The notes below the pieces were generated by a model. It worked only from the letters and a program-made list of their open reading frames with translations. It made no database searches and was not told where the DNA came from. This document shows, piece after piece, positions 1 to 64,000 of a DNA stretch of 64,000 nt. The DNA is taken from contig OZ244999.1 of NCBI GenBank assembly GCA_965223265.1, positions 1,120,001 to 1,184,000 of the forward strand. Reading direction: 5' to 3'. The DNA comes from Planctomycetota bacterium (GTDB lineage: Bacteria; Planctomycetota; UBA8108; SXIK01). Positions within the stretch are counted from its first letter, which is position 1. Every line of letters begins with the position of its first letter. Both the position numbers and the translations under genes were made by a program.

Positions 1-433
1 TATGAGACACCCTTAGATTGGATACCATGGAGTACTATTTGTTGGTAAATCTGTCGAACGGTCTTCTACTAATCTCTCTCCTAAGGAGTCATAACTCATT
101 CCAGCCCAATACACTAAGGCATTAGAGTCTTCCCCCGAAAACAGCGAGAGCCCAACATCCCATTCACATCATAAAGCATTCTATAGTAACGACTTATGAT
201 ATGGTGAGCTTGGAGTCCCCCAGCCCAAGCACTGTCCCGGTTCTCGTAAATCCGCCCCATAGCGGGCGTTCCGAGCAGTGTAAGCGCTCGGCCTCAGCGC
301 TGGGGGGCGACAGCGGGGCAATTGCAGCAGCGACCGTACCTCTTGTCGCTTCCTCTCACAGAAGATCGAATTCGAAGCGAGGCACGAACGCCCACAGATG
401 ATAGCGTCCGACCGGAAAGTAACATGAGGACGC

Positions 434-743
434 GTGACTCACGACCCAATCACACGCTCAATCGAATGTCTTCGCCGTACAGTCGGAAGAAGTCACGAAA
501 CTGAGACGGGTTTCCATTGAGGAGATCGCCGTCGCAGAACGTGAACTCGGCTTTTCGCCGCCTCAAACACTGGGGTCGACGCCGTGAAACACCCGGTAGA
601 GTTCGACTGCGGTGTCACCCTCGTCGGACTTGTGAACTGCCATGAAGAGAATTGCAGTCGGACAAGCCGTTCATTCGTTCATTTCGCATCGCGACGGACT
701 GGACGAGTTCTCGATCGCGTGGTTGGACAGCATCGACCGCTAG
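434..743 (+). pseudogene. Decayed SMI1/KNR4 (SUKH)-like immunity protein
   Basis: GTG at 434 after GAGGA. Fragments in different frames read VSIEEIAVAERELGFSPPQTL (from 510; SUKH N-terminal 'EEIxxAExxLGFxLP' pattern) and GLDEFSIAWLDSIDR* (ends 743; SUKH C-terminal pattern). Frameshifts and stops lie between them. Confidence 0.45.
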
Positions 744-769
744 GCCGAAGTCTACGGCGAGGTTGACTA

Positions 770-1063
770 ATGCATTACGATTGGCCGTTCGACCGCGCTC
801 CTATCGTGGCGGCAATCACGACCCGTCAAGTGCTCGAGGACGGTCTACCCATTTTGCGAGTGGTTCATTACTCTGATGACCACTCCTGGGCGTTCACGTG
901 CGGAACGATATCCGACACCGAAGATGGCCGCGTGATCGCAATGAAGGAGGCTGTTTCGATAGATCCTACTCTCTTGGAGATTGCGGATCTTCCCCCGGGC
1001 TGGGGCGCATCTCGCGCAGCCGTAGACGAGCAGTGGTCTCGATACAAAGACGAAGCCGTGTGA
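770..1063 (+). CDS. Conserved hypothetical protein, DUF2185/Imm33-like
   Basis: 97 aa, GGAGG-like RBS (CGAGG). Motifs WPFD, AITTRQV, V.HYSDDHSWAF and DPTLLEIADLPPGW.A.R are typical of this small family. Confidence 0.65.
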   Translation: MHYDWPFDRAPIVAAITTRQVLEDGLPILRVVHYSDDHSWAFTCGTISDTEDGRVIAMKEAVSIDPTLLEIADLPPGWGASRAAVDEQWSRYKDEAV

Positions 1064-1081
1064 TGGCAGATCCCGAAAAAC

Positions 1082-1441
1082 TGAAGCGACAAAACGAGGC
1101 ACGTCCCTCGACAAAAAGCGACAAAGACGCTGCCCACGAGCGAACCGGTTCCCACGACGAGCTGGGGGACTCCGTCTAACCCACCTGAACACCCGGCCGA
1201 CCATTCTCAACCACGAACGACGCCAGTGTGTCGATGGGAGCGTTTGGCGCCGTCACGAACTCGACGACGCGGAAGTCGCTACGCCATAGGTCCGGTGTGA
1301 CCTCGCAGCGAACGTAGCCGCGCTGCGCGTTGAAGAACTTGAAGAAGGGATTCTCGGAAAGAACAGCCGGCGTTTCAGGACGCACCGTGAATCCATCGCC
1401 GCTGGAGCTGAGCGACGTGCCGACGAACTCCGCCGCGACGG
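1082..1441. repeat. Direct repeat copy A: phoD 3' end plus ~95 bp downstream (copy B at ~51908-52277)
   Basis: 1179-1441 matches 52015-52277 with 7 substitutions by manual comparison. The downstream non-coding flank is also recognisably homologous but more diverged. Confidence 0.95.
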
Positions 1442-2720
1442 TCGGCGAACGCTCGTCGCCGAAATCTGCCTTCAAGTCTGCGACCCAATTCGAATGGATG
1501 TCTCCCGTCAGCACGATGGGATTGGAGCACTCCGTCGCCATCAGGTGGCCTAAGAGGCGAGCGCGCGACGCTTCGTACCCGTCCCACTTGTCCATGTCGA
1601 AGTTGACCTCGGGGCCGGGCTTTCGGTCTAGGTGCGCCATCATCACTTGCTGCGCGAGCACATTCCATCGTCCCTGCGAGGCGTCCAGGCCTTTGAACAG
1701 CCACTGTTCCTGGGTACCACCGAGCAGGCTACGACGCGGGTCGAACGCTTCCGCGCAGCGTGCGCCGCGGCCCCCGCACGGCAAGGGAGAGCGATACTGG
1801 CGAGTGTCGAGAACGAAGAATTCGGCCAGGTTGCCGAAGGGCACGCGACCGTAGAGCTGCATGTGCGGGCCCGCCGGGAGTGACGACAAGCGCAGCGGCA
1901 TGTGTTCGTAGTATGCCTGGTAGGCGGCCGCCCGACGACGCAGGAAGCCCTCAACCGGCGCGTTCTCCTCTGAAATCTCCGCCGCATAGTTGTTGTCCAC
2001 TTCGTGGTCGTCCCAGGTGACGAGCCAGGGACACGCAGCGTGCGCCAGCTGCAAATCCGGATCGGTGCGATAGAGGGCGTAGCGATTCCGGTAGTCGTCC
2101 AGCGACTCGGTCTCCGCACCGGTGTGCTTTCGGACTTGGCCGTCGCGTCCCGCCCCTTCATAGATGTAGTCGCCAAGGTGGATCACCAAATCGAGCCCCT
2201 CGGCCGCCATGTGGCGAAGCGAAGTGTAGTACCCGGCTTCGTAGCTCTGGCACGATGCAAACGCAAAGCGAAGCTTCTTGACCGGCGCGCCGAGGGCCGG
2301 CGTCGTGCGGGTACGGCCAACAGCACTCGCATGCCCCGCCACCCGAAAGCGGTACCAGTACCAACGTCCGGGTGACAGTCCGTCCACCTCCACGTGGACC
2401 GAGTGGGCAAGCTCCGGCGTCGCGAGCGTTCGTCCGGCGCGCACCACCTTGGTGAGCCGTTCGTCTTCGCCGATCTGCCAGTCAACGTCGACGCTCGCCG
2501 GCGGCATTCCACCTCCGCTCAACGGATCAGGAGCTAAACGGGTCCACAGGACGACGCTGTCGGGTCGCGGATCCCCCGAGGCCACACCGAGCGAAAAAGG
2601 ATTGCGACGAAAAGTCGGCGACGCTGCGTAGGTGATGAAGCGCGTCGGCCCCAGCAGCCCGAATCCCAAACACACGCCGGTCCGGCCCAGAAACGCCCGT
2701 CGATTCATCGTCCTGGTCAT
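1176..2720 (-). CDS. phoD: Alkaline phosphatase D family protein, Tat-exported
   Basis: Tat motif NRRAFL; FSLGVASGDP, FASCQ, HLGDYIYE, WDDHEVDNN, LDTRQYR, DKWDGY, TGDIH. Confidence 0.95.
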   Translation of the reverse strand: MTRTMNRRAFLGRTGVCLGFGLLGPTRFITYAASPTFRRNPFSLGVASGDPRPDSVVLWTRLAPDPLSGGGMPPASVDVDWQIGEDERLTKVVRAGRTLATPELAHSVHVEVDGLSPGRWYWYRFRVAGHASAVGRTRTTPALGAPVKKLRFAFASCQSYEAGYYTSLRHMAAEGLDLVIHLGDYIYEGAGRDGQVRKHTGAETESLDDYRNRYALYRTDPDLQLAHAACPWLVTWDDHEVDNNYAAEISEENAPVEGFLRRRAAAYQAYYEHMPLRLSSLPAGPHMQLYGRVPFGNLAEFFVLDTRQYRSPLPCGGRGARCAEAFDPRRSLLGGTQEQWLFKGLDASQGRWNVLAQQVMMAHLDRKPGPEVNFDMDKWDGYEASRARLLGHLMATECSNPIVLTGDIHSNWVADLKADFGDERSPTVAAEFVGTSLSSSGDGFTVRPETPAVLSENPFFKFFNAQRGYVRCEVTPDLWRSDFRVVEFVTAPNAPIDTLASFVVENGRPGVQVG

Positions 2721-3297
2721 GAGTACATCCGATCGTTCAGTGATCCTACACGGTCCTCGCGTCGCGCTCCGTTCTTTCGAGTCGCTTGCGACTCGCGCGA
2801 CTTTCTCGTTGCCTCTCAGACCCTACCAGGATAGCCGGCGAAAGCGCATGAAGCGACGATCGGGTGCAGCACACCCACCAGTTGCGGAATCCTGCAAGTA
2901 GAAGTTCCTCCATGGTGGGCCTTTGTCCGTTGACCGGAACGCGGGGCGGCGAGTCCATTCGGCACCGCTTGCTTCGGGCGACCTCGAGTGCTCCACGACT
3001 CGCCTATCGAAAAAGAGCGAGTGCTGTCGACCGATTTCGAATTGCGCGCACGGGTTGGCTGTGGCCTCAAGAAGCGCCCGTCCGAAGCAATCCTTGGCGC
3101 TCGAGAAACTCGCGCGTGATGCGCCCGGGAAACATCGTCGACCGCAGAGTGCTGGCCGTTATCGAGAGTTTTGGAGTCGTGGCTGATTGAGATCATCGGT
3201 CATCGATCCGGCAGGACGAGGACTCCTTCGTGACGACGTAGCTCGCCGCGAAGCGCCGCGCCAGAAGTCGTACCGGGTGCACGCATCCTTCACGTGA

Positions 3298-4218
3298 TCA
3301 GCGGCGAAGGTAGCAAGCCCCCTCGGTTTCGCTACTGCGCGTCAATCGCATCTCGCTCATGCATTCGAGCAGGCGTGAGAACTGCTCGGGAGGAGCGGCG
3401 ATGAACAGATCGGCATGGTGCTTGCCGCCATCTTCCCACTCGCCGGTGTCGATGCCACGATCGTGAAGGAGGGAGAGCACCTTGTGACGCTCCTCCTTGT
3501 TCGTGAACCGCCGCTGCGGGAGCCTGACGCCCGGAACGGTTCCGAATGTGAAGCCGCGCCTCTCGAAGGCGGTCTCAATCGGCGAGTGGTCAAACATTCG
3601 CAGGATCGTGACGACCGCGAATGGGCCGAAATCGCCGGGGTAGTCCTTGCCGAGATCGCGTAGGATCACGTCGAGTGTGCGCTCTGTCACGTAGCCAATC
3701 GCGCCTGTGCTGATCAGCAAGTTGCAGCTGCGGAACCAGGCGCTCTCTTCCTCGGTCGGAACAACGTTCGGCTGCTCGAAATCCCGCGCGATACCGCCGT
3801 CGAGGACCCCGGCGTCTAAGGCAAACTGGATCGCCGGCTCGGAGCTGTCGAGACCCACGGCACGCACGTCGATCGCCGGCGGCGCGATGTTGAGCCACGT
3901 TCGCATGGCCTCACATGCCGCATGGTATTCCCGCGGTGCACGCGACGAGAAGAACGCCACCATCTCGTCGAACGAGCATCCGTACTTCACGAACGCAGAA
4001 CCCATTCCATACGAGCAACCGACATCGAGCAGCTGGACCGGCCAAGTATCCCCGTTCCCTTCTCGCAGGAGTTCTGCTGCTGCAGTGCAGTAGGGGCGGG
4101 CACGCTCCCCGATCTCGTAACCGTTCGCCGCCATCGACGCGATGTACGCGTGCGGCGTCGGCTCGGTGTAAACGCTGTCGAAACTCGACTTGGATTCGTT
4201 CGTCTTGCTATAGCTCAT
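3298..4218 (-). CDS. Class I SAM-dependent methyltransferase-like protein
   Basis: SAM motif LLDVGCSYG, VGLDSS..AI.FA, LLISTGAIGYV. Likely start is the ATG at 4218 (MSYSKTN), 7 nt after the MarR stop. Confidence 0.75.
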   Translation of the reverse strand: MSYSKTNESKSSFDSVYTEPTPHAYIASMAANGYEIGERARPYCTAAAELLREGNGDTWPVQLLDVGCSYGMGSAFVKYGCSFDEMVAFFSSRAPREYHAACEAMRTWLNIAPPAIDVRAVGLDSSEPAIQFALDAGVLDGGIARDFEQPNVVPTEEESAWFRSCNLLISTGAIGYVTERTLDVILRDLGKDYPGDFGPFAVVTILRMFDHSPIETAFERRGFTFGTVPGVRLPQRRFTNKEERHKVLSLLHDRGIDTGEWEDGGKHHADLFIAAPPEQFSRLLECMSEMRLTRSSETEGACYLRR

Positions 4219-4225
4219 AATTACC

Positions 4226-4906
4226 TTAGGAGTCCTGCGAAGACTGACCCGGGCCGTTCCCTTCGCCGTTAGCTGCCGGGCTCCCACCGCCCGGACGATC
4301 GACGATCATGACGTCCGCGGGAGTCGGGTCGATCGGTCCAGTCTCCAGGATCGGTGCGGCGTCGATGTGCCGCACTTCCATCATCTCAACGATTCGATCG
4401 AGGGACTCGGCGATCGCCGAGCGCTCCGCCTCGGGGAGCTGGTTCATCGCTGCCGCGAGCGTGTCCTGTAGCGGCGAAGGAGCGCTTGCGACGAGGGCGT
4501 TGCCTTCCTCTGTGAGCGATACCTGCACGAGACGGCGGTCCGTCAGATCTCGCTCCCGAGTGACCAGGCCCTTGGCGTCAAGCCGATCAAGGATCCCGAT
4601 CACTGTGCTGGGACTGAGGTGAACATGGCGCGCGATGGCGCTTGGCGTCACCGGCTCACGCTCGGCGACCGACAGCAGGCAGACCAGCTGCGGTCCCGTG
4701 ATCTTGTGCTTGGCCGCGAGTTTGCGGGAATGCAGATCGACCGCCCGGATGATCCGTCGCAGGGCCTGAAACACTCGCAGATCGAAGCGACCGGCGGCAG
4801 GTTGGTCCAACGCTGTGGAGGCCAGTGCCGCGCTCTCTATCGCAGCGGCGTCCGACGGGTCCGCCGCGCTGAGCCCTGCAGCTGTTTCTTCTGGCTGATT
4901 TCCCAT
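4226..4906 (-). CDS. MarR family regulator, EctR/CosR-like
   Basis: ALRRIIRAVDLHSRKL, ITGPQLVCL, LSPSTVIGILDRL..KGLV.R.R...DRR, and the C-terminal APSPLQ...LDRIVEMM...IDAAPIL tail typical of EctR-type MarRs. Confidence 0.85.
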   Translation of the reverse strand: MGNQPEETAAGLSAADPSDAAAIESAALASTALDQPAAGRFDLRVFQALRRIIRAVDLHSRKLAAKHKITGPQLVCLLSVAEREPVTPSAIARHVHLSPSTVIGILDRLDAKGLVTRERDLTDRRLVQVSLTEEGNALVASAPSPLQDTLAAAMNQLPEAERSAIAESLDRIVEMMEVRHIDAAPILETGPIDPTPADVMIVDRPGGGSPAANGEGNGPGQSSQDS

Positions 4907-4939
4907 CTACCTGGGGCACCTGATCGATTCGACCGCAAT

Positions 4940-4955
4940 CATTCGTACTCAAATG
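4940..4955. promoter_or_regulatory. Pseudo-palindromic candidate MarR operator (CATTCGTACTCAAATG)
   Basis: AT-rich imperfect palindrome (10/16 symmetric positions) ~35 bp upstream of the MarR start. Confidence 0.35.
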
Positions 4956-5271
4956 AATGGGATAGAATAGAAGTTTTTCCTCCGGAGTAAAGCCAAAAGA
5001 ACCGCCCACTGTAGCTCGCCTCGTTTGGTCGCGGATTTGTTCAGTTTTGGGCGCCCAGCGCGATGCCCTAACCGGCGGGTTTCTCCCGAAGCGGGCGGTG
5101 TTCCGCCGCCAAAAGAACGTCACGACGACCTGAATCTAGCGCAGGCACTCTCGTCTACGGGAATCTTGGTCCCGAGGAGTCCACGGAGACTCCGATGACT
5201 CCCACGCGGAATTCGGTTGGAAGTTGAGGCCAACGCGAGCGGAGTTTCCAAGGAGAATCCGCTTGCTTCTC

Positions 5272-5436
5272 TCCACGCGAGAGTTCGTAGCCGACGTGGG
5301 TCATGGCGCCCAGGTTCCGGGTGTAGCCCCATCTGTGATTCTTACGAGCCTGCAGAGTTCGAGGTCGGATATCGGTCTTCGTTTGTCGACGCTCCCTCCG
5401 CCCCCAGTCGTCCCACGGGAGGATGGTCGGAGTTTG
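5272..5436 (-). mobile_element. Degenerate remnant of an integrase-core (rve) transposase N-terminal region
   Basis: QTPTILPW...QTKTDIR..TLQARKNHRWGYTRNLGAMTHVGYELSRG resembles the 'TPDTLLRW...ARENPxWGYTRIxGALxxLGHEVxR' segment of such transposases. No DDE domain or terminal repeats seen. Confidence 0.5.
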
Positions 5437-5909
5437 AGATTGAACGAGAACCGCCTGTCCGCACCTGGGTCGGAAGTGCATCCGCAGGCGCGCTCGAATC
5501 GTCGGAGCCGGGCCCCTGACCGGCCGTCCCGCGAACTCAGGACCGGGATGCTGACACTGTCTCGCCCCGGGCTTAGGATGACGGTTTCCGTGCGATGAAC
5601 TCCGGGACGCCCGTGACGTGAAGCAGCGTCAACGAGATTTCCTGTGCTATAGACAGACACTCCAATCAAGGACGAACGAACCAAGCAAGATGCACTTCTC
5701 GGCCCAGAACCGGCGAAGTTGTCACCAGGAACCAGCTGCCACCTTCACCACCAGACGGTCGTACTCGGGCGGCGTTGCCGACCGGCGCGGCAGCTACGGG
5801 TACGTCATTTACGTATGACCGCACAATTACGATCGAGCGGTGGCGGCGCTGCACACGTGTCAGGACAAAAGTAGGCGATCGCGGATCGTTTGAGTGGAGG
5901 AAGAGTTGA

Positions 5910-6203
5910 ATGCAGACTGGTAATACTACGCTTTCGTCTAACGAGGGGCGATCCTCCGACCTTCGCTGGTGCCATCCGCTCGCGGACTTTCTGGGTGGCA
6001 CCGGCTTGTGGATCTCTCACGTTGCCGTCGCCATTGGCGTCATTGGAATGGTGCTATTGACCTGGTTTGACGTGCAGACCGATGGAGTCTGGGGAATCGT
6101 GGCGGCACCGGCGACGATGGTGTTTGGAGTCGCAGTGTTATTCGCCTTCGCTGGCTGGATTGCTCGCAGCAGCCGCTATAGTTCGAAAAAGGACGGGCAG
6201 TGA
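5910..6203 (+). CDS. Small membrane protein (2 predicted TM helices) coupled to the P-type ATPase
   Basis: RBS GGAGG upstream; two hydrophobic stretches; stop overlaps the ATPase start (GTGA). Confidence 0.6.
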   Translation: MQTGNTTLSSNEGRSSDLRWCHPLADFLGGTGLWISHVAVAIGVIGMVLLTWFDVQTDGVWGIVAAPATMVFGVAVLFAFAGWIARSSRYSSKKDGQ

Positions 6204-9013
6204 CAGATTGGCATCAAAGGGCGGTTTCAGACAGCCTAGTCCAGCTTGACTCAGACGCGGCAAGCGGATTGGCTGAAGACCAAGCGAAGGCGCGCCGTGC
6301 TCGATACGGCCCCAACGAATTAGTGGAAACCGGCGGCCGCGGACCGTGGCGAATTCTATGGGAGCAGCTCAGCGGGGCGATGGTCGTCCTGCTCATCGTG
6401 GCGGCAGGCGTATCGGCTTTCTTGCATGAATACACCGATTCGGCGGTGATCCTGGTCATCGTGGTGCTGAACGCAGCGCTCGGGTTTGCCCAAGACTATC
6501 GAGCGGAGAAGGCGCTGGCGGCACTAAAGAGACTGGCTGTGCCCGTCGTGCGACTTCGTCGCGATGGCGTGGTGCGGGAGATGCCTGCTTGCGAGCTGGT
6601 GCCTGGCGACATCGTGCTTCTGGAAGTCGGCAACTACGTGCCGGCCGATTGTCGCTTGTGGGAATCTGCCAATCTGAGAATTCAAGAGGCGGCACTGACT
6701 GGAGAGTCGGAGCCAGTCGACAAACAGATCGAGGCGCTCGCGGGCGACAGCTTGCCGCTAGGCGACCGAACAAACATGGCCTACATGGGCACCGTCGTGA
6801 CGTATGGCCACGGACAGGCTGTCGTGACGGAAACTGGGATGAACACCGAGCTGGGACACATCGCTCGGTCGCTGCAAACTGTCGAAAGCGAACCAACGCC
6901 GCTGCAAAAACGGCTCGCCCAGCTTGGTCGCACACTCGCGCTGGTCGCGCTCGGGATTGTGGCGTTGGTGTTCGCGATGGGGCTACTGCGGGGCGAAGAC
7001 CTACGGTTGATGTTGATGACAGCGCTCAGCCTGGCTGTCGCGGTCGTGCCAGAAGGCTTGCCGGCCGTGGCAACGGTTACGCTGGCGATCGGAGCGCGGC
7101 GGATGTTCAAGCGGCGCGCCTTGATTCGCAAGTTGCCTGCCGTCGAAACGCTCGGATCGGTCACGGTGATCTGCGCGGACAAGACCGGCACGCTGACAGA
7201 GAACCTCATGACGGTCACCGTGCTCGACGTGGCCGGCGACCGGCTGGATCTATCTGAGGTATTGCAGAAGGGCCAGCCGTTCACCGAATCTGATGTTTCG
7301 GACGAAGTCGCCGCGCTGCGAAATATGGTAGCTGACGACTCATCGCTGGCGCTACTCCTGGCGGGAGCTGGTCTTTGCAACGACGCAGAACTCGAATCGG
7401 ACGAGGAGCACCACGGGCTCCGAGCTGTCGGCGACCCTACCGAAGGCGCACTGGCGGTCGCGGCTGCTCGTCTGGGGCTTCGAAAAGACCGCTTGTTGGC
7501 GTTACTGCCTCGCGAAGCCGAAGTGCCCTTTGATTCGGATCGCAAACGGATGACGACGGTTCATCGCGTCACACCCTCGACCTGTGAAGCTACCGACGGG
7601 CCAGTCAAGGCTGCGCTGCGTCCAATCGTTCGACTGACCGGGAACCACTTTGCGTTCACCAAGGGCGCTGTTGACGCCATCCTCGATGCCTGTCAGTACG
7701 TCTGGGACGAAGACGAACTGAAACCGATCGACGACACTTGGCAGAGCCGCATCGCAGCAGCCAACGAAAAGCTGGCCGCCAGCGGCATGCGCGTGTTGGG
7801 CGTGGCGTGTCGTCCGCTCGACACGGCAACCGCTGCAGCGGCCGACGACCCAACAGGCAGGTCGGCCACCAGCCCAACGGAGGACATCGAGCAGGACCTG
7901 ATCTTCGTAGGGATGCTCGGCATGGTCGACCCGCCGCGACCGGAAGTTGCCGACTCGGTCGCGCGGTGCCGCTCGGCGGGTATTCGTCCCATGATGATCA
8001 CCGGTGATCATCCACTGACCGCCATCCACATTGCCCGGCAATTGAGAATCGCTGACGACGACCAGGTGCTGACAGGGCAAGAGTTGGAACGGATCAGCGG
8101 TGACGAGCTGAGAGCGGCTGTCGAGAAAACTTCGGTGTACGCGCGCGTTGCCCCCAAGCACAAACTGCAACTGGTCCAGGCTCTCCAAGACAATGGCCAC
8201 GTGGTCGCGATGACGGGTGACGGTGTGAACGACGCACCGGCCCTCAAGCAAGCTCACATCGGCGTGGCTATGGGGATCACCGGTACCGACGTTTCCAAGG
8301 AAGCCTCGCAGATGGTCCTGCTGGACGACAACTTTTCCACGATCGTCAATGCAGTCGAAGAAGGGCGCATTGTCTACGACAATATTCGTAAATTCGTCAA
8401 GTACACGATGACGAGCAACGCCGGCGAAGTCTGGGTCATGGTGCTCGGCCCGCTGATGGGTATGCCGCTACCGTTGTTGCCGCTGCAGATTCTGTGGATC
8501 AATCTGGTGACTGACGGACTACCTGGGTTGGCCCTGGCCTTTGAACCGGCCGAACGCGATACGATGCGACGTGCGCCTCATCCGCCCCAGGAACACATCT
8601 TCGGTCGCGGCATGGGTCGTGACATCGCCTGGATTGGCGTGCTGATGGGCGCGGTCTCCCTGGCAACGGGCTACTGGTGGTGGGCCTTCGGTTCGACGGC
8701 GGAGGCCCACTGGCGGACGATCGTTTTCACGGTGTTGACGCTAGCCCAGATGGGCAACGCCCTGGCCATCCGCTCAGCTCACGATTCGCTATTTCAAATC
8801 GGCATCTTTTCAAACCGGGCACTCATCAGCGCCGTGGCGCTTACCTTCGGCTTACAACTATGCGTGATCTATTGGCAGCCGCTGCAGAGGATCTTCAAAA
8901 CGACGGCTTTGACCGCTTTCGAACTTCTTTCGTGCGTTGCGTTGAGCACGATCGTGTTCTGGGCTGTTGAGGCACAGAAGTTCTTGTTACGCTCGAGGCG
9001 TCGGGCACGTTGA
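6200..9013 (+). CDS. Cation-translocating P-type ATPase (type IIA, Ca2+-type)
   Basis: YGPNEL, LTGES, VPEGL, DKTGTLT, GDPTE, KGA, DPPR, TGD, GDGVNDAP, QILWINLVTDGLP. Confidence 0.95.
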   Translation: MTDWHQRAVSDSLVQLDSDAASGLAEDQAKARRARYGPNELVETGGRGPWRILWEQLSGAMVVLLIVAAGVSAFLHEYTDSAVILVIVVLNAALGFAQDYRAEKALAALKRLAVPVVRLRRDGVVREMPACELVPGDIVLLEVGNYVPADCRLWESANLRIQEAALTGESEPVDKQIEALAGDSLPLGDRTNMAYMGTVVTYGHGQAVVTETGMNTELGHIARSLQTVESEPTPLQKRLAQLGRTLALVALGIVALVFAMGLLRGEDLRLMLMTALSLAVAVVPEGLPAVATVTLAIGARRMFKRRALIRKLPAVETLGSVTVICADKTGTLTENLMTVTVLDVAGDRLDLSEVLQKGQPFTESDVSDEVAALRNMVADDSSLALLLAGAGLCNDAELESDEEHHGLRAVGDPTEGALAVAAARLGLRKDRLLALLPREAEVPFDSDRKRMTTVHRVTPSTCEATDGPVKAALRPIVRLTGNHFAFTKGAVDAILDACQYVWDEDELKPIDDTWQSRIAAANEKLAASGMRVLGVACRPLDTATAAAADDPTGRSATSPTEDIEQDLIFVGMLGMVDPPRPEVADSVARCRSAGIRPMMITGDHPLTAIHIARQLRIADDDQVLTGQELERISGDELRAAVEKTSVYARVAPKHKLQLVQALQDNGHVVAMTGDGVNDAPALKQAHIGVAMGITGTDVSKEASQMVLLDDNFSTIVNAVEEGRIVYDNIRKFVKYTMTSNAGEVWVMVLGPLMGMPLPLLPLQILWINLVTDGLPGLALAFEPAERDTMRRAPHPPQEHIFGRGMGRDIAWIGVLMGAVSLATGYWWWAFGSTAEAHWRTIVFTVLTLAQMGNALAIRSAHDSLFQIGIFSNRALISAVALTFGLQLCVIYWQPLQRIFKTTALTAFELLSCVALSTIVFWAVEAQKFLLRSRRRAR

Positions 9014-9256
9014 GATCTGCCCGACTACGATGCTGAATCTCGCGGTCATCAGTGAGCAAGGCACAGGCGGCCGTCGAAGAACTCGGAAGACTCGGTCCAA
9101 GAGCAGCAGCACCGAACGGAGTGGGAGGACGCTGCGGGATCGGTCTACGATTGTCTGATCTTCCTTCCACAGATCTGATTTGTATTCTCCCGGAATGCGG
9201 CTAGGGTTGCGTGACAACCCTGAGCTAAGGCGCGTCACGTCCTCGTTAACTCCGCG

Positions 9257-10690
9257 TCAGATCCCTTCGAGCTCTCCGGTGCTGTCGGAAAACGAATCGG
9301 TCTCGACTCCGAGACGTTGAAGCATGGAGACGAAGAGATTGGAAAGGGAGAGATCCTCGTGGGTCGCTTTCTTGGTCCACGGTTCAGCGTCTCCGGGCGC
9401 CCAGCCTCCTCGGTACGCGTGGGCTCCAGCATAGTTGAGATACCGACCGTGCTGCAGGCCCATGTTCTTTCCTCCGGCCAGGAGCAGCGGGTAATTTCGG
9501 GAGAGATGGAAGGCACTCGATGCCGAACCAAACAGCAGCAGCGTGTTGTCGAGGAGTGATCCCTGACCCGACGGTTCGGGCGTCTGTTTGAGCCGCATGA
9601 CAAAGCGGCCAAACTCCTCGTGAAGGAAACGGCAGTAGATCCCGAAATTCTTCCAACCATTCGGCTCTTTTGTTTCGTGCGACAACTGATGGGCCTGCGG
9701 AAACCCGACGGCACGCGCCAGATGGTCGCTGATTCCAACGCCATTCTCTCGGCCGATTTGATAGCTGGCCACTCGGGTGACGTCCGTTTTGAAGGACAAA
9801 TAGATCAACTCGAACATTGTCCGCAGATACTCGCGGGGTTCCTCCGGAGTGATTTCCAGGTTGAGATGATCTACGTTCACGGACGGAAGAGGCGTGTTGA
9901 CCCAGTCCTTCGACTTTTGCACGCGGCGTTCCGCTTCGCGGACGGACTGCAGGTATTCGTCCAGGCTTCTCTGATCGTGCGAGGAGAGTCGCCTTCGCAA
10001 TCGTCGCGCATCGGCTAACAAGTCGTCCAAAGCGCTTTGGCTAAGCGCGAGCCGGCGGGCGGCATCGGCATCGCTTTTGACGAACAACATGTCAAAGATC
10101 CGTTTCGGACGGTTCTCCGCGGGGATTGGCCTTCCATGACGATTGAAGGAAATCGTGTGAGCGCCGCGAGCCGTTCCTGTGCCCCCATCGGTTGACATGA
10201 CCAGTGATGCATAACGCGTCCGGTCACCTACGTGGCGCGCATATTCTTGGTCGAGAGAAATCGAGTTTTGGTAATCGGTATCCCCGGTTCCGGTTGCGGC
10301 CCCAGTCAGGAACTGGTCGGCGTTGTTGTGACCATGAACGTTGCGCCCGGCTGGGTGAGAGAGGCCTGACAACACAGTCAGCTCATTCCGCAACGGCTCG
10401 AGCGGTTCAAAGCACTTTGTGAAGGTGAACTCTTTCCCGCCTCCGTGCGGAAACCAGGCCCAATCCTTGTGCGCCGGATCTTCGGGGAGGGGCATGGGAA
10501 CGCCATCCGGAAAATAGAAACATCCCAGGCGTCTGCGCCCACTTTTTGCACGATCATCGGAACCCGCGGCCGCTCTCGCCGTGGGGAGCAGCGATCCAAA
10601 CACAGGCAGAGTCAAGGCCCAGCCCGCTCCACAAAGAAAGCTGCGGCGATCAAGCGACTTCAATGGCTTATTTCCTTCTGAATAGTTCAC
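9257..10690 (-). CDS. DUF1552 domain protein, Tat-exported
   Basis: LDRRSFL.GAG..L.LP N-terminus; FYFPDG, LSGLSH, NSISLDQ, LDEYL.SVRE.E, LLDNT..LFGS. Canonical partner of DUF1592 proteins. Confidence 0.9.
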   Translation of the reverse strand: MNYSEGNKPLKSLDRRSFLCGAGWALTLPVFGSLLPTARAAAGSDDRAKSGRRRLGCFYFPDGVPMPLPEDPAHKDWAWFPHGGGKEFTFTKCFEPLEPLRNELTVLSGLSHPAGRNVHGHNNADQFLTGAATGTGDTDYQNSISLDQEYARHVGDRTRYASLVMSTDGGTGTARGAHTISFNRHGRPIPAENRPKRIFDMLFVKSDADAARRLALSQSALDDLLADARRLRRRLSSHDQRSLDEYLQSVREAERRVQKSKDWVNTPLPSVNVDHLNLEITPEEPREYLRTMFELIYLSFKTDVTRVASYQIGRENGVGISDHLARAVGFPQAHQLSHETKEPNGWKNFGIYCRFLHEEFGRFVMRLKQTPEPSGQGSLLDNTLLLFGSASSAFHLSRNYPLLLAGGKNMGLQHGRYLNYAGAHAYRGGWAPGDAEPWTKKATHEDLSLSNLFVSMLQRLGVETDSFSDSTGELEGI

Positions 10691-13394
10691 TCGTAGCCAC
10701 CTCTTCGATCAATGTCGCCAATCCATCCCCCCGCTGACGAACTCGCGCGGTGATTTCTTCAACACCAGCTCGGTCGGCAAAGGTCAAGGGGCGGCCCAGG
10801 GAATACACTGCCATCTTATGCACCATGGCTTGAACGAACTGATCTTGGCGATTCTTCAGTAGGAAGCGTTTTAACCCGTCCATACCGTTCAAGGGTTCAT
10901 CGTTAAACAAACGACTCGTCGCGTCTACAGGTTTTCCGTTGATCGTGTCGCGCCAGCGCCCCAGCGCGTCAAAGTTCTCAAAGGCGATTCCCCAAGGATC
11001 GATCTTAACATGACAGGACATGCACGCAGGGTGGTCTCGGTGATCCTCGATGCGCTCCTTGAGCGTCATCTTCGCAATCTCCGGGTCGGCGAGATCGATT
11101 TCTGGGACGGCCGGAGGTGGTGGCGGGGGCGGATCATTGAGCAGGCTTTCCAGCATCCAGATGCCGCGTTTGAGCGGATTAGAATCCTCGCCACTTGAAT
11201 TCATGGCCAGTAGACCCGCCTGAGTCAGCAATCCTCCACGTTTCTGGCTTGGATCGAGGTTGACGCGTCGAAAGTGATTCCCGAAAACGTTTGGCAAACC
11301 GTAGTGCTGCGCGAGACGCTCGTTGGCCATCGTGTAGTCGGCGTGGATGAAATTCAGGACGCTTTCGTTGCGCAGCAGCACTTCTTGGAACAGCTCGACG
11401 GGTTCCTCCTGCATAGCTTCTTTAAGGAGCGGCTCCAGTTCTTCACTGGGTTTCAGGAAATCCAGCAGTTGCATGTCGAGCCACTGCCGGACGAAGTGGA
11501 TTGAGAACCGCTTCGAGCGCGAATCTGCCAGCATGCGTCGGACCTCGCCGACCAGGACGTCGGGCCGACTCAATCGTCTTTGGGCAGCCAACTCAAGTAG
11601 TTCGTTGTCGGGTACACTGCACCAAAGAAACATGGAGAGACGCGTTGCCAGTTCCTGGTCGGACAGCCACGCCGGCTCGGTCGGTTTGTCGGAATCCCGG
11701 ACGAGGTAAAGAAACTCGGGAGCAGAAAGAACGGTGGCCAGCACTTCAACCACGGCTTCCTCGAAAGTGTCACAGAGTTTTCGCACCTCATGAAAGAGAC
11801 GAACTTTCTGCTGGACCTCTTCGCTGCTCACCTTGCGTCGCCAGGCGCGTGACATGAAATCGGTGAGGATTTCTTTCGCATAGACGGGTTCGTCGCCGCT
11901 GTTCGTGCTCTCGGAAAAGATCCGCTTGTGTGACTCCGGCGGCCACTGGTCGTAGACGGGGCCCGAGACCTCCACGTAATAGATTTGAACGTCCCCTTGC
12001 GATGCAGAGCTGTTGACGAGCCGGATGTACTCGGATGGGCTGGGCAGGGAACCCAACGTTGACGTCTTCCTTACCGAGTTGCGGGGATAGATGTCGTCCA
12101 GTGGTATCTTCCATTGATAGAACTCAGGCTTCTCCGCAGCTGCGGTGATCGGAGTGTCCTCGGTGCTGACTCGGAGTCGCGCGCGGCCCTCGTTGCTGGC
12201 TTGCCAGCCGAATTCCAGCTGAAGGCTGGGGATCCGGTCCTCCTCCACGGAGGTTCGCGATGCCATAACGCGGACTCGAAGGATGCCTTCATCGGGAACT
12301 TTCTCTCCCAACTCGACAATCAGCGTCTTCTCCCGTCCCTGAGGAATCATCGCCACCTGATCGAATGACTCTGGGAGTTCCGGGCGGGAGTTTGTTGGCT
12401 TGAACGCGTACTTGGCCCCTCCGTAGTGCCACGTGTGGGGTGCGGTTCGACCTGTGGACAAATCTTTGAAATACGTTTCCGAGTGGGGCTTCGTGTAGCT
12501 GGCCAGGAGCTGATCAACTTCCTGCGCTTGCTTCTCAGAATCGTCTTTGAGTTTTTCCCTGAGCTCGGCGATCGCTGCCTCTTGTTTCGTCCATTCGATC
12601 TTGGCCGCTTGTTTCATCGAGACGCCCCAATAGAGAATGGGGGGGCGCGAACCGAGCGGCGTCGTCTGGGATGGCGTCCGGAATACCGTCGCCTGCGACA
12701 ACGCCTTCCTCGCCAGGCGTCGATACGTTTCCAGCTGCACCACAGACATCTGCAGCGTTTCCGAACTGTTTTGAAAGCCGTCCTCGGAGTGAGCTTCCGG
12801 CGGCAGGTCCCGGGCGAATTCCCGATGAAGCCCGAGGAGATCCTGCAGCGCATAGTTGTATTCATAACGCGTCATGCGTCGAAACGAAGAGTGCCCTCCT
12901 GTTGCCCGCCGAACGATCGAGGCTAGCTGGATTTCTTGGGACAACAACTCGATCGCTTGGGTCCGTTCCTCGCCCGACAGTTTGGACTTTTTCGGGGGCG
13001 GCATTTCGCCGTTTCCCAGGACCGCCATCACCTCGAGCCACCAGTCGACGTCCCCACCCTTCAACAGGTCGGGGTTGAGCTTGTCGATGCGAAGATCCGC
13101 CTTCGTCTTTTCCGGCCCGTGACACGAGACACAGTGTTTCGTAAGGATCGGCATAATCTTCTTGCGAAACTGGTCAGGCGAAAGCTTCGGTGTCTCGGGG
13201 GCATCAGCATATGCCGGCTGATTCTTGTAGCGGGATTGCCGAGCGCCGGACGCTTTCAGTTCCTCCAGCGTGGGCACCTCTGCCCCTGTCAATCCAGCCC
13301 ATCCAGTCAAACCAGGCAGCACGGGTGCAAGAGTCGCCCCGAGTATGAGTCCGAGCAGTTGCCGTCGTAGATCGATCCGTTCACGTTGAAACAT
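10668..13394 (-). CDS. Planctomycete cytochrome c / DUF1592-DUF1588-DUF1585 multidomain protein
   Basis: CVSCH and CMSCH heme motifs; RRMTRYEY..ALQDLLG, ELATRLS.FLW.S.PD, RGGLLTQA, KRG.W, PPPPP, GIAFENFDALGRWR. Likely start is the ATG at 13394; the ORF extends to 13613. Confidence 0.9.
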   Translation of the reverse strand: MFQRERIDLRRQLLGLILGATLAPVLPGLTGWAGLTGAEVPTLEELKASGARQSRYKNQPAYADAPETPKLSPDQFRKKIMPILTKHCVSCHGPEKTKADLRIDKLNPDLLKGGDVDWWLEVMAVLGNGEMPPPKKSKLSGEERTQAIELLSQEIQLASIVRRATGGHSSFRRMTRYEYNYALQDLLGLHREFARDLPPEAHSEDGFQNSSETLQMSVVQLETYRRLARKALSQATVFRTPSQTTPLGSRPPILYWGVSMKQAAKIEWTKQEAAIAELREKLKDDSEKQAQEVDQLLASYTKPHSETYFKDLSTGRTAPHTWHYGGAKYAFKPTNSRPELPESFDQVAMIPQGREKTLIVELGEKVPDEGILRVRVMASRTSVEEDRIPSLQLEFGWQASNEGRARLRVSTEDTPITAAAEKPEFYQWKIPLDDIYPRNSVRKTSTLGSLPSPSEYIRLVNSSASQGDVQIYYVEVSGPVYDQWPPESHKRIFSESTNSGDEPVYAKEILTDFMSRAWRRKVSSEEVQQKVRLFHEVRKLCDTFEEAVVEVLATVLSAPEFLYLVRDSDKPTEPAWLSDQELATRLSMFLWCSVPDNELLELAAQRRLSRPDVLVGEVRRMLADSRSKRFSIHFVRQWLDMQLLDFLKPSEELEPLLKEAMQEEPVELFQEVLLRNESVLNFIHADYTMANERLAQHYGLPNVFGNHFRRVNLDPSQKRGGLLTQAGLLAMNSSGEDSNPLKRGIWMLESLLNDPPPPPPPAVPEIDLADPEIAKMTLKERIEDHRDHPACMSCHVKIDPWGIAFENFDALGRWRDTINGKPVDATSRLFNDEPLNGMDGLKRFLLKNRQDQFVQAMVHKMAVYSLGRPLTFADRAGVEEITARVRQRGDGLATLIEEVATSELFRRK

Positions 13395-13609
13395 ATCGCT
13401 ACTTAGCCTACCAGGGCGCCAATTCAAAGTCACCCGAACGCGAGCGATCAGTGGGCGAGTTGATTTGGGGGCACTCTGCCGTTGCCGCGGCGACTTCTTC
13501 CGGGTTGCGGTGTGTGCTTCAAGAACGTCGAGATCCGCGAGCTGCCGCGAGAGGTCCAACCGGACCGTGTCCAACAGTTTACCGGTGGAACGTGGATACG
13601 ATTCGACCG

Positions 13610-14002
13610 TCACGCTTCGACGACGTCGAAGCCGACATCGTCCGTTGCGTCCGGATGGCCCGCATAGTTGAACGTGATTTCTTCATCCCGCTCGATCGTT
13701 CGGATCGCGGTGAGTCGTTTGGTCTGGGGAGCGAGGTCCTCGCACGCTGCGTTGGGTGTGTAGGAATGGTTGTAAAGTGCACCGAATCCGAGCGCCATCG
13801 CTACGTAGCCCTCGCGCCAGTGAAATACGTAGTTGGCCAGGATCGAGGTGCCTGACGGTGCATAGAGGTCAGTCACGGGAATGACGATCACTGGTACTTC
13901 TTCGATCACTTGACCCGCTTCAATCCGACACCGCGCAAAGACTCCTCGCCCACGAGTCTTGGTACGTTTGCAGTAAATCAGTTGGGAAGGAGTCAACGAC
14001 AT
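13610..14002 (-). CDS. SET domain protein (putative protein-lysine methyltransferase)
   Basis: RGRGVFA...I..G.VIE, YNHS..PNA, A.R.I...EEITFNY. Confidence 0.9.
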   Translation of the reverse strand: MSLTPSQLIYCKRTKTRGRGVFARCRIEAGQVIEEVPVIVIPVTDLYAPSGTSILANYVFHWREGYVAMALGFGALYNHSYTPNAACEDLAPQTKRLTAIRTIERDEEITFNYAGHPDATDDVGFDVVEA

Positions 14003-14148
14003 TGACGGTCGGTGAAGAGGATCAAACGGTTCGGGTCCACGCCGCCGAGTTTTCAGGAGCCGATGTCCTGCGAGTCGTCTCGGCTCCCGCTGAGCGCGAT
14101 CGCTCGCCGAGTAGAGTACCTCAACTCGGTTCGTGGCGCGCCACTAAC

Positions 14149-16671
14149 CTACTCGAAACCGATCGCTTCGGTAACGCGAAGTCGAGCGGCTCGCCGCGCG
14201 GGGACGTAGGCCGTTCCGAGCGCGAGCAGCGCAGTGAGAGTCGTGCATATCGTAAGGAACGGAACGTCGACGCTGAACAGGACGGGAATGCCACTGGCCG
14301 CTTCTCCTGAGACGTGCATCGCGTAACTCATCAGAGTCCCGGCGAGCGCCCCTGGTAGCAAGCTGATGACGGCGAGTGTTCCAGCCTGAGAGAGCACCAG
14401 TCGGAACACCTGGCCTCGCTGCATACCTACGGCACGCAGAAGCCCTATCTCACGAGTCTGCTCGAGGACGTTCATCGTCAGAGTGTTGATCACACCGAGG
14501 GATGCGACGAGAAACGCGAGCACGATCACTCCCCACACGAGACCGGTCACAGCGTCGATCATCGTATCGACGATCGCTTTGAACTCCTCCGACGAGTGTA
14601 CGACTAGCTCGCGACTTGAGCAGAACGCAGAGAGACGTGCTCCGCCTACAGGATCGCTGGCAGCGACGTTGACACGAAAGACGTGTACTCCGCGAAAATC
14701 GAATAGTCGCCTCGCTACAGCCCAGTCTACGTATGCGGCGAAGCCAGCTGAGGTGTATTCAGTCGCCGTGCCCGCGACTTCGAACTCATGAATTCCTTGC
14801 GTCGTCTCGATAGGGACGGCCGTTCCGAGATGGGCACCCAGCTGCTGTGCCACGGTCGTACCGAGCACGATCTGGCCTTCCTTGAGTGAGGCCGCCATCG
14901 TTTGTGGATCGCCTTGTTCCACGTCGAGCGGCAGGGGGGCGTCGGACTCGTTGGATACTGCCGCGATCGTCAAAGATTGGTCGCCGACTCTAGACGTTAT
15001 CCACGTGACGGTGTCGACACTTGAGACGCCCTCGATGGCGCGTAGCTCGTCGCCGAGTGTCTCGGGCATTGGGGCGGGGAGGAGCAACGTCGTCTTCGGC
15101 CACGCACTGCGAACGAAGTAGTCACCCGCCGCGATACGGTGCAGGTTGTCCCGGATGTCGTTTGTGTGTGTCACTAAAGTAGCCCCCGTAGCGACGGCTA
15201 CGGTGACCGCGACGAAAAGTACCGCGACCGTCAAGTTCGTCCGACCCAGACTTGCGCCTAGTTGACGCAGCGCGAGTCTTGTCTCGACGCCCAAGACTCT
15301 TGAGAGTGTCACGTTCAGAAATCCGATCATGGGCCGCACGGTGAGCTGCATTAGCAGGACGAGGCCGATCAGGCCGAGAGCCATCGCGGCTCCCACAAGC
15401 CTCGGGATCAACTCAGGCCCAACCCACTCGAACACGATTCCGAACGTCAACGAGGTCGGAAGAAGAACGAGGAGAAGCCCAACCACGACTGGAGCCACGC
15501 GGACGCCGGAACACTTCGGCGTTCGATGACCGAATAGAGCTCCGAGTATCGAACCCGCTGCCACGCGTCGTGCCGGGATGAAGGTAGCAAGAACCGGGAG
15601 GCCTGGACCGAAGATAGCAGCGAAGGCGATGGGGCCAAACGGTACGAAAAAGTCCATCGATCGGGCGCCGAAGCTCTCTCCAAAGACCTCGACGAATCCC
15701 GCCGCGATGAAGAGTCCAAGAGGGATGCCGACCAGGGTGGCAGCGACGCCCAGGACGAACGATTCTCTCAGGAGTAGCTGCGTCAGGCCGGTTCGTGTCA
15801 ATCCTAGTGACCGAAGGATGGCGAATTGGTGTCGCCGTTCGGTGAGATTCATCAGGAAAGTGTTGAGGATGACGAAGGTTGCCGCGACGAGCGACACGGT
15901 ACTGAGAGCGGAGAGAAGCTGCCGTGTACTGAGGAAAGTCGCGCGAGCAAGGGTGCCACGAGTCGAAGGACTCTGGATGTGGAAGCCGGCTGGGAGGGCA
16001 GCCTGGATCGCATTTTTGACTTGTGCTCGTTCCGCACTACCATCGAGCACGACTTGCACGCTATTGACCTCTCCGGGAAGACCAAACAGACCCTGCGCTG
16101 TCTTCAGCGGAAGGATCACAACAGCTCCGCGGTTTGCCATGGCAGCGCCGACAAGGTTCAGCGTTCCAACGATCCGCAGCTCCTTCAGTCCAGTCGGCGT
16201 CCAGATTTTTCCGACCCCATCGTGTGAGAGTCCTTGATCCGCCGCGAATCGAGCCTCCAAGAGACACGCCGATTCTCCTGCGGTCGGCAGCCGTCCTTCG
16301 GAGAGCTCGAGCCCGTAAACTTTGTTTTCCGTATCTTCCGAGAGACCGAGTGCGATCACTGGTAACGGTCCGTTCGAGCCCATAAGAGCTGCCGGAGACT
16401 GGATCGTCCCGACCGCGCTCTCGACCCCCGCTACGCCTCGCGCCAAGTCGGCGATGTACGCATCGAAGCCAGCATTTCCCCGGCGCACGACTTCGAGAGA
16501 GGCTCGCCCAGACGCCGCCTCAAAGACGTCACCGAAGGCGGCTTCAGTGTTCTCAATACTGATGGGAATGGCGACGATCGTTGCGACTCCGATCGCGACG
16601 CCGAGGAAAGTCAATGCGGCCCTTCCCGGGCGTCGCTTCGTTTCCATGATACTGATTCGCTTCAGTGTCAT
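14149..16671 (-). CDS. ABC transporter permease, double MacB_PCD/FtsX
   Basis: LTFLGVAIGVA, NTF.MNL.ERR.QFAILRS.G, and a second NTLTMNVLEQTREIGLLRAVG...PARRAARL. Confidence 0.9.
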   Translation of the reverse strand: MTLKRISIMETKRRPGRAALTFLGVAIGVATIVAIPISIENTEAAFGDVFEAASGRASLEVVRRGNAGFDAYIADLARGVAGVESAVGTIQSPAALMGSNGPLPVIALGLSEDTENKVYGLELSEGRLPTAGESACLLEARFAADQGLSHDGVGKIWTPTGLKELRIVGTLNLVGAAMANRGAVVILPLKTAQGLFGLPGEVNSVQVVLDGSAERAQVKNAIQAALPAGFHIQSPSTRGTLARATFLSTRQLLSALSTVSLVAATFVILNTFLMNLTERRHQFAILRSLGLTRTGLTQLLLRESFVLGVAATLVGIPLGLFIAAGFVEVFGESFGARSMDFFVPFGPIAFAAIFGPGLPVLATFIPARRVAAGSILGALFGHRTPKCSGVRVAPVVVGLLLVLLPTSLTFGIVFEWVGPELIPRLVGAAMALGLIGLVLLMQLTVRPMIGFLNVTLSRVLGVETRLALRQLGASLGRTNLTVAVLFVAVTVAVATGATLVTHTNDIRDNLHRIAAGDYFVRSAWPKTTLLLPAPMPETLGDELRAIEGVSSVDTVTWITSRVGDQSLTIAAVSNESDAPLPLDVEQGDPQTMAASLKEGQIVLGTTVAQQLGAHLGTAVPIETTQGIHEFEVAGTATEYTSAGFAAYVDWAVARRLFDFRGVHVFRVNVAASDPVGGARLSAFCSSRELVVHSSEEFKAIVDTMIDAVTGLVWGVIVLAFLVASLGVINTLTMNVLEQTREIGLLRAVGMQRGQVFRLVLSQAGTLAVISLLPGALAGTLMSYAMHVSGEAASGIPVLFSVDVPFLTICTTLTALLALGTAYVPARRAARLRVTEAIGFE

Positions 16672-17430
16672 GGAAACGCCTCCCCACCTTCCGCTTCGCC
16701 GTACTCTTCTGCGATGATGCTCGAAATGCTTCCTGCTTCGGGTAGGGCTTGATCGTCGACGATCCGGCCGTCGCGAAGTCGGATGATCCGGTCGGCGGCT
16801 GCAGCAACGCGCGAGTCATGTGTGACGATGACGATCGTCTGACCGCGGTCTGCGAGCTTGCGGAGGATCGCAACGATTTGGTCGCCGTGATCGGTATCGA
16901 GGTTTCCGGTGGGCTCATCTGCGAGAAGAACTGTTGGTTCGATGGCGAGCGCTCGTGCGATCGCCACCCTCTGCTGCTCACCTCCGGACAGTTCGACAGG
17001 GGCGTGACTATGTCGATCCGGTAGCTCGACCAGTTCGAGCTGTGCCTGCGCGCGCTGATTTGCCTCTCGTTCGGAGATCCCAGCCACGATCAGCGGAAGC
17101 GCGACGTTTTCTCGGGCAGTAAGGATGTCGAGCAAATTGAACCTCTGAAACACGAAACCGATCTTCTCGCGACGGAGTAACGTCAGCTGGTCGTCGGTCA
17201 GCGAGCGCAGGTTGAGGCCTTCGAAGATGGCGGCCCCGCTGGTCGGCGGTTCCAGACCAGCAAGACAGTGAAGTAGCGTGCTCTTGCCGGAACCCGAAGG
17301 ACCCATGATGGCTACGAATTCGCCGGAGTGAATCGTCAGGTCGACGTCGCGCAGCGCCTCGACCCGAGTCGCGTTCGATCCAAAGGCCTTCGAAAGTCGA
17401 CGTGCCTCGGATTTCTGGATGACGGGTCAT
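16668..17430 (-). CDS. ABC transporter ATP-binding protein (LolD/MacB type) with a +1 frameshift near the 5' end
   Basis: [39 protein letters not shown]. The ATG at 17430 (GGAGG RBS, overlapping the PadR stop) is out of frame with [11 protein letters not shown]...[11 protein letters not shown]. Confidence 0.85.
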
Positions 17431-17954
17431 TTCTGCCTCCGCAGTGCCTCTTCGCAGTTGTTGAGCCACTTGATGCGCGCTTCCAATTTGAGAGCGGCCA
17501 GGTCGAGGAGCATCACGGACCTGAGCTCGGAGGAGCCATTCGACGCTCGTGCTTTCGCGCTGACAATCTCGTGAAGTCGAGTCATGCATTCGCGCCGTTC
17601 GATCTCAATCACAGCCAACGGATCCACGGCTTCTAGACGACGAGCAAGGATGAGCTTAAGGAAAATTTCGTCCCGGCGGTCGATGGGCGCTCTCGACGGC
17701 TCTTCGATCCAGCGTCGCAGTTCGTCTCGTCCGGGGTCCGTTAAGTCATACACTTTCTTGTCCGGCCGAACGTCTTGTCGCACGACATCGTGCGAAACGA
17801 ATCCCTCGTGACTGAGTCGCTCGAGGCTCTTGTACACTTGGCCGACGTTGAGTTGTGCACCAGGAACGAGTTCCTCCTCATAGGCGGACTTGAGTTCGTA
17901 GCCGTGGAGAGGACCTTGCGACAGGAGACCGAGGATGGCGTATTTGATTGACAC
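17427..17954 (-). CDS. PadR family transcriptional regulator with Vir_act_alpha_C-like tail
   Basis: Start GTG 17954: SIKYAILGLL..GP.HGYELK, GQVY..L.RL...G, RPDKKVY.LT..GR.EL..W, RDE.FLKL. Confidence 0.9.
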   Translation of the reverse strand: MSIKYAILGLLSQGPLHGYELKSAYEEELVPGAQLNVGQVYKSLERLSHEGFVSHDVVRQDVRPDKKVYDLTDPGRDELRRWIEEPSRAPIDRRDEIFLKLILARRLEAVDPLAVIEIERRECMTRLHEIVSAKARASNGSSELRSVMLLDLAALKLEARIKWLNNCEEALRRQK

Positions 17955-17970
17955 GTTTCGCTCAGGTTTT

Positions 17971-19290
17971 TCAGAGGCTTTTGAGGTACTCGACGACTGC
18001 CGCGCGCTCCGCTCGATCGAAATCGTCTCCGAAGTTGTGTCCCATGTTGCCACGGCCATCGAGTGTCGTGTCGTAGATGGACCGTTTCGCCTCCGCATCA
18101 GCCGGTGGATCTCCATCGATCACGGTGATCTTCCACCCCAGCCGCGCTTTGTCGTAGTCATCCTTGTCGGTACGGTAAGTCCGTGTCCACACGCGCGGCC
18201 GCGAATCTGAGTCGAGCACATGGGCAACAGTCGGCACTGACCCGTTGTGGAAGTAGGGCGCTGTCGCCCACACTCCATCGAGAGGAGGTGCTTGGTATCC
18301 AGGGACCGTGTGGTCACGCTCGATTGCGTCGGCCCATGTTTCGCGAGCGAACCACGAGCTCAGGAAGTGTCGGTGTGCAGGAGTTTCGCGCATCGATGCC
18401 TCCGCGAGAACTGGATCCGTGCCGACTTCCTCGAGCGGAATGCGTCGGCTAGGATAGCTCTCCTCGTCGCCATACGTGCCGTGGCAGCGCGAACAGTGTT
18501 TGCGAAAAAGTTCTTCGCCGTCATCCGCAAGTTTGCGGTCGATTTCAAACGGAAATCTTGGCGCCTCAATCGATCTCACGTAAGCGAGGACGTCAGCGTA
18601 GATACTCTCGGCCTTCTTGATGTCCTCGCCCGGAATGATGGGGGAGAGCATGAACGTCAAGAACGGCCGAACCGCTCGAGAGTCAAGGAGACCGGTATGC
18701 AGCATCCGCTTCTTCTTCTTCTTGAGAAGCCACCATGCGGGAATGTCGACCAAAAGAGGCGGTCCAAGGTCGTATGTCCTTGGAATCCGCCGGTTGAGTT
18801 CTGCGTCGCGGAATTGCATGAGGTATGTGATCGACGCGTCGACTTCGATCGTCCCGCGTTGGTAGGACAAAGAGAGTGCGCTGTCGAGACGAACGCCGGA
18901 GACACCCCAAAGCTCTTCCATGAGCAGTTGCATATCCAGTGAACTGTTGCCGAGTCCGATGATGCTCTCCCCAGCGATCGATCCGGCATGACACAGGAGA
19001 CAGTCGTTTGCGATCCCGTCGCCGAGAAGTGATTTCGCGGCGCGAAGACCCATGGGCAGCCCGTCGTTTTCAAAGGGCGCCGTATGGAGACCGTAGCGCT
19101 CCCGGAAGGCCGAGTCGTAGTTCGCGGGACGCGTCTTGACGCCCCAGCGCTTCCAAACCTCGTCATAGGCACTCCGCGGCCAAGAAGCGGGAACTACCGG
19201 CGTGGTCAGGAGGGCAATCTTGCCCCTATCGGCGTCGGGGGCAGCCAAGAGAAGGAGAACGGACGTGGCGGTGACAAGTGGGGCGCTCAT
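17971..19290 (-). CDS. Secreted di-heme c-type cytochrome, RoxA/MauG-superfamily-like
   Basis: Signal peptide; CLLCH and CSRCH; GYQAPPLDGVWATAPYFHNGSVPT; GRGNMGH.FG...R.AVVEYLKSL. Confidence 0.85.
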   Translation of the reverse strand: MSAPLVTATSVLLLLAAPDADRGKIALLTTPVVPASWPRSAYDEVWKRWGVKTRPANYDSAFRERYGLHTAPFENDGLPMGLRAAKSLLGDGIANDCLLCHAGSIAGESIIGLGNSSLDMQLLMEELWGVSGVRLDSALSLSYQRGTIEVDASITYLMQFRDAELNRRIPRTYDLGPPLLVDIPAWWLLKKKKKRMLHTGLLDSRAVRPFLTFMLSPIIPGEDIKKAESIYADVLAYVRSIEAPRFPFEIDRKLADDGEELFRKHCSRCHGTYGDEESYPSRRIPLEEVGTDPVLAEASMRETPAHRHFLSSWFARETWADAIERDHTVPGYQAPPLDGVWATAPYFHNGSVPTVAHVLDSDSRPRVWTRTYRTDKDDYDKARLGWKITVIDGDPPADAEAKRSIYDTTLDGRGNMGHNFGDDFDRAERAAVVEYLKSL

Positions 19291-19331
19291 CGGAAGCCTT
19301 TGCGCTCGTTGCGCTTGTAGAGGTTTGGGCC

Positions 19332-19354
19332 ATATAGATACTATGTATCTATAT
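19332..19354. promoter_or_regulatory. Perfect inverted repeat ATATAGATAC-TAT-GTATCTATAT, candidate PadR operator
   Basis: 10-bp arms, 3-nt spacer, AT-rich, ~42 bp upstream of the first gene of the PadR-containing operon. Confidence 0.6.
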
Positions 19355-19386
19355 ACAGGGTATAGTCAGATTCCAAGAGAAAACCT

Positions 19387-19426
19387 CGGTGCGCTTTTAC
19401 CGCGTTTACGGTGCGCTCTTACGGCG
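19387..19426. repeat. 18-bp imperfect direct repeat with a 22-bp period
   Basis: CGGTGCGCTTTTACCGCG (19387) and CGGTGCGCTCTTACGGCG (19409), 2 mismatches. Confidence 0.6.
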
Positions 19427-19749
19427 GCCTGTGGAGGGGGACGGAATCCTTTGACTTGGGAAGGCCAAAACAGAAGCTCGACTCTGCGGTTGCCATCCAG
19501 TCACGCCGCCACGATCAACCCGCGATACGGGAATTCCGTCGGGAGGGAGACGGATGGGTGACGCTCTCTCACCTGCTGCGCTCAGCTTGCATCGATTTCT
19601 CCAAACACGCGCATTACGGCAGGTGAGATCGCTACTGTCGGTGTCGCTGAGAGCACGGCTTCAACGAGCTCCTTGCACTGGGTTCGACGCGGCGGCAGTG
19701 TTTGCGGTCGGTTCGAGCAGACGCGAGTCCTGACGTTAGCGGCAGACTG

Positions 19750-20526
19750 TCAGCTATCGCTGTCGAGAACTCTACGCAGAATTCCGCGAACGAACGCACT
19801 GTACTCGTCGCGCATGGGCAGATCGAGCTCTGCCGCTACCCGACGTCGCCGAGCAACCGAGCGTTCGCCAGTCAATGGGTTTTCTCCCGCTCTTTCAAAC
19901 GTCGCCCAAATGAGGCCGATTCCTCGCTTCTGCCAGTTGGGGACGTCATTGAAGTTGGTGCCGCATTGAAACAGGAACTCATTTTTGTCGGCGACGGACA
20001 AGCCAAGCAGCGCTGAAGTTGCCGCTTTCGCACTGAGCCCATTCTCACGGTGCCTCCAATAACAGTATGCGTTCAGAGCATTTCTGTGCGCGTCTTCGTT
20101 GCGCCAACGGAAGTAATCCACCACGAGCTGCTCGGTTGGCAAGAGAGACAGGCGGCAATCAAAACACGCGAGATCGCCGAGCAGCAACGAGAACTTACTG
20201 CTAGCTTCTCCTGAGAGAATCGAGTTCAGCTTGCGGCTCTTCCGGCCGTACGATTTTTCCTCAGGATGTAACAAGAGCGAAATCTCATCGCTCTCGGTGT
20301 ATCCGTAGATCACGTTGAACCCGCAGGTCATCAAGTGGCGAGTCGTTTCGACCATGTGATCGCGGAACCGCTCGTCGAATGGCGCCTGGAATCTGTGGGT
20401 TTCCTTCGTTAATCGTGTGAAGTTTCGTCCGTCGAGACGTGCCACTACGAAAAGCCCTGGTAGAACGCAGTGGTCGTGGGCAGTCTCGTAGACTCGCATC
20501 TTCCTATCTAACTCATCGAATTTCAC
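19750..20526 (-). CDS. thg1: Thg1-like 3'-5' nucleotidyltransferase (tRNA-His guanylyltransferase family, TLP)
   Basis: MRVYE, ARLDGRNFT, PFDERF, YGYTESDEIS, RKLNS, FDCR, DYFRWR.EDAHRNALN, NFNDVP.WQKRG. Confidence 0.92.
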   Translation of the reverse strand: MKFDELDRKMRVYETAHDHCVLPGLFVVARLDGRNFTRLTKETHRFQAPFDERFRDHMVETTRHLMTCGFNVIYGYTESDEISLLLHPEEKSYGRKSRKLNSILSGEASSKFSLLLGDLACFDCRLSLLPTEQLVVDYFRWRNEDAHRNALNAYCYWRHRENGLSAKAATSALLGLSVADKNEFLFQCGTNFNDVPNWQKRGIGLIWATFERAGENPLTGERSVARRRRVAAELDLPMRDEYSAFVRGILRRVLDSDS

Positions 20527-20965
20527 TGCGCCAGCCCTCGACGAGAAAACCGCCGCCGTCCTCTATTCTCACGTAGTACAGTTCGTCAAATCCCTCCTCT
20601 ATCGTCGGAAGGACCAGACGCGCATGAGTTCCTCGGACCGCGAGTCCCGAGACAGCTCGTGGTTGCGGACGGGAGTCATTTCGCTGAAGTAGGTCGGCGA
20701 TCTTGGACTCAAAGTAGAAACCCTTGATCAAAAAGCCAAATTCCTTTGCGGAAGCCAGATACTTCGCCCTCTCCTCCACAGTCACGTTGGTGTTGTCGAC
20801 AACGAAACGCTGCTTCATCTCAAGACAGGCTCTCAGCAGGATATCCTCCCGGTGCCGTGTCCTGAGCATGTCGAGATTGATCCGCACGTGGCTATCAGCG
20901 AACCTCTGTGCGAAGAACTTAGATTTCCCAGATGCCTGGCACCCGATCAGAACGATGGCTTCCAT
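20513..20965 (-). CDS. AAA_33 family P-loop kinase (polynucleotide-kinase-like)
   Basis: Walker A GCQASGKS, RINLDML.TR, VVDNTN....R, P...EGFDEL. Overlaps the thg1 start. Confidence 0.85.
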   Translation of the reverse strand: MEAIVLIGCQASGKSKFFAQRFADSHVRINLDMLRTRHREDILLRACLEMKQRFVVDNTNVTVEERAKYLASAKEFGFLIKGFYFESKIADLLQRNDSRPQPRAVSGLAVRGTHARLVLPTIEEGFDELYYVRIEDGGGFLVEGWRSEIR

Positions 20966-21292
20966 GACAGATGTTTTACGTGCCCGAGGGTCAAATTCAA
21001 TCGACGATGACCTGCCTCCCGTTGGAAGTATGATCAGCGATTTGGGGCACTACGGGAGATGATCGGGAGTCTTCGTCACCGCGCATTTGCGGCGTCCTCT
21101 CGCGGGCTCGCGACGCCCGACGCGCGCGGGAGTCGGTGTGGTGAGGAGCGAGGAAAACGAGACTTTCGGTCTGGGGCGATCTCCAACTCGAGGGTCACTT
21201 GCGTCACTTTTCGCCGCTGCTCCGTGGGAAGCCCACTGTTTATCCAGTAGAGTGGTTCGCATGCGCCGAGTGGTCCTTCGGCAAACTAGTCA

Positions 21293-23569
21293 ATGGCGCG
21301 AAGGCTCCTAGGATTCTCTGCGACTGTCATGCGCGACCCGCTTTTCTGGCTACCGATCAAGTACAAGCTGCCGCTTACGATCGCGTTGGTCTCCCTCGTG
21401 GCCTTCGGCATCGGTGGCTTTTTGGTGACCTCGATCACCAAAGAAGTGTTCACGAAGCAGATCCACAAGGGGCTCGAGAGTAAGGCCCTCTGGGTGACGA
21501 ACATCGTTGATCGCCACTTCGAACTGGCCGCGCGCCGCGTGGAAGATTTCGCGTCCGACGGTTTCATCCGCATGGCGGTCGCTGAGATCCTCGACGGTGG
21601 GGGGGCGGATATTGGGCAGGAGAACTCCTCGGCTCGCGAGCGCCTGCTCCGCCACCTTTCAAAGAACAAGCTTCCTCTCGTGCCCTGGTTCGTCGGCGCC
21701 GGGGTTCTCGACCCAAAGGGTGAGGTGATGCTCACCGTCCCGGACCCTTTCGAAGTCCTGGCGGCGGCCCACTTGCCGCCCGCGACAGAGATTGGCCCAT
21801 TGATGACTCCCTCGACCCGATATCCCTTCCGTGCGTTCGTGATTTCGTCGCCGCTCGTGAGCCTCGACGGTCAACACCAGCTCGGGTTTCTCCAACTGCT
21901 GATCGACGTAGACTCCTGGATCGAGGGGATCCCCGAGTTAGCGCAGCTGGGCGACACTGGGCTCGCTCGCCTCCGCATGGTCGATCGCGCTGGAGTCCAT
22001 GTCTCTCTCCTGTCCGGTAACTCCACGTCCGACGACGGTGAGCCTCCCGAAAACTCAAGGATGCTCGAGTACGGCGCCGAACTGAGTCAGAGCGACGGCT
22101 GGAGACTGGAGCTGGCGGTCGACCGGGACGAGCTCCTGTCTCCGGTAGCTACCGTTTTCGGGCGCTTCCTCTTCGTCGGAGGGACGCTCTTAGTATTGAA
22201 TCTCGCACTGCTGTTCTTCCCTACTCGGTTCCTGGTGCGTCCGCTTCTCCAGCTTCGCAACGCAGCGCAGAGGATCGCGAAGGGCGACTTTTCGGCTCGT
22301 GTCCCCCAGCCTGCATCCCACGACGAGATCGGCGACCTCGCCAAGGCCTTCAACATCATGTCACGTGCGATCGAGGAGCGAACTGTCCGACTCGAGGATG
22401 CAGCTCAGCAACTCGCGAAGCGAGAAAGCCAGATCCGCTTTGAGCGAGATCGCCTGGAAACGACTATCCGTTCGATGCAGGACGGCCTCTTCATTCTGAA
22501 CGCCGAAGGTAAAGTGACACTGGCTAACGCTGCCGCGCGCAACCTCATTGAGAAGCTCGGGAGTGACGTCAACGGTGACCATCGCCTGGACTGCACACGA
22601 AGAAACGTGTCCGATCACGGCTGTCTCCACTGCCTCTCCAGCTCGACTCGGATTCCTACCTCCTGCATGGTGAACGTCGACGACCACATCTACGAAATCC
22701 ACGTGACCCCTCTGCCGCTACGGGAAGACTCACAGGCTGAGGGGCTCTACGTCAGTCGTGATATCACCGAGCGACTCGCCCAGGCAGAGCGTCAGGGCCA
22801 CCACGAGCGCATGCACGTCGTGGGCGAGATGGCCGCCGTCGTTGCCCACGAGCTCAACAACCCGCTGGCGGCGATCGTGATGTTCAGCCAAATGCTCCTC
22901 GACAGCCTGGAGGAAAACTCACCGCTACGCGAGCACGCTGAGGTGATCCTGCGCAATGCGAAGACCTGCAAAGGCACCATCGGCGGCCTGCTGGACATGG
23001 CGGCGTTCCCCAAGCCTGAGGTGTGCGAGGTCGATCTCCAGGAACTTCTTGCTGACGTCAGCTCTGTGCTCCGTCCGCTGGCCGGCAAGACGAACCGCGA
23101 GTTCAAGCTGGAGAACAACGCAGACGTCTCGGTCATTGCCGTCGAGCTCCAGCTCCGGCAAGTTCTCGTCAACCTCGTGATGAACGCCATTCAGGCCGGC
23201 GGCGACAAGAGGGGCCGTGTGACGATACGCACCGCGGTTCAAGGGCACGACATCACCATCGACGTCGAGGACGACGGTCCGGGGATCCCCGAAGGCATCC
23301 GCGACAATATCTTCAAGCCGTTCTTCTCGACCAAGCCGCCAGGAGTCGGCACGGGCCTGGGCCTTCCGACCTCCCGGCGCATCGTCGAAGCGCACGGCGG
23401 AACTCTCGAGCTACTCTCTTCTGCTGAGGGCAGAACCATCTTTAGAATTGTCCTGCCTCGCAAGGGAACGGCTTCCTCCGGACACCGACGAGGTCCCGTG
23501 TTCGGCGAGTTCATGAACTTCGACGAAACATTTTCCGATATGAGACCGCTGCATGGGAAACACCCCTGA
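21293..23569 (+). CDS. Membrane sensor histidine kinase (periplasmic domain, HAMP, Cys-rich PAS, HisKA/HATPase)
   Basis: Two TMs; HAMP RPL..L...A..IA.GDF..RV...DEIGDLA.AFN.M; AHELNNPL; QVLVNLVMNAIQA; DDGPGI; GTGLGL. Confidence 0.93.
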   Translation: MARRLLGFSATVMRDPLFWLPIKYKLPLTIALVSLVAFGIGGFLVTSITKEVFTKQIHKGLESKALWVTNIVDRHFELAARRVEDFASDGFIRMAVAEILDGGGADIGQENSSARERLLRHLSKNKLPLVPWFVGAGVLDPKGEVMLTVPDPFEVLAAAHLPPATEIGPLMTPSTRYPFRAFVISSPLVSLDGQHQLGFLQLLIDVDSWIEGIPELAQLGDTGLARLRMVDRAGVHVSLLSGNSTSDDGEPPENSRMLEYGAELSQSDGWRLELAVDRDELLSPVATVFGRFLFVGGTLLVLNLALLFFPTRFLVRPLLQLRNAAQRIAKGDFSARVPQPASHDEIGDLAKAFNIMSRAIEERTVRLEDAAQQLAKRESQIRFERDRLETTIRSMQDGLFILNAEGKVTLANAAARNLIEKLGSDVNGDHRLDCTRRNVSDHGCLHCLSSSTRIPTSCMVNVDDHIYEIHVTPLPLREDSQAEGLYVSRDITERLAQAERQGHHERMHVVGEMAAVVAHELNNPLAAIVMFSQMLLDSLEENSPLREHAEVILRNAKTCKGTIGGLLDMAAFPKPEVCEVDLQELLADVSSVLRPLAGKTNREFKLENNADVSVIAVELQLRQVLVNLVMNAIQAGGDKRGRVTIRTAVQGHDITIDVEDDGPGIPEGIRDNIFKPFFSTKPPGVGTGLGLPTSRRIVEAHGGTLELLSSAEGRTIFRIVLPRKGTASSGHRRGPVFGEFMNFDETFSDMRPLHGKHP

Positions 23570-24974
23570 ACTAGACATCCCCTGGAAGCCCGGCGAGCTC
23601 CGCGTGCTCGTCGTCGACGACGAGCACGACGTGCGCCTTGGCCTACGCATGCTGGCCGAATCGCTCAAGACCGATGTCACCGCCGCCGCGAGCGCGGAGG
23701 AGGCTCTGACCCTGATGGACGAGACAGTCGCCCACGTCATCATTTCAGACATCAGTATGCCTGGGCGATCCGGGCTCGATCTTCTCGATTCTGTGATGCG
23801 GGCTCACCCGGCAACTCAGGTGATTCTGATCACTGGGTTCGGGACCATCGACATGGCCGTTTCGGCGCTGCAAAGGGGTGCCGCACATTTTATCACGAAG
23901 CCCTTTAACAATGCGGACATCCTCTCGGCTCTACGCCGCTACGGAAGGGAGGCGCTCGTCAACGAACAGGTGCAGCGTCTAAAGAAGGGAGCTGCGTCCG
24001 AGAACGATCTGTGCCTCGTCGCGGAGGACCCGAAGACGAGGGCTATGCTGGAGCTCGTGCGACGCGTCGCTCCGACTCCGACTACGGTGTTGATTGAGGG
24101 GGAGAGTGGCTCGGGTAAGGAGCAGGTGGCGAGAGAGATCCATGCTGCGAGCGGCAATCGCGACCGCCGCTTCCTAGCGCTCAACGCCTCGGCGCTGCCA
24201 GATACGCTGTTGGAATCGGAGCTCTTCGGCCACCGGCGCGGCGCCTTCACCGGAGCAGACTCGGATCGCCAGGGCATTTTCGAGCAGGCCGCGGGAGGCA
24301 CCGTGTTCCTCGACGAGATCGCACTCATGTCCCGAGCGTTCCAAGACAAGTTGCTTCGAGTCATCCAGGAGCGAACTGTCGTCCCTCTCGGCACATCTTT
24401 GCCAGTCGATGTAGATTTTCGATTGGTGACCGCTACGAGCCGCGATCTGCGCGATCGCGTCCGTCAGGGCGAGTTCCACGAGGACCTCTACTACCGCCTC
24501 GACGTCGTCAAGATCGAAGTACCCCCTTTGAGGGAGCGGCCGGGAGACATCTTGCCGATTGCCGCTCACTTCCTCTCGCGATACTCCGCGCGGCTCCGAC
24601 CCGAAATGAATTCTCCCCAACTCTCCGACAACGCCATCGAAGCGCTTCACGAACACTCGTGGCCGGGAAACATCCGAGAGCTCGAGAACTGCATCCAGCG
24701 GGCACTCGTGCTTTCGCAGGGTCACATCATCCACGCCCGTCATTTGGGAATCGACGGCAGCGCGGCTGACAGCGAGGCCGACAAAGTCCTCTCTTACGGT
24801 GAAGGAAAGCAGCAAGCCGTACGGATGTTCCAGCGGCGCTATGTCGACACCGCCCTCCGGCGCTCCGGCGGTAATGTCACTCAGGCGGCCGAGCAGTGTG
24901 GCCTGACACGGGCTGCCTTGCAGCGGATCATGCGTTCACTCGATCTTGACCGCGGTCCCTTCCTAAAACCCTGA
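23553..24974 (+). CDS. Sigma54-dependent response regulator (NtrC/AtoC family)
   Basis: Receiver VLVVDDE...DISMPG; GESGSGKE, ESELFGH.RGAFTGA, TVFLDEI, DLYYRL, WPGNIRELEN; Fis-type HTH GNVTQAA..CGL.R. Confidence 0.95.
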   Translation: MGNTPELDIPWKPGELRVLVVDDEHDVRLGLRMLAESLKTDVTAAASAEEALTLMDETVAHVIISDISMPGRSGLDLLDSVMRAHPATQVILITGFGTIDMAVSALQRGAAHFITKPFNNADILSALRRYGREALVNEQVQRLKKGAASENDLCLVAEDPKTRAMLELVRRVAPTPTTVLIEGESGSGKEQVAREIHAASGNRDRRFLALNASALPDTLLESELFGHRRGAFTGADSDRQGIFEQAAGGTVFLDEIALMSRAFQDKLLRVIQERTVVPLGTSLPVDVDFRLVTATSRDLRDRVRQGEFHEDLYYRLDVVKIEVPPLRERPGDILPIAAHFLSRYSARLRPEMNSPQLSDNAIEALHEHSWPGNIRELENCIQRALVLSQGHIIHARHLGIDGSAADSEADKVLSYGEGKQQAVRMFQRRYVDTALRRSGGNVTQAAEQCGLTRAALQRIMRSLDLDRGPFLKP

Positions 24975-25210
24975 CGCGGCCGACGCGCGAAAGTACGCAG
25001 GCGCATACTCCAGTATGCAACGGCAAGTCTTCGCCAGGCTGTTGGTTGCGAACGGTGGTGGCATTGCGCCGCCGCGCGCAGTACGCGTCTCGGCCGTTCT
25101 CATCGCGCTGCGGCCCGTCTGGATCCACGCCTCGCTATCTTCCGTAACCGTCTTCCCGCGAAGAGGTTGAGAGCTCTCTCCGCATTGATCCTCTGTCTGC
25201 CGCGGCAGTT

Positions 25211-25226
25211 TGGCCACGTATTCGCT
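25211..25226 (+). promoter_or_regulatory. Sigma54 (-24/-12) promoter of the nar-act operon
   Basis: TGGCCACGTATTCGCT has GG-N10-GC spacing, lies ~40 bp before the AGGAG-led ATG at 25267, and sits directly downstream of a sigma54 activator gene. Confidence 0.65.
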
Positions 25227-25266
25227 AACTGGACCCAGTGGTTACGCTTTCTGAGGAGAGAGCTGC

Positions 25267-26142
25267 ATGGAGAGACTGGAATATTCTCGTCGACGCGCTG
25301 TCGCGATGCCTCTGGCGTTCACGTTGTCGCTTCTGGCTTTTGGCAACAGCGTCACCCAGGGCCAGGATGCGGTGATCGCCGACTACAAGCAGAACTGTTT
25401 GAGTTGCCACACGATCGGAGGCGGCCGCATCACCGGGCCGGACCTTCAAAACGTTGACGAGCGTAAGGATCGAGAATGGCTGGTCGGCTTCGTCATGGAT
25501 CCGCTGGGTGTTCTCAACTCTGGCGACGAATACGCGCTCAAGATTAAGCAAGAGGCGCAGAACGTAGTCATGCCGAATGTCCCCGGCATGACTCGCGAGC
25601 GCGCCGAAGCTCTACTCGATCTCATCGCGGCCGAGTCCAAGCTGGAGAAGTCTCAATTCGTCGGTGTCCAGATCAGCGACCGACCGCTCACCGCCGCCGA
25701 TGTTCAGCGCGGGCGGGGCATGTTCATGGGAACAGTCCCGTTTGCAGGCGAAGGCGCCGCGTGTGTTTCGTGTCACGTCGTCACCGGCCTCGGAGGACTT
25801 GGTGGCGGCAAGCTCGGTCCGGATCTCACAAAGATCTTCGAGCGTCGCCAAGGGCGCAAAGGCCTGGTGGCGTGGCTCTCCGCGCCAGCGACCCCTGTCA
25901 TGCAGGCCACGTTCCGCGATCACCCCTTGGAAGGGGAAGAGATTCTCGGACTGGTAGCGTTTTTTCGGGAAACAGCGCAGCTGGACGAAACGTCACACGC
26001 CAATGCGACCCTCATGTTCATCATTCTCGGGGTCGCCGGCACCGTCGGCGTGCTGATCGTCTTCGGCTGGATCTGGGGCTATCGCTTCAGATCCGTTCGC
26101 CGAACTCTACTTCAGAAACGACCGGTGGGAGAACCCGTATGA
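25267..26142 (+). CDS. narC: Membrane-anchored periplasmic di-heme cytochrome c (NarC-like)
   Basis: Signal peptide; CLSCH..GGG...GPDL and CVSCH..GG.LGPDL; C-terminal TM; stop overlaps the narG ATG. Confidence 0.8.
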
Positions 26143-29100
26143 GCACGAACGGTAAGAATTCGTGGATTCACGACGAAGTCGCCCCCAAGTCTCGCGGCTG
26201 GGAAGAATTCTACCGCAACCGTTGGCAGTTCGACAAAGTTGTGCGCTCCACGCATGGCGTGAACTGCACAGGGGGGTGCACTTGGCAGATCCACGTGAAA
26301 GACGGCATCGTCACGTGGGAGATGCAAGGCCTTGACTATCCCTCGTTGGAGGCCGGCCTGCCGCCGTACGAGCCCCGCGGCTGTCAACGCGGCATCTCCT
26401 ACTCGTGGTACCTCTACAGCCCGCTCCGAGTGAAGTATCCCTACATTCGAGGCGCTCTACTCGACGCCTGGAAAAAGGCGCGCAGTAGCCACGAGGACCC
26501 CGTCGACGCCTGGACGGAGATGGTGGAGGACGAAACGATCCGGAGCCGCTGGCAGCGTGCCCGAGGCAAAGGCGGTTTTCGGCGGACGAGTTGGGACACG
26601 GTGCTCGAGATCATGGCGAGCGCCAACATCCATACGATCAAAAAGCACGGCCCCGACCGCATCGCAGGCTTCTCCCCTATTCCAGCTATGTCGATGGTCA
26701 GCTACGCGGCCGGTGCGAGGCTCATGCAGTTGATGGGCGGCATTTCACTCTCGTTCTACGACTGGTACTGCGACCTGCCCAACGCTTCGCCCGAATGCTG
26801 GGGCGAGCAGACGGACGTTCAGGAATCGGCTGACTGGTACAACGCGAAGCTGCTCGCTGTCATGGGGTCCAACCTCAACATGACGCGGACGCCCGACTGT
26901 CATTTCGCCGCCGAAGCGCGCCACAACGGCACGAAGATGTACGTCTTCTCACCAGACTTCAATCAGGTGGCGAAGTACGCCGATCACTGGGTGTCCCTCA
27001 ACGCGGGCCAGGACGGCGCCTGGTGGATGGCGACCAATCACGTGTTGCTCAAGGAGTTCCATTATGAGCAACAAGTGCCGTACTTCATCGACTACGCCAA
27101 GCGTTACACCGATTCTCCCTACCTCGTAGAGCTCACCGAGCGCGAGGGTGTTTTCAAGCCCGGCCAGCTTTTGCGCGCCAACCGTCTGTCTCCCTACGAG
27201 GACGTCGAGAACGGGGAGTGGAAGTTTCTGTTTTGGGACAAAGGGGAGGGCAAACCCAAGATGCCGATGGGTAGCGTCGGTTTCCGATGGGGAGAGGAGA
27301 AGGGCAAGTGGAACCTCGAGTTGAAGGACGGTGTGGATGGAAGTGAGATCGACCCAACACTCACCTTTCTCGACTCCAGCGATGAGGTCGCCCAAGTTCG
27401 ATTGGACGACTTTGCCGAGGGTTGCGTCCTGACACGCGGCGTTCCTGCGAAACGCCTCAAGACGTCGGACGGCTCCGAGGTTCTCGTCGCCACCGTATAC
27501 GACCTTCTGATGGCTCAGTACGGAGTGCCGAGAGGGCTCGAAGGAGAGTACCCCGAAGACTACGACGACGGCGACAAACCGTATACGCCCGCGTGGTCGG
27601 AGAAGTTCACCGGAATCGACCGTAAGGACCTCATCAAATTCGCTCGCGAATGGGGAACGACCGCGAAGTACACCAACGGGAGTTGCACGATCATCATCGG
27701 AGCTGGTATCAACCACTGGTACCACGCCAACCTGATGTACCGGGCAGGCATTCACGCACTCATGTTTTGCGGTTGCATTGGCGTCAATGGAGGCGGACTG
27801 GCGCACTACGTGGGTCAGGAAAAGTTGGCACCCGCTGAGCCTTGGGGAGCCATCGCCCTCGCCAAGGACTGGTACCCGCCATCGCGTGTCCAAAACGCGC
27901 CGAGCTGGCACTACGTCCACACCGACCAATGGCGATACGAGAAGGAATTCACCGACTATCATACGGTTCCCGCCGACCAGGAAGACGGCTCGCTCACGAA
28001 GGGGCATACGATGGACGTGCAGGTCCGTGCCGTGCGCAACGGCTGGCTCCCGTTCTATCCGCAGTTTCCGGAGAGCAGCCTCGAGCTAGTCAAGAAAGCC
28101 GAGGCCGCGGGCGCGAAGTCAGAGTCAGAGGTCGCTGAGTATATCGTCGACCGTCTCAAGGATCGTTCGCTGAAATTCTCTGTCGAGGATCCGGACGCTG
28201 CGGAGAACTGGCCTCGTGTCTGGTACATCTGGCGCGGCAACGCGCTGATGTCCTCTAGCAAGGGCCACGAGTATTTCCTCAAACACTACCTGGGGACCCA
28301 CCACAACGAGGTGGCAACCGACATCGCCGAAGAGGCGGTGAAGGAGGTCGTGTGGCACGAGAACGCGCCGCAGGGAAAGATGGACCTGGTGGTCGACCTG
28401 AACTTCCGCATGGACACGTCCGCCCTCTACTCCGACATCGTCCTCCCCGCCGCGACGTGGTACGAAAAGGCGGACCTCAATTCCACCGACATGCACAGCT
28501 TCATCCATCCGCTTTCCCAGGCGGTACCCCCCTGTTGGGAGTCGAAGAGCGATTGGGACATCTTTAAGAACCTTGCGCGAAAGTTTTCCGAGCTTGCGCC
28601 GCGTCACTTCCCCGAGCCGGTTAAAGATCTGTTGGCCGTGCCCCTCGCCCACGACACTCCAGCCGAGATCGCCCAGCCGAAGATTGTAGATTGGATCGAC
28701 GGGGACGTGGAACCGATTCCCGGCAAGACGATGCCGGGGCTGAAGGTCGTCACGCGCGATTACCAAAACCTCTACAACCAGTTCATCTCTCTCGGTCCGG
28801 TGGTGCGCAAAAACGGGCTCGGCGCTCACGGTACGGGTTACGCGATCGACGACTTCTACGATGAAATGCTCGCCACCCGTAGAGTCCAGGAGTGGGATGG
28901 AAACCGATTTCCATCAATCGAGAAAGACGTCGAGGTGTGTGACGCGATTCTCAACCTCGCCACTGTCACCAATGGCGAGCTTGCGTACCGCTCATACAAG
29001 AACATGGAGGAGAAGGTCGGGCTTCCGCTCGCCCACCTCGCCGAAAAAGATCGTAGCCGCCGGGTCGACTACGCCGGGCTGCAAGGCGCCCCCTTCCGGT

Positions 29101-29783
29101 TCAACAACAGCCCTATGTGGTCGGCCTTGATCGAGAACGGTCGAGCCTACTCGCCGTTCACTTACAACAAGGAGGCGCTCGTGCCCTGGAGGACACTGAC
29201 AGGGCGCCAACACTTCTACCTCGATCACCCCGGCTACCTGCAGTTCGGCGAGCACCTCCCGACTTACAAGCCGAAGCCTCTGCCCACCGAGTACGCTGAT
29301 CTCCGGATCAGTGAGCAAAGTGGACCGACACTGATGCTCAACTACCTGACACCCCACGGTAAGTGGCACATCCACTCGACCTACGGGGACAACGAGCGTA
29401 TGTCGACGCTGTCGCGAGGTGTCGAGCCGTTCTGGATCAACGACAAAGACGCGGCCGAAATCGATGTCGAGGACAACGATTGGGTCGAGGTCCACAACGA
29501 CCATGGTGTCGTGGTCACTCGCGCTGCGGTGAGCGCCCGGATCCCGCGCGGCGTTTGCATCATCTATCACTCGCCGGAGCGAACCTACTCGGTACCAAAG
29601 TCACCGCTTAGGAAGAATCGGCGGGCCGGCGGGCACAACAGCCTGACGCGCACTCGCCTGAAACCGAACTTGATGGTCGGTGGGTACGGTCAGTTCACGT
29701 ATCACTTTAACTACTGGGGACCCACGGGCTGCAATCGAGATACGCACATCTACGTGCGGAAGCTTCCGAAGCTCGTCTGGTAA
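26139..29783 (+). CDS. narG: Respiratory nitrate reductase alpha subunit (cytoplasm-facing NarG/NXR clade)
   Basis: Start ATG 26139; [72 protein letters not shown]. No Tat signal. Confidence 0.96.
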
Positions 29784-29798
29784 GAAAAGGAGACGCAA

Positions 29799-31292
29799 GT
29801 GGACGTTCGCTCGCAGATTTCGATGGTTTTTCACCTGGATAAATGCATCGGCTGCCACACCTGCAGCATCGCCTGCAAGAACGTGTGGACCGACCGCAAG
29901 GGTACTGAGTACATGTGGTGGAACAACGTCGAAACGAAGCCAGGTACGGGCTACCCCACCAAGTGGGAGGACCAGAAGGAGTACCGCGGCGGCTGGAAGA
30001 AGAAGGACGACGACAATCTCGAGCTGCGCTCCACAGACAAGAAGCGGATCGTTCCCAACATTTTCCACAACCCGTCCATGCCGAGTATGGACGAGTATTA
30101 CGAGCCCTGGACGTACAAGTACGAGGATCTCTTCAACGCACCCGAGGGAGACGATCAACCAACTGCACGACCGATCTCCAAAGTAACGGGCGAGTATATC
30201 AACGTCGAGTCGGGGCCGAACTGGGACGACGATCTCGGCGGTTCGCCGAACTACGCTGAGAACGACCCTAACCTCGAGGCTTTGACTCCGCAGGAGCGAG
30301 GTCAGCTCTTCGCTATTGAACGCCTGGTGTTCTTCTACTTCCCGCGGATTTGCAATCACTGCCTCAATCCGTCGTGCGTCGCTTCCTGCCCATCGGGAGC
30401 GCTCTACAAACGCGGCGAGGACGGCATCGTTCTGATCGATCAGAAAGTGTGCCGCGCCTGGCGCTCCTGCGTCGCCGCGTGTCCGTACAAAAAGACGTAC
30501 TACAACTGGTTCACCGGCAAGTCGGAGAAGTGCATCCTCTGCTTTCCGCGGATCGAGACGGGCCAGGCTCCCGCCTGCTTCCATTCGTGTGTGGGTCGCA
30601 TCCGCTATCTAGGAGTGCTGCTCTACGACGCGGACCAAATCGAAGAAGTCGCCAAAAAGCCCGACGATGAGCTGGTCGAAGCTCAGCGCGCGATGATTCT
30701 CGATCCTCACGACCCGGCTGTGATCAAGGCCGCCCAGAAAAACGGAATCCACGACGCCGTCATCGAAGCTGCGCAGCAGTCACCGGTCTACGAGTTCGTG
30801 AAGAAGTGGAAGATTGCGCTGCCACCGCATATCGAGTACCGAACCCTGCCGATGTTGTTTTACGTCCCGCCGCTTCTACCGGTCATGGCAAAACAAGGAG
30901 ACAAGACAGTCTCCAGTGTGTCGGACGATTTCTTCCACGAGATCGAGGAGGCGCGCATCCCCCTTGCCTTCCTCGGCAAGCTCTTCGGCGGTGGTAACGT
31001 CGGCAAGGTGTCTTATGCGCTGCGCAAGCAGATGGCCGTCCGTGCGTACCGCCGAGCCGTGACCGTCGGCGACATGGACCAGGAAATCGCGCGCCGCATG
31101 CTGCAGGAGGCCGATTGCTCCGAGCAGGAAGCTGAGGCGATCTACAAGCTCACGTCTCTGTGTACGTTCGAAGAACGATTTGTGATCCCTGCTGCCCAGC
31201 GCGAAGAGGCTATTGAGATGATGAAGGATCCGCTCGAGCACAAGCAGAACGCCGGTTTTGGTTTTCTGTCCGGCCCCCGGAGAGGACTCTGA
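29799..31292 (+). CDS. narH: Nitrate reductase beta (Fe-S) subunit
   Basis: LDKCIGCHTCSIACKNVW, PRICNHCLNPSCVASCPSG, CRAWRSCVAACPYKK, KCILCFPR, EYRTLPM. Confidence 0.96.
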   Translation: MDVRSQISMVFHLDKCIGCHTCSIACKNVWTDRKGTEYMWWNNVETKPGTGYPTKWEDQKEYRGGWKKKDDDNLELRSTDKKRIVPNIFHNPSMPSMDEYYEPWTYKYEDLFNAPEGDDQPTARPISKVTGEYINVESGPNWDDDLGGSPNYAENDPNLEALTPQERGQLFAIERLVFFYFPRICNHCLNPSCVASCPSGALYKRGEDGIVLIDQKVCRAWRSCVAACPYKKTYYNWFTGKSEKCILCFPRIETGQAPACFHSCVGRIRYLGVLLYDADQIEEVAKKPDDELVEAQRAMILDPHDPAVIKAAQKNGIHDAVIEAAQQSPVYEFVKKWKIALPPHIEYRTLPMLFYVPPLLPVMAKQGDKTVSSVSDDFFHEIEEARIPLAFLGKLFGGGNVGKVSYALRKQMAVRAYRRAVTVGDMDQEIARRMLQEADCSEQEAEAIYKLTSLCTFEERFVIPAAQREEAIEMMKDPLEHKQNAGFGFLSGPRRGL

Positions 31293-31295
31293 CCT

Positions 31296-31907
31296 ATGGA
31301 CGGCGACCGTTCCTTCTACAAGGATCTGGCAGTGCTCTTAAGCTATCCGGGCGATGCCGGTTACAAGGAGGCTGTCGATTACGCCATCAAGGGTTTGCAC
31401 AGGCTCAAGCCGGAGTTAGGAAAACTCCTGGCGCCGTTTGGCGAGTTCGTCGCTGCACACTCCGTCGAAGATCTCGAGGAGACTTACACACGCACCTTCG
31501 ATATCAATCCCGACTGCACGCTGGAGATCGGGTGGCAGCTCTACGGCGAAAACTACTCGCGCGGGAAGCTGCTGGTCACCATGCGTGGCCTCATGCGTGA
31601 GCTCGGTCTGGAGGAGTCTCCCGAGCTACCGGATCACCTGACTCACGTCTTGTCCATCATGGGTCAGCAGGAGACGCCGGCGGCCAAAGAGTTGGCCGCG
31701 AGCTACGTGCTTCCCGCGCTGGCAAAGATGCGCCTCGGGTTGCCGTCGGAAAACAAGGAGAAACCCCATGGGCTCGTTCTGGAGGCGATCGAAACCGTGC
31801 TCCGGGAGATCCACTCCATTCCAGCGGCTGATTCAGGCCTCGTGGAGTTGACCGTCCTTCCATCAGCGATCGACGAGGCATCCGAACCGTACAACGAGAT
31901 GACATGA
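31296..31907 (+). CDS. narJ: Nitrate reductase molybdenum cofactor assembly chaperone
   Basis: LL.YP, LEE.YT.TFD, GE...RG..L, ELPDHL; lies between narH and narI. Confidence 0.9.
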   Translation: MDGDRSFYKDLAVLLSYPGDAGYKEAVDYAIKGLHRLKPELGKLLAPFGEFVAAHSVEDLEETYTRTFDINPDCTLEIGWQLYGENYSRGKLLVTMRGLMRELGLEESPELPDHLTHVLSIMGQQETPAAKELAASYVLPALAKMRLGLPSENKEKPHGLVLEAIETVLREIHSIPAADSGLVELTVLPSAIDEASEPYNEMT

Positions 31908-32644
31908 TCGGAGGTCCCGTGCGAATTCTGGGATTTCTCGGCTTTGAAAAGCTTCAGTATCTCGACCAAATCCTCTTCGCGGTCTTTCCGTACCTGGCGT
32001 TCGGGCTGTTCTTGCTCGTAACGATTCAGAGGTACCGCAAGCAGTCGTTCACGTACTCCAGTCTCTCCTCGCAGTTCCTGGAAAACCGTCACCACTTCTG
32101 GGGTATGGTTCCGTTTCATTATGGCATCCTCGTGATCCTCGCTGGGCATGTCATTGCCTTTCTGATTCCTCGGCAGGTACTGCTTTGGAACCAGAACCCG
32201 CTGCGCCTCTACGTTCTCGAGATCTCGGCGCTCATCTTCGGCCTTCTGTGCCTCGTCGGTTTGGTCAACGTCATCATCCGGCGCTTTACGAGCCCGAAGC
32301 TCCGACAAGTGACGACGGTCTCCGATTGGATCATCTACGCCATGCTCCTCTTTCAGGTGTTCAGCGGTATCTACGTAGCAATCTTCGTAGGCTGGGGATC
32401 ATCCTGGTTCGCTTCAACCCTGACCCCCTACCTGTGGTCGCTACTCAAGCTCAACCCGGACATCTCTTACGTCACCTCCATGCCTTGGTGGGTGAAGTTG
32501 CACATCCTGTCGGCCTTTTCGCTGATTGCCTTTTTTCCGTTCACCCGACTGGTTCACATCCTCGTCATCCCCAACATGTACCTTTGGCGCCGGCCTCAGG
32601 TCGTGCGCTGGAACTGGGACCGCGAAAGAAGAAGGGTGGACTGA
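31904..32644 (+). CDS. narI: Nitrate reductase gamma subunit (di-heme cytochrome b)
   Basis: PY, SSQFLE, FHYGIL....GH, KLH, FPFTRLVH; all four heme-ligand His are present. Confidence 0.95.
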   Translation: MIGGPVRILGFLGFEKLQYLDQILFAVFPYLAFGLFLLVTIQRYRKQSFTYSSLSSQFLENRHHFWGMVPFHYGILVILAGHVIAFLIPRQVLLWNQNPLRLYVLEISALIFGLLCLVGLVNVIIRRFTSPKLRQVTTVSDWIIYAMLLFQVFSGIYVAIFVGWGSSWFASTLTPYLWSLLKLNPDISYVTSMPWWVKLHILSAFSLIAFFPFTRLVHILVIPNMYLWRRPQVVRWNWDRERRRVD

Positions 32645-32753
32645 ATACGACTGTGGCCATGCGTGAAGACCTCACTTCCGCGGGAGACAAGCGGCCTGCC
32701 GGGCCTGTCACGAACGGCTCGCGCAATACGCGAGCAACAAAAAAGGAAGGACC

Positions 32754-34370
32754 ATGGCACGATTAGAACGCTGGGAACCCGAAGACCCGCAGTTCTGGGA
32801 GGATACGGGCAAGGCCACGGCCCGTCGCAACCTCTGGGTCTCGATCCCCAACTTGCTATTAGGCTTCGCTGTTTGGATCTACTGGGGGATGGTCGCCAAG
32901 TACATTCAAAGACTCCACTTCGCGAGTGACGGTGAGCTTTTCAACTTCACCTTCATGAACGAAGGTCAACCCTTCGGCGACGACGGATACCGCGCTCTCT
33001 TGTTCACGCTACCGGCGGTGGCCGGCCTTGCCGGCGCAACCCTCCGGATTCCTAACTCGTTCATGATCGCGGTCTGCGGCGGGCGGAACGTGAAGTTCAC
33101 GACGACGCTGCTGCTGATCCTACCAGCCTTGGGCGCGGGGATCGCACTGCGCGATCACACGACGCCGTTTTACATCTTCATTCTCCTCGCTGCGCTCTCC
33201 GGCGTCGGCGGCGGCGCGTTCGCCTCCTCCATGTCCAACATCAGCTTCTTTTACCCCAAGCGGATGCAGGGGCTCGCGCTGGGCCTGAACGCGGGACTCG
33301 GAAACCTCGGCGTCAGCGTGATGCAGTTCCTGATTCCGTGGGTGATCACGTTTGGCCTCTTCGGGGCGTTGGGGGGAGAGCCCTATGAGACGATGAAGGA
33401 CGGCGAGACCTCGCAGCTCTGGATCCAGAATGCCGGTTTGGTCTGGGTGCCCATTCTCCTGACGTGTGCGATCCTGGCGTTCTTCTGCATGAACAACCTG
33501 CCTTTCCACAAGTGCGGACCGACGCCCATCGCCGTCTCGAAGTTCCTCTGGCTGACCGTGCTCGGATACCTCGGCGCAGGCGTCGGTATCTTCTTGCTCA
33601 TCATCCCCTGGGGCGGATTTCCGATGCTCCTGAAGACTTTCCTCGTCGTCGTCGTCGCCGTCGTCGTCACGCTGTCAGCCATGCGCTACCTCACTCCGAC
33701 CGAGACGAGGAAGAACCTCCATGACCAGTTCGGCATCTTCAAGGAGAAGCACAACTGGGTCATGACCTGGCTCTACGTCATGACTTTTGGTTCTTTCATC
33801 GGTTATGCCAACGCCTTTCCAAAACTCATCGATGACGTCTTCGGCGTCTACCGGGTCGGAGCGCGCGCGGGCGAGCTGACGGGACTTTCCAGCGCCGGCT
33901 ACATCTATATTGGAGCAGGCGTGGGTGCTCTGATCCGTCCGCTGGGCGGCTGGCTCTCGGACAAGCTAGGCGGCGCCCGGGTGACGCACTGGGATACGAT
34001 CATCATGATTGCGGCGACCATCGGCGCGGGCTACTTCTGTGCCATCGCGATGGAGTCCGAAACACCACAGCAGTATTTCACTCCTTTCCTGCTCACGTTC
34101 ATCGTGCTGTTCGCAACCACCGGCATCGGCAACGGTTCGACATTCCGCATGATCGGCGTGATCTTCCAAAAGGATCAGCGCGGACCGGTGCTCGGGTGGA
34201 CGTCGGCCATCGCAGCCTACGGCGCCTACCTCATTCCGAAGATCTTTGCGACGCAGATCAAGGCCGGGACGCCCCAGTACGCGCTGTACGGTTTTGCGGG
34301 CTACTATCTGTCGTGCCTCTTGGTGAACTGGTGGTTCTACGCTCGAAAGAACGCAGAGATCGAATGTTAG
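32754..34370 (+). CDS. narK: Nitrate/nitrite transporter (NarK/NarU, NarK2-type)
   Basis: WEPED..FW, RRNLW.S, GGG.FASSM.NIS.FYPK, GLNAGLGNLG, TFGSFIG, GIGNGSTF. Confidence 0.93.
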   Translation: MARLERWEPEDPQFWEDTGKATARRNLWVSIPNLLLGFAVWIYWGMVAKYIQRLHFASDGELFNFTFMNEGQPFGDDGYRALLFTLPAVAGLAGATLRIPNSFMIAVCGGRNVKFTTTLLLILPALGAGIALRDHTTPFYIFILLAALSGVGGGAFASSMSNISFFYPKRMQGLALGLNAGLGNLGVSVMQFLIPWVITFGLFGALGGEPYETMKDGETSQLWIQNAGLVWVPILLTCAILAFFCMNNLPFHKCGPTPIAVSKFLWLTVLGYLGAGVGIFLLIIPWGGFPMLLKTFLVVVVAVVVTLSAMRYLTPTETRKNLHDQFGIFKEKHNWVMTWLYVMTFGSFIGYANAFPKLIDDVFGVYRVGARAGELTGLSSAGYIYIGAGVGALIRPLGGWLSDKLGGARVTHWDTIIMIAATIGAGYFCAIAMESETPQQYFTPFLLTFIVLFATTGIGNGSTFRMIGVIFQKDQRGPVLGWTSAIAAYGAYLIPKIFATQIKAGTPQYALYGFAGYYLSCLLVNWWFYARKNAEIEC

Positions 34371-35062
34371 CCTCTCCTGGAAGCCCGATGTGGAAACGAA
34401 CGATCTCCGTAGTCCTGGGGATCAGTCTCGTTCTCGTTCTCGTGTCCGTGTTCGGACTCGTGGGGGAGGTCCACCTTCCAGGCAACCACGTGGGATACTC
34501 GCCGGCGCAGCCCATCGCCTACTCCCACCGGCTGCACGCGGGGGAGCTCGGAATCCCCTGCCTCTACTGCCACTTCGGCGCCGAGAAGAGTCGGCACGCT
34601 GGGGTCCCCTCAGCGGACATCTGCATGAACTGTCACAAATTCGTGACCGCGCCACTGGTGGAGGTGCGCGACGAGGAGAAACGCGCAACTCAGGAGAAGC
34701 GCCCAACCGTGCCAGTCGTGTCCAGTGAGATCCGAAAGATCTACGACGCTTTGGGGCTCGACGACAACCGCCAGCCCGACCCCACCAAAACGCCGACGCC
34801 CATCGCCTGGACCCAAGTCCACCGCTTACCAGATTACGTTTACTTCGACCACCGACCGCACGTCCATGCGGGTGTCGCCTGTCAGACCTGCCACGGACCG
34901 GTCGAGCAGATGGAGAAAGTGTACCAGGTCGAAACCCTCTCCATGGGCTGGTGCGTCCACTGCCACCGCAGTGAAAAACCAACCGGCCAACAGGTAGTAC
35001 GGTCGGGCACATCAGAGATACCGAAGCACGTTTCGACCGACTGCGCAGCGTGCCACTACTGA
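34364..35062 (+). CDS. actA: Alternative complex III pentaheme cytochrome c
   Basis: N-terminal TM; P.QPIAYSH..HAG; CLYCH, CMNCH, CQTCH, CVHCH, CAACHY; LPDYVYFDH. Start overlaps the narK stop (alternative start 34388). Confidence 0.92.
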   Translation: MLASPGSPMWKRTISVVLGISLVLVLVSVFGLVGEVHLPGNHVGYSPAQPIAYSHRLHAGELGIPCLYCHFGAEKSRHAGVPSADICMNCHKFVTAPLVEVRDEEKRATQEKRPTVPVVSSEIRKIYDALGLDDNRQPDPTKTPTPIAWTQVHRLPDYVYFDHRPHVHAGVACQTCHGPVEQMEKVYQVETLSMGWCVHCHRSEKPTGQQVVRSGTSEIPKHVSTDCAACHY

Positions 35063-35076
35063 GTCAGGGTCATTTC

Positions 35077-38000
35077 ATGGCTTCGAACGCGGACGGCAAA
35101 GAGTATTGGAAGGCGCTCCACGAGCACGAGCGGGTGGACGTGCTAAGGGAGGATCTCGGGAATGAGTTTCCTCGCGGTCTCGTCGGCGACGCCGACTCCA
35201 CCGGGAAGCCCGCATCACCGGATGTGAAGCGTCGAGACTTCTTGAAGCTTTGTGGTTTCTCTTTGGGTGGTGCAACCATCGCGGGCTGCACGCGCGGCAA
35301 GGAGGAGAAACTCATCCCCTTCCTCATCAAGCCCGAAGAGGTGACGCCGGGCCGGGCGACGTGGTACAGCACCTCCTGTGGCGGCTGCCCCGCTGGTTGT
35401 GGTGTCCTCGCTAAGAACCGCGACGGGCGCCCCATCAAATTGGAAGGGCATCCGCAACACCCGCTCAACCGTGGTGGGCTCTGCGCTACAGGGCAGGCCT
35501 GCCTACTGGGTCTCTACGACTCGCGCCGCTTGAAACGACCTCGTGCCGACGGAGCCGATGCGAGCTGGCCGGAGGTGGATCGTCTCATTCGCCAAGAGTT
35601 GACGCGGATACGTTCCGAGGGCGGCAAGGTGCGCTTTTTGACCGAGACGCTCAACAGTCCGACGCTCACGGCGTCCATCGACGCGTTCCTTGCAACGTTC
35701 GAGGACGCCCGTCGAGTCGAATACGACCCAGTGTCCACCTCCGCTCTCCTTGATGCCCACGCAGAAGCGTACGGAGCTCGAGTCCTGCCGAGACTCCACT
35801 TCGAACGTGCCAAAGTGATCGTCAGCTTCGACGCCGACTTTCTCGGCACATGGATTTCACCTGTTGAGTTCACGGCTGGCTACCAGGATGGTCGCCAGCT
35901 TGAGGGCGAGAGCTCCACGTTCTCCTATCACGTGCAGGTGGAATCGCGCCTCTCCCTGACCGGTAGCAACGCGGACCATCGCCTCGTGATCCGCCCCGCT
36001 GATCAGACACTGATCATGGCGCACCTGGCGGAGCGGTTGGCGAAGAAAGCTGCAGTAGACTCTCCCTGGACGGCTCTCGACGCGGCGCCGATCGCCGCTT
36101 CAGAATTGGATGCTCTGGCCGACCGTCTCTGGGGGGCCCCGCGAGGCGAGACTCTTGTCGTCTGCGGAACGGACGACTTGGAAGCGCAGCGGCTCACAAT
36201 CTTCCTCAACAACATCCTAGGAAACGACCGCCCGGACGGCGGCGGATCTGTCGACCTGACGCGACCATCATTTCAGCGCCAAGGCAGCGACCGCGACCTC
36301 AGCGCACTCATCGAAGAGATGCGCTCGGGAGAGGTAACGGCGCTCTTCGTGGACAGCGTTGACCCCGTCTACGATCTTCCCGCAGTCGCGGGATTCACCG
36401 AGGCGCTGAAGCAGGTGCGTTTCGTCGTTAGTTTCGCAGAGCGTATGAACGATACGGCCGCAGTGGCGCGTTACGTCTGTCCCCGTCACGACGCCTTCGA
36501 GTCGTGGCGAGATGCCGAGCCGATCGCCGGCGTGCTCACGGTCGGCCAACCGCTCATCGCGCCGCTGGGTGATACGCGCTCCGTCGTCGAGAGTTTGGCC
36601 ATCTGGCAGGAGAAGGGCGCCGATCATCTTCAGATCCAGCGAGACGTCTGGCGTCAGAAGGTGTTTCCGCGACAGCAAGACGAGAACGACTTCGACGCTT
36701 TTTGGGATCGGTCCGTCCACGACGGCTTCGCGGTGGTCTCCGCTGGCGTCGCCGGTGAACTCTCCACGTATCGAAAACCACCGCTGAGGCGCCCTACGCC
36801 GACCCCATCGGAGCAAGCAATGCTGGAGCTGGTCCTCTACTCGAAAGTGAGCCTCGGTGACGGGCGTCACGCCTACAACCCTTGGCTCCAGGAGCTCCCC
36901 GATCCGATCAGCAAGGTGACTTGGGATAACTACGCTTCGCTCGCCCCGCGGACGGCTGCCGAACTCGGGCTGCAGACAGGTGACGTCGTCCGTGTCGGCG
37001 ATGGAAAAGCCTCGATTGATGTGCCAGTCCTGCTGCAACCAGGACAGCACCCCTCGACGGTCGCAGTCGCGCTCGGCTATGGCCATAGGGGCAGTGAACG
37101 CTTCGCGGACATTGGGCCTGAGTGGATTCACAAGCGGCCGACGATTTCGACAGGGGAGCGAGTCGGCCGCAATGCTGCCGCACTCATCCGGCTTGCAGAT
37201 GGGCGTCGGCGCTACAGCGCGTCGCCCGTTTCCATAGAGAAGACCTCTGGGGGGCATTCTCTGGCCACTACCCAGTCGCACCACTCCCTGAGCGTCCCCG
37301 CGCATCTCGCCGGTACGCATGAAGGTCCGCGTCCGATCGTTCAGGAGACAACCCTCGAAGCGTACCGGAAGGATCCAAGCTCTGGTTCCCACAAGCACCA
37401 CGAGCTCCTGTCAATCTGGAGCGAGGACCATCGATACGACGGGCACCACTGGGGGATGGCAATCGACCTCAGCCGGTGTACGGGCTGCAGTGCATGCGTG
37501 CTCGGCTGCCAGGCGGAGAACAATATCCCCGTCGTGGGTAAGGACGAAGTCCTGCGAGAGCGTGAGATGAGCTGGCTTCGCATCGATCGCTACTACAGCG
37601 GCGACGACGATATCGAGGTTGTCCACCAACCCATGATGTGTCAGCACTGCGACAACGCACCGTGCGAAAACGTGTGCCCTGTGTTGGCCACAGTGCACAG
37701 CTCTGAAGGCCTCAATCAGCAGGTCTACAATCGCTGTGTCGGCACGCGCTACTGCGCCAACAACTGCCCCTACAAGACACGACGTTTCAACTGGTTCGAT
37801 TACCCCCGGGAGGACTCAGTTGAGAACATGGTGCTCAATCCGGACGTCACTGTCCGATCGCGGGGCATCATGGAGAAATGCTCGTTTTGTGTCCAGCGCA
37901 TCCAAGAAGCCAAGGCTGAAGCGAAACGAACTGGACGTTCACTCCGCGATGGGGATGTCCAGCCTGCTTGCCAGCAGTCCTGCCCGAGCAAGGCGATCGT

Positions 38001-38160
38001 TTTCGGCGACCGCAATGACCCCAAGAGTGAGATCTCGAGAAGGATGAAGGACCCGCGGCACTTCCGTGTCCTCGAGGAATTGAACGTACTGCCTTCCGTC
38101 GGGTATCTCACCTCCGTCAAGAACCGCGCTCCGAAGGAGGGAGACGAGCACCATGGCTAG
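35077..38160 (+). CDS. actB: Alternative complex III ActB (Mo-enzyme-like B1 plus Fe-S B2), Tat-exported
   Basis: EYWK.L, RRDFLK; [11 protein letters not shown]; [18 protein letters not shown]; [53 protein letters not shown]. Confidence 0.93.
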
Positions 38161-39526
38161 CGTCACTTCACCCCTCCGACAACCGCTCGTCAGCGGCGAT
38201 AAGGACTGCGCACAGGTCACGATAGACGTTTGCAGCCCTCTGGAACGGAAACCAACCCGGCTGTGGTACATCGCTTTCGCGGTCGCCTTGGCGCTGCTTC
38301 TTATCGGCGTGATCGCCGTGGCCTATCAGATCGCCGTTGGCATCGGGACCTGGGGGCTGAACAAGACGGTGGGCTGGGCGTTCGACATCACGAACTTTGT
38401 GTTTTGGATCGGCATCGGTCACGCGGGAACGCTGATTTCGGCGATCCTTTTTCTCTTTCGCCAGCGCTGGCGCACCGCGGTGAACCGATCGGCCGAGGCG
38501 ATGACGATCTTCGCCGTCATGTGTGCGGGGATCTTTCCTTTGATCCACATGGGTCGCCCTTGGCTGGCCTATTGGGTCCTACCCTATCCGAACACGCGTG
38601 GTCCCCTGTGGGTCAACTTCCGCTCCGCTCTTCTGTGGGATGTATTCGCTATCAGTACGTATTTTCTTATCTCTCTCGTCTTCTGGTATCTCGGTCTCGT
38701 GCCCGACTTCGCTACTCTGCGCGACCGCGCCAAAACAAAAATCCGCCGCGCCCTCTTCGGCTTCTTTAGTCTCGGTTGGAACGGCTCCAACAGAACGTGG
38801 CGGCACTACGAGATCGTTTACCTTTTGCTTGCCGGCCTGGCTACTCCCCTTGTGCTATCCGTCCACACGATCGTCAGTTTCGATTTCGCGACGTCGGTGA
38901 TTCCTGGCTGGCACACGACGATTCTACCGCCGTACTTCGTGGCCGGAGCGATCTTCAGCGGCATGTCCATGGTCTTAACTCTGATGCTCATCGCCCGAAA
39001 GGTCATGAACTTTGAAGACTACATCACGACGAACCACATCGACGCGATGTGCAAGCTCGTGCTCGCGACGGGAGGGATGGTCGCTTTAGCCTACGGCACT
39101 GAGTTCTTTATCGCGCTCTACTCGGGCAACCAGTACGAACGCTTTGCGTTCGTCAACCGAGCGATGGGCCCCTTCGCGTGGGCCTACTGGATTATGGTGA
39201 GCTGCAACGTCCTCGTGCCGCAGCTCTTTTGGTCACGGAGGATTCGCAGAAGTGTGGGCCTCGTCTTCATCCTCGCACTTCTCGTCAACGTCGGCATGTG
39301 GTTTGAGCGCTTCGTCATCATAGTGATCTCACTCCATCGCGATTTCCTGCCTTCGAGCTGGGCGGACTACACGCCGACTTCGATCGAGATCGCTACTCTG
39401 GCCGGCAGCTTCGGCCTTTTCTTCACCTGCTTTCTGATCTTCTGCCGCTTCCTGCCGATGATCGCCATCGGCGAGGTAAAAGGTGTACTCAGCTACGCCC
39501 GTGCAAAGAGAGAACGTCACCGATGA
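38153..39526 (+). CDS. actC: Alternative complex III quinol-binding NrfD/PsrC-family subunit
   Basis: [66 protein letters not shown]. Confidence 0.95.
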
Positions 39527-40050
39527 AAGCCAACGGATCACGTCACTGGATCGCCGCTTTCGCGTCCGAGGAGGACATCCTGGGCGTTACCAACACCTCA
39601 CGTCAGCGAGGCTACAGAATCGTCGATGTCTACACTCCGTACGCGGTGCACGGGCTCGACGACGCCATGGGCCTGAAGCGATCGCGGATCACCTGGGTGT
39701 GTTTCTTTGCCGGCCTGGCCGGAGCCGTCGGGATGCTCTGGCTGGGCACGTGGACCCTGGCGGTGGACTGGCCCACGAACATCGGCGGCAAACCGTTCAA
39801 CTCGCTTCCAGCGATCATCCCCGTTGTCTTCGAAGTAACCGTCCTGCTCGCCGGCTTTGGCAGCGTGTTCGCTCTGCTGATCTGCTGCCGCCTCTTTCCC
39901 GGCAAGCAGGCAACGCTGCCTGCGCCCGGTGTGACGGACGACCGGTTCGTCCTCGTCTTGGAGGAGACAGACTCATCCGTCGATCCGCGTGACGTCGAAG
40001 ATCTCTTCGAGGAGTACGGAGCCGTCGAAGTCGAGACTCGCTACGAGTAG
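39523..40050 (+). CDS. actD: Alternative complex III ActD (DUF3341)
   Basis: [36 protein letters not shown]. Confidence 0.93.
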
Positions 40051-40057
40051 AGATACC

Positions 40058-40630
40058 ATGAAACTCGGCAAACTGAACGTGACGCTTATCGCCTTTCTCT
40101 GCGTCGGCGTGGGCGTCCACCTGAGTGTTCGTCCAGACGCGAGCCGGAGAAACTTCGAGTTCTTGCCGGAAATGGTAGAGTCAGTGCCCTTCGACGCCCA
40201 GGGGCCGAACGACAACTTTCTGGATGGCAAGAATCTACGTTCCCCCGTTCCTGGAACGATCGCGCGTGGTTACCTGCCTCTACGCTACGCCCCGACTCCA
40301 GAGGATGCCCTGCGCGCGGGCAAGGAGCTGGTGAACCCCTTTGATTCTGCGGACGAGGCAGCGCTGGCGCGCGGCGCGTTCGTCTACCAAAACTTCTGTC
40401 AGGTTTGTCACGACTCCGCCGGACTCGGTAAGGGAGTCCTCAGCACGCGTGGAGTTCCGCCGCCGCCGTCGCTTAAGGCCGAGCGTGCGCTGGCAATGAA
40501 AGACGGTCAGATGTTCCACGTCCTCAGCTTCGGACAGGGCAACATGGGTTCCTACGCCTCCCAGCTGGACCGAGATGATCGGTGGAAAACCATTCTTTAC
40601 GTGCGTTCGCTACAGAAGAAAGAACCATGA
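40058..40630 (+). CDS. actE: Alternative complex III monoheme cytochrome c
   Basis: Start ATG 40058; P.M..S, R.PVPGTIARG, NP, CQVCH, DG..FH....G..NMGSYASQ....DRW....YVRSLQ. Confidence 0.9.
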   Translation: MKLGKLNVTLIAFLCVGVGVHLSVRPDASRRNFEFLPEMVESVPFDAQGPNDNFLDGKNLRSPVPGTIARGYLPLRYAPTPEDALRAGKELVNPFDSADEAALARGAFVYQNFCQVCHDSAGLGKGVLSTRGVPPPPSLKAERALAMKDGQMFHVLSFGQGNMGSYASQLDRDDRWKTILYVRSLQKKEP

Positions 40631-41823
40631 AGGAACAGAAGCGCAGCGTGCCAGCACAACTGCCGCGGGTCGAGCTTCGGAGAGATTGGGGCATCACCCT
40701 CGGGGTGCTCGTCGGCCTCGGCGCCGTGGCCGTCCTCGTCGGCCTAGCCATCGACCCGCAGCGAGCCGGAGGCAACTTTCTCCTGTCACTATTCTTCCTT
40801 CTCGGTCTAGGCCTCGCCGGGCTCCTGTTTATCGCGCTTGTCGCAATCTCGAGTGGATCCTGGGCCGTCGTCCTGCGTCGCATTCCCGAGGCGATGGCCG
40901 CAACTCTTCCGGTCTGCATGGTCCTGTCGATCGGGCTCTTCGCGCTGATCCCTTTTCTCTACGAATGGAGTCATGCCGAAGCGGTGGCAAGTGACGAGCT
41001 CCTTGCACACAAGAGCGCGTGGCTAAACACTACGTCCTTCATCGTCCGGACACTCATCTGCAGTGCACTGTGGTTGCTGTTCGCTCATCTCTTGGTCGGA
41101 CGATCGCGCCGACGGGATATCGAATCGAGCGCGAGCGAGGGAGGTGTGAGCATCGGCCTACCTGCGCTCTTTGTTGTGCTGTTTGCGATCACCTTTTCAG
41201 TGGTCAGCTTCGATTGGGTCATGTCGCTCGAGCCTCACTGGTTCAGCACGATCTTTGCCGTCTACAACTTCGCGGGGCTGTTTCTCAGCGGTCTTGCCGC
41301 GATCACATTGCTCGTCATTGTGCTGCGGAGGCTGGGGCCGCTGCGGGATCTTGTCACTGTGGACCATCTGCACGATCTCGCCAAACTCTTATTGGGGTTC
41401 AGCGTCTTCTGGGCATACATCTGGTTCAGCCAGTTCATGCTGATCTGGTACGGTAACATTCCCGAGGAGAGTTCCTATTTCCACTTGCGACAACGAGGGA
41501 GTTGGGAGGTCCTCTTCGTCCTCAACATCTTCGTCAACTGGATCATTCCGTTCCTGGTCCTTCTGCCGAGGACGTCGAAACGCAATGAGACCGTTCTCCT
41601 CAACGTCTGTCTCCTCCTCATCGCTGGGCGATGGCTGGACCTCTACTTGATGGTCCTGCCACCGCTGGTAGGCGATGAACCGAAATTCGGCTTCTACGAG
41701 GCGCTGCCTTTCGCTGGAGCGGTCGCGCTCTTTCTTCTGGTCGCCTTCCGTTCGCTTGGGAAGTTCAACATCATCCCGGTGAGGGATCCTCTGTTGGAGG
41801 AGAGCTTGCACCACCACCAGTGA
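40627..41823 (+). CDS. actF: Alternative complex III ActF (membrane subunit)
   Basis: W..VLRR..EA, LYEW, K.AWLN, DWVMSLEPHWFST, HLHDLAK, FWAYIWFSQFMLIWYGNIPEE. Confidence 0.93.
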   Translation: MKEQKRSVPAQLPRVELRRDWGITLGVLVGLGAVAVLVGLAIDPQRAGGNFLLSLFFLLGLGLAGLLFIALVAISSGSWAVVLRRIPEAMAATLPVCMVLSIGLFALIPFLYEWSHAEAVASDELLAHKSAWLNTTSFIVRTLICSALWLLFAHLLVGRSRRRDIESSASEGGVSIGLPALFVVLFAITFSVVSFDWVMSLEPHWFSTIFAVYNFAGLFLSGLAAITLLVIVLRRLGPLRDLVTVDHLHDLAKLLLGFSVFWAYIWFSQFMLIWYGNIPEESSYFHLRQRGSWEVLFVLNIFVNWIIPFLVLLPRTSKRNETVLLNVCLLLIAGRWLDLYLMVLPPLVGDEPKFGFYEALPFAGAVALFLLVAFRSLGKFNIIPVRDPLLEESLHHHQ

Positions 41824-42144
41824 CGTTCCGTCCGATCGAGAAGAGCCAAGAGATCGTTGGCGCGCTGCCGTTCGAGAAACCGAGTCACTGGAACGGGCGC
41901 CTCCAACCATACGACACTTGTCTCGTGCAAGCGAAGGAAGGTGTGCCACTGCGGCCGAGCCGCGCATACCGCAGTATGCGGACACAACTCTCTGGGGCGA
42001 CCACAGTTGCGCTATCGCCTTGCGAAGCACCGCCGCTCCGAGTACGCACCAGCACGCCGAGGCCTCGGATTCGGCGGCCATTCTCATTTCCACAAGGCAA
42101 TTCGTCGCAATGCGTTACAACCTGACATGCTTTGCGAGTCCGAG

Positions 42145-42160
42145 CGGCACGGCGTTTCCT
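42145..42160 (+). promoter_or_regulatory. Possible second sigma54 promoter (CGGCACGGCGTTTCCT)
   Basis: Strong -24 box GGCACG and TTT before the -12 position, but -12 reads CC rather than GC; ~55 bp before the second narK. Confidence 0.35.
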
Positions 42161-42214
42161 TGAGAGACTGCGGGCGGACGAGTATGCAAAGGAACGCCGG
42201 CGCGGAGGACATCG

Positions 42215-43996
42215 ATGGAAGTCCGTAACAAGGCAACGAGTATTGATCTGTTCACGTTGAGGACGCCCCAAATGCGGGCGTTCCATATGAGTTGGTTCGC
42301 CTTCTTCCTTTGCTTCTTCGCGTGGTTTGGCATCGCGCCCTTGATGGCGGTCGTGAGGGAAGAGCTGGCTCTCACGAAGCAGCAGATCGGCAATACGATC
42401 ATCGCGTCCGTGGCGATCACGATTTTGGCGCGTCTGCTCATCGGCTGGCTTTGTGACCGCGTTGGTCCGCGGCTCAGCTACACTCTTCTGCTCGTCTTCG
42501 GGTCGCTGCCCGTCATGGGCATCGGCCTGTCACAAGACTACACGACATTCCTGCTGTTTCGGCTCGGCATCGGCACCATCGGCGCGTCTTTCGTCATCAC
42601 GCAGTATCACACGTCGGTGATGTTCGCCCCGAACGTCGTTGGAACGGCCAATGCGACGTCCGCCGGCTGGGGCAACCTGGGAGGTGGCGTCACGCAGATG
42701 GTGATGCCACTCGTCATGGCAGCGTTCCTCGCGATGGGGCTGAGTGACGCCGCGAGCTGGCGTGCGGCGATGGTTGTCGCGGGAGCGGTCTGCCTCGTGA
42801 CTGGCGTTGGGTACTGGTTCTTTACTACCGACCTGCCAGACGGGAACTTCAAGGAGCTGCGGGCCAAAGGCGAGTTAGCGACCGTCGCGAAGACGAAAGG
42901 CACCTTCTGGTCGGCGGTCAAGGACTACCGAGTCTGGGCCCTCTTCGTCATCTATGCTGCTTGTTTTGGCATCGAGCTCACGATTAACAACATCGCCGCG
43001 ATCTACTACAAGGACTACTTCGGCCTTGGTCTCAAGACTGCTGGGCTCGTCGCCGGACTCTTCGGCCTGATGAACATTTTCGCGCGGACACTCGGTGGGT
43101 ACATCAGCGATCGTTTTGTGCGCAACGGTGGTCTTCGGGGTCGTGTCCGCTGGCTCTTTATTGCCCTTCTCGTTGAGGGGGTTGCGCTCGTGATCTTCTC
43201 GCGGATGACGGTGATTGCCCTAGCCGTTCCGTCCATGATTCTCTTCAGCCTCTTCGTTCAGATGTCGGAGGGCGCCACGTATTCGGTCGTCCCCTTCATC
43301 AACAAGAAAGCCCTTGGTGCGGTGGCCGGCATCGTCGGCGCCGGTGGCAACATGGGTGCCGTCTGCGCCGGGTTCCTCTTTCGGGCGGAGAACATCTCTT
43401 ATCCCCAGGCTCTACTGATCTTGGGGTGCTGCGTCACCGTCTGCGCCTTCTGCACGTTTCTCGTGCGCTTCAGTCCCGCTCAAGAGGAAGTCGCCGCCAA
43501 AGAGTTCGCTCATGCCATGGCGAGGCGCCGAGTCGAACGGAGGGAGCGTGTGCCCCTGGGTGAACTCATACCGGGTATCCGACACATCCGACCGATGGAC
43601 GCTCTGCGGATCTATCTCGGCATCGCTTTGATGATCAAAGGGATCTACTACATCATGAACATGTCGGAGCTCGAGGCTTCGCTGAGTGAAGGACTGGGTC
43701 TCGGGCAGCAGATGATTGCCTGGTCGGTCGTGTTTGCGCACGTCATCGCCGGTGCAAGTCTCGCGCTGGGGTTCGTGACTCGAATGGCTGCCGGGGCGAA
43801 CGCCATCGTCATGGCGGGCGCTGTCGTGGTCAGCCTGACTGGCGCCGAAGGAAGCCTGTGGGGATCGAACCTGAGCTTTCAATTCACGCTGCTCATCCTG
43901 TTCTCGCTGGTGCTGCTGGTCTGGCGAGGGTCCGGACCCTTCTCACTCGATCACCTGCTGCGCATCGACGAGGAGAAGGAGCCGGAAGTCTTCTGA
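42215..43996 (+). CDS. narK: Nitrate transporter (NarK1/NRT2-type MFS) fused to a C-terminal DoxX-like domain
   Basis: MRAFHMSW.AFF.CF..WF, GASFVITQYHTS.MF, GTANATSAGWGNLGGG, ACFGIELT, EGATY.VVPF. From ~43595, LRIYLG...KG...G..TR.AA...GSGPFSLD (DoxX). Confidence 0.9.
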   Translation: MEVRNKATSIDLFTLRTPQMRAFHMSWFAFFLCFFAWFGIAPLMAVVREELALTKQQIGNTIIASVAITILARLLIGWLCDRVGPRLSYTLLLVFGSLPVMGIGLSQDYTTFLLFRLGIGTIGASFVITQYHTSVMFAPNVVGTANATSAGWGNLGGGVTQMVMPLVMAAFLAMGLSDAASWRAAMVVAGAVCLVTGVGYWFFTTDLPDGNFKELRAKGELATVAKTKGTFWSAVKDYRVWALFVIYAACFGIELTINNIAAIYYKDYFGLGLKTAGLVAGLFGLMNIFARTLGGYISDRFVRNGGLRGRVRWLFIALLVEGVALVIFSRMTVIALAVPSMILFSLFVQMSEGATYSVVPFINKKALGAVAGIVGAGGNMGAVCAGFLFRAENISYPQALLILGCCVTVCAFCTFLVRFSPAQEEVAAKEFAHAMARRRVERRERVPLGELIPGIRHIRPMDALRIYLGIALMIKGIYYIMNMSELEASLSEGLGLGQQMIAWSVVFAHVIAGASLALGFVTRMAAGANAIVMAGAVVVSLTGAEGSLWGSNLSFQFTLLILFSLVLLVWRGSGPFSLDHLLRIDEEKEPEVF

Positions 43997-44407
43997 GCAG
44001 TGCGGGACGAGGCGTGGCAGTGGGTACGAAGACCACGTGGAGTACGTCAAGACCGCGTGCCTAATGTCGGACCAGGAGGCCGAGATGAAGAAGGACTTCG
44101 TGGACGACGTCGTGAAGGCATGCCAGTGGTGTTGGGAACCATATCTCTTACGACGGTCGTTTGATTGTATCCGTACGACTCTCACGACGGTCGGCTCTTC
44201 CCGTGCACGTCGTTGACCGCCAGGATCTCGGTAGGAGGTCACCACCAATCCGAAAAGAACCTGAGGACGCAACCCGTGCACGGCCGTCGTTCTGGGGCTT
44301 GCCGTCCGGACGTTCGCGTACCAGACGCCCGGTGCCAGAGTTGACGTCCTTGCGTCCAATCATTAAAGACCGTGCCCGAATCGACTGTGCCGCCAAACCG
44401 CCCTGTC

Positions 44408-46831
44408 CTACCGACAACTGTCCTGCGGCGTCTCGCACCCAAGACTTTCGTCGGAGTCGAGCGCGCTCTGGCCACACAGCGGAAACGGCGCGACGGGCGG
44501 TGGCCCAGCCGCGAAATTGTGCATGAGCATGTACACCGCGTCGTGCGTCTGCCCTTCGACTCGTCCGTCGCCGTTGGCGTCACAGGCCGCGAGGCACGGG
44601 GGGCTTTGGCCGCCGGAAAAGTTGTAGCGCAGCAGAAAGATAGCGTCGGTCACGGCGCCTGTAGCCACGCCGTCGCCGTTGCAATCGCCACGCAGCAAGA
44701 GGGGAACACGACGCAGCCGAAAGATCACACCTCCATCGCGGGGGCCCGAGGACACCGTCGTGCCATAGAAGCTTCCGTCGGAAGCTTCCATGAGCGCGGC
44801 AGCGGGATTGCTCCCGTCCGGTCCGCTGAAGGAGTGGAGAGTCGTCAGCTCGCCTGCTGCTGTCAGCTGAAAGGCGGTGCCGCGGGAGCTGGCGCCGCCC
44901 TCCATGGTGGTGCCGTAGAGGTTTCCGTCGGAGGCTTCGACGAGCGCGGCAGCGGGATTGCTCCCGTCCGGTCCGCTGAAGGAGTGGAGAGTCGTCAGCT
45001 CGCCCGACGGCGTCAACCTGAACACGGTGCCCGGACCGTTTGCACCGCCGAAGCGAGTCGTGCCGTAGAAGTTCCCGTCGGAAGCCTCGATGAGCGCGGC
45101 CTCAGGCCTTCTTCCGTCAGGCCCCTGGAAGGAGTGGAGAGTCGTCAGCTCGCCCGACGGCGTCAACCTGAAGACGGTTCCCGGGCCGTTTGCGCCGCCG
45201 TGCGTGGTCGTGCCGTAGAAGTTCCCGTCTGAAGCCTCAACCAAGCCCTCGGGAAACATCCCGTTCGGTCCGCTGAAGGAGTGGAGAGTCGTCAGCTCGC
45301 CTGCCGGTGTGAGCTTAAAGACCGTGCCCCGGCCGGCTTCGCCGCCGTGCGTGGTCGTGCCGTAGAAGTTTCCGTCTGAAGCCTCAACCAAGCCCCCGGG
45401 AAACATCCCGTCCGGTCCGCTGAAGGAGTGGAGAGTCGCGAGCTCGCCCGACGGCGTCAACCTGAAGACGGTGCCCGGGCCGCTTGCGCCGCCGAAGCGA
45501 GTCGTGCCGTAGAAGTTCCCGTCGGAAGCCTCGATGAGCGCGGTCTCGGGCCTTCTTCCGTCAGGCCCCTGGAAGGAGTGGAGAGTCGTCAGCTCGCCCG
45601 ACGGCGTCAACCTGAAGACGGTTCCCGGGCCGTTTGCGCCGCCGAAGCGAGTCGTGCCGTAGAAGTTCCCGTCGGAAGCTTCGACGAGCGCCGCTCTGGG
45701 CTCGCTTCCTTTAGGTCCGTCGAAAAAGTGGAGCGTCGTTAGCTCGCCCGCTGGCGTCAGCTTGAAAACGGTCCCTGGGCGGTCTGCAAGGAGTCCCGAA
45801 GTCGTGCCGTAGAAATTTCCGTCGGAAGCCTCGATGAGCGTGGCCTCGGGCCCGCTTCCGTCAGGTCCCCCGAAGGAGTGGAGGGTCGTCACCTTTCCTG
45901 ACGGTGTCAGTTTGAAGGCGGTTCCCAGGTTGGCTGTACCGCCTCTCCAGTTCGTGCCGTAGAAGTTCCCGTCGGAGGCTTCGATGAGGGCGGCCCGAGG
46001 AGAACTCCCTCCAGGTCCCCGGAAATCGTGAAACGTTGTGAGCCTTCCCGCCGGCGTGAGCTTGAAAACGATGCCGCAGCAGTCCTCTTCGTCGGCTGTG
46101 CCGTAGAGGTTTCCATCCGAGGCTTCGATGAGTGCGGCTCGGGGGGCCATCCCCCTGAAGGAGTGGAGAGTCGTGAGCTCGCCCGCCGGTGTGAGCTTGA
46201 AGACGGTTCCCCGGCTGATTTCTCCCTCGCTGTCACTGGTTGTGCCGTAGAAGTTTCCGTCCGAAGCTTCAATGAGCGCGGCTTCAGGAAACTCTCCGTC
46301 AGGTCCGCTGAAGGAGTGGAGGGTGGTGAGGTCTCCCGCTGGAGTGAGTTTGTACACAGTTCCCAGCTCGAATGCTCCGCCTCTCGCGGTTGTGCCGTAG
46401 AAGTTTCCGTCTGAAGCTTCGATGAGCGCGGCGCGCGGTATGGCGCCGTCGAGTCCTTCGAAGGCGTGGAGAGTCGTCAACTCCCCCGCCCGCGTCAGTT
46501 TGAAGACAGTGCCCGAGGTCGTGCCGTAGAAATTTCCGTCGGAAGCTTCTACGAGAGCGGCCAGGGCGCCCCCTCCATCAGCCGAGCTGAAGGAGTGGAG
46601 CGTTGTCAGTTCGCCCGCTGGCGTGAGTTTGAACACGGTGCTAGGGGCGCCACCTGTTCGTCGCGAGGTCGTGCCGTAGAAGTTTCCATCGGAAGCCTCG
46701 ATGAGTGAGCTCGGCTGACCCGGGAGCGGTTCAAAACCGTGCAGGACTTCGGAGGCCAGTTCTCCGCGGGCGCTGCGGATGAACGCCACGACCACGAAAG
46801 TTAGCACGACCGTTTGTTTCAGATTGTTCAT
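44408..46831 (-). CDS. Secreted GloVer-type tandem-repeat beta-propeller protein with a C-terminal dockerin-like domain
   Basis: Signal peptide; 14 copies of L.EASDGNFYGTT...GTVFKLTP.GELTTLHSF; C-terminal RGDCNGDG...DA..LL..F.GG..PPC..ACDANGDG. Confidence 0.9.
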   Translation of the reverse strand: MNNLKQTVVLTFVVVAFIRSARGELASEVLHGFEPLPGQPSSLIEASDGNFYGTTSRRTGGAPSTVFKLTPAGELTTLHSFSSADGGGALAALVEASDGNFYGTTSGTVFKLTRAGELTTLHAFEGLDGAIPRAALIEASDGNFYGTTARGGAFELGTVYKLTPAGDLTTLHSFSGPDGEFPEAALIEASDGNFYGTTSDSEGEISRGTVFKLTPAGELTTLHSFRGMAPRAALIEASDGNLYGTADEEDCCGIVFKLTPAGRLTTFHDFRGPGGSSPRAALIEASDGNFYGTNWRGGTANLGTAFKLTPSGKVTTLHSFGGPDGSGPEATLIEASDGNFYGTTSGLLADRPGTVFKLTPAGELTTLHFFDGPKGSEPRAALVEASDGNFYGTTRFGGANGPGTVFRLTPSGELTTLHSFQGPDGRRPETALIEASDGNFYGTTRFGGASGPGTVFRLTPSGELATLHSFSGPDGMFPGGLVEASDGNFYGTTTHGGEAGRGTVFKLTPAGELTTLHSFSGPNGMFPEGLVEASDGNFYGTTTHGGANGPGTVFRLTPSGELTTLHSFQGPDGRRPEAALIEASDGNFYGTTRFGGANGPGTVFRLTPSGELTTLHSFSGPDGSNPAAALVEASDGNLYGTTMEGGASSRGTAFQLTAAGELTTLHSFSGPDGSNPAAALMEASDGSFYGTTVSSGPRDGGVIFRLRRVPLLLRGDCNGDGVATGAVTDAIFLLRYNFSGGQSPPCLAACDANGDGRVEGQTHDAVYMLMHNFAAGPPPVAPFPLCGQSALDSDESLGCETPQDSCR
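44740..46720 (-). repeat. Intragenic ~150-bp tandem repeat array (14 units)
   Basis: For example, 45051-45200 vs 45495-45644 differ at 2 positions; 44791-44855 is repeated at 44941-45005. Confidence 0.9.
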
Positions 46832-47005
46832 GCCGCCATCATCCCTTTGTCAAAACCATTTGCTGGAAGCACGCGAAGGTGACGTCCCGCCTCTCATCAT
46901 GCATCCCGTACGTACAGACTCTCTGTCCGTGAAGAAAAGACCAGAATCTCGTGGAACGTTCGGCCGTTCTCTACGGATGATGGATGGGAGGCACGCCTCG
47001 GACCT

Positions 47006-47659
47006 ATGGCTGCGGATTCCGCCAACATGGACGACAGCGAAACGAAAGAGATGGTTAGGCTCGGAGCCCAAGGGGACGAGCGTGCCTTGGACGACCTCTT
47101 CTCGCGTCATCGCGACAGGCTCCGCCGTATGTTGCGCGTGCGTCTTGACCCCCGGGTGCGCGTTCGCATCGACGTCTCCGACGTCATCCAGGAGGTCTAC
47201 CTGGAGGCGTCACGACGTCTCCCTAAGTACAACGACAGTCCCACGGTGCCGTTTTTCGTGTGGCTGCGCTCCATCGTCGGACAGAAGTTGGTCGACCTAC
47301 ACCGCTTCCACTTAGGTGCGAAAGCGAGGGATGCGCGCCGTGAAGTGAGGTTCCGCCGGTGGCCCATGCCGGCGGCGACTTCTGCCGTTCTTGCTGCCGA
47401 GCTACTCGGCGTTCTTTCGACCCCGAGCGAGAAGGCGATGCAGGGCGAGCTGGAGAATCGCTTGCGTGAGGCGTTGGAGAGCATGGACGCGAAGTTGCGC
47501 GAGGTACTCGTTCTGCGCCACTTCGAAGGTTTGAGTAACGGCGAGGTTGCCCATGAGCTGGAGGTCCCGGTTTCGACTGCTAGCCAGCGTTACATCCAGG
47601 CGCTGAAGAAGCTGCGTAGTGTGCTGGCCGATATGCCCGGGGGGTTGGAAGCGTTGTGA
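47006..47659 (+). CDS. ECF sigma-70 factor (Planctomycete type, kinase-associated)
   Basis: GD..AL..LF.RHRDRLRRM..VRLD..V..R.D.SDV.QE; WLR; REVLVLRHFE.LSN.E.A..L; RY..ALK.L. Confidence 0.92.
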   Translation: MAADSANMDDSETKEMVRLGAQGDERALDDLFSRHRDRLRRMLRVRLDPRVRVRIDVSDVIQEVYLEASRRLPKYNDSPTVPFFVWLRSIVGQKLVDLHRFHLGAKARDARREVRFRRWPMPAATSAVLAAELLGVLSTPSEKAMQGELENRLREALESMDAKLREVLVLRHFEGLSNGEVAHELEVPVSTASQRYIQALKKLRSVLADMPGGLEAL

Positions 47660-50600
47660 AGAATACGGAGTGGGTGGATCACAGCGAAAGGAATCCCGTC
47701 GAGGAGTTCGCGGAGTCCTTCGTCGCTCGCTATCGCCGTGGCGAGGAGCCGCGCATCTCTGAATACACCGAAAAGTACCCTGAGCACGCGGCGGAGATCC
47801 GTGAGCTCTTTCCCGCGTTGCCTCTCGTCGAGAGACTCGGCGCGCAGGACAACGAGTCGTCTGCGAACGTCTGCGAAGAGGTCGCCACCGCATCGGCGAG
47901 TGCGCAAAAGGCACTGCCGCGCCAACTTGGCGAGTACGTGATCCTTCGCGAGGTGGGCCGCGGCGGGATGGGTGTCGTCTACGAAGCCGAACAAAAATCG
48001 CTCGGGCGGCGTGTGGCACTGAAAGTGCTGCCGTTTCACCGTCTCATGGATGATCGACGCTTGGAACGCTTTCAGCGCGAGGCGCGCGCTGCGGCAGCGC
48101 TGCAGCATCCGAACATCGTCCCGGTCTTCGGTGTCGGCGAAGAGGAAGGCGTCCACTACTACACGATGCAGTTCATCCCGGGGCAGAGCCTCGACGAGGT
48201 GCTGAATGAGCTGAGAGTCCTCCGCAACTCCGACGGTTTTCCAAGTGGGGCGACGGATCAGAGGCGAGGCAACCAAGGGCCGGGACCCAGCACCATTAGC
48301 CTCTTGCACGAATTGTTGATGCCAAGCGAAGAAGGCAGCGACGGAGCCGTCCCGGCCCCGAGCCCTGGCGGCAAGTCGAGATCTTTGTCTTCCAACACTC
48401 TTCTGGAGAGCACCTCGGACGGTAGCGATCTGAAGTACTTTCGCAACGTTGCGACCTTGGGAGTGCACATCGCCGAGGCGCTCGACTACGCCCATGGCGA
48501 GGGAGTGATTCACCGCGACATTAAGCCGTCGAACTTGCTCCTGGAGCCGGCCGGTCAGGTGTGGGTGACTGACTTTGGGCTCGCCAAGTCGGCCGAGAGC
48601 GACGCAGTGACACTCAGCGGCGAGGTCGTCGGCACGCTCGCTTACATGGCGCCGGAGCGCCTCGAAGGTTGGTCGGACCCGCGCAGCGATCTCTACAGCC
48701 TCGGCGTCACGCTCTACGAGCTGCTTACTCTGCGAGCGGCATTTGAGGACAGCGACCGTGGCCGGTTGATGAAGCGAATTAGCGAAGAGGAACCGAAGGC
48801 GCCGCGCCTTCTGGAGCCACGCCTGCCGCGCGACCTGGAGACGGTGGTCCTCAAGGCGATGGAGAAGGAGCCCGCGCGGCGCTACCGCAATATGGAGGAG
48901 CTTGCGGGCGATCTCAATCGCTACTTACGGAGCGAACCGCTGCGGGCGCGGCGTCCGAGCGTCGTCGATCGTCTCACCAAGTGGTCGCGGCGACACCAAC
49001 GAGCGGTGTTGGCGGCCCTCCTCATTTTGGTCCTCGCGTTTGTCGGACTGATCTTCTCGAGCTACCGAATCACGCAGGAACAAACGCTTACGGAGAAGGC
49101 GCTCACGGAGCGCAGCACGGCGCTGACGGAATCGCAGAGACAAGCCTATGTCGCCAACGTTTCGCGGGCGGGAATGCACTTCCACCTCGCCGACCCCTCG
49201 TCAGCGCGTGAAAGTCTCGACAGGTGTCCACCAGAGCTCCGCGGCTGGGAGTGGCGCCACCTCGACGCACGGACAAAGGCCAACTTCAACCTCTTGCACA
49301 CGATCAACATTGGTCACCGTCGCATCCGCGAGCCAAACTTCTCCGCGAGGGGAAATCGCCTCGTGGCGTTGATCGACGACGTGGTGAAGGTTTGGGACGT
49401 CCAGAGCGGCGAGCTTCTCTTATCGCTCGACGACCACAAGCAGAGGGCGACGCAGCTCGCGTTCAGTCCCGAAGGCTCACGGTTTGTTAGCTGGACGCGA
49501 GAAAAACTACGGCTCTGGCGCATTGAGGACGGCGATCTGCTCGCGAACGCAACCAGTCGACTCCATTCCTGGAACAACTTGCCACTCCGTTACAGTCCGA
49601 ACGGCGAACTCGTCGCGATGGGCGGCCCGGGAGGTGAGATTCAGCTCTGGCGCCCGGAGAGCGGACAGGACGTTACGACCTTCATCGAGCGTCGCCCGAC
49701 TCAGGGCGAGTTGCATTGGAGTTTTACCTTCACTCCTGACAGCCGGCGCCTGGTGATCGCGTTCGGCTGGGATGATGGGAAGTCGCTCAACGAGCTAACC
49801 ATAACCGGACTCACTGTGGAGGTCTGGGAGGTCGAAACGAGGAAGCGTCTCTCGACCCTCACTATCCCACGTGGATTTATCAAGAAGATCGCGTTCGACA
49901 GCGACGCACGCCGCGTTGCCGTTGTCGGAGACCAGAGCATCCAGGTGTGGGCTGCAAGGACGGGGACACTCCTTGCGCAGTGGCGTTACGCGCACCGGGT
50001 GACGTCCCTCGCGTTCAGTCCAGACGGTCGACTGCTCTCGGGGGCTTGCGTCGATCGGAAGGTGCCGCTCTGGAACTCGCGATCGGGCGAACTTCTGGCG
50101 ACTCTCAGCGGGCACGTGAGACTGTCTCGGACTGTGGCGTTTCATCCCAATGAACCGCTACTGGTCAGTGGCTCCGACGATGGTGCCCTGAAGCTGTGGG
50201 ACATCGAGTACGCCGACGTCGTGCCGGCGCTGCGCGGCCACCAAGGGAGGGTGGACTCGGTCACGTTCAGCCCGGACGGACTTCTCCTGGCGAGCTGTGA
50301 CCACAGTGGCGTCGTCAGAATCTGGGATGCGCAGACGGGCGATCCAGTGCAGTCCTGTCGCGGCCACGTAGGTGTTGTCCGGTCGGTCGCGTTCAGTCCC
50401 GACGGCACCATCCTGGCCAGCGGCGGTGGCGACACAACAGTGAGGCTCTGGCAGCCTCAGACTGGGGAGCTACTCGCGACGCTTCGGGGGCATGACGAAA
50501 CCGTGTGGTCCGTCGTTTTCGATCCGCTTGGTCGCCGCCTGCTCACCTCTTCCGGCGACGAATCGATCCGTCTCTGGGAGGTACCCAGCGGCCAGCCGTT

Positions 50601-51903
50601 GGCTAGGAACTCGACCGCGCTTGGCTACATCACCGACGTGGCGTTTCATCCTGATGGGAATCGCCTCGTTGCCGTCGCCAGCAAAACACACGGAATCGTC
50701 TGGGACTCCGAGACACTAGAGGTCATCGCTCGTCTGGAGGGTCACACCATGGTGATCCGAGCTGTGGCCTTCAGCCCAGACGGCGCGCTGATCGCGACTG
50801 GCGGTGGCGACACTACACTTCGGCTGTGGGACAGCGAAATGGGAACGCTCGTGGAGACTATCAAAGTCGGGCATCGAATCCGCGGCTTGACGTTCAGCCC
50901 GGACGGGACGCGTTTGGTGGCGGCGCTCGAGGATGCGAGCGTCGGCATCTGGGACCTGGGCAGTCACGATCTACTCTTGCGCCTACGCGGCCACGACAGT
51001 CGAGTCATGTCGGTCGCCTTCAGCCCCGACGGCAAACGCCTGGCGAGCTCCTCCGACGATGGAACGGTGCGCATTTGGGAAACCGAGCTGGAGTCGACGC
51101 GGCGGATGTGGGATGCCGCGAAACGTCGCCGTCGCCTCGAACGACTCGTCGATCGCCTCCTTGAGGAACACCTTCTAGCTGACCGGGTGGTGGCGGCTCT
51201 GCGCAAGGACCCTTCTCTGTCGACGAAGGAACTGAAGGCGGCTGTCCGGATCGCGCACAGCGCTGCAAAATCGCCGGAACAACTCAACCGCGAGAGCTGG
51301 GTCGTAGTGCGGAGTCCAGGCGCAGCGGCCGAGGCGTACGCCCGCGCGCTGAGAAAGGCGGAGGCCGCCGCTACGCTTCAGCCAACAGGCTATGTTTTGA
51401 ACAACCTCGGCGTCGCCCATTACCGCGTCGGGCAATTCGCAGAGGCGATCGATGCCCTGAGGCGCGCCGACGATCAGCATCCGAAGGTGTTCTTGGGAGT
51501 GCGCTTCGGCGCCGACAGAGCCGATGGCGGCGGAGCGTTGATCGGCGTGGTCGAACCGGGGGCAGGGGCCGAACTCGCGGGGCTGCAGGGCGGCGACCTT
51601 GTGACCGAATTTGCCGGCAAGAGCATCGCGTCTGCGCGCGATCTCCGTGACTCGCTTCGTGTTCTCTCCGCGGGTGACTTGGTCCCGGTGAAGGCGCGGC
51701 GGGGCGACAAGACGCTCGAGCTCGACGTCCGACTCGGACCGAACCCAGATCGCGCCTTCAACCTGGCGTTTCTGGCCATGTGCCACAACCAGCTCGGCGA
51801 TGATGACAAAGCGAAGAGTCTGCTCGATGAGTGTCGGCGCATGCTCAAAGTTGACGGCGACTTGAAGGCGTTCCTCTGGGAAGCCGAAGCGCTGATCGAG
51901 TGA
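47656..51903 (+). CDS. Ser/Thr protein kinase with WD40 repeats, TPR and PDZ domains
   Basis: GRGGMGVVY, VALKVL, HPNIV, HRDIKPSN, TDFGLA, GT.AYMAPE, SDLYSLG; TM; ELRGWEW; many GH...V..VAFSPDG...LWD; TPR NNLGVAHYR.G; PDZ FLGV...AGLQ.GD.V. Confidence 0.93.
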   Translation: MKNTEWVDHSERNPVEEFAESFVARYRRGEEPRISEYTEKYPEHAAEIRELFPALPLVERLGAQDNESSANVCEEVATASASAQKALPRQLGEYVILREVGRGGMGVVYEAEQKSLGRRVALKVLPFHRLMDDRRLERFQREARAAAALQHPNIVPVFGVGEEEGVHYYTMQFIPGQSLDEVLNELRVLRNSDGFPSGATDQRRGNQGPGPSTISLLHELLMPSEEGSDGAVPAPSPGGKSRSLSSNTLLESTSDGSDLKYFRNVATLGVHIAEALDYAHGEGVIHRDIKPSNLLLEPAGQVWVTDFGLAKSAESDAVTLSGEVVGTLAYMAPERLEGWSDPRSDLYSLGVTLYELLTLRAAFEDSDRGRLMKRISEEEPKAPRLLEPRLPRDLETVVLKAMEKEPARRYRNMEELAGDLNRYLRSEPLRARRPSVVDRLTKWSRRHQRAVLAALLILVLAFVGLIFSSYRITQEQTLTEKALTERSTALTESQRQAYVANVSRAGMHFHLADPSSARESLDRCPPELRGWEWRHLDARTKANFNLLHTINIGHRRIREPNFSARGNRLVALIDDVVKVWDVQSGELLLSLDDHKQRATQLAFSPEGSRFVSWTREKLRLWRIEDGDLLANATSRLHSWNNLPLRYSPNGELVAMGGPGGEIQLWRPESGQDVTTFIERRPTQGELHWSFTFTPDSRRLVIAFGWDDGKSLNELTITGLTVEVWEVETRKRLSTLTIPRGFIKKIAFDSDARRVAVVGDQSIQVWAARTGTLLAQWRYAHRVTSLAFSPDGRLLSGACVDRKVPLWNSRSGELLATLSGHVRLSRTVAFHPNEPLLVSGSDDGALKLWDIEYADVVPALRGHQGRVDSVTFSPDGLLLASCDHSGVVRIWDAQTGDPVQSCRGHVGVVRSVAFSPDGTILASGGGDTTVRLWQPQTGELLATLRGHDETVWSVVFDPLGRRLLTSSGDESIRLWEVPSGQPLARNSTALGYITDVAFHPDGNRLVAVASKTHGIVWDSETLEVIARLEGHTMVIRAVAFSPDGALIATGGGDTTLRLWDSEMGTLVETIKVGHRIRGLTFSPDGTRLVAALEDASVGIWDLGSHDLLLRLRGHDSRVMSVAFSPDGKRLASSSDDGTVRIWETELESTRRMWDAAKRRRRLERLVDRLLEEHLLADRVVAALRKDPSLSTKELKAAVRIAHSAAKSPEQLNRESWVVVRSPGAAAEAYARALRKAEAAATLQPTGYVLNNLGVAHYRVGQFAEAIDALRRADDQHPKVFLGVRFGADRADGGGALIGVVEPGAGAELAGLQGGDLVTEFAGKSIASARDLRDSLRVLSAGDLVPVKARRGDKTLELDVRLGPNPDRAFNLAFLAMCHNQLGDDDKAKSLLDECRRMLKVDGDLKAFLWEAEALIE

Positions 51904-52011
51904 ACTATGAAGCGACAGGAAGTCGCACCGCGTGTCGCCCTCGACAAAGAGCGCGACAAGGACACTGCCCACGACCGAACCCGCGCAAACGACGAGCTGG
52001 AGGATTCCGTC

Positions 52012-52277
52012 TCAACCCACCTGAACACCCGGCTGACCATTCTCAACCACGAATGACGCCAGTGTGTCGATGGGAGCGTTTGGCGCCGTCACGAACTCGA
52101 CGACGCGGAAGTCGCTACGCCATAGGTCCGGTGTGACCTCGCAGCGAACGTAGCCGCGCTGCGCGTTGAAGAACTTGAAGAAGGGGTTCTCAGAAAGAAC
52201 AGCAGGTGTTTCAGGACGTACCGTGAATCCATCGCCGCTGGAGCTGAGCGACGTGCCGACGAACTCCGCCGCGACGG
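52012..52277 (-). pseudogene. phoD: Truncated second copy of the phoD 3' end (last ~87 codons)
   Basis: [16 protein letters not shown]...[11 protein letters not shown], nearly identical to the phoD C-terminus; no 5' part. Confidence 0.9.
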
Positions 52278-52279
52278 CC

Positions 52280-52561
52280 TCAGTGCACTCGAATCCGCTG
52301 GCCCACAATCGGAACCGGGCCAAGCGACACGGCCGGTGCGTCCGTCAGGGGGTTCGGCTCGATGACGCTGATGGGAAAGCCGTCCGACCCTATTCCCAGA
52401 GTGGTCGCGGGATAAATGTCCAAATCCAAGCTGCCCGAGAACGTGTCGGTATCGATCAGCTCCAAGGTACCGCGAGATTTCTGCAGAGCCGTCAGGGTGC
52501 CGTCGGCATCATAGAGAAACTCGATAGCTGTCAGATGCCAGGCCGTCCAGCCTGCGCGATC
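52280..52561 (-). pseudogene. Orphan C-terminal fragment of an unknown protein
   Basis: Open frame DRAGWTAWHLTAIEFLYDADGTLTALQKSRGTLELIDTDTFSGSLDLDIYP...VGQRIRVH*. Protein-like, but has no credible start and abuts the phoD fragment. Confidence 0.4.
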
Positions 52562-52563
52562 GC

Positions 52564-54993
52564 GTGACGCGTCTGCTCGTCCCCGGCTACCGGCCGGGCT
52601 TATGCCTGTCGTGGTACGCGATCGGCGCGACGCTCATCGCCTCCGCGGCGGTGCTCCTTGCGCTTTGGTCCGGGGTGAGCGGCGTTGTGCAGATCGGGGC
52701 GCAGATCCTGACTCCGCAGGAGCGCATCCGGCGCGTCGCGGAGGTGGAAGAGACGCACGGCAATGGCGCCGCGCTCGACGACAAGCACGGCTACATTCTG
52801 CACGGGGTGTTGCGAACCGATGATGGAGAGCCGATTCCCGAAGGCTCTCGCGTCTCCCTGATTTCGTCGCGACGCGGGGTCACGGCGACTTTTCGCGCCG
52901 CTCTCGAAGACGACCGTTTCTCGGGCTGGGTGAGCGCAGGGCAGGTGTTCGTTCGCGCCGACGCGCCCGGATACGCGGTCGAATTGGCCGGTCCCTTCGA
53001 ACCAAGCATCGAGGGGCTCCCCGAGGCCGCCGTCGTGCTGCGCCGCGGGTTCACGGCGACGATCCGCGTCGTCGACGCCGCGGGCTCGCCGCTGCAAGGC
53101 GCAACGATCACCGCCTCACTCCAAAATCCCGTCAACGCCTCCACGCCTCTCTTCGCGACAGTGGCGAGCGATGGGAACGGCGTCGCCCTCATTGAGCACT
53201 GCTCCGCGTTGGAGACACAGCTCACCGCGAGCGCTCCAGGATACGCACAGGACCGAAAAGACGAGGTCCGTCTCAGTCCCGACGAGCCGCTCACTTGGAC
53301 GCTGCGCCCGGCGAAGATTACTCGCGGGGTCGTCGTCCGCCACCCGGACGGTCAACCGGTCGTCGACGCCGTGATACGCATCGCTGTTGTAAGCGGCCCG
53401 GCTCCTTCTTCTTATGCTCCCGACGGTAACGCTCCCGAGATCGCGCGCACGAACGAAAAGGGAGAATTCTCCCTCACTTCGCTACGCTCCGACAGCTTCT
53501 ACCACCTGCTGGTGGACGCTCCGGGTCGCGAACGCCAACTCCTGCGCGAAGTGGGGGCTGGACAAGAAGAGCTGCGTGTGGCGCTGGGTCCCGAGCTCTA
53601 TGTGCGCGGTACGGTCGTCGGATCACCCGAACGGGTCAAGAACTTGATTTTGAACTGCAACAGTCCGATTCACGTTCGTAGCAGAGTGTACCGCACGGGA
53701 AGAGACGTGGAACTCACCCGACAGGACGACAAGATCTCTTTCGAGATTCGCGATGTCCTCCGCGGCAAGCTTGAGATTACCGGCGGCAACCACGGCATCG
53801 AGCTTGACGTGACAGAGCCGATCGACGACCTCGTTTACGACCTCACTGAGAAAAAGCCGAAGCCCAGACCGCGACAGCGGATCACGCTTGTTTTGGAAGC
53901 ACCGGCTGGTCACCCGCCACCGGAGGGCATAGTGATCGCGCAGAGTTTTCCGACGCCTCGTGGGAAGAGTGTCATCCATAGAGATGTATCGATTGAGGAT
54001 GGGCGTGCCGAAATCGAGGTCTACGTTCCGGGGCGCTTGGTCGTCCAGAGGAAGAAACTTGCGGGCTACGCGTTCGAAGATCATCAAGTCCACCTCGATG
54101 CGAACACCTCGTCGTCCACCGTTACGGTTCCTGTCAGTGCGTCGGGCGCGATCTACGGTCACGTCGTATCGCCGACTGGATCGGTGGCGCTCGAGAGTGT
54201 GAACATCAGCTGCTACGAGCGCGACAAGCCTGAACAGGGGCAGCGCTTGACTGTACACGAAATCGACGTCGATGCCGACGGCTCTTTCGTCGTGCCATCG
54301 CTACCGCTCGGCAAAAAGTACGTCGTCATCGCACAACACGAAAAGTACAGAACGCCGAGTGCGCCGATCGATCTAGACAAGACACAGCCACTCCGCGAGA
54401 TCCGCATCGAGATAGGCGACGGAGTCGAGGTCGAAGGACGGCTCGTCGGACCGAATGGCGAGCCGCTCTCTCGAGTCGCGGTCGAGCTCCGGCTGAAGCA
54501 TGAGGTGTTCGGCACCGGCTGGGGGCCGCCGGCGTACACAACTCCGGACGGAGTCTTTCGACTCGGAAAGGCCAACCCGGAGCTCGACTACACGGTTACC
54601 ATCCAGTCGCGCCGCGACTATCAGCCCGCCACGCTCGAATTCCGTCGGGATGGGAGGCGGATGCAGGTGACGCTGCAGAAAGGCTCCGTCTTAGAGGGCC
54701 AATTGCTCGAGGAGTCGACGGGCTGGCCGATCCCTGGCGCCAAGGTCTACGTCCTCCACCCCACCGAAGATGGCGAATCGGGTCTCGTCTACGACGCCGA
54801 GAAAGAAACCGACGCGCGGGGCCGCTTTCGCTTCAGCAACCTGCCGAACGAGCCGGTGGCCGTGTCGGTGCGGCTCGTGAACAGCTTCGGCTCGAGTCAG
54901 GTGACACCCGGATCGGACGTTCCTCTCGAGATTCGAGGTCGCATTCCGAAAGGCAGTCCGCTGAAGGCGTTCCCGCCCGGCGACTCGCCGTGA
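52564..54993 (+). CDS. Membrane-anchored carboxypeptidase-regulatory-like (prealbumin-fold) repeat protein, possibly 5'-truncated
   Basis: Repeated G.V....G.P..GA.V ... TD..G.F...L ... A.APGYA units; N-terminal TM; weak start context. Confidence 0.8.
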   Translation: MTRLLVPGYRPGLCLSWYAIGATLIASAAVLLALWSGVSGVVQIGAQILTPQERIRRVAEVEETHGNGAALDDKHGYILHGVLRTDDGEPIPEGSRVSLISSRRGVTATFRAALEDDRFSGWVSAGQVFVRADAPGYAVELAGPFEPSIEGLPEAAVVLRRGFTATIRVVDAAGSPLQGATITASLQNPVNASTPLFATVASDGNGVALIEHCSALETQLTASAPGYAQDRKDEVRLSPDEPLTWTLRPAKITRGVVVRHPDGQPVVDAVIRIAVVSGPAPSSYAPDGNAPEIARTNEKGEFSLTSLRSDSFYHLLVDAPGRERQLLREVGAGQEELRVALGPELYVRGTVVGSPERVKNLILNCNSPIHVRSRVYRTGRDVELTRQDDKISFEIRDVLRGKLEITGGNHGIELDVTEPIDDLVYDLTEKKPKPRPRQRITLVLEAPAGHPPPEGIVIAQSFPTPRGKSVIHRDVSIEDGRAEIEVYVPGRLVVQRKKLAGYAFEDHQVHLDANTSSSTVTVPVSASGAIYGHVVSPTGSVALESVNISCYERDKPEQGQRLTVHEIDVDADGSFVVPSLPLGKKYVVIAQHEKYRTPSAPIDLDKTQPLREIRIEIGDGVEVEGRLVGPNGEPLSRVAVELRLKHEVFGTGWGPPAYTTPDGVFRLGKANPELDYTVTIQSRRDYQPATLEFRRDGRRMQVTLQKGSVLEGQLLEESTGWPIPGAKVYVLHPTEDGESGLVYDAEKETDARGRFRFSNLPNEPVAVSVRLVNSFGSSQVTPGSDVPLEIRGRIPKGSPLKAFPPGDSP

Positions 54994-55188
54994 GCGCGGA
55001 TCGGGTCGTGACTACGAATCTTTGGGCTGCGCAGCTTCCTACGTCTACCTTCACACATGAAGGCGTACCGCGAGAATCTCGTTCCACCATCGTGGCAATA
55101 CAACGTGCCCTTGCTCCCCGGGCCGGCGAGCAGTATAACGCCCCCTCGGGGTGTTACTGCATAGCCACCACTTTCGAGATTCACGATC

Positions 55189-55770
55189 ATGACGTTTCGA
55201 TGTCTTCTGCTTTTCGCCGTTGTCGTTTTGGTCAGCTGTTCTACCGCGGACCCCCGCTTGGAAGGGAGCAAGACGAGGCCCTACGGTGGTAAGCCCCATA
55301 GGATCCCGGGCACGATCGAAGCGGAGCACTACGATGAGGGTGCGCCTGGAGAAGCCTATCTCGACGTCGACGAAAAGAACCACGGTGCGCCGTATCGCGA
55401 CGAGACTCAGGTCGACATCGAGCCGCGCCCCGACGCCTCGAACGGTTACGGCATCGGCTGGATTAAGGCCGGCGAGTGGGTGCTTTACACGGTCGATATT
55501 CGCGAGGCGGGCCGCTACATCGTGGAGATACCAGCGGCGTCGGCCAAGGAGGGTGGAACGTTTCACCTTGAGCTCGACGGCCGGCCCATCACCGGACCGA
55601 TCCACGTGGCGAGCACGGGCAGTTGGAAGAAACTGGGGACGCTCAAGGCCGAGACCGTGTCACTCAGCACCGGTGTCCAGCGCCTGAAGGTTGTGATGGA
55701 CACTGAAGGCGCTGAAACCAACTGGGTCGCCGACATCGACCTGTTGCGTTTCACGAGAGTGGAGCGCTAG
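55189..55770 (+). CDS. CBM6-like carbohydrate-binding lipoprotein
   Basis: Lipobox LVSC; PY.G.P..IPG.IEAE.YD.G..G.AY.D, YR....VDI, GWI.AGEW..YTV, STG.W. Confidence 0.85.
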   Translation: MTFRCLLLFAVVVLVSCSTADPRLEGSKTRPYGGKPHRIPGTIEAEHYDEGAPGEAYLDVDEKNHGAPYRDETQVDIEPRPDASNGYGIGWIKAGEWVLYTVDIREAGRYIVEIPAASAKEGGTFHLELDGRPITGPIHVASTGSWKKLGTLKAETVSLSTGVQRLKVVMDTEGAETNWVADIDLLRFTRVER

Positions 55771-55949
55771 CGGACGCGCGCTTCGCGAACTTCTGGCGGG
55801 AGCGTCTGCTATCTCGGCCGCACGCAGAGCACTGCTCGAAACCGAGGATCGAGTCTTTTCACCATTTCCGATTCTCGAGCTGCTCTTTGAGCGGAGAGAA
55901 CGCGAGAGGCATTTTGGCGGCGTCAAGAAAGAGCGAGGGCGGGACGCTG

Positions 55950-57221
55950 TCACTCGCGCAGCGAATTTGCGGGTGGCCGCTCCCGGGGAATTCGATTCTT
56001 CAGGTCGCCGAGCCACGGCCACAACGTCCTCTCGTTCAAGTCCACCTCGACGACGACCACCGGCTCCGCGTTCGATCCCTCTTTGACTAGAGTTCCCTCC
56101 TTGTCGAAGACCGCGGTTTTCATGTGGTAGCTCGATGTGACCAAGTGCACCTGGTTCTCGATGGCGCGCGCCTTCGTAAGGGTCAGGTTTCCACCCCAGA
56201 TCGGTATGAGGATCACCTCGGCGCCTTTTCGCGCCAGCACCTGCGCCGGCTCCGCGAAGTGGACGTCCCAGCAGATCATCAGACCGATGCGGCCGAAGTC
56301 GACGTCGAAGACCGGAAACACCTCGCCTGGCGTGATGCCGCCTTCAATTTCTTCGCGTGGCAAGCAGACCTTACGGTAGCGTCCGATGAGTTCACCGCGT
56401 CGATCGATCAGGACCGCTGTGTTGTAGACGGTCGGGCCAACGCGCTCGAAGAGGCCCGCTACGATGTAAAGCGCATGCTCTTTCGCTTTCTCGCCGAGGC
56501 GACGCGTCGTGGGTCCAGGAATCGACTCAGCGACGTCGACGTACGTCTTCTTCGTACCAGCGAGCGTGATCCCCTCTGGAAGGCAGACGATGTCTGCTCT
56601 CTTCGCCGCCGCCTGCGCGATCAACTCGCAGAATTCCTCGACGTTTTCCTCGGGGCCCGTGCCTTTGGGATGGCGGTGAATGGAGGCGAGGCGCACGCGG
56701 CGCGCCGCTGGTTTCTCCACCTTCGCCATCGTCGTGCCCCCGAAGTGGACGCTCCCGTTAGCGTCCCACCGAAAGACGAGTTCGACGTCAGCTCGAGCGG
56801 CACCTGGCGGTACCTCATACGTTTGACGGAGAACGCTCCAATCGGTCTCGGAGGTGCCGGACGTGCGAGCCAGCGTTGCGGGGTACTCCGTTCGACGAAC
56901 GCGTTTCTCCATTTCGTCGCGCCATATGATCCGAGCTAGCACGGAACGTAGAGGCTCGTCGACGTTCTTTGCGAAGTAGTGCGTCTCGAATCGGTAGTGC
57001 GTCCCTGGTTCAACGGCAAAGCGCTTGGACCAGTGACCGTTTGCGGCCGCAAGTCCCCGTCCCGCTAGCGCCAGTGTCGGTTTGCCGGCGAAGAGGATCG
57101 TCTCATCCTTCCAAGCACGCGGAGCGATCTCCTCGCGAGGCGAAGCGAACCGCCAGGCGGAATGCTCAGGCGAAGGAGCTCCAAGCGAGAGAGCCAGAAT
57201 GAACGACATGGTGACGGACAT
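55950..57221 (-). CDS. Secreted carbon-nitrogen hydrolase (nitrilase superfamily) with an N-terminal CBM-like domain
   Basis: Signal peptide; catalytic E-K-C in CLPE, YRK, ICWD; ARAIEN. Confidence 0.88.
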   Translation of the reverse strand: MSVTMSFILALSLGAPSPEHSAWRFASPREEIAPRAWKDETILFAGKPTLALAGRGLAAANGHWSKRFAVEPGTHYRFETHYFAKNVDEPLRSVLARIIWRDEMEKRVRRTEYPATLARTSGTSETDWSVLRQTYEVPPGAARADVELVFRWDANGSVHFGGTTMAKVEKPAARRVRLASIHRHPKGTGPEENVEEFCELIAQAAAKRADIVCLPEGITLAGTKKTYVDVAESIPGPTTRRLGEKAKEHALYIVAGLFERVGPTVYNTAVLIDRRGELIGRYRKVCLPREEIEGGITPGEVFPVFDVDFGRIGLMICWDVHFAEPAQVLARKGAEVILIPIWGGNLTLTKARAIENQVHLVTSSYHMKTAVFDKEGTLVKEGSNAEPVVVVEVDLNERTLWPWLGDLKNRIPRERPPANSLRE

Positions 57222-57306
57222 GTGTACGCCCCTTTCTGAGAGGTGAGGTAGACTATGTTCTACTTAAGGTATGGACGTCGTTTGGTCGCCTCAGCGCCTC
57301 CACTAG

Positions 57307-58905
57307 CTACTCGGTGTCCCAGCAACCAACGACCCACGAATCAGCACCTTGCCCGTTGGCCGAACCGGTGAGAAGCGAGTTTCCATGAGTCGCGATGTAG
57401 GCGCTCTGCCAGCCTCGAAACCCGAGCGGAATCTCGCGCAGAACGTTTCCCGTCGCGATCTCTATGATGAGAACCTTCGCTTGGGAGCTCCTGTCCTCGC
57501 GGGATGGGCGCAGCACGACCGCGAATCGTCGCTCGTCGAGCACGACGGCGTCGGCGGCAGTCTGCGATAGCGGAATCTCATGGAGTCGCGAGAGAGTTTC
57601 GGAGTCGACCACTCTTAGAGCGCCTTCGTTCCTTTTTGTCGAGACAGCATATGCAAGCAGCTCGTCGTTGAGCGGAGTCATGAACGGCTCGAACATCGTG
57701 CGCCCAGTGCAGTCGTCTACGGTCGTCGGGTCGCCGAGGTCGGGAAGGGACAGCCGAATGAGGAGATTGAAGCTCGTGCCCAACAAAAATACCGAGCGTC
57801 CGACAGCAGCTACCTGCAGCATGCTTGGCACTTCGTATGACTTTTCATTTTCCATTCGTCCCTCAACGTAGTGCGTCGCAGCAGGTGTTTGCCCCGGCGG
57901 ATTTGCGCACGCGTAAACCACGCCCAGATCGTCGTCGGTCGCGGTCGCAATCACCTCACTCCCGGAAAACGCGAGGCGCGTATAGACCGGACCTGGTACC
58001 CAGTCAGCCCACCAGAGAACTCGCCCAGTAGAGCATTCGACGTTGTACAAGCAGCCGCCTTCGGTGCCGAAGGCCACCGCGTCTTCGCCGGTACGCGTCG
58101 GCGGCGCCGTAACACGTCCCTTGACGTCGACGCTCCAGAGCGTTTCACCAGAATCGCACGCGAGGCCATAGACACTCGGCGCGTCTCCAGCCACGACGAC
58201 AGCCGAGGGCGTGGGTGTGACCAGCATTGCTCCAGTCGACCACTGCCGCGTCCAGACGACCGAGCCCGTAGGAAGTTCCAGGCACGCGATGGAATCCGAA
58301 GCGGACAAGAAGACCCTATCGTCTAAAGCGGTGACCGGACTTTGCGTGTTGAGGTGTGCAGAGGTTTGTATCGCCCAGCGAAGTCCCGTCTTATCAGGAA
58401 ATGGCGCTCTTGACAGCGGCAGGAGTGACACGACCTGGTCGAGGGAATCCGCAGGAGAAGAAGGGCGATACTTGTCCGGGTCGTACACGCGGTCGTCCGT
58501 TTCACACCAAATGCCGAAAGGCGACAACTCGGGAAATGCGTCTACGATCGGTAGCAAATCGCGGGGCGACGGCTTGCGGAAGCGAATCTTTTCGACCGGG
58601 TCTCCCCAGAAAGTCATGTCTATAAATCGCCCGTCGTCAGCGTGGACCTGAACGCTCCAGTGTTTGGGAATCTCAAGGGAGAGCGGACTCGCCGACAAGT
58701 CTCCTTCCTTTAGTTCACTGACGCCTTCCTCGACGTCGGAACTCACCAAGTCCACCCCGTACACCTTCGATTCGAGAAGCCGTTTTTGTACCTTCTTCAC
58801 GGAACCGAATGTGAGGCCCTTCGTCAGTTCCTCGAGCAGCTCGATGCTCTCGCCGTCATCGCCGACAGCTCTGTGCAGACGGAAGAGCGTGTAATTCACT
58901 CCCAT
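57307..58905 (-). CDS. PQQ-like (BamB-type) beta-propeller protein with an unknown N-terminal domain
   Basis: Repeats CLE..TG.VVW, GLA.DSGE.LW, NVE.STG.VLW; ~160 aa unassigned N-terminus; no signal peptide. Confidence 0.7.
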   Translation of the reverse strand: MGVNYTLFRLHRAVGDDGESIELLEELTKGLTFGSVKKVQKRLLESKVYGVDLVSSDVEEGVSELKEGDLSASPLSLEIPKHWSVQVHADDGRFIDMTFWGDPVEKIRFRKPSPRDLLPIVDAFPELSPFGIWCETDDRVYDPDKYRPSSPADSLDQVVSLLPLSRAPFPDKTGLRWAIQTSAHLNTQSPVTALDDRVFLSASDSIACLELPTGSVVWTRQWSTGAMLVTPTPSAVVVAGDAPSVYGLACDSGETLWSVDVKGRVTAPPTRTGEDAVAFGTEGGCLYNVECSTGRVLWWADWVPGPVYTRLAFSGSEVIATATDDDLGVVYACANPPGQTPAATHYVEGRMENEKSYEVPSMLQVAAVGRSVFLLGTSFNLLIRLSLPDLGDPTTVDDCTGRTMFEPFMTPLNDELLAYAVSTKRNEGALRVVDSETLSRLHEIPLSQTAADAVVLDERRFAVVLRPSREDRSSQAKVLIIEIATGNVLREIPLGFRGWQSAYIATHGNSLLTGSANGQGADSWVVGCWDTE

Positions 58906-59015
58906 CGCTTCCTCGTCTGAGTGACCGTGGGTGAGAGTGGCATTTCTATATCGTGGCCGTTTACCGCGGATCGAAACGTCGGTGGCCTCGGTATCGACGA
59001 CTCAGGTCCACCGCT

Positions 59016-59315
59016 TCATCGACGCTTCTTAGACGCATAGTCTAACTCATCGAGATCGAAGACCGCCGTCCAGCACCCATGCGTGGCGTCGAACGTGACC
59101 GTGGCGTCTACTTCGAGACGGTCTGGATTGCCGTATTCGTCAACATCGTCCGGTTGGTACAGTGTGACCAGCAGACCCTCGGATAGCTCAAGATCAAGTC
59201 GTTGCAGATCCTCGATTGTTCCGCGGCAGACCAGCGGAGCGACCCCAGGCCCGCCAGGGACTCCGATAAGCGCGTTGAAATCATGATACAGTTCCAAGCG
59301 TTTTAGGTCCGACAT
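59016..59315 (-). CDS. Small acidic hypothetical protein (possible immunity protein)
   Basis: 99 aa; LY.DFN...L.C.GT.EDL.R..L.L.EG..V.LY...LEV.A.V.F......W.A..D pattern of a conserved hypothetical family. Confidence 0.6.
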   Translation of the reverse strand: MSDLKRLELYHDFNALIGVPGGPGVAPLVCRGTIEDLQRLDLELSEGLLVTLYQPDDVDEYGNPDRLEVDATVTFDATHGCWTAVFDLDELDYASKKRR

Positions 59316-59705
59316 GTCAAGTCGTACGCAAGTGACTTATTCATACTCAAGATCTCTTTTTTCTCTTGGTCGTTTAGTTTCTACACCCGATTCCATTGCT
59401 CGTTCGCTTTGCGCGGAGCTACAGACCTAGGACATCATCCCGGAGGGTAACGCACGCGTCAACACGGGTTGGTAGGTCCTCCTCATTGATCGAACTCGCT
59501 TGCGGGGACGAGGGAGCCAGCAGCATTGAGCTTCGGTGCTTTCGAGTTCGCCGTTCAGAATGAAGAACAGTTTCTCTCGCCGAAGTGTTTCGTAGCGGTC
59601 AAAAAAATGCGTCATTCTACCGGCCCGTTTATGATGGCTTTGCGATCGAGCTCGTCACCGACGAGCCGAATGCTGGAAGAGTCTCTTGAACGTTCTGGGA
59701 CGCGG

Positions 59706-60419
59706 ATGACGACGCTACCACGCACTATACTCTTTGACCTAGACGACACGCTATTGCGCTTCGGCGCCGGCGGCGAGGGTCTTTGGCGCGAGGTGGCGAC
59801 GCCCTTTGCTCCGCGTTTGGGCGTCGCCGTCGAAGTGCTCGTCGCCGCGCTCGACGCGAGTCGGTCGGCGTTCTGGGGCCAGCCGGCAAACGACGCGCGT
59901 GGTCGCCTGGACATGATCAACGCGCGACGCGAGATCGTCGCGGACGCGTTGGTGGCTTTGGGCGTGAGCGCGACGACGCTCGGCCACGAGCTCGCCGACA
60001 CCTTGACGTGGGAGCGCGAAGCGCGCGTCGCTCCCTTCCCCGGCGCCGTCGAGACACTGCAGGCGCTCCGCTCGCGCGGTCACAGCCTCGGGCTCCTCAC
60101 CAATGGGTCTCGCGAGTTCCAACGTGGTAAGATCGAGCGCTTCGACTTGGCACCGCTTTTCGACATCATTCTCATCGAGGGCGAGATAGGCTTCGGCAAG
60201 CCGGACGCACGCGTGTTTGAGCGAGCGCTCAAGGCCACCGGCTCAGCGCCGCGCGAGGCCTGGATGGTGGGGGACAACCTCCGCGCCGACATTGCCGGAG
60301 CTCGAGCATTGGGTATCGGTGGTGTCTGGGTCGACTCGCAAGGGCATGGATTACCAGCGGATCCCCCAACCCAACCCGACCGCATCGTGCGAGCGGTTGC
60401 GGAGCTGTTGCGGGAGTGA
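59706..60419 (+). CDS. HAD superfamily hydrolase (YjjG-like)
   Basis: ILFDLDDTL, LLTNG, GFGKPD.RVF, WMVGDN..ADIAGA..LG; likely start ATG 59706. Confidence 0.92.
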   Translation: MTTLPRTILFDLDDTLLRFGAGGEGLWREVATPFAPRLGVAVEVLVAALDASRSAFWGQPANDARGRLDMINARREIVADALVALGVSATTLGHELADTLTWEREARVAPFPGAVETLQALRSRGHSLGLLTNGSREFQRGKIERFDLAPLFDIILIEGEIGFGKPDARVFERALKATGSAPREAWMVGDNLRADIAGARALGIGGVWVDSQGHGLPADPPTQPDRIVRAVAELLRE

Positions 60420-60690
60420 GTCCGCCTTTCGCGGTCTGACCGTTCTCTTAAAAGTTTTGGCGACGCTGCAGAGTCTTTTTGCCGCGATAGCCTCGCTCGG
60501 TAAAATGAATCCTCCATGCGAACCATCGCCACTCTCTCGCTTGTTTTGATCGCTGTCGGTTGTCACGTTGCACGACGTCAGCCGAACGGCGAGTCGTCTG
60601 TCGACAGACGGCGTAACGATCGTGCGTCTCGGCTCGACGCTCTACGACGAAACCGGTTGACGTCGTAGTTAGCCGGCAGTGGGAACTGGA

Positions 60691-61926
60691 ATGATGCAGC
60701 AGAAACTCTCTATAGCGATCGTGCTGTGGCTCATGCTTTCGAGCTTGGGGTGTGGGTCGGGAGACCCAACGCCACGCGGTACGGAAACGCCATCGCTCGA
60801 ACCGCGAGGTACAGAGGTGCCGCCCAAGCGTGCGCCGCCGCCGCGCCCCACGCCATCTCGAGCCGTCGAGGAAGCGGTAAACGACCTCGACTCAGACGAC
60901 AAAAACGTACGTGTCAATGCGCTCCGGGACCTCGCTCTCCACGGCGAGGTGGCCCGCGAGGTGGTGCCACGCCTCGTGGACATGGTCGAGACCCAGGGTC
61001 CACAGCAGCACGAACGGCTCCTTGCCCTGCGCGCGATCGGTAAAATCGGTGGACATGGTGATCGGGTTTTGCCACTCCTCGTCGATTTGATCAAAAGCGA
61101 GAATAGTCAGATCTTCATTGAAGCGACCAGGGCCTTGGGGATCTACGGCACCTCCGCAACGACGGCGGTCGAGCCACTCATGGCGACCATCGATCGCGGC
61201 GATTCGACATATGCTGAGGTGGTCGGCGAAACACTCGGGAAGATCACTGATGACCCGGTGTCAGAGCTGCTCAAGCGACTCGAAGACCCCAACTTCTACG
61301 TGCGCAGTCACGTCGGGGTTGCTCTCGCCATGTTTTCGACGGAAGCCTATCCGCCTTTGCGTGCACGGCTGGACTCATCTGCCGCGAAGACTCGTGCGAC
61401 AGCCGCCGAGGCGCTTCGGGGCTTCGGCAACCACGCCACCGGTGCTGTCGAGCGACTTATTGAGCTGATCGACGACTCGGATCCGGAGGTCCGTGCGCAA
61501 GCCCTGTGGGCCCTCTCGAACATCGATCCCCACCAGAAGAAGCTGGTGCCAAGGCTTCGTCGACTGCTGCGCGAAGAGAAGGAACGCAAGCCGTACTTCG
61601 GCACGGTTACCCTCTTGGGGGCGATGGGACCACTAGCCGAACCGGCACTGCCGGAGCTGATCGACGCACTAAGGTTACCTCTCATGCGCGCAGAGGCGCG
61701 ACACGGTGTGGAGAGCGCGCTGCGCAGCATCGGTGAGCCGGCGATTCCAGCACTTGTTGACGCTCTCGACGATCCCTTCCGCGCCCAGGGCGCTTGTGCC
61801 GTCTTAGGTTCCATGGGCGCTAGGGCAAAGGGTGCCGTGAAAGCTCTCGAGAAAACGGTGGAAACGACTGACGATCCGCGGTTGCGCGGTGCAGCCGAAA
61901 GCGCATTAAGCAGAATCGAACGATAA
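60691..61926 (+). CDS. HEAT-repeat lipoprotein
   Basis: Signal peptide with lipobox SLGC; repeated VR..A..AL..IG...AVP.L..LL.D units. Confidence 0.85.
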   Translation: MMQQKLSIAIVLWLMLSSLGCGSGDPTPRGTETPSLEPRGTEVPPKRAPPPRPTPSRAVEEAVNDLDSDDKNVRVNALRDLALHGEVAREVVPRLVDMVETQGPQQHERLLALRAIGKIGGHGDRVLPLLVDLIKSENSQIFIEATRALGIYGTSATTAVEPLMATIDRGDSTYAEVVGETLGKITDDPVSELLKRLEDPNFYVRSHVGVALAMFSTEAYPPLRARLDSSAAKTRATAAEALRGFGNHATGAVERLIELIDDSDPEVRAQALWALSNIDPHQKKLVPRLRRLLREEKERKPYFGTVTLLGAMGPLAEPALPELIDALRLPLMRAEARHGVESALRSIGEPAIPALVDALDDPFRAQGACAVLGSMGARAKGAVKALEKTVETTDDPRLRGAAESALSRIER

Positions 61927-62147
61927 GTCGCGATCGCACGTTGCGCACCTCAACGTCTTCGACACGCCGCTCCCCGCGAAGGGCAACGACTCCTGTGTGG
62001 CGAGAATCGACGTGCCTCACTGTTGCGATTCGCCGACTCTGCGTCTGCGAGTTCATGGTACGATGCAGTCCAATGGCCGCGCAGTCGAATGGCTGTACAG
62101 TCGAATGGCGGCGCAGTCCGGTGGCCACAAACAGGAGAATGCGAAAC

Positions 62148-64000
62148 GTGCCAGCGAAATCGATGCGCGGGCTAATTCACCTCGCCCTTGCGACGGGTCT
62201 TGCAGGTTCGGTGCGTGCGGGCGACGACGCGGCGATCCACTGGTCATTCCAGACGCCGGTCCGCCCGGCGGTCCCGGCCAGCGAGGGACTGAAACACGGC
62301 GATCGAGTCAGCCATCCGATCGACGCTTTCGTGCTCGCGAAGCTACAGGAGAACGGACTCGAGCCGGCGCCACTCGCTGACAAACTCATCCTGGTTCGCC
62401 GCGCCTATTTCGATCTCCTTGGACTGCCGCCTTCGCCTGAGCAGGTCGACAAGTTCCTCGAGGACTCATCGCCTGGCGCCTGGGCGAGCCTCATCGATGA
62501 ACTGCTGGATTCGAAACACTACGGCGAACGCTGGGCTCGCCATTGGCTGGACGTGGCGCGCTACGCAGACTCGGGTGGATTCGAGAGCGACGTCGCGTAC
62601 CCCAATGCCTGGCGGTACCGAGACTACGTCGTGCGTTCGTTCAACAGCGACAAGCCCTACGACCTCTTCGTCAAGGAGCAAATCGCCGGTGACGAGATCT
62701 GGCCGGACAACCGGGATCTCGACCCCAAGCGAGTCTACATCCTGTCCGACAAAAAAAAGCGGCACCTCGAAGCGCGGATTGGTACAGGGCTCTATGGACT
62801 CGGGCCGCGAGTTCCCGAATCGACGCTCGATGCGCGCCGCTTGCACTACGAGACCCTCACCGATTGGGCCGACACCACCGGTTCGGTGTTTCTGGGGCTG
62901 ACTCTTCAATGCGCCCGCTGCCACGACCACAAATTCGATCCTGTGACACAGGAAGACTATTTCGCTCTGCAGGCGATCTTCAGCAGCAGCATCGAAGTGG
63001 AGGAGCCGATCATATCTCCCGTCGAGATCGTCTCCTGGCAGGATCGCTATCCTCTCATCGTCCAAGTCCACGAAGCCCGCCTCGCCTACAAGCATTTCCG
63101 CGAGCAAACTAGGAGCGGCGAACTGTCGGAGGAGGAACGGACAGAGGAGAAGCGGCTTCGTGATAGGATCGTGGATGGAGTCATGGCGCTCGACGACGTC
63201 AACATCTCCGTGCCAAGAACCCCGTTCGATCCGCTCATGCGTATTCCAAAGGCGACGACTCTCGGGCACGAACGACCAGAACTCATCAAAGCGGTGCACC
63301 TTCTCGAGCGCGGCGAGCTGTACCGACCTCTGCGAGAGATCAAACCGGCCCTCCCCGCGTCACTGGCGAGCACAACGAATCGGCGCAAGGAAGTGACGGG
63401 GCCCTACGGCAGTCGCAAAGAACTGGCCCTCTGGCTGACGCGAACGGACCATCCACTCACCGCTCGCGTGATGGTCAACAGAATCTGGCAATGGCACTTT
63501 GGGCAAGGCATCGTGGCGACCGCGAATGATTTCGGCGAACACGGCGCGCGGCCGACGCATCCGGCGCTTCTGGACTGGTTGGCGACCGAGTTCGTTGCGG
63601 GTGGCTGGAGCATCAAGAAGCTGCACCGGTTGATCATGACGTCGAGCACCTACCGCATGACCAGTCGCTTCTCGACCGACGAGCACCAACGGCTTGACCC
63701 GGAGAACCGATACCTGTGGAGAATGAATCGGCGGCGACTGGAAGGGGAGGCGCTTTGGGACGCCGTTCACTCGACAGCCGGCACGATCAACCTCGAGATC
63801 GGCGGCCGCCCCGTCATGCCGCCGCTCGCCGAAGATGAGATCGCTGCCCTCCGCGTGAAAACGCATTGGCCTGTCTCCGGCGATCCCTCCCAGCACACTC
63901 GACGCGGGCTATACATCTTGGTCTTGAGAAACTTTCGCTTTCCGATGTTTGACGTCTTTGACGCACCGGTGTCGTCGGTGAGCTGTCCGCAGCGTGACGT
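62148..64000 (+). CDS. DUF1549/DUF1553 (PSCyt2/PSD1) domain protein, runs past the window end
   Basis: AGGAG RBS; HWSFQ, PIDAFVLAKL, RRAYFDLLGLPP, YGERWARHWLDVARYADS, CARCHDHKFDP, PLTARVMVNRIWQWHFG, PTHP.LLDWLA. Missing from the ORF track because it has no stop in the window. Confidence 0.93.
   Translation, partial: MPAKSMRGLIHLALATGLAGSVRAGDDAAIHWSFQTPVRPAVPASEGLKHGDRVSHPIDAFVLAKLQENGLEPAPLADKLILVRRAYFDLLGLPPSPEQVDKFLEDSSPGAWASLIDELLDSKHYGERWARHWLDVARYADSGGFESDVAYPNAWRYRDYVVRSFNSDKPYDLFVKEQIAGDEIWPDNRDLDPKRVYILSDKKKRHLEARIGTGLYGLGPRVPESTLDARRLHYETLTDWADTTGSVFLGLTLQCARCHDHKFDPVTQEDYFALQAIFSSSIEVEEPIISPVEIVSWQDRYPLIVQVHEARLAYKHFREQTRSGELSEEERTEEKRLRDRIVDGVMALDDVNISVPRTPFDPLMRIPKATTLGHERPELIKAVHLLERGELYRPLREIKPALPASLASTTNRRKEVTGPYGSRKELALWLTRTDHPLTARVMVNRIWQWHFGQGIVATANDFGEHGARPTHPALLDWLATEFVAGGWSIKKLHRLIMTSSTYRMTSRFSTDEHQRLDPENRYLWRMNRRRLEGEALWDAVHSTAGTINLEIGGRPVMPPLAEDEIAALRVKTHWPVSGDPSQHTRRGLYILVLRNFRFPMFDVFDAPVSSVSCPQRD

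Follow-up and report, generated by a model that had tools for sequence, protein, structure and literature searches.

Why should a nitrate reductase be encoded together with a complex III? NarGHI is the textbook example of an enzyme that needs none, its redox loop yielding 2 H+ per 2 e−, and, to our knowledge, work on alternative complex III (ACIII) has so far been confined to complexes that feed oxygen reductases or photosynthetic carriers. In the window, the 64,000-nucleotide stretch of planctomycete DNA that was analysed, nar genes and six act genes run together behind a two-component system, as follows (positions are those of the window).

21293–23569, + strand: sensor histidine kinase with HAMP, PAS, HisKA and HATPase domains (Pfam)
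23553–24974, + strand: NtrC-type response regulator, sigma-54 activator with GAFTGA (PF00158, 210 bits)
25003–25018, no strand assigned: palindrome GCATAC-N4-GTATGC, putative activator site upstream of narC (pattern search)
25211–25226, + strand: −24/−12-like promoter element TGGCCACGTATTCGCT (read directly from the sequence)
25267–26142, + strand: narC, two-heme cytochrome c on the periplasmic side, anchored in the membrane at its C-terminus (Pfam cytochrome c, CxxCH motifs)
26139–29783, + strand: narG, catalytic subunit of the cytoplasm-facing type (TIGR01580)
29799–31292, + strand: narH, iron-sulfur subunit (TIGR01660)
31296–31907, + strand: narJ, assembly chaperone (PF02613)
31904–32644, + strand: narI, membrane subunit with two b-hemes (TIGR00351)
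32754–34370, + strand: narK, nitrate/nitrite MFS transporter (NF011608 and TIGR00886, both below cut-off; MFS_1)
34364–35062, + strand: actA, cytochrome c with five hemes and an N-terminal helix; alternative start 34388 (6btm_A match)
35050–38160, + strand: actB, molybdopterin-like and iron-sulfur subunit, twin-arginine RRDFLK (6f0k_B match)
38153–39526, + strand: actC, NrfD-like membrane subunit with the quinol site (6btm_C match, PF03916)
39523–40050, + strand: actD (PF11821)
39989–40630, + strand: actE, one-heme cytochrome c; possible start ATG 40058 (6f0k_E match)
40582–41823, + strand: actF, second NrfD-like membrane subunit; possible start ATG 40627 (6f0k_F match)
41964–41979, no strand assigned: palindrome GCATAC-N4-GTATGC again, here preceding the second transporter (pattern search)
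42145–42160, + strand: second −24/−12-like element, CGGCACGGCGTTTCCT (2 mismatches to consensus)
42215–43996, + strand: second NarK-family transporter with a C-terminal DoxX fusion (TIGR00886, DoxX)

The twelve genes from narC to actF form one run on the + strand (25267–41823) with intergenic gaps of at most 109 nt, the largest being that between narI and narK. Every gene named in the preliminary description was found at its place and in its order, as was the DoxX-fused nitrate transporter behind actF. An ATGA overlap joins narC to narG. The overlaps that had been described further downstream were also recovered: actB and actC share 8 nt, actC and actD share ATGA, and actE and actF overlap in the listed open reading frames. 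The claim that the narK stop codon (TAG, 34368–34370) overlaps the actA start holds if translation begins at ATG 34364, but not if it begins at ATG 34388, which leaves a 17 nt gap. The 391 nt that separate actF from the second transporter hold no additional gene.

By sequence, the six-gene cluster is an ACIII, with subunits A to F together and in order and with a predicted oxidoreductase activity between quinol and cytochrome c (or another acceptor) that would need no molybdenum cofactor. Five of the subunits strongly match chains of the solved complexes 6f0k, 6btm, 6lod and 8k9e, and ActD is recognised through its Pfam family (PF11821, 183 bits; the sole ActD match in the genome). The best-matching chains are 6btm_A for ActA (E 1.4e-48), 6f0k_B for ActB (E 6.3e-179), which also carries Fer4 domains, 6btm_C for ActC (E 4e-187), 6f0k_E for ActE (E 3.3e-21; one CxxCH) and 6f0k_F for ActF (E 2.2e-68), the last having no Pfam match. 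In ActA there are five CxxCH motifs but no CxxCK. Rhodothermus marinus, Flavobacterium johnsoniae and Roseiflexus have these six subunits in identical order, and their ACIIIs feed aa3/caa3 oxidases or auracyanin. ActA, ActB and ActC also match models of the Qrc and Dsr families below their cut-offs, among them QrcA, QrcB and QrcC for ActA and ActB, which indicates relatedness to subunits of QrcABCD from sulfate reducers. Qrc reduces menaquinone and is not known to contain ActD, ActE and ActF, whereas all six Act subunits are present here.

To place the arrangement among relatives, as the preliminary description had proposed, we searched for it across genomes and found it to be recurrent. Among 401 sampled Planctomycetota genomes, 57 carry narG, and in 41 of the 57 an ActD gene lies 7.8–13.2 kb downstream of it on the same strand; in nine of the others a contig end interrupts the region, and in seven the genes are unlinked, which gives a linkage of 41/48 for uncut genomes. 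The juxtaposition is thus not absent from relatives. Close relatives of ActB with upstream sequence have nar genes directly upstream in 14/14 cases, compared with 0/63 of the more distant loci. The nar-linked ACIIIs form one group, without a cox-linked member, in ActC trees (18 rows, SH-aLRT 98, in one tree; 21 rows, 94, in another), which are quick searches that differ in the sister group of this nar-type clade. Where at least 4 kb follow actF, cox1 comes after it in none of nine nar-type loci, as against 51/51 Bacteroidota-type and 6/6 Planctomycetota cox-type loci. The known respiratory and photosynthetic ACIII types stand beside cox in the loci examined, whereas the nar-type clade stands behind nar and never beside cox1. 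In three genomes the nar-type ACIII lies apart from narGH; a NarI-family gene is still found directly upstream of actA in all three, and a NarC-like cytochrome c gene was recognised in two. Overall, these comparisons support the view that the act genes are not chance neighbours of nar. The nar-type ACIIIs also differ in heme content, with five hemes in ActA in 19/19 loci, compared with six or seven in 58/59 uncut open reading frames of Bacteroidota (63 loci). There is only one ACIII in this 9.18 Mb genome, and ACIII is single-copy in 8/9 nar-type genomes examined.

NarG scores 1492 bits with TIGR01580 (cut-off 1084), and its N-terminus has no RR motif or twin-arginine leader; it is therefore of the cytoplasm-facing type. 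NarH reaches 646 bits with TIGR01660 (cut-off 524) and NarI 128.8 bits with TIGR00351 (cut-off 105.55), while NarJ passes PF02613 (35 bits, cut-off 22.2) and falls under the cut-off of TIGR00684 (51.5 against 59.35 bits). All four heme-ligating histidines of E. coli NarI have counterparts in the alignment, and Arg occupies the position of E. coli Lys86, which we take to be a quinol-site residue. NarI is probably able to oxidise quinol directly and, with these histidines kept and Lys86 replaced by Arg, ACIII would not be needed to feed Nar.

The preliminary description had assigned the genes to one sigma-54 operon. The response regulator upstream of narC carries GAFTGA at residue 230 together with its sigma-54 interaction domain, the genome has two rpoN genes, and a kinase and response regulator pair also precedes narC in four relatives (G001, G014, G016 and G331). 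The full palindrome occurs only at the two listed sites in the 9.18 Mb genome and, in the same genome-wide pattern search, is absent before actA; a loose version of the pattern gives 21 genome matches against about 29 expected. Similar palindromes sit upstream of narC in G001, G014 and G016. The promoter-like element upstream of narC has the form GG-N10-GC. Relatives retain its GGCA(C/T) part, but the −12 GC is not conserved and reads CC or TC both in them and in the second site, which resembles the narC-upstream sites of G014 and G016. Matches to the −24/−12 consensus within the window (82 found, 92 expected) are not above chance, and the site upstream of narC is a sigma-54 promoter candidate, a lead and not proof. 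The sequence context supports a putative sigma-54 control of the nar-act cluster. The notion of a single operon needs correction, because the second transporter carries its own copy of the palindrome and its own promoter-like site.

The first gene of the run, narC, encodes a protein whose N-terminus is signal-like, whose CxxCH motifs lie at residues 44 and 166, and which has a hydrophobic stretch near the C-terminus (residues 245–263); C44, C47, H48, M102, C166, C169, H170 and M212 are invariant. It has 2567 homologues at E 1e-5 or better, and among the 120 homologues listed none bears NarC as its source-given name. The gene lies directly upstream of narG in 5/5 tested loci and adjoins narG in 53/55 further narG genomes. 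Since it is near-universal in planctomycete nar operons with or without a linked ACIII, its presence does not discriminate between readings of the locus. The best match of NarC in the PDB is to residues 60–135 of 6btm_A (E 2e-6), and a NarC-like region lies within the same open reading frame as ActA in seven Bacteroidota loci (E 9e-10 to 3e-24). At the level of sequence, NarC is homologous to the output heme domain that is fused to ActA in Bacteroidota; in the nar-type ACIII, in contrast to that fusion, ActA has five hemes and the NarC-like domain is encoded separately. According to the passages of PMC8552683 on F. johnsoniae, the N-terminal sixth-heme domain of ActA is mobile and ferries electrons from ACIII on to the oxidase.

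A structure model of NarC with NarI, also proposed in the preliminary description, docked the two proteins with ipSAE values of 0.85, 0.85 and 0.83, compared with 0.00 for the best of three controls. The ipSAE mark is reached by 58/80 solved complexes and 2/110 mismatched pairs, counts that are only rough for NarC-NarI because the alignments were our own. Between runs at least 79% of the contacts agree, and the pLDDT of the partner is 82 or more; the model contains no hemes, and the NarI alignment is shallow (11 rows). No similar solved complex was found when NarC was searched against PDB sequences. In the modelled interface, NarC helix 248–274 packs against residues 106–118 and 160–165 of NarI, and the heme-2 domain of NarC faces the periplasmic loops of NarI. 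The model supports a position of NarC on NarI; in Thermus, two-hybrid data reported in the sections of PMC7694296 on this operon likewise have NarC binding NarI.

The reading that we prefer, and to which we give an even chance, is a nitrate-specific path from quinol through ACIII and NarC to NarI, NarH and NarG. A dedicated ACIII would work with a four-subunit nitrate reductase, NarCGHI, as a nitrate-respiration module whose twelve genes, narC to actF, would be expressed together from the sigma-54-type promoter under the adjacent two-component system; the NarK-DoxX transporter would be switched by the same regulator through its own copy of the site. ActC would oxidise menaquinol, and electrons would pass through the iron-sulfur clusters of ActB to the five hemes of ActA, and perhaps that of ActE, on the periplasmic side, and from there to NarC, entering at its outer heme domain. 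NarC, which would be anchored on NarI through its C-terminal helix and rest there with its second heme domain, would then hand them to the two NarI b-hemes, which would carry them across the membrane to NarH and NarG for cytoplasmic nitrate reduction. The ordinary charge separation of the NarGHI loop would be kept and any proton translocation by ACIII added. NarI would probably still oxidise quinol directly, and ACIII would therefore offer an additional entry with a higher yield, not the sole one. Co-transcription, the ACIII-NarC contact, electron flow in this direction and a gain in energy yield are what we infer here; the arrangement suggests a more energy-efficient electron route to nitrate. 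More tentatively, and with somewhat less than an even chance of being right, ACIII, tethered NarC and NarGHI may form a nitrate "respirasome" supercomplex in planctomycetes and in a few other bacteria that acquired the cluster. Menaquinol electrons would pass through a pumping ACIII and back through NarC and the NarI b-hemes, providing a coupling site beyond the NarGHI loop. On this view, the narC'-narI'-actABCDEF variant would be what is left of the supercomplex, or an offshoot of it.

Several observations speak against this path. Seven of the 57 narG genomes do without a linked ACIII. The potentials of class I c-type hemes are usually above those of the NarI b-hemes, and the step from NarC to NarI would therefore be uphill. 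For Thermus, electrons have been proposed to move the other way, from NarI to NarC (PMC7694296, in its account of this operon). The dedicated module put forward in the preliminary description is partly supported: the separate clade, the phylum-wide synteny, the 53/55 association of NarC with narG and the NarC-NarI model favour act genes that are more than chance neighbours, whereas the apparent self-sufficiency of NarI and the oxidases in the genome argue against an obligatory role of ACIII.

The statement that the window holds no heme-copper oxidase, nir or nrf gene was borne out by searches of the whole genome, in which the COX1 matches were confined to 5.04 and 5.285 Mb, no NirK was found, and the NirS and NrfA models gave partial matches only (20–27 bits). 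The genome encodes a cbb3 oxidase (CcoN, FixO, P-type ATPase) and an aa3-type (A-type) oxidase, and most other nar-type genomes have a COX1-family match of about 210–224 bits over about 470 residues that resembles the cbb3 subunit. Because cbb3 and aa3 need reduced cytochrome c and relatives have similar COX1 matches, ACIII could have a low-oxygen role: it would be a general quinol:cytochrome c reductase, co-regulated with Nar and feeding cbb3, aa3 or an unknown periplasmic acceptor, with NarC as a structural or maturation subunit of Nar only. This would fit its being the sole ACIII in 8/9 nar-type genomes and a NarI that seemingly oxidises quinol by itself, and Thermus Nar maturation requires NarC according to the same part of PMC7694296. 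Three cytochrome b loci, including one complete Rieske-cytochrome b-multiheme c operon and one locus near the aa3 genes, came out of the suggested search for a second ACIII or bc1, which returned no second ACIII; with these loci, ACIII is dispensable for the oxidases. In addition, cox1 stands beside none of the nine nar-type ACIIIs but beside all those of the other types, the regulatory palindrome is confined to the nar-act cluster, and NarC-like and NarI-like genes remain with ACIII when narGH moves away. We consider a general low-oxygen function rather unlikely.

The chain could also run in reverse, with Nar acting as a nitrite oxidoreductase or with periplasmic donors reducing cytochrome c; electrons would leave or enter through NarC, and ACIII would behave like Qrc, using the membrane potential to pass electrons from cytochrome c to menaquinone. 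The QrcA, QrcB and QrcC matches of ActA and ActB, below cut-offs as they are, point this way. NarG scores as a narG equivalog, which argues against reversal, but Nitrobacter-type NxrA would presumably score in the same way. The large subunit of RuBisCO, the carbon-fixation marker searched, was not found in the genome (91.65% complete by marker genes), and no other sign of lithotrophy was seen. In Nitrobacter, according to the corresponding section of PMC7694296, a comparable cluster that includes narC serves nitrite oxidation, and planctomycete NarG/NxrA sequences are left without an assigned direction in the portions of PMC10732223 that deal with them. We regard a reverse module as improbable. 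Even less credible, to the point of being very nearly discounted, is the proposal of PMC10732223 that the six genes encode a new type of nitrite reductase, bound to the membrane as NrfAH is and of the same kind. The HHpred result of those authors favours it, as do a weak NrfA-model match of ActA from one relative (G044, 26.6 bits) and the failure to find a known nitrite reductase in nine nar-type genomes: none has NirK over the cut-off or a real NrfA (partial matches only, 19–27 bits), and NirS gives weak matches only (35 bits or less). This proposal is opposed by the matches of five subunits to solved ACIII chains (E 3e-21 to 4e-187) and of ActD to its Pfam family, by an ActA with CxxCH motifs exclusively, and by the service of the same architecture to oxidases elsewhere.

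The gene order itself had been printed before. In the parts of PMC10732223 (2023) that describe it, nar genes lie upstream of this six-gene cluster in 13 instances in Planctomycetota MAGs, sigma-54 and NtrC-family regulators are noted nearby, and the cluster is said to match no described complex and to be a nitrite reductase or part of an electron transport chain. The arrangement is the same as here, and the isolate name of one of our loci (L028) is of the OFTM form used for the MAGs there. What the present analysis adds is the identification of the cluster as an ACIII, a count of its occurrence across the phylum and a connection to NarC and NarI. The preliminary description knew of no characterised example, and none was found in the literature searched; of its grounds for refutation, an earlier description applies in part, since the adjacency had been described, but without recognition of ACIII in those parts of the 2023 report. 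If the dedicated, phylum-wide pairing of ACIII with Nar is true, either nitrate respiration could be coupled to the translocation of more than 2 H+ per 2 e−, or electrons would pass between the NarC-type Nar and the pool of periplasmic hemes in undescribed ways. It would also give a function to NarC, a family of more than 2,500 members (E 1e-5 or better), account for the many planctomycetes that carry nar without a known nitrite reductase, and supersede the "unknown complex or nitrite reductase" of PMC10732223 as there described.

In architecture, a close likeness is seen in NarCGHI of Thermus thermophilus (narCGHJIKT), where the gene for a membrane-bound periplasmic two-heme cytochrome c also comes first, the reductase faces the cytoplasm and two transporters follow. 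The Thermus operon is without act genes, whereas a complex III analogue is co-encoded here, and the evidence for NarC-NarI binding is two-hybrid data there and a model here. Thermus NarC is thought, in that section of PMC7694296, to carry electrons from NarI to nitrite and NO reductases and so to replace complex III, whereas searches for NirK, NirS and NrfA in nine genomes found no nitrite reductases here. A complex of the quinol:cytochrome c type encoded beside Nar has two other parallels. Haloarchaeal pNar has Rieske/cytochrome b genes adjacent, and that enzyme faces outward. In Thermogutta terrifontis, which lacks the NarC present here, bc1 genes adjoin narGHI, and a role in nitrate respiration was proposed in the relevant passage of PMC5673643. 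Both of these are Rieske/cytochrome b complexes, in contrast to the ACIII with an inward-facing Nar in our locus.

The two transporters score below the cut-offs of their family models, narK with 292 bits for NF011608 and 267 bits for TIGR00886 in addition to an MFS_1 match, and the second with 300 bits for TIGR00886 (cut-off 311.7) and 37 bits for DoxX. Two NarK-type transporters are compatible with either direction of the Nar reaction. The NarK-DoxX fusion recurs in five other loci (L016, L018, L019, L021 and L026) at 68–77% identity over 99% coverage, and there it is placed between narI and narK.

On the forward strand, between 21.3 and 44.0 kb of the window, the genes are arranged in the following order:

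sensor kinase, NtrC-type response regulator, narC, narG, narH, narJ, narI, narK, actA, actB, actC, actD, actE, actF, NarK-family transporter fused to DoxX

The equivalog scores exceeded the curated cut-offs for NarG (1492 against 1084), NarH (646 against 524) and NarI (128.8 against 105.55). Since NarG carries no export signal, the reductase would face the cytoplasm. NarC combines two CxxCH motifs with a signal-like N-terminus and a hydrophobic C-terminal helix. Searches against the chains of solved alternative complex III (ACIII) structures, which comprise Flavobacterium, Rhodothermus, Roseiflexus and Chloroflexus-type entries, returned matches for ActA (E 1.4e-48), ActB (E 6.3e-179), ActC (E 4e-187), ActE (E 3.3e-21) and ActF (E 2.2e-68), and ActD scored 183 bits to its own Pfam family. 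ActA contains five CxxCH motifs and no CxxCK, ActE contains one heme motif, and ActB bears a twin-arginine motif, RRDFLK. Judged by sequence, the act genes are those of a true ACIII.

The genes are tightly packed. An ATGA overlap joins narC to narG, the pairs actB/C, actC/D and actE/F overlap, and the widest gap within the cluster is 109 nt. The narK stop codon (34368-34370) is overlapped by actA if the ATG at 34364 is its start; otherwise the two genes lie 17 nt apart. The profile scores, the matches to solved chains and the packing bear out the preliminary description, which had read the order as narC-narGHJI-narK-actA-F followed by a second transporter. Besides ActA and ActE, NarC is the only c-type redox protein encoded within the operon. 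The second transporter (42215-43996, +) is a NarK-family nitrate/nitrite transporter with a C-terminal DoxX membrane domain. This fusion is kept at 68-77% identity in five fetched loci (L016, L018, L019, L021 and L026), where it lies between narI and narK. In the loci with an ACIII of the kind that follows nar genes (nar-type), a search for a conserved gene 3' of actF found none beyond the transporter seen in the window's own order.

The juxtaposition of nar and act recurs among relatives. We fetched 80 loci with ActB from species-representative genomes and used the window's proteins as tblastn queries to annotate them. The 17 closest loci (ActB 46-60% and ActC 67-80% identity) come mostly from Planctomycetota MAGs; there is also a Byssovorax (Myxococcota) MAG, and two others carry the label Bacteroidota. 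Three of the 17 are uninformative, as in two the sequence starts at actB and in the third it extends just 869 nt upstream; in all 14 closest loci having upstream sequence, nar genes lie directly upstream of actA on the same strand. The remaining 63 loci all lacked nar genes. Of the 41 kin genomes, four carry narG, and these are exactly the ones with low Pfam ActD scores (156-183 bits, versus 196-228 bits in the rest); one of the four (G001) has every gene of the arrangement, kinase through last transporter. Across 401 evenly sampled Planctomycetota genomes, narG was carried by 57, and in 41 of these 57 ActD lay 7.8-13.2 kb downstream of it on the same contig and strand. Nine more were cut by contig ends and seven were unlinked. 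The unlinked genomes include two with only an oxidase-linked (cox-type) ACIII elsewhere, one with a canonical ActD on another contig, one without ActD, and three, G311, G325 and G353, in which nar-type ACIII lies away from narGH. The linked genomes span at least 16 family codes; because kin are not independent, these figures are counts and not a test.

The nar-linked complexes also form a group of their own. A quick maximum-likelihood tree built from 85 ActC rows put them in one group with an SH-aLRT of 98, which comprises 14 nar-linked and four context-cut rows and has no cox-linked member. This tree left out L023, L032, L033, L090 and L106, with coverage under 90%, and L094, L095, L097 and L098, which are duplicates or lack actC. 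A second tree of 43 rows, drawn from the 85 plus five new ones, recovered the same group plus three rows at 94. Both trees are unrooted, and they disagree on the sister group, one placing the Planctomycetota cox-type next to the nar-type clade and the other the Bacteroidota cox-type; because of this difference, we do not claim an origin for the clade. Among loci with at least 4 kb following actF, cox1 came after actF in 0/9 nar-type, 51/51 Bacteroidota-type and 6/6 Planctomycetota cox-type loci. The record labels of four loci (L053, L068, L014 and L027) conflict with the ActC tree: contigs labelled Caulobacter and Phycisphaerales fall among near-identical Chitinophagaceae and Sphingobacteriales rows, and two labelled Bacteroidota fall in the nar-type clade. 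These conflicts may reflect binning errors or gene transfer.

The gene narC was directly upstream of narG in five of five further loci tested, and NarC adjoined narG in 53 of the 55 other narG-bearing Planctomycetota genomes. With NarC this widespread (53/55), a two-by-two test of its presence against ACIII linkage did not discriminate. Models of the NarI-NarC complex gave ipSAE values of 0.85, 0.85 and 0.83, and the best of three controls gave 0.00; among reference cases, 58 of 80 solved complexes reach this ipSAE mark, as do 2 of 110 mismatched pairs, a calibration that is only rough here, with our own alignments used. The runs share at least 79% of contacts, and partner pLDDT is at least 82. 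In the model, the C-terminal helix of NarC (248-274) packs against NarI residues 106-118 and 160-165, and the second heme domain of NarC (154-183 and 209-215) lies over the periplasmic loops of NarI, including the stretch around Arg101, the counterpart of Escherichia coli Lys86. A sequence search turned up no solved complex related to this pair. The model supports binding of NarC to NarI, in agreement with two-hybrid data described for the Thermus proteins (PMC7694296).

The top match of NarC among solved chains was the N-terminal part of Flavobacterium ActA (6btm_A residues 60-135, E 2e-6). Furthermore, a NarC-like region and ActA occur in one open reading frame in seven Bacteroidota loci (E 9e-10 to 3e-24), one of which spans both NarC heme domains. 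In F. johnsoniae, the sixth-heme domain of ActA is described as membrane-anchored and mobile, with a proposed role in delivering ACIII electrons to the oxidase (PMC8552683). Six or seven hemes were found in 58 of the 59 uncut Bacteroidota ActA frames (63 loci), and five in all 19 nar-type loci; this pattern is suggestive only, because Planctomycetota cox-type ActA also has five hemes in 8 of 9 cases. It hints that where ActA is without an output domain, a NarC tethered to Nar might supply the homologous domain.

The three genomes with nar-type ACIII away from narGH, which share one family code, carry narC-like, narI-like and actABCDEF genes in that order at these positions:

L125:4898-14504 (genome G325)
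L124:9861-19257 (genome G353)
L128:4946-13579 (genome G311)

A NarI-family gene lies directly before actA in all three (PF02665, E 4e-13, 3.5e-10 and 1.3e-6), and a NarC-like cytochrome c gene was recognised in two. A complete narCGHJI is present elsewhere in each genome, and the variant ActC rows fall inside the nar-type group. The variant NarI-like proteins keep both outer-heme histidines, while the first inner-heme histidine is gone and the second is gone or shifted. This finding, that ACIII keeps NarC-like and NarI-like partners without NarGH as neighbours, argues for contact between ACIII and this membrane module. The gene lepA lies upstream of the variant in L125 and L128, and in L128 the open reading frame preceding the narI-like gene has no Pfam match.

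In the route that we consider most likely, ACIII would oxidise menaquinol and pass electrons via the clusters of ActB and the hemes of ActA, perhaps with the ActE heme, to the outer heme of NarC. From there they would reach the inner NarC heme on NarI, cross the membrane by the NarI b-hemes and arrive at nitrate by way of NarH and NarG. Quinol oxidation by ACIII is reported to be coupled to proton translocation, through a mechanism that is still poorly understood (PMC7439408), so this route would supplement the charge separation that the Nar loop achieves. We give the full route, from menaquinol through ACIII, NarC and NarI/H/G to nitrate, an even chance, and hold it somewhat more probable that ACIII and the NarC-NarI module work together at all, whichever way the electrons run. 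Against the route, NarI has lost none of its heme ligands and its quinol site holds a basic residue, so that NarI probably oxidises quinol itself. The seven narG genomes without the link also count against it, as does the NarC-to-NarI step, which is possibly uphill by heme potentials.

The genome, a single contig of 9.18 Mb that is 91.65% complete by marker genes, encodes two heme-copper oxidases, both far from the cluster: an A-type (aa3) oxidase with an adjoining CoxII gene, and a cbb3 oxidase locus with CcoN, FixO, a cytochrome c gene and a P-type ATPase. Their presence is a further point against the ACIII-NarC route, and heme-copper oxidases occur in all nine nar-type genomes examined. ACIII acting as a low-oxygen cytochrome c reductase, merely co-regulated with Nar, is an unlikely alternative; the absence of cox1 behind actF and the partners kept in the variant loci count against it. 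A second ACIII or a bc1 complex was also sought. The genome holds only the ActD of the cluster, and the nar-linked ACIII is the sole one in 8 of the 9 nar-type genomes. Of three cytochrome b loci, one is near the A-type oxidase, and there is one complete Rieske-cytochrome b-multiheme c operon. That operon (G000:C1:5730624-5733880, equal to L119:4624-7880), whose last product is a 535-aa multiheme cytochrome c, is a bc-type complex with the multiheme subunit replacing cytochrome c1. A multi-heme PF13447 match at 5.73 Mb, considered as an octaheme nitrite reductase, was rejected, as it is the cytochrome c subunit of this operon.

Reverse operation of the complex, as in nitrite oxidisers or Qrc, appears improbable. 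The flow proposed for Thermus is from NarI to NarC (PMC7694296), a point against the forward route. No RuBisCO was found in the window's genome. A role of the six-gene cluster as a nitrite reductase, as proposed in 2023, we hold to be very improbable, since all its subunits match ACIII and no CxxCK heme is present. In the window's genome, NirK had no match, NirS and NrfA models gave only partial matches of 20-27 bits, and one open reading frame encodes a siroheme-type reductase. In the nine nar-type genomes, no NirK exceeded the cut-off, no real NrfA was found and NirS-model matches were at most 35 bits. The NosZ model PF18764 gave no genome matches, which has no weight as absence because the controls were equally silent.

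The systems nearest to the cluster are the oxidase-linked ACIIIs, Thermus NarCGHI, in which NarC occurs without an ACIII, and Thermogutta, where bc1 genes are reported beside narGHI (PMC5673643). The preliminary description had allowed that the arrangement might already be in the literature, and the nar-act adjacency is indeed in print. PMC10732223 reports nar with a six-gene cluster in 13 instances from tunnel-biofilm MAGs, with sigma-54-type regulators nearby, and says that the cluster matches no described complex, without identifying it as ACIII. Beyond it, the open literature yielded no description of nar adjoining act and no experiment, and an earlier mention in a subscription journal is possible. 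The review PMC8076601 mentions Nar nowhere outside its reference list. New to this analysis is the recognition that the cluster encodes an ACIII, that it is widespread across the phylum and that the nar-type complexes make up a clade of their own without cox linkage. Also new are the homology between NarC and a domain of ActA, the model of NarC on NarI and the variant with narC-like and narI-like genes before act.

The response regulator bears a sigma-54 interaction domain with a GAFTGA motif, and the genome encodes two rpoN genes (G000:C1:7158881-7159357 and 5073831-5074307), one of them about 20 kb from the aa3 oxidase/cytochrome b region. Two similar sets of sites occur at the cluster:

25003-25018: palindrome GCATAC-N4-GTATGC, about 260 nt upstream of narC
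25211-25226: -24/-12-like site, after the first palindrome
41964-41979: second copy of GCATAC-N4-GTATGC, in the 391-nt interval between actF and the second transporter
42145-42160: second -24/-12-like site, after the second palindrome

Across the 9.18 Mb genome, these two are the only copies of the full palindrome. The adjacent NtrC-type regulator may bind it as an operator, in which case its regulon would consist of the cluster alone. Three relatives have similar palindromes and GGCA(C/T)-N5-TT(T/C)C sites upstream of narC. The -12 GC of the -24/-12-like site is not conserved, and the site at 25211 has more than three mismatches to the strict sigma-54 consensus, which at up to three mismatches gave 82 matches in the window versus 92 expected, not above chance. 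Neither a palindrome nor a -24/-12-like site of this kind precedes actA. Scans of 24900-44500 for sigma-70 promoters (3 versus 4.4 expected) and terminators (18 versus 15.3 expected) gave counts not above chance and were uninformative on internal signals. We infer co-transcription of narC to actF. The single sigma54 operon of the preliminary description holds in part: the activator with GAFTGA, rpoN and a promoter-like site are present, but the regulator seems to govern two separate units, one running from narC to actF and one consisting of the transporter with its own palindrome and site.

In the flanks of the cluster, a gene 6 kb upstream (17971-19290, -) encodes a 439-aa protein in which a RoxA-like cytochrome c domain is accompanied by another heme c region; it was linked to the cluster in no relative examined. 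Directly past the cluster lies the gene for an 807-aa protein with 14 GloVer tandem repeats (44408-46831, -; TIGR03803, 825 bits), and at 47006-51903 an ECF sigma factor gene overlaps the gene for a 1415-aa Ser/Thr kinase-domain protein with many WD40 repeats.
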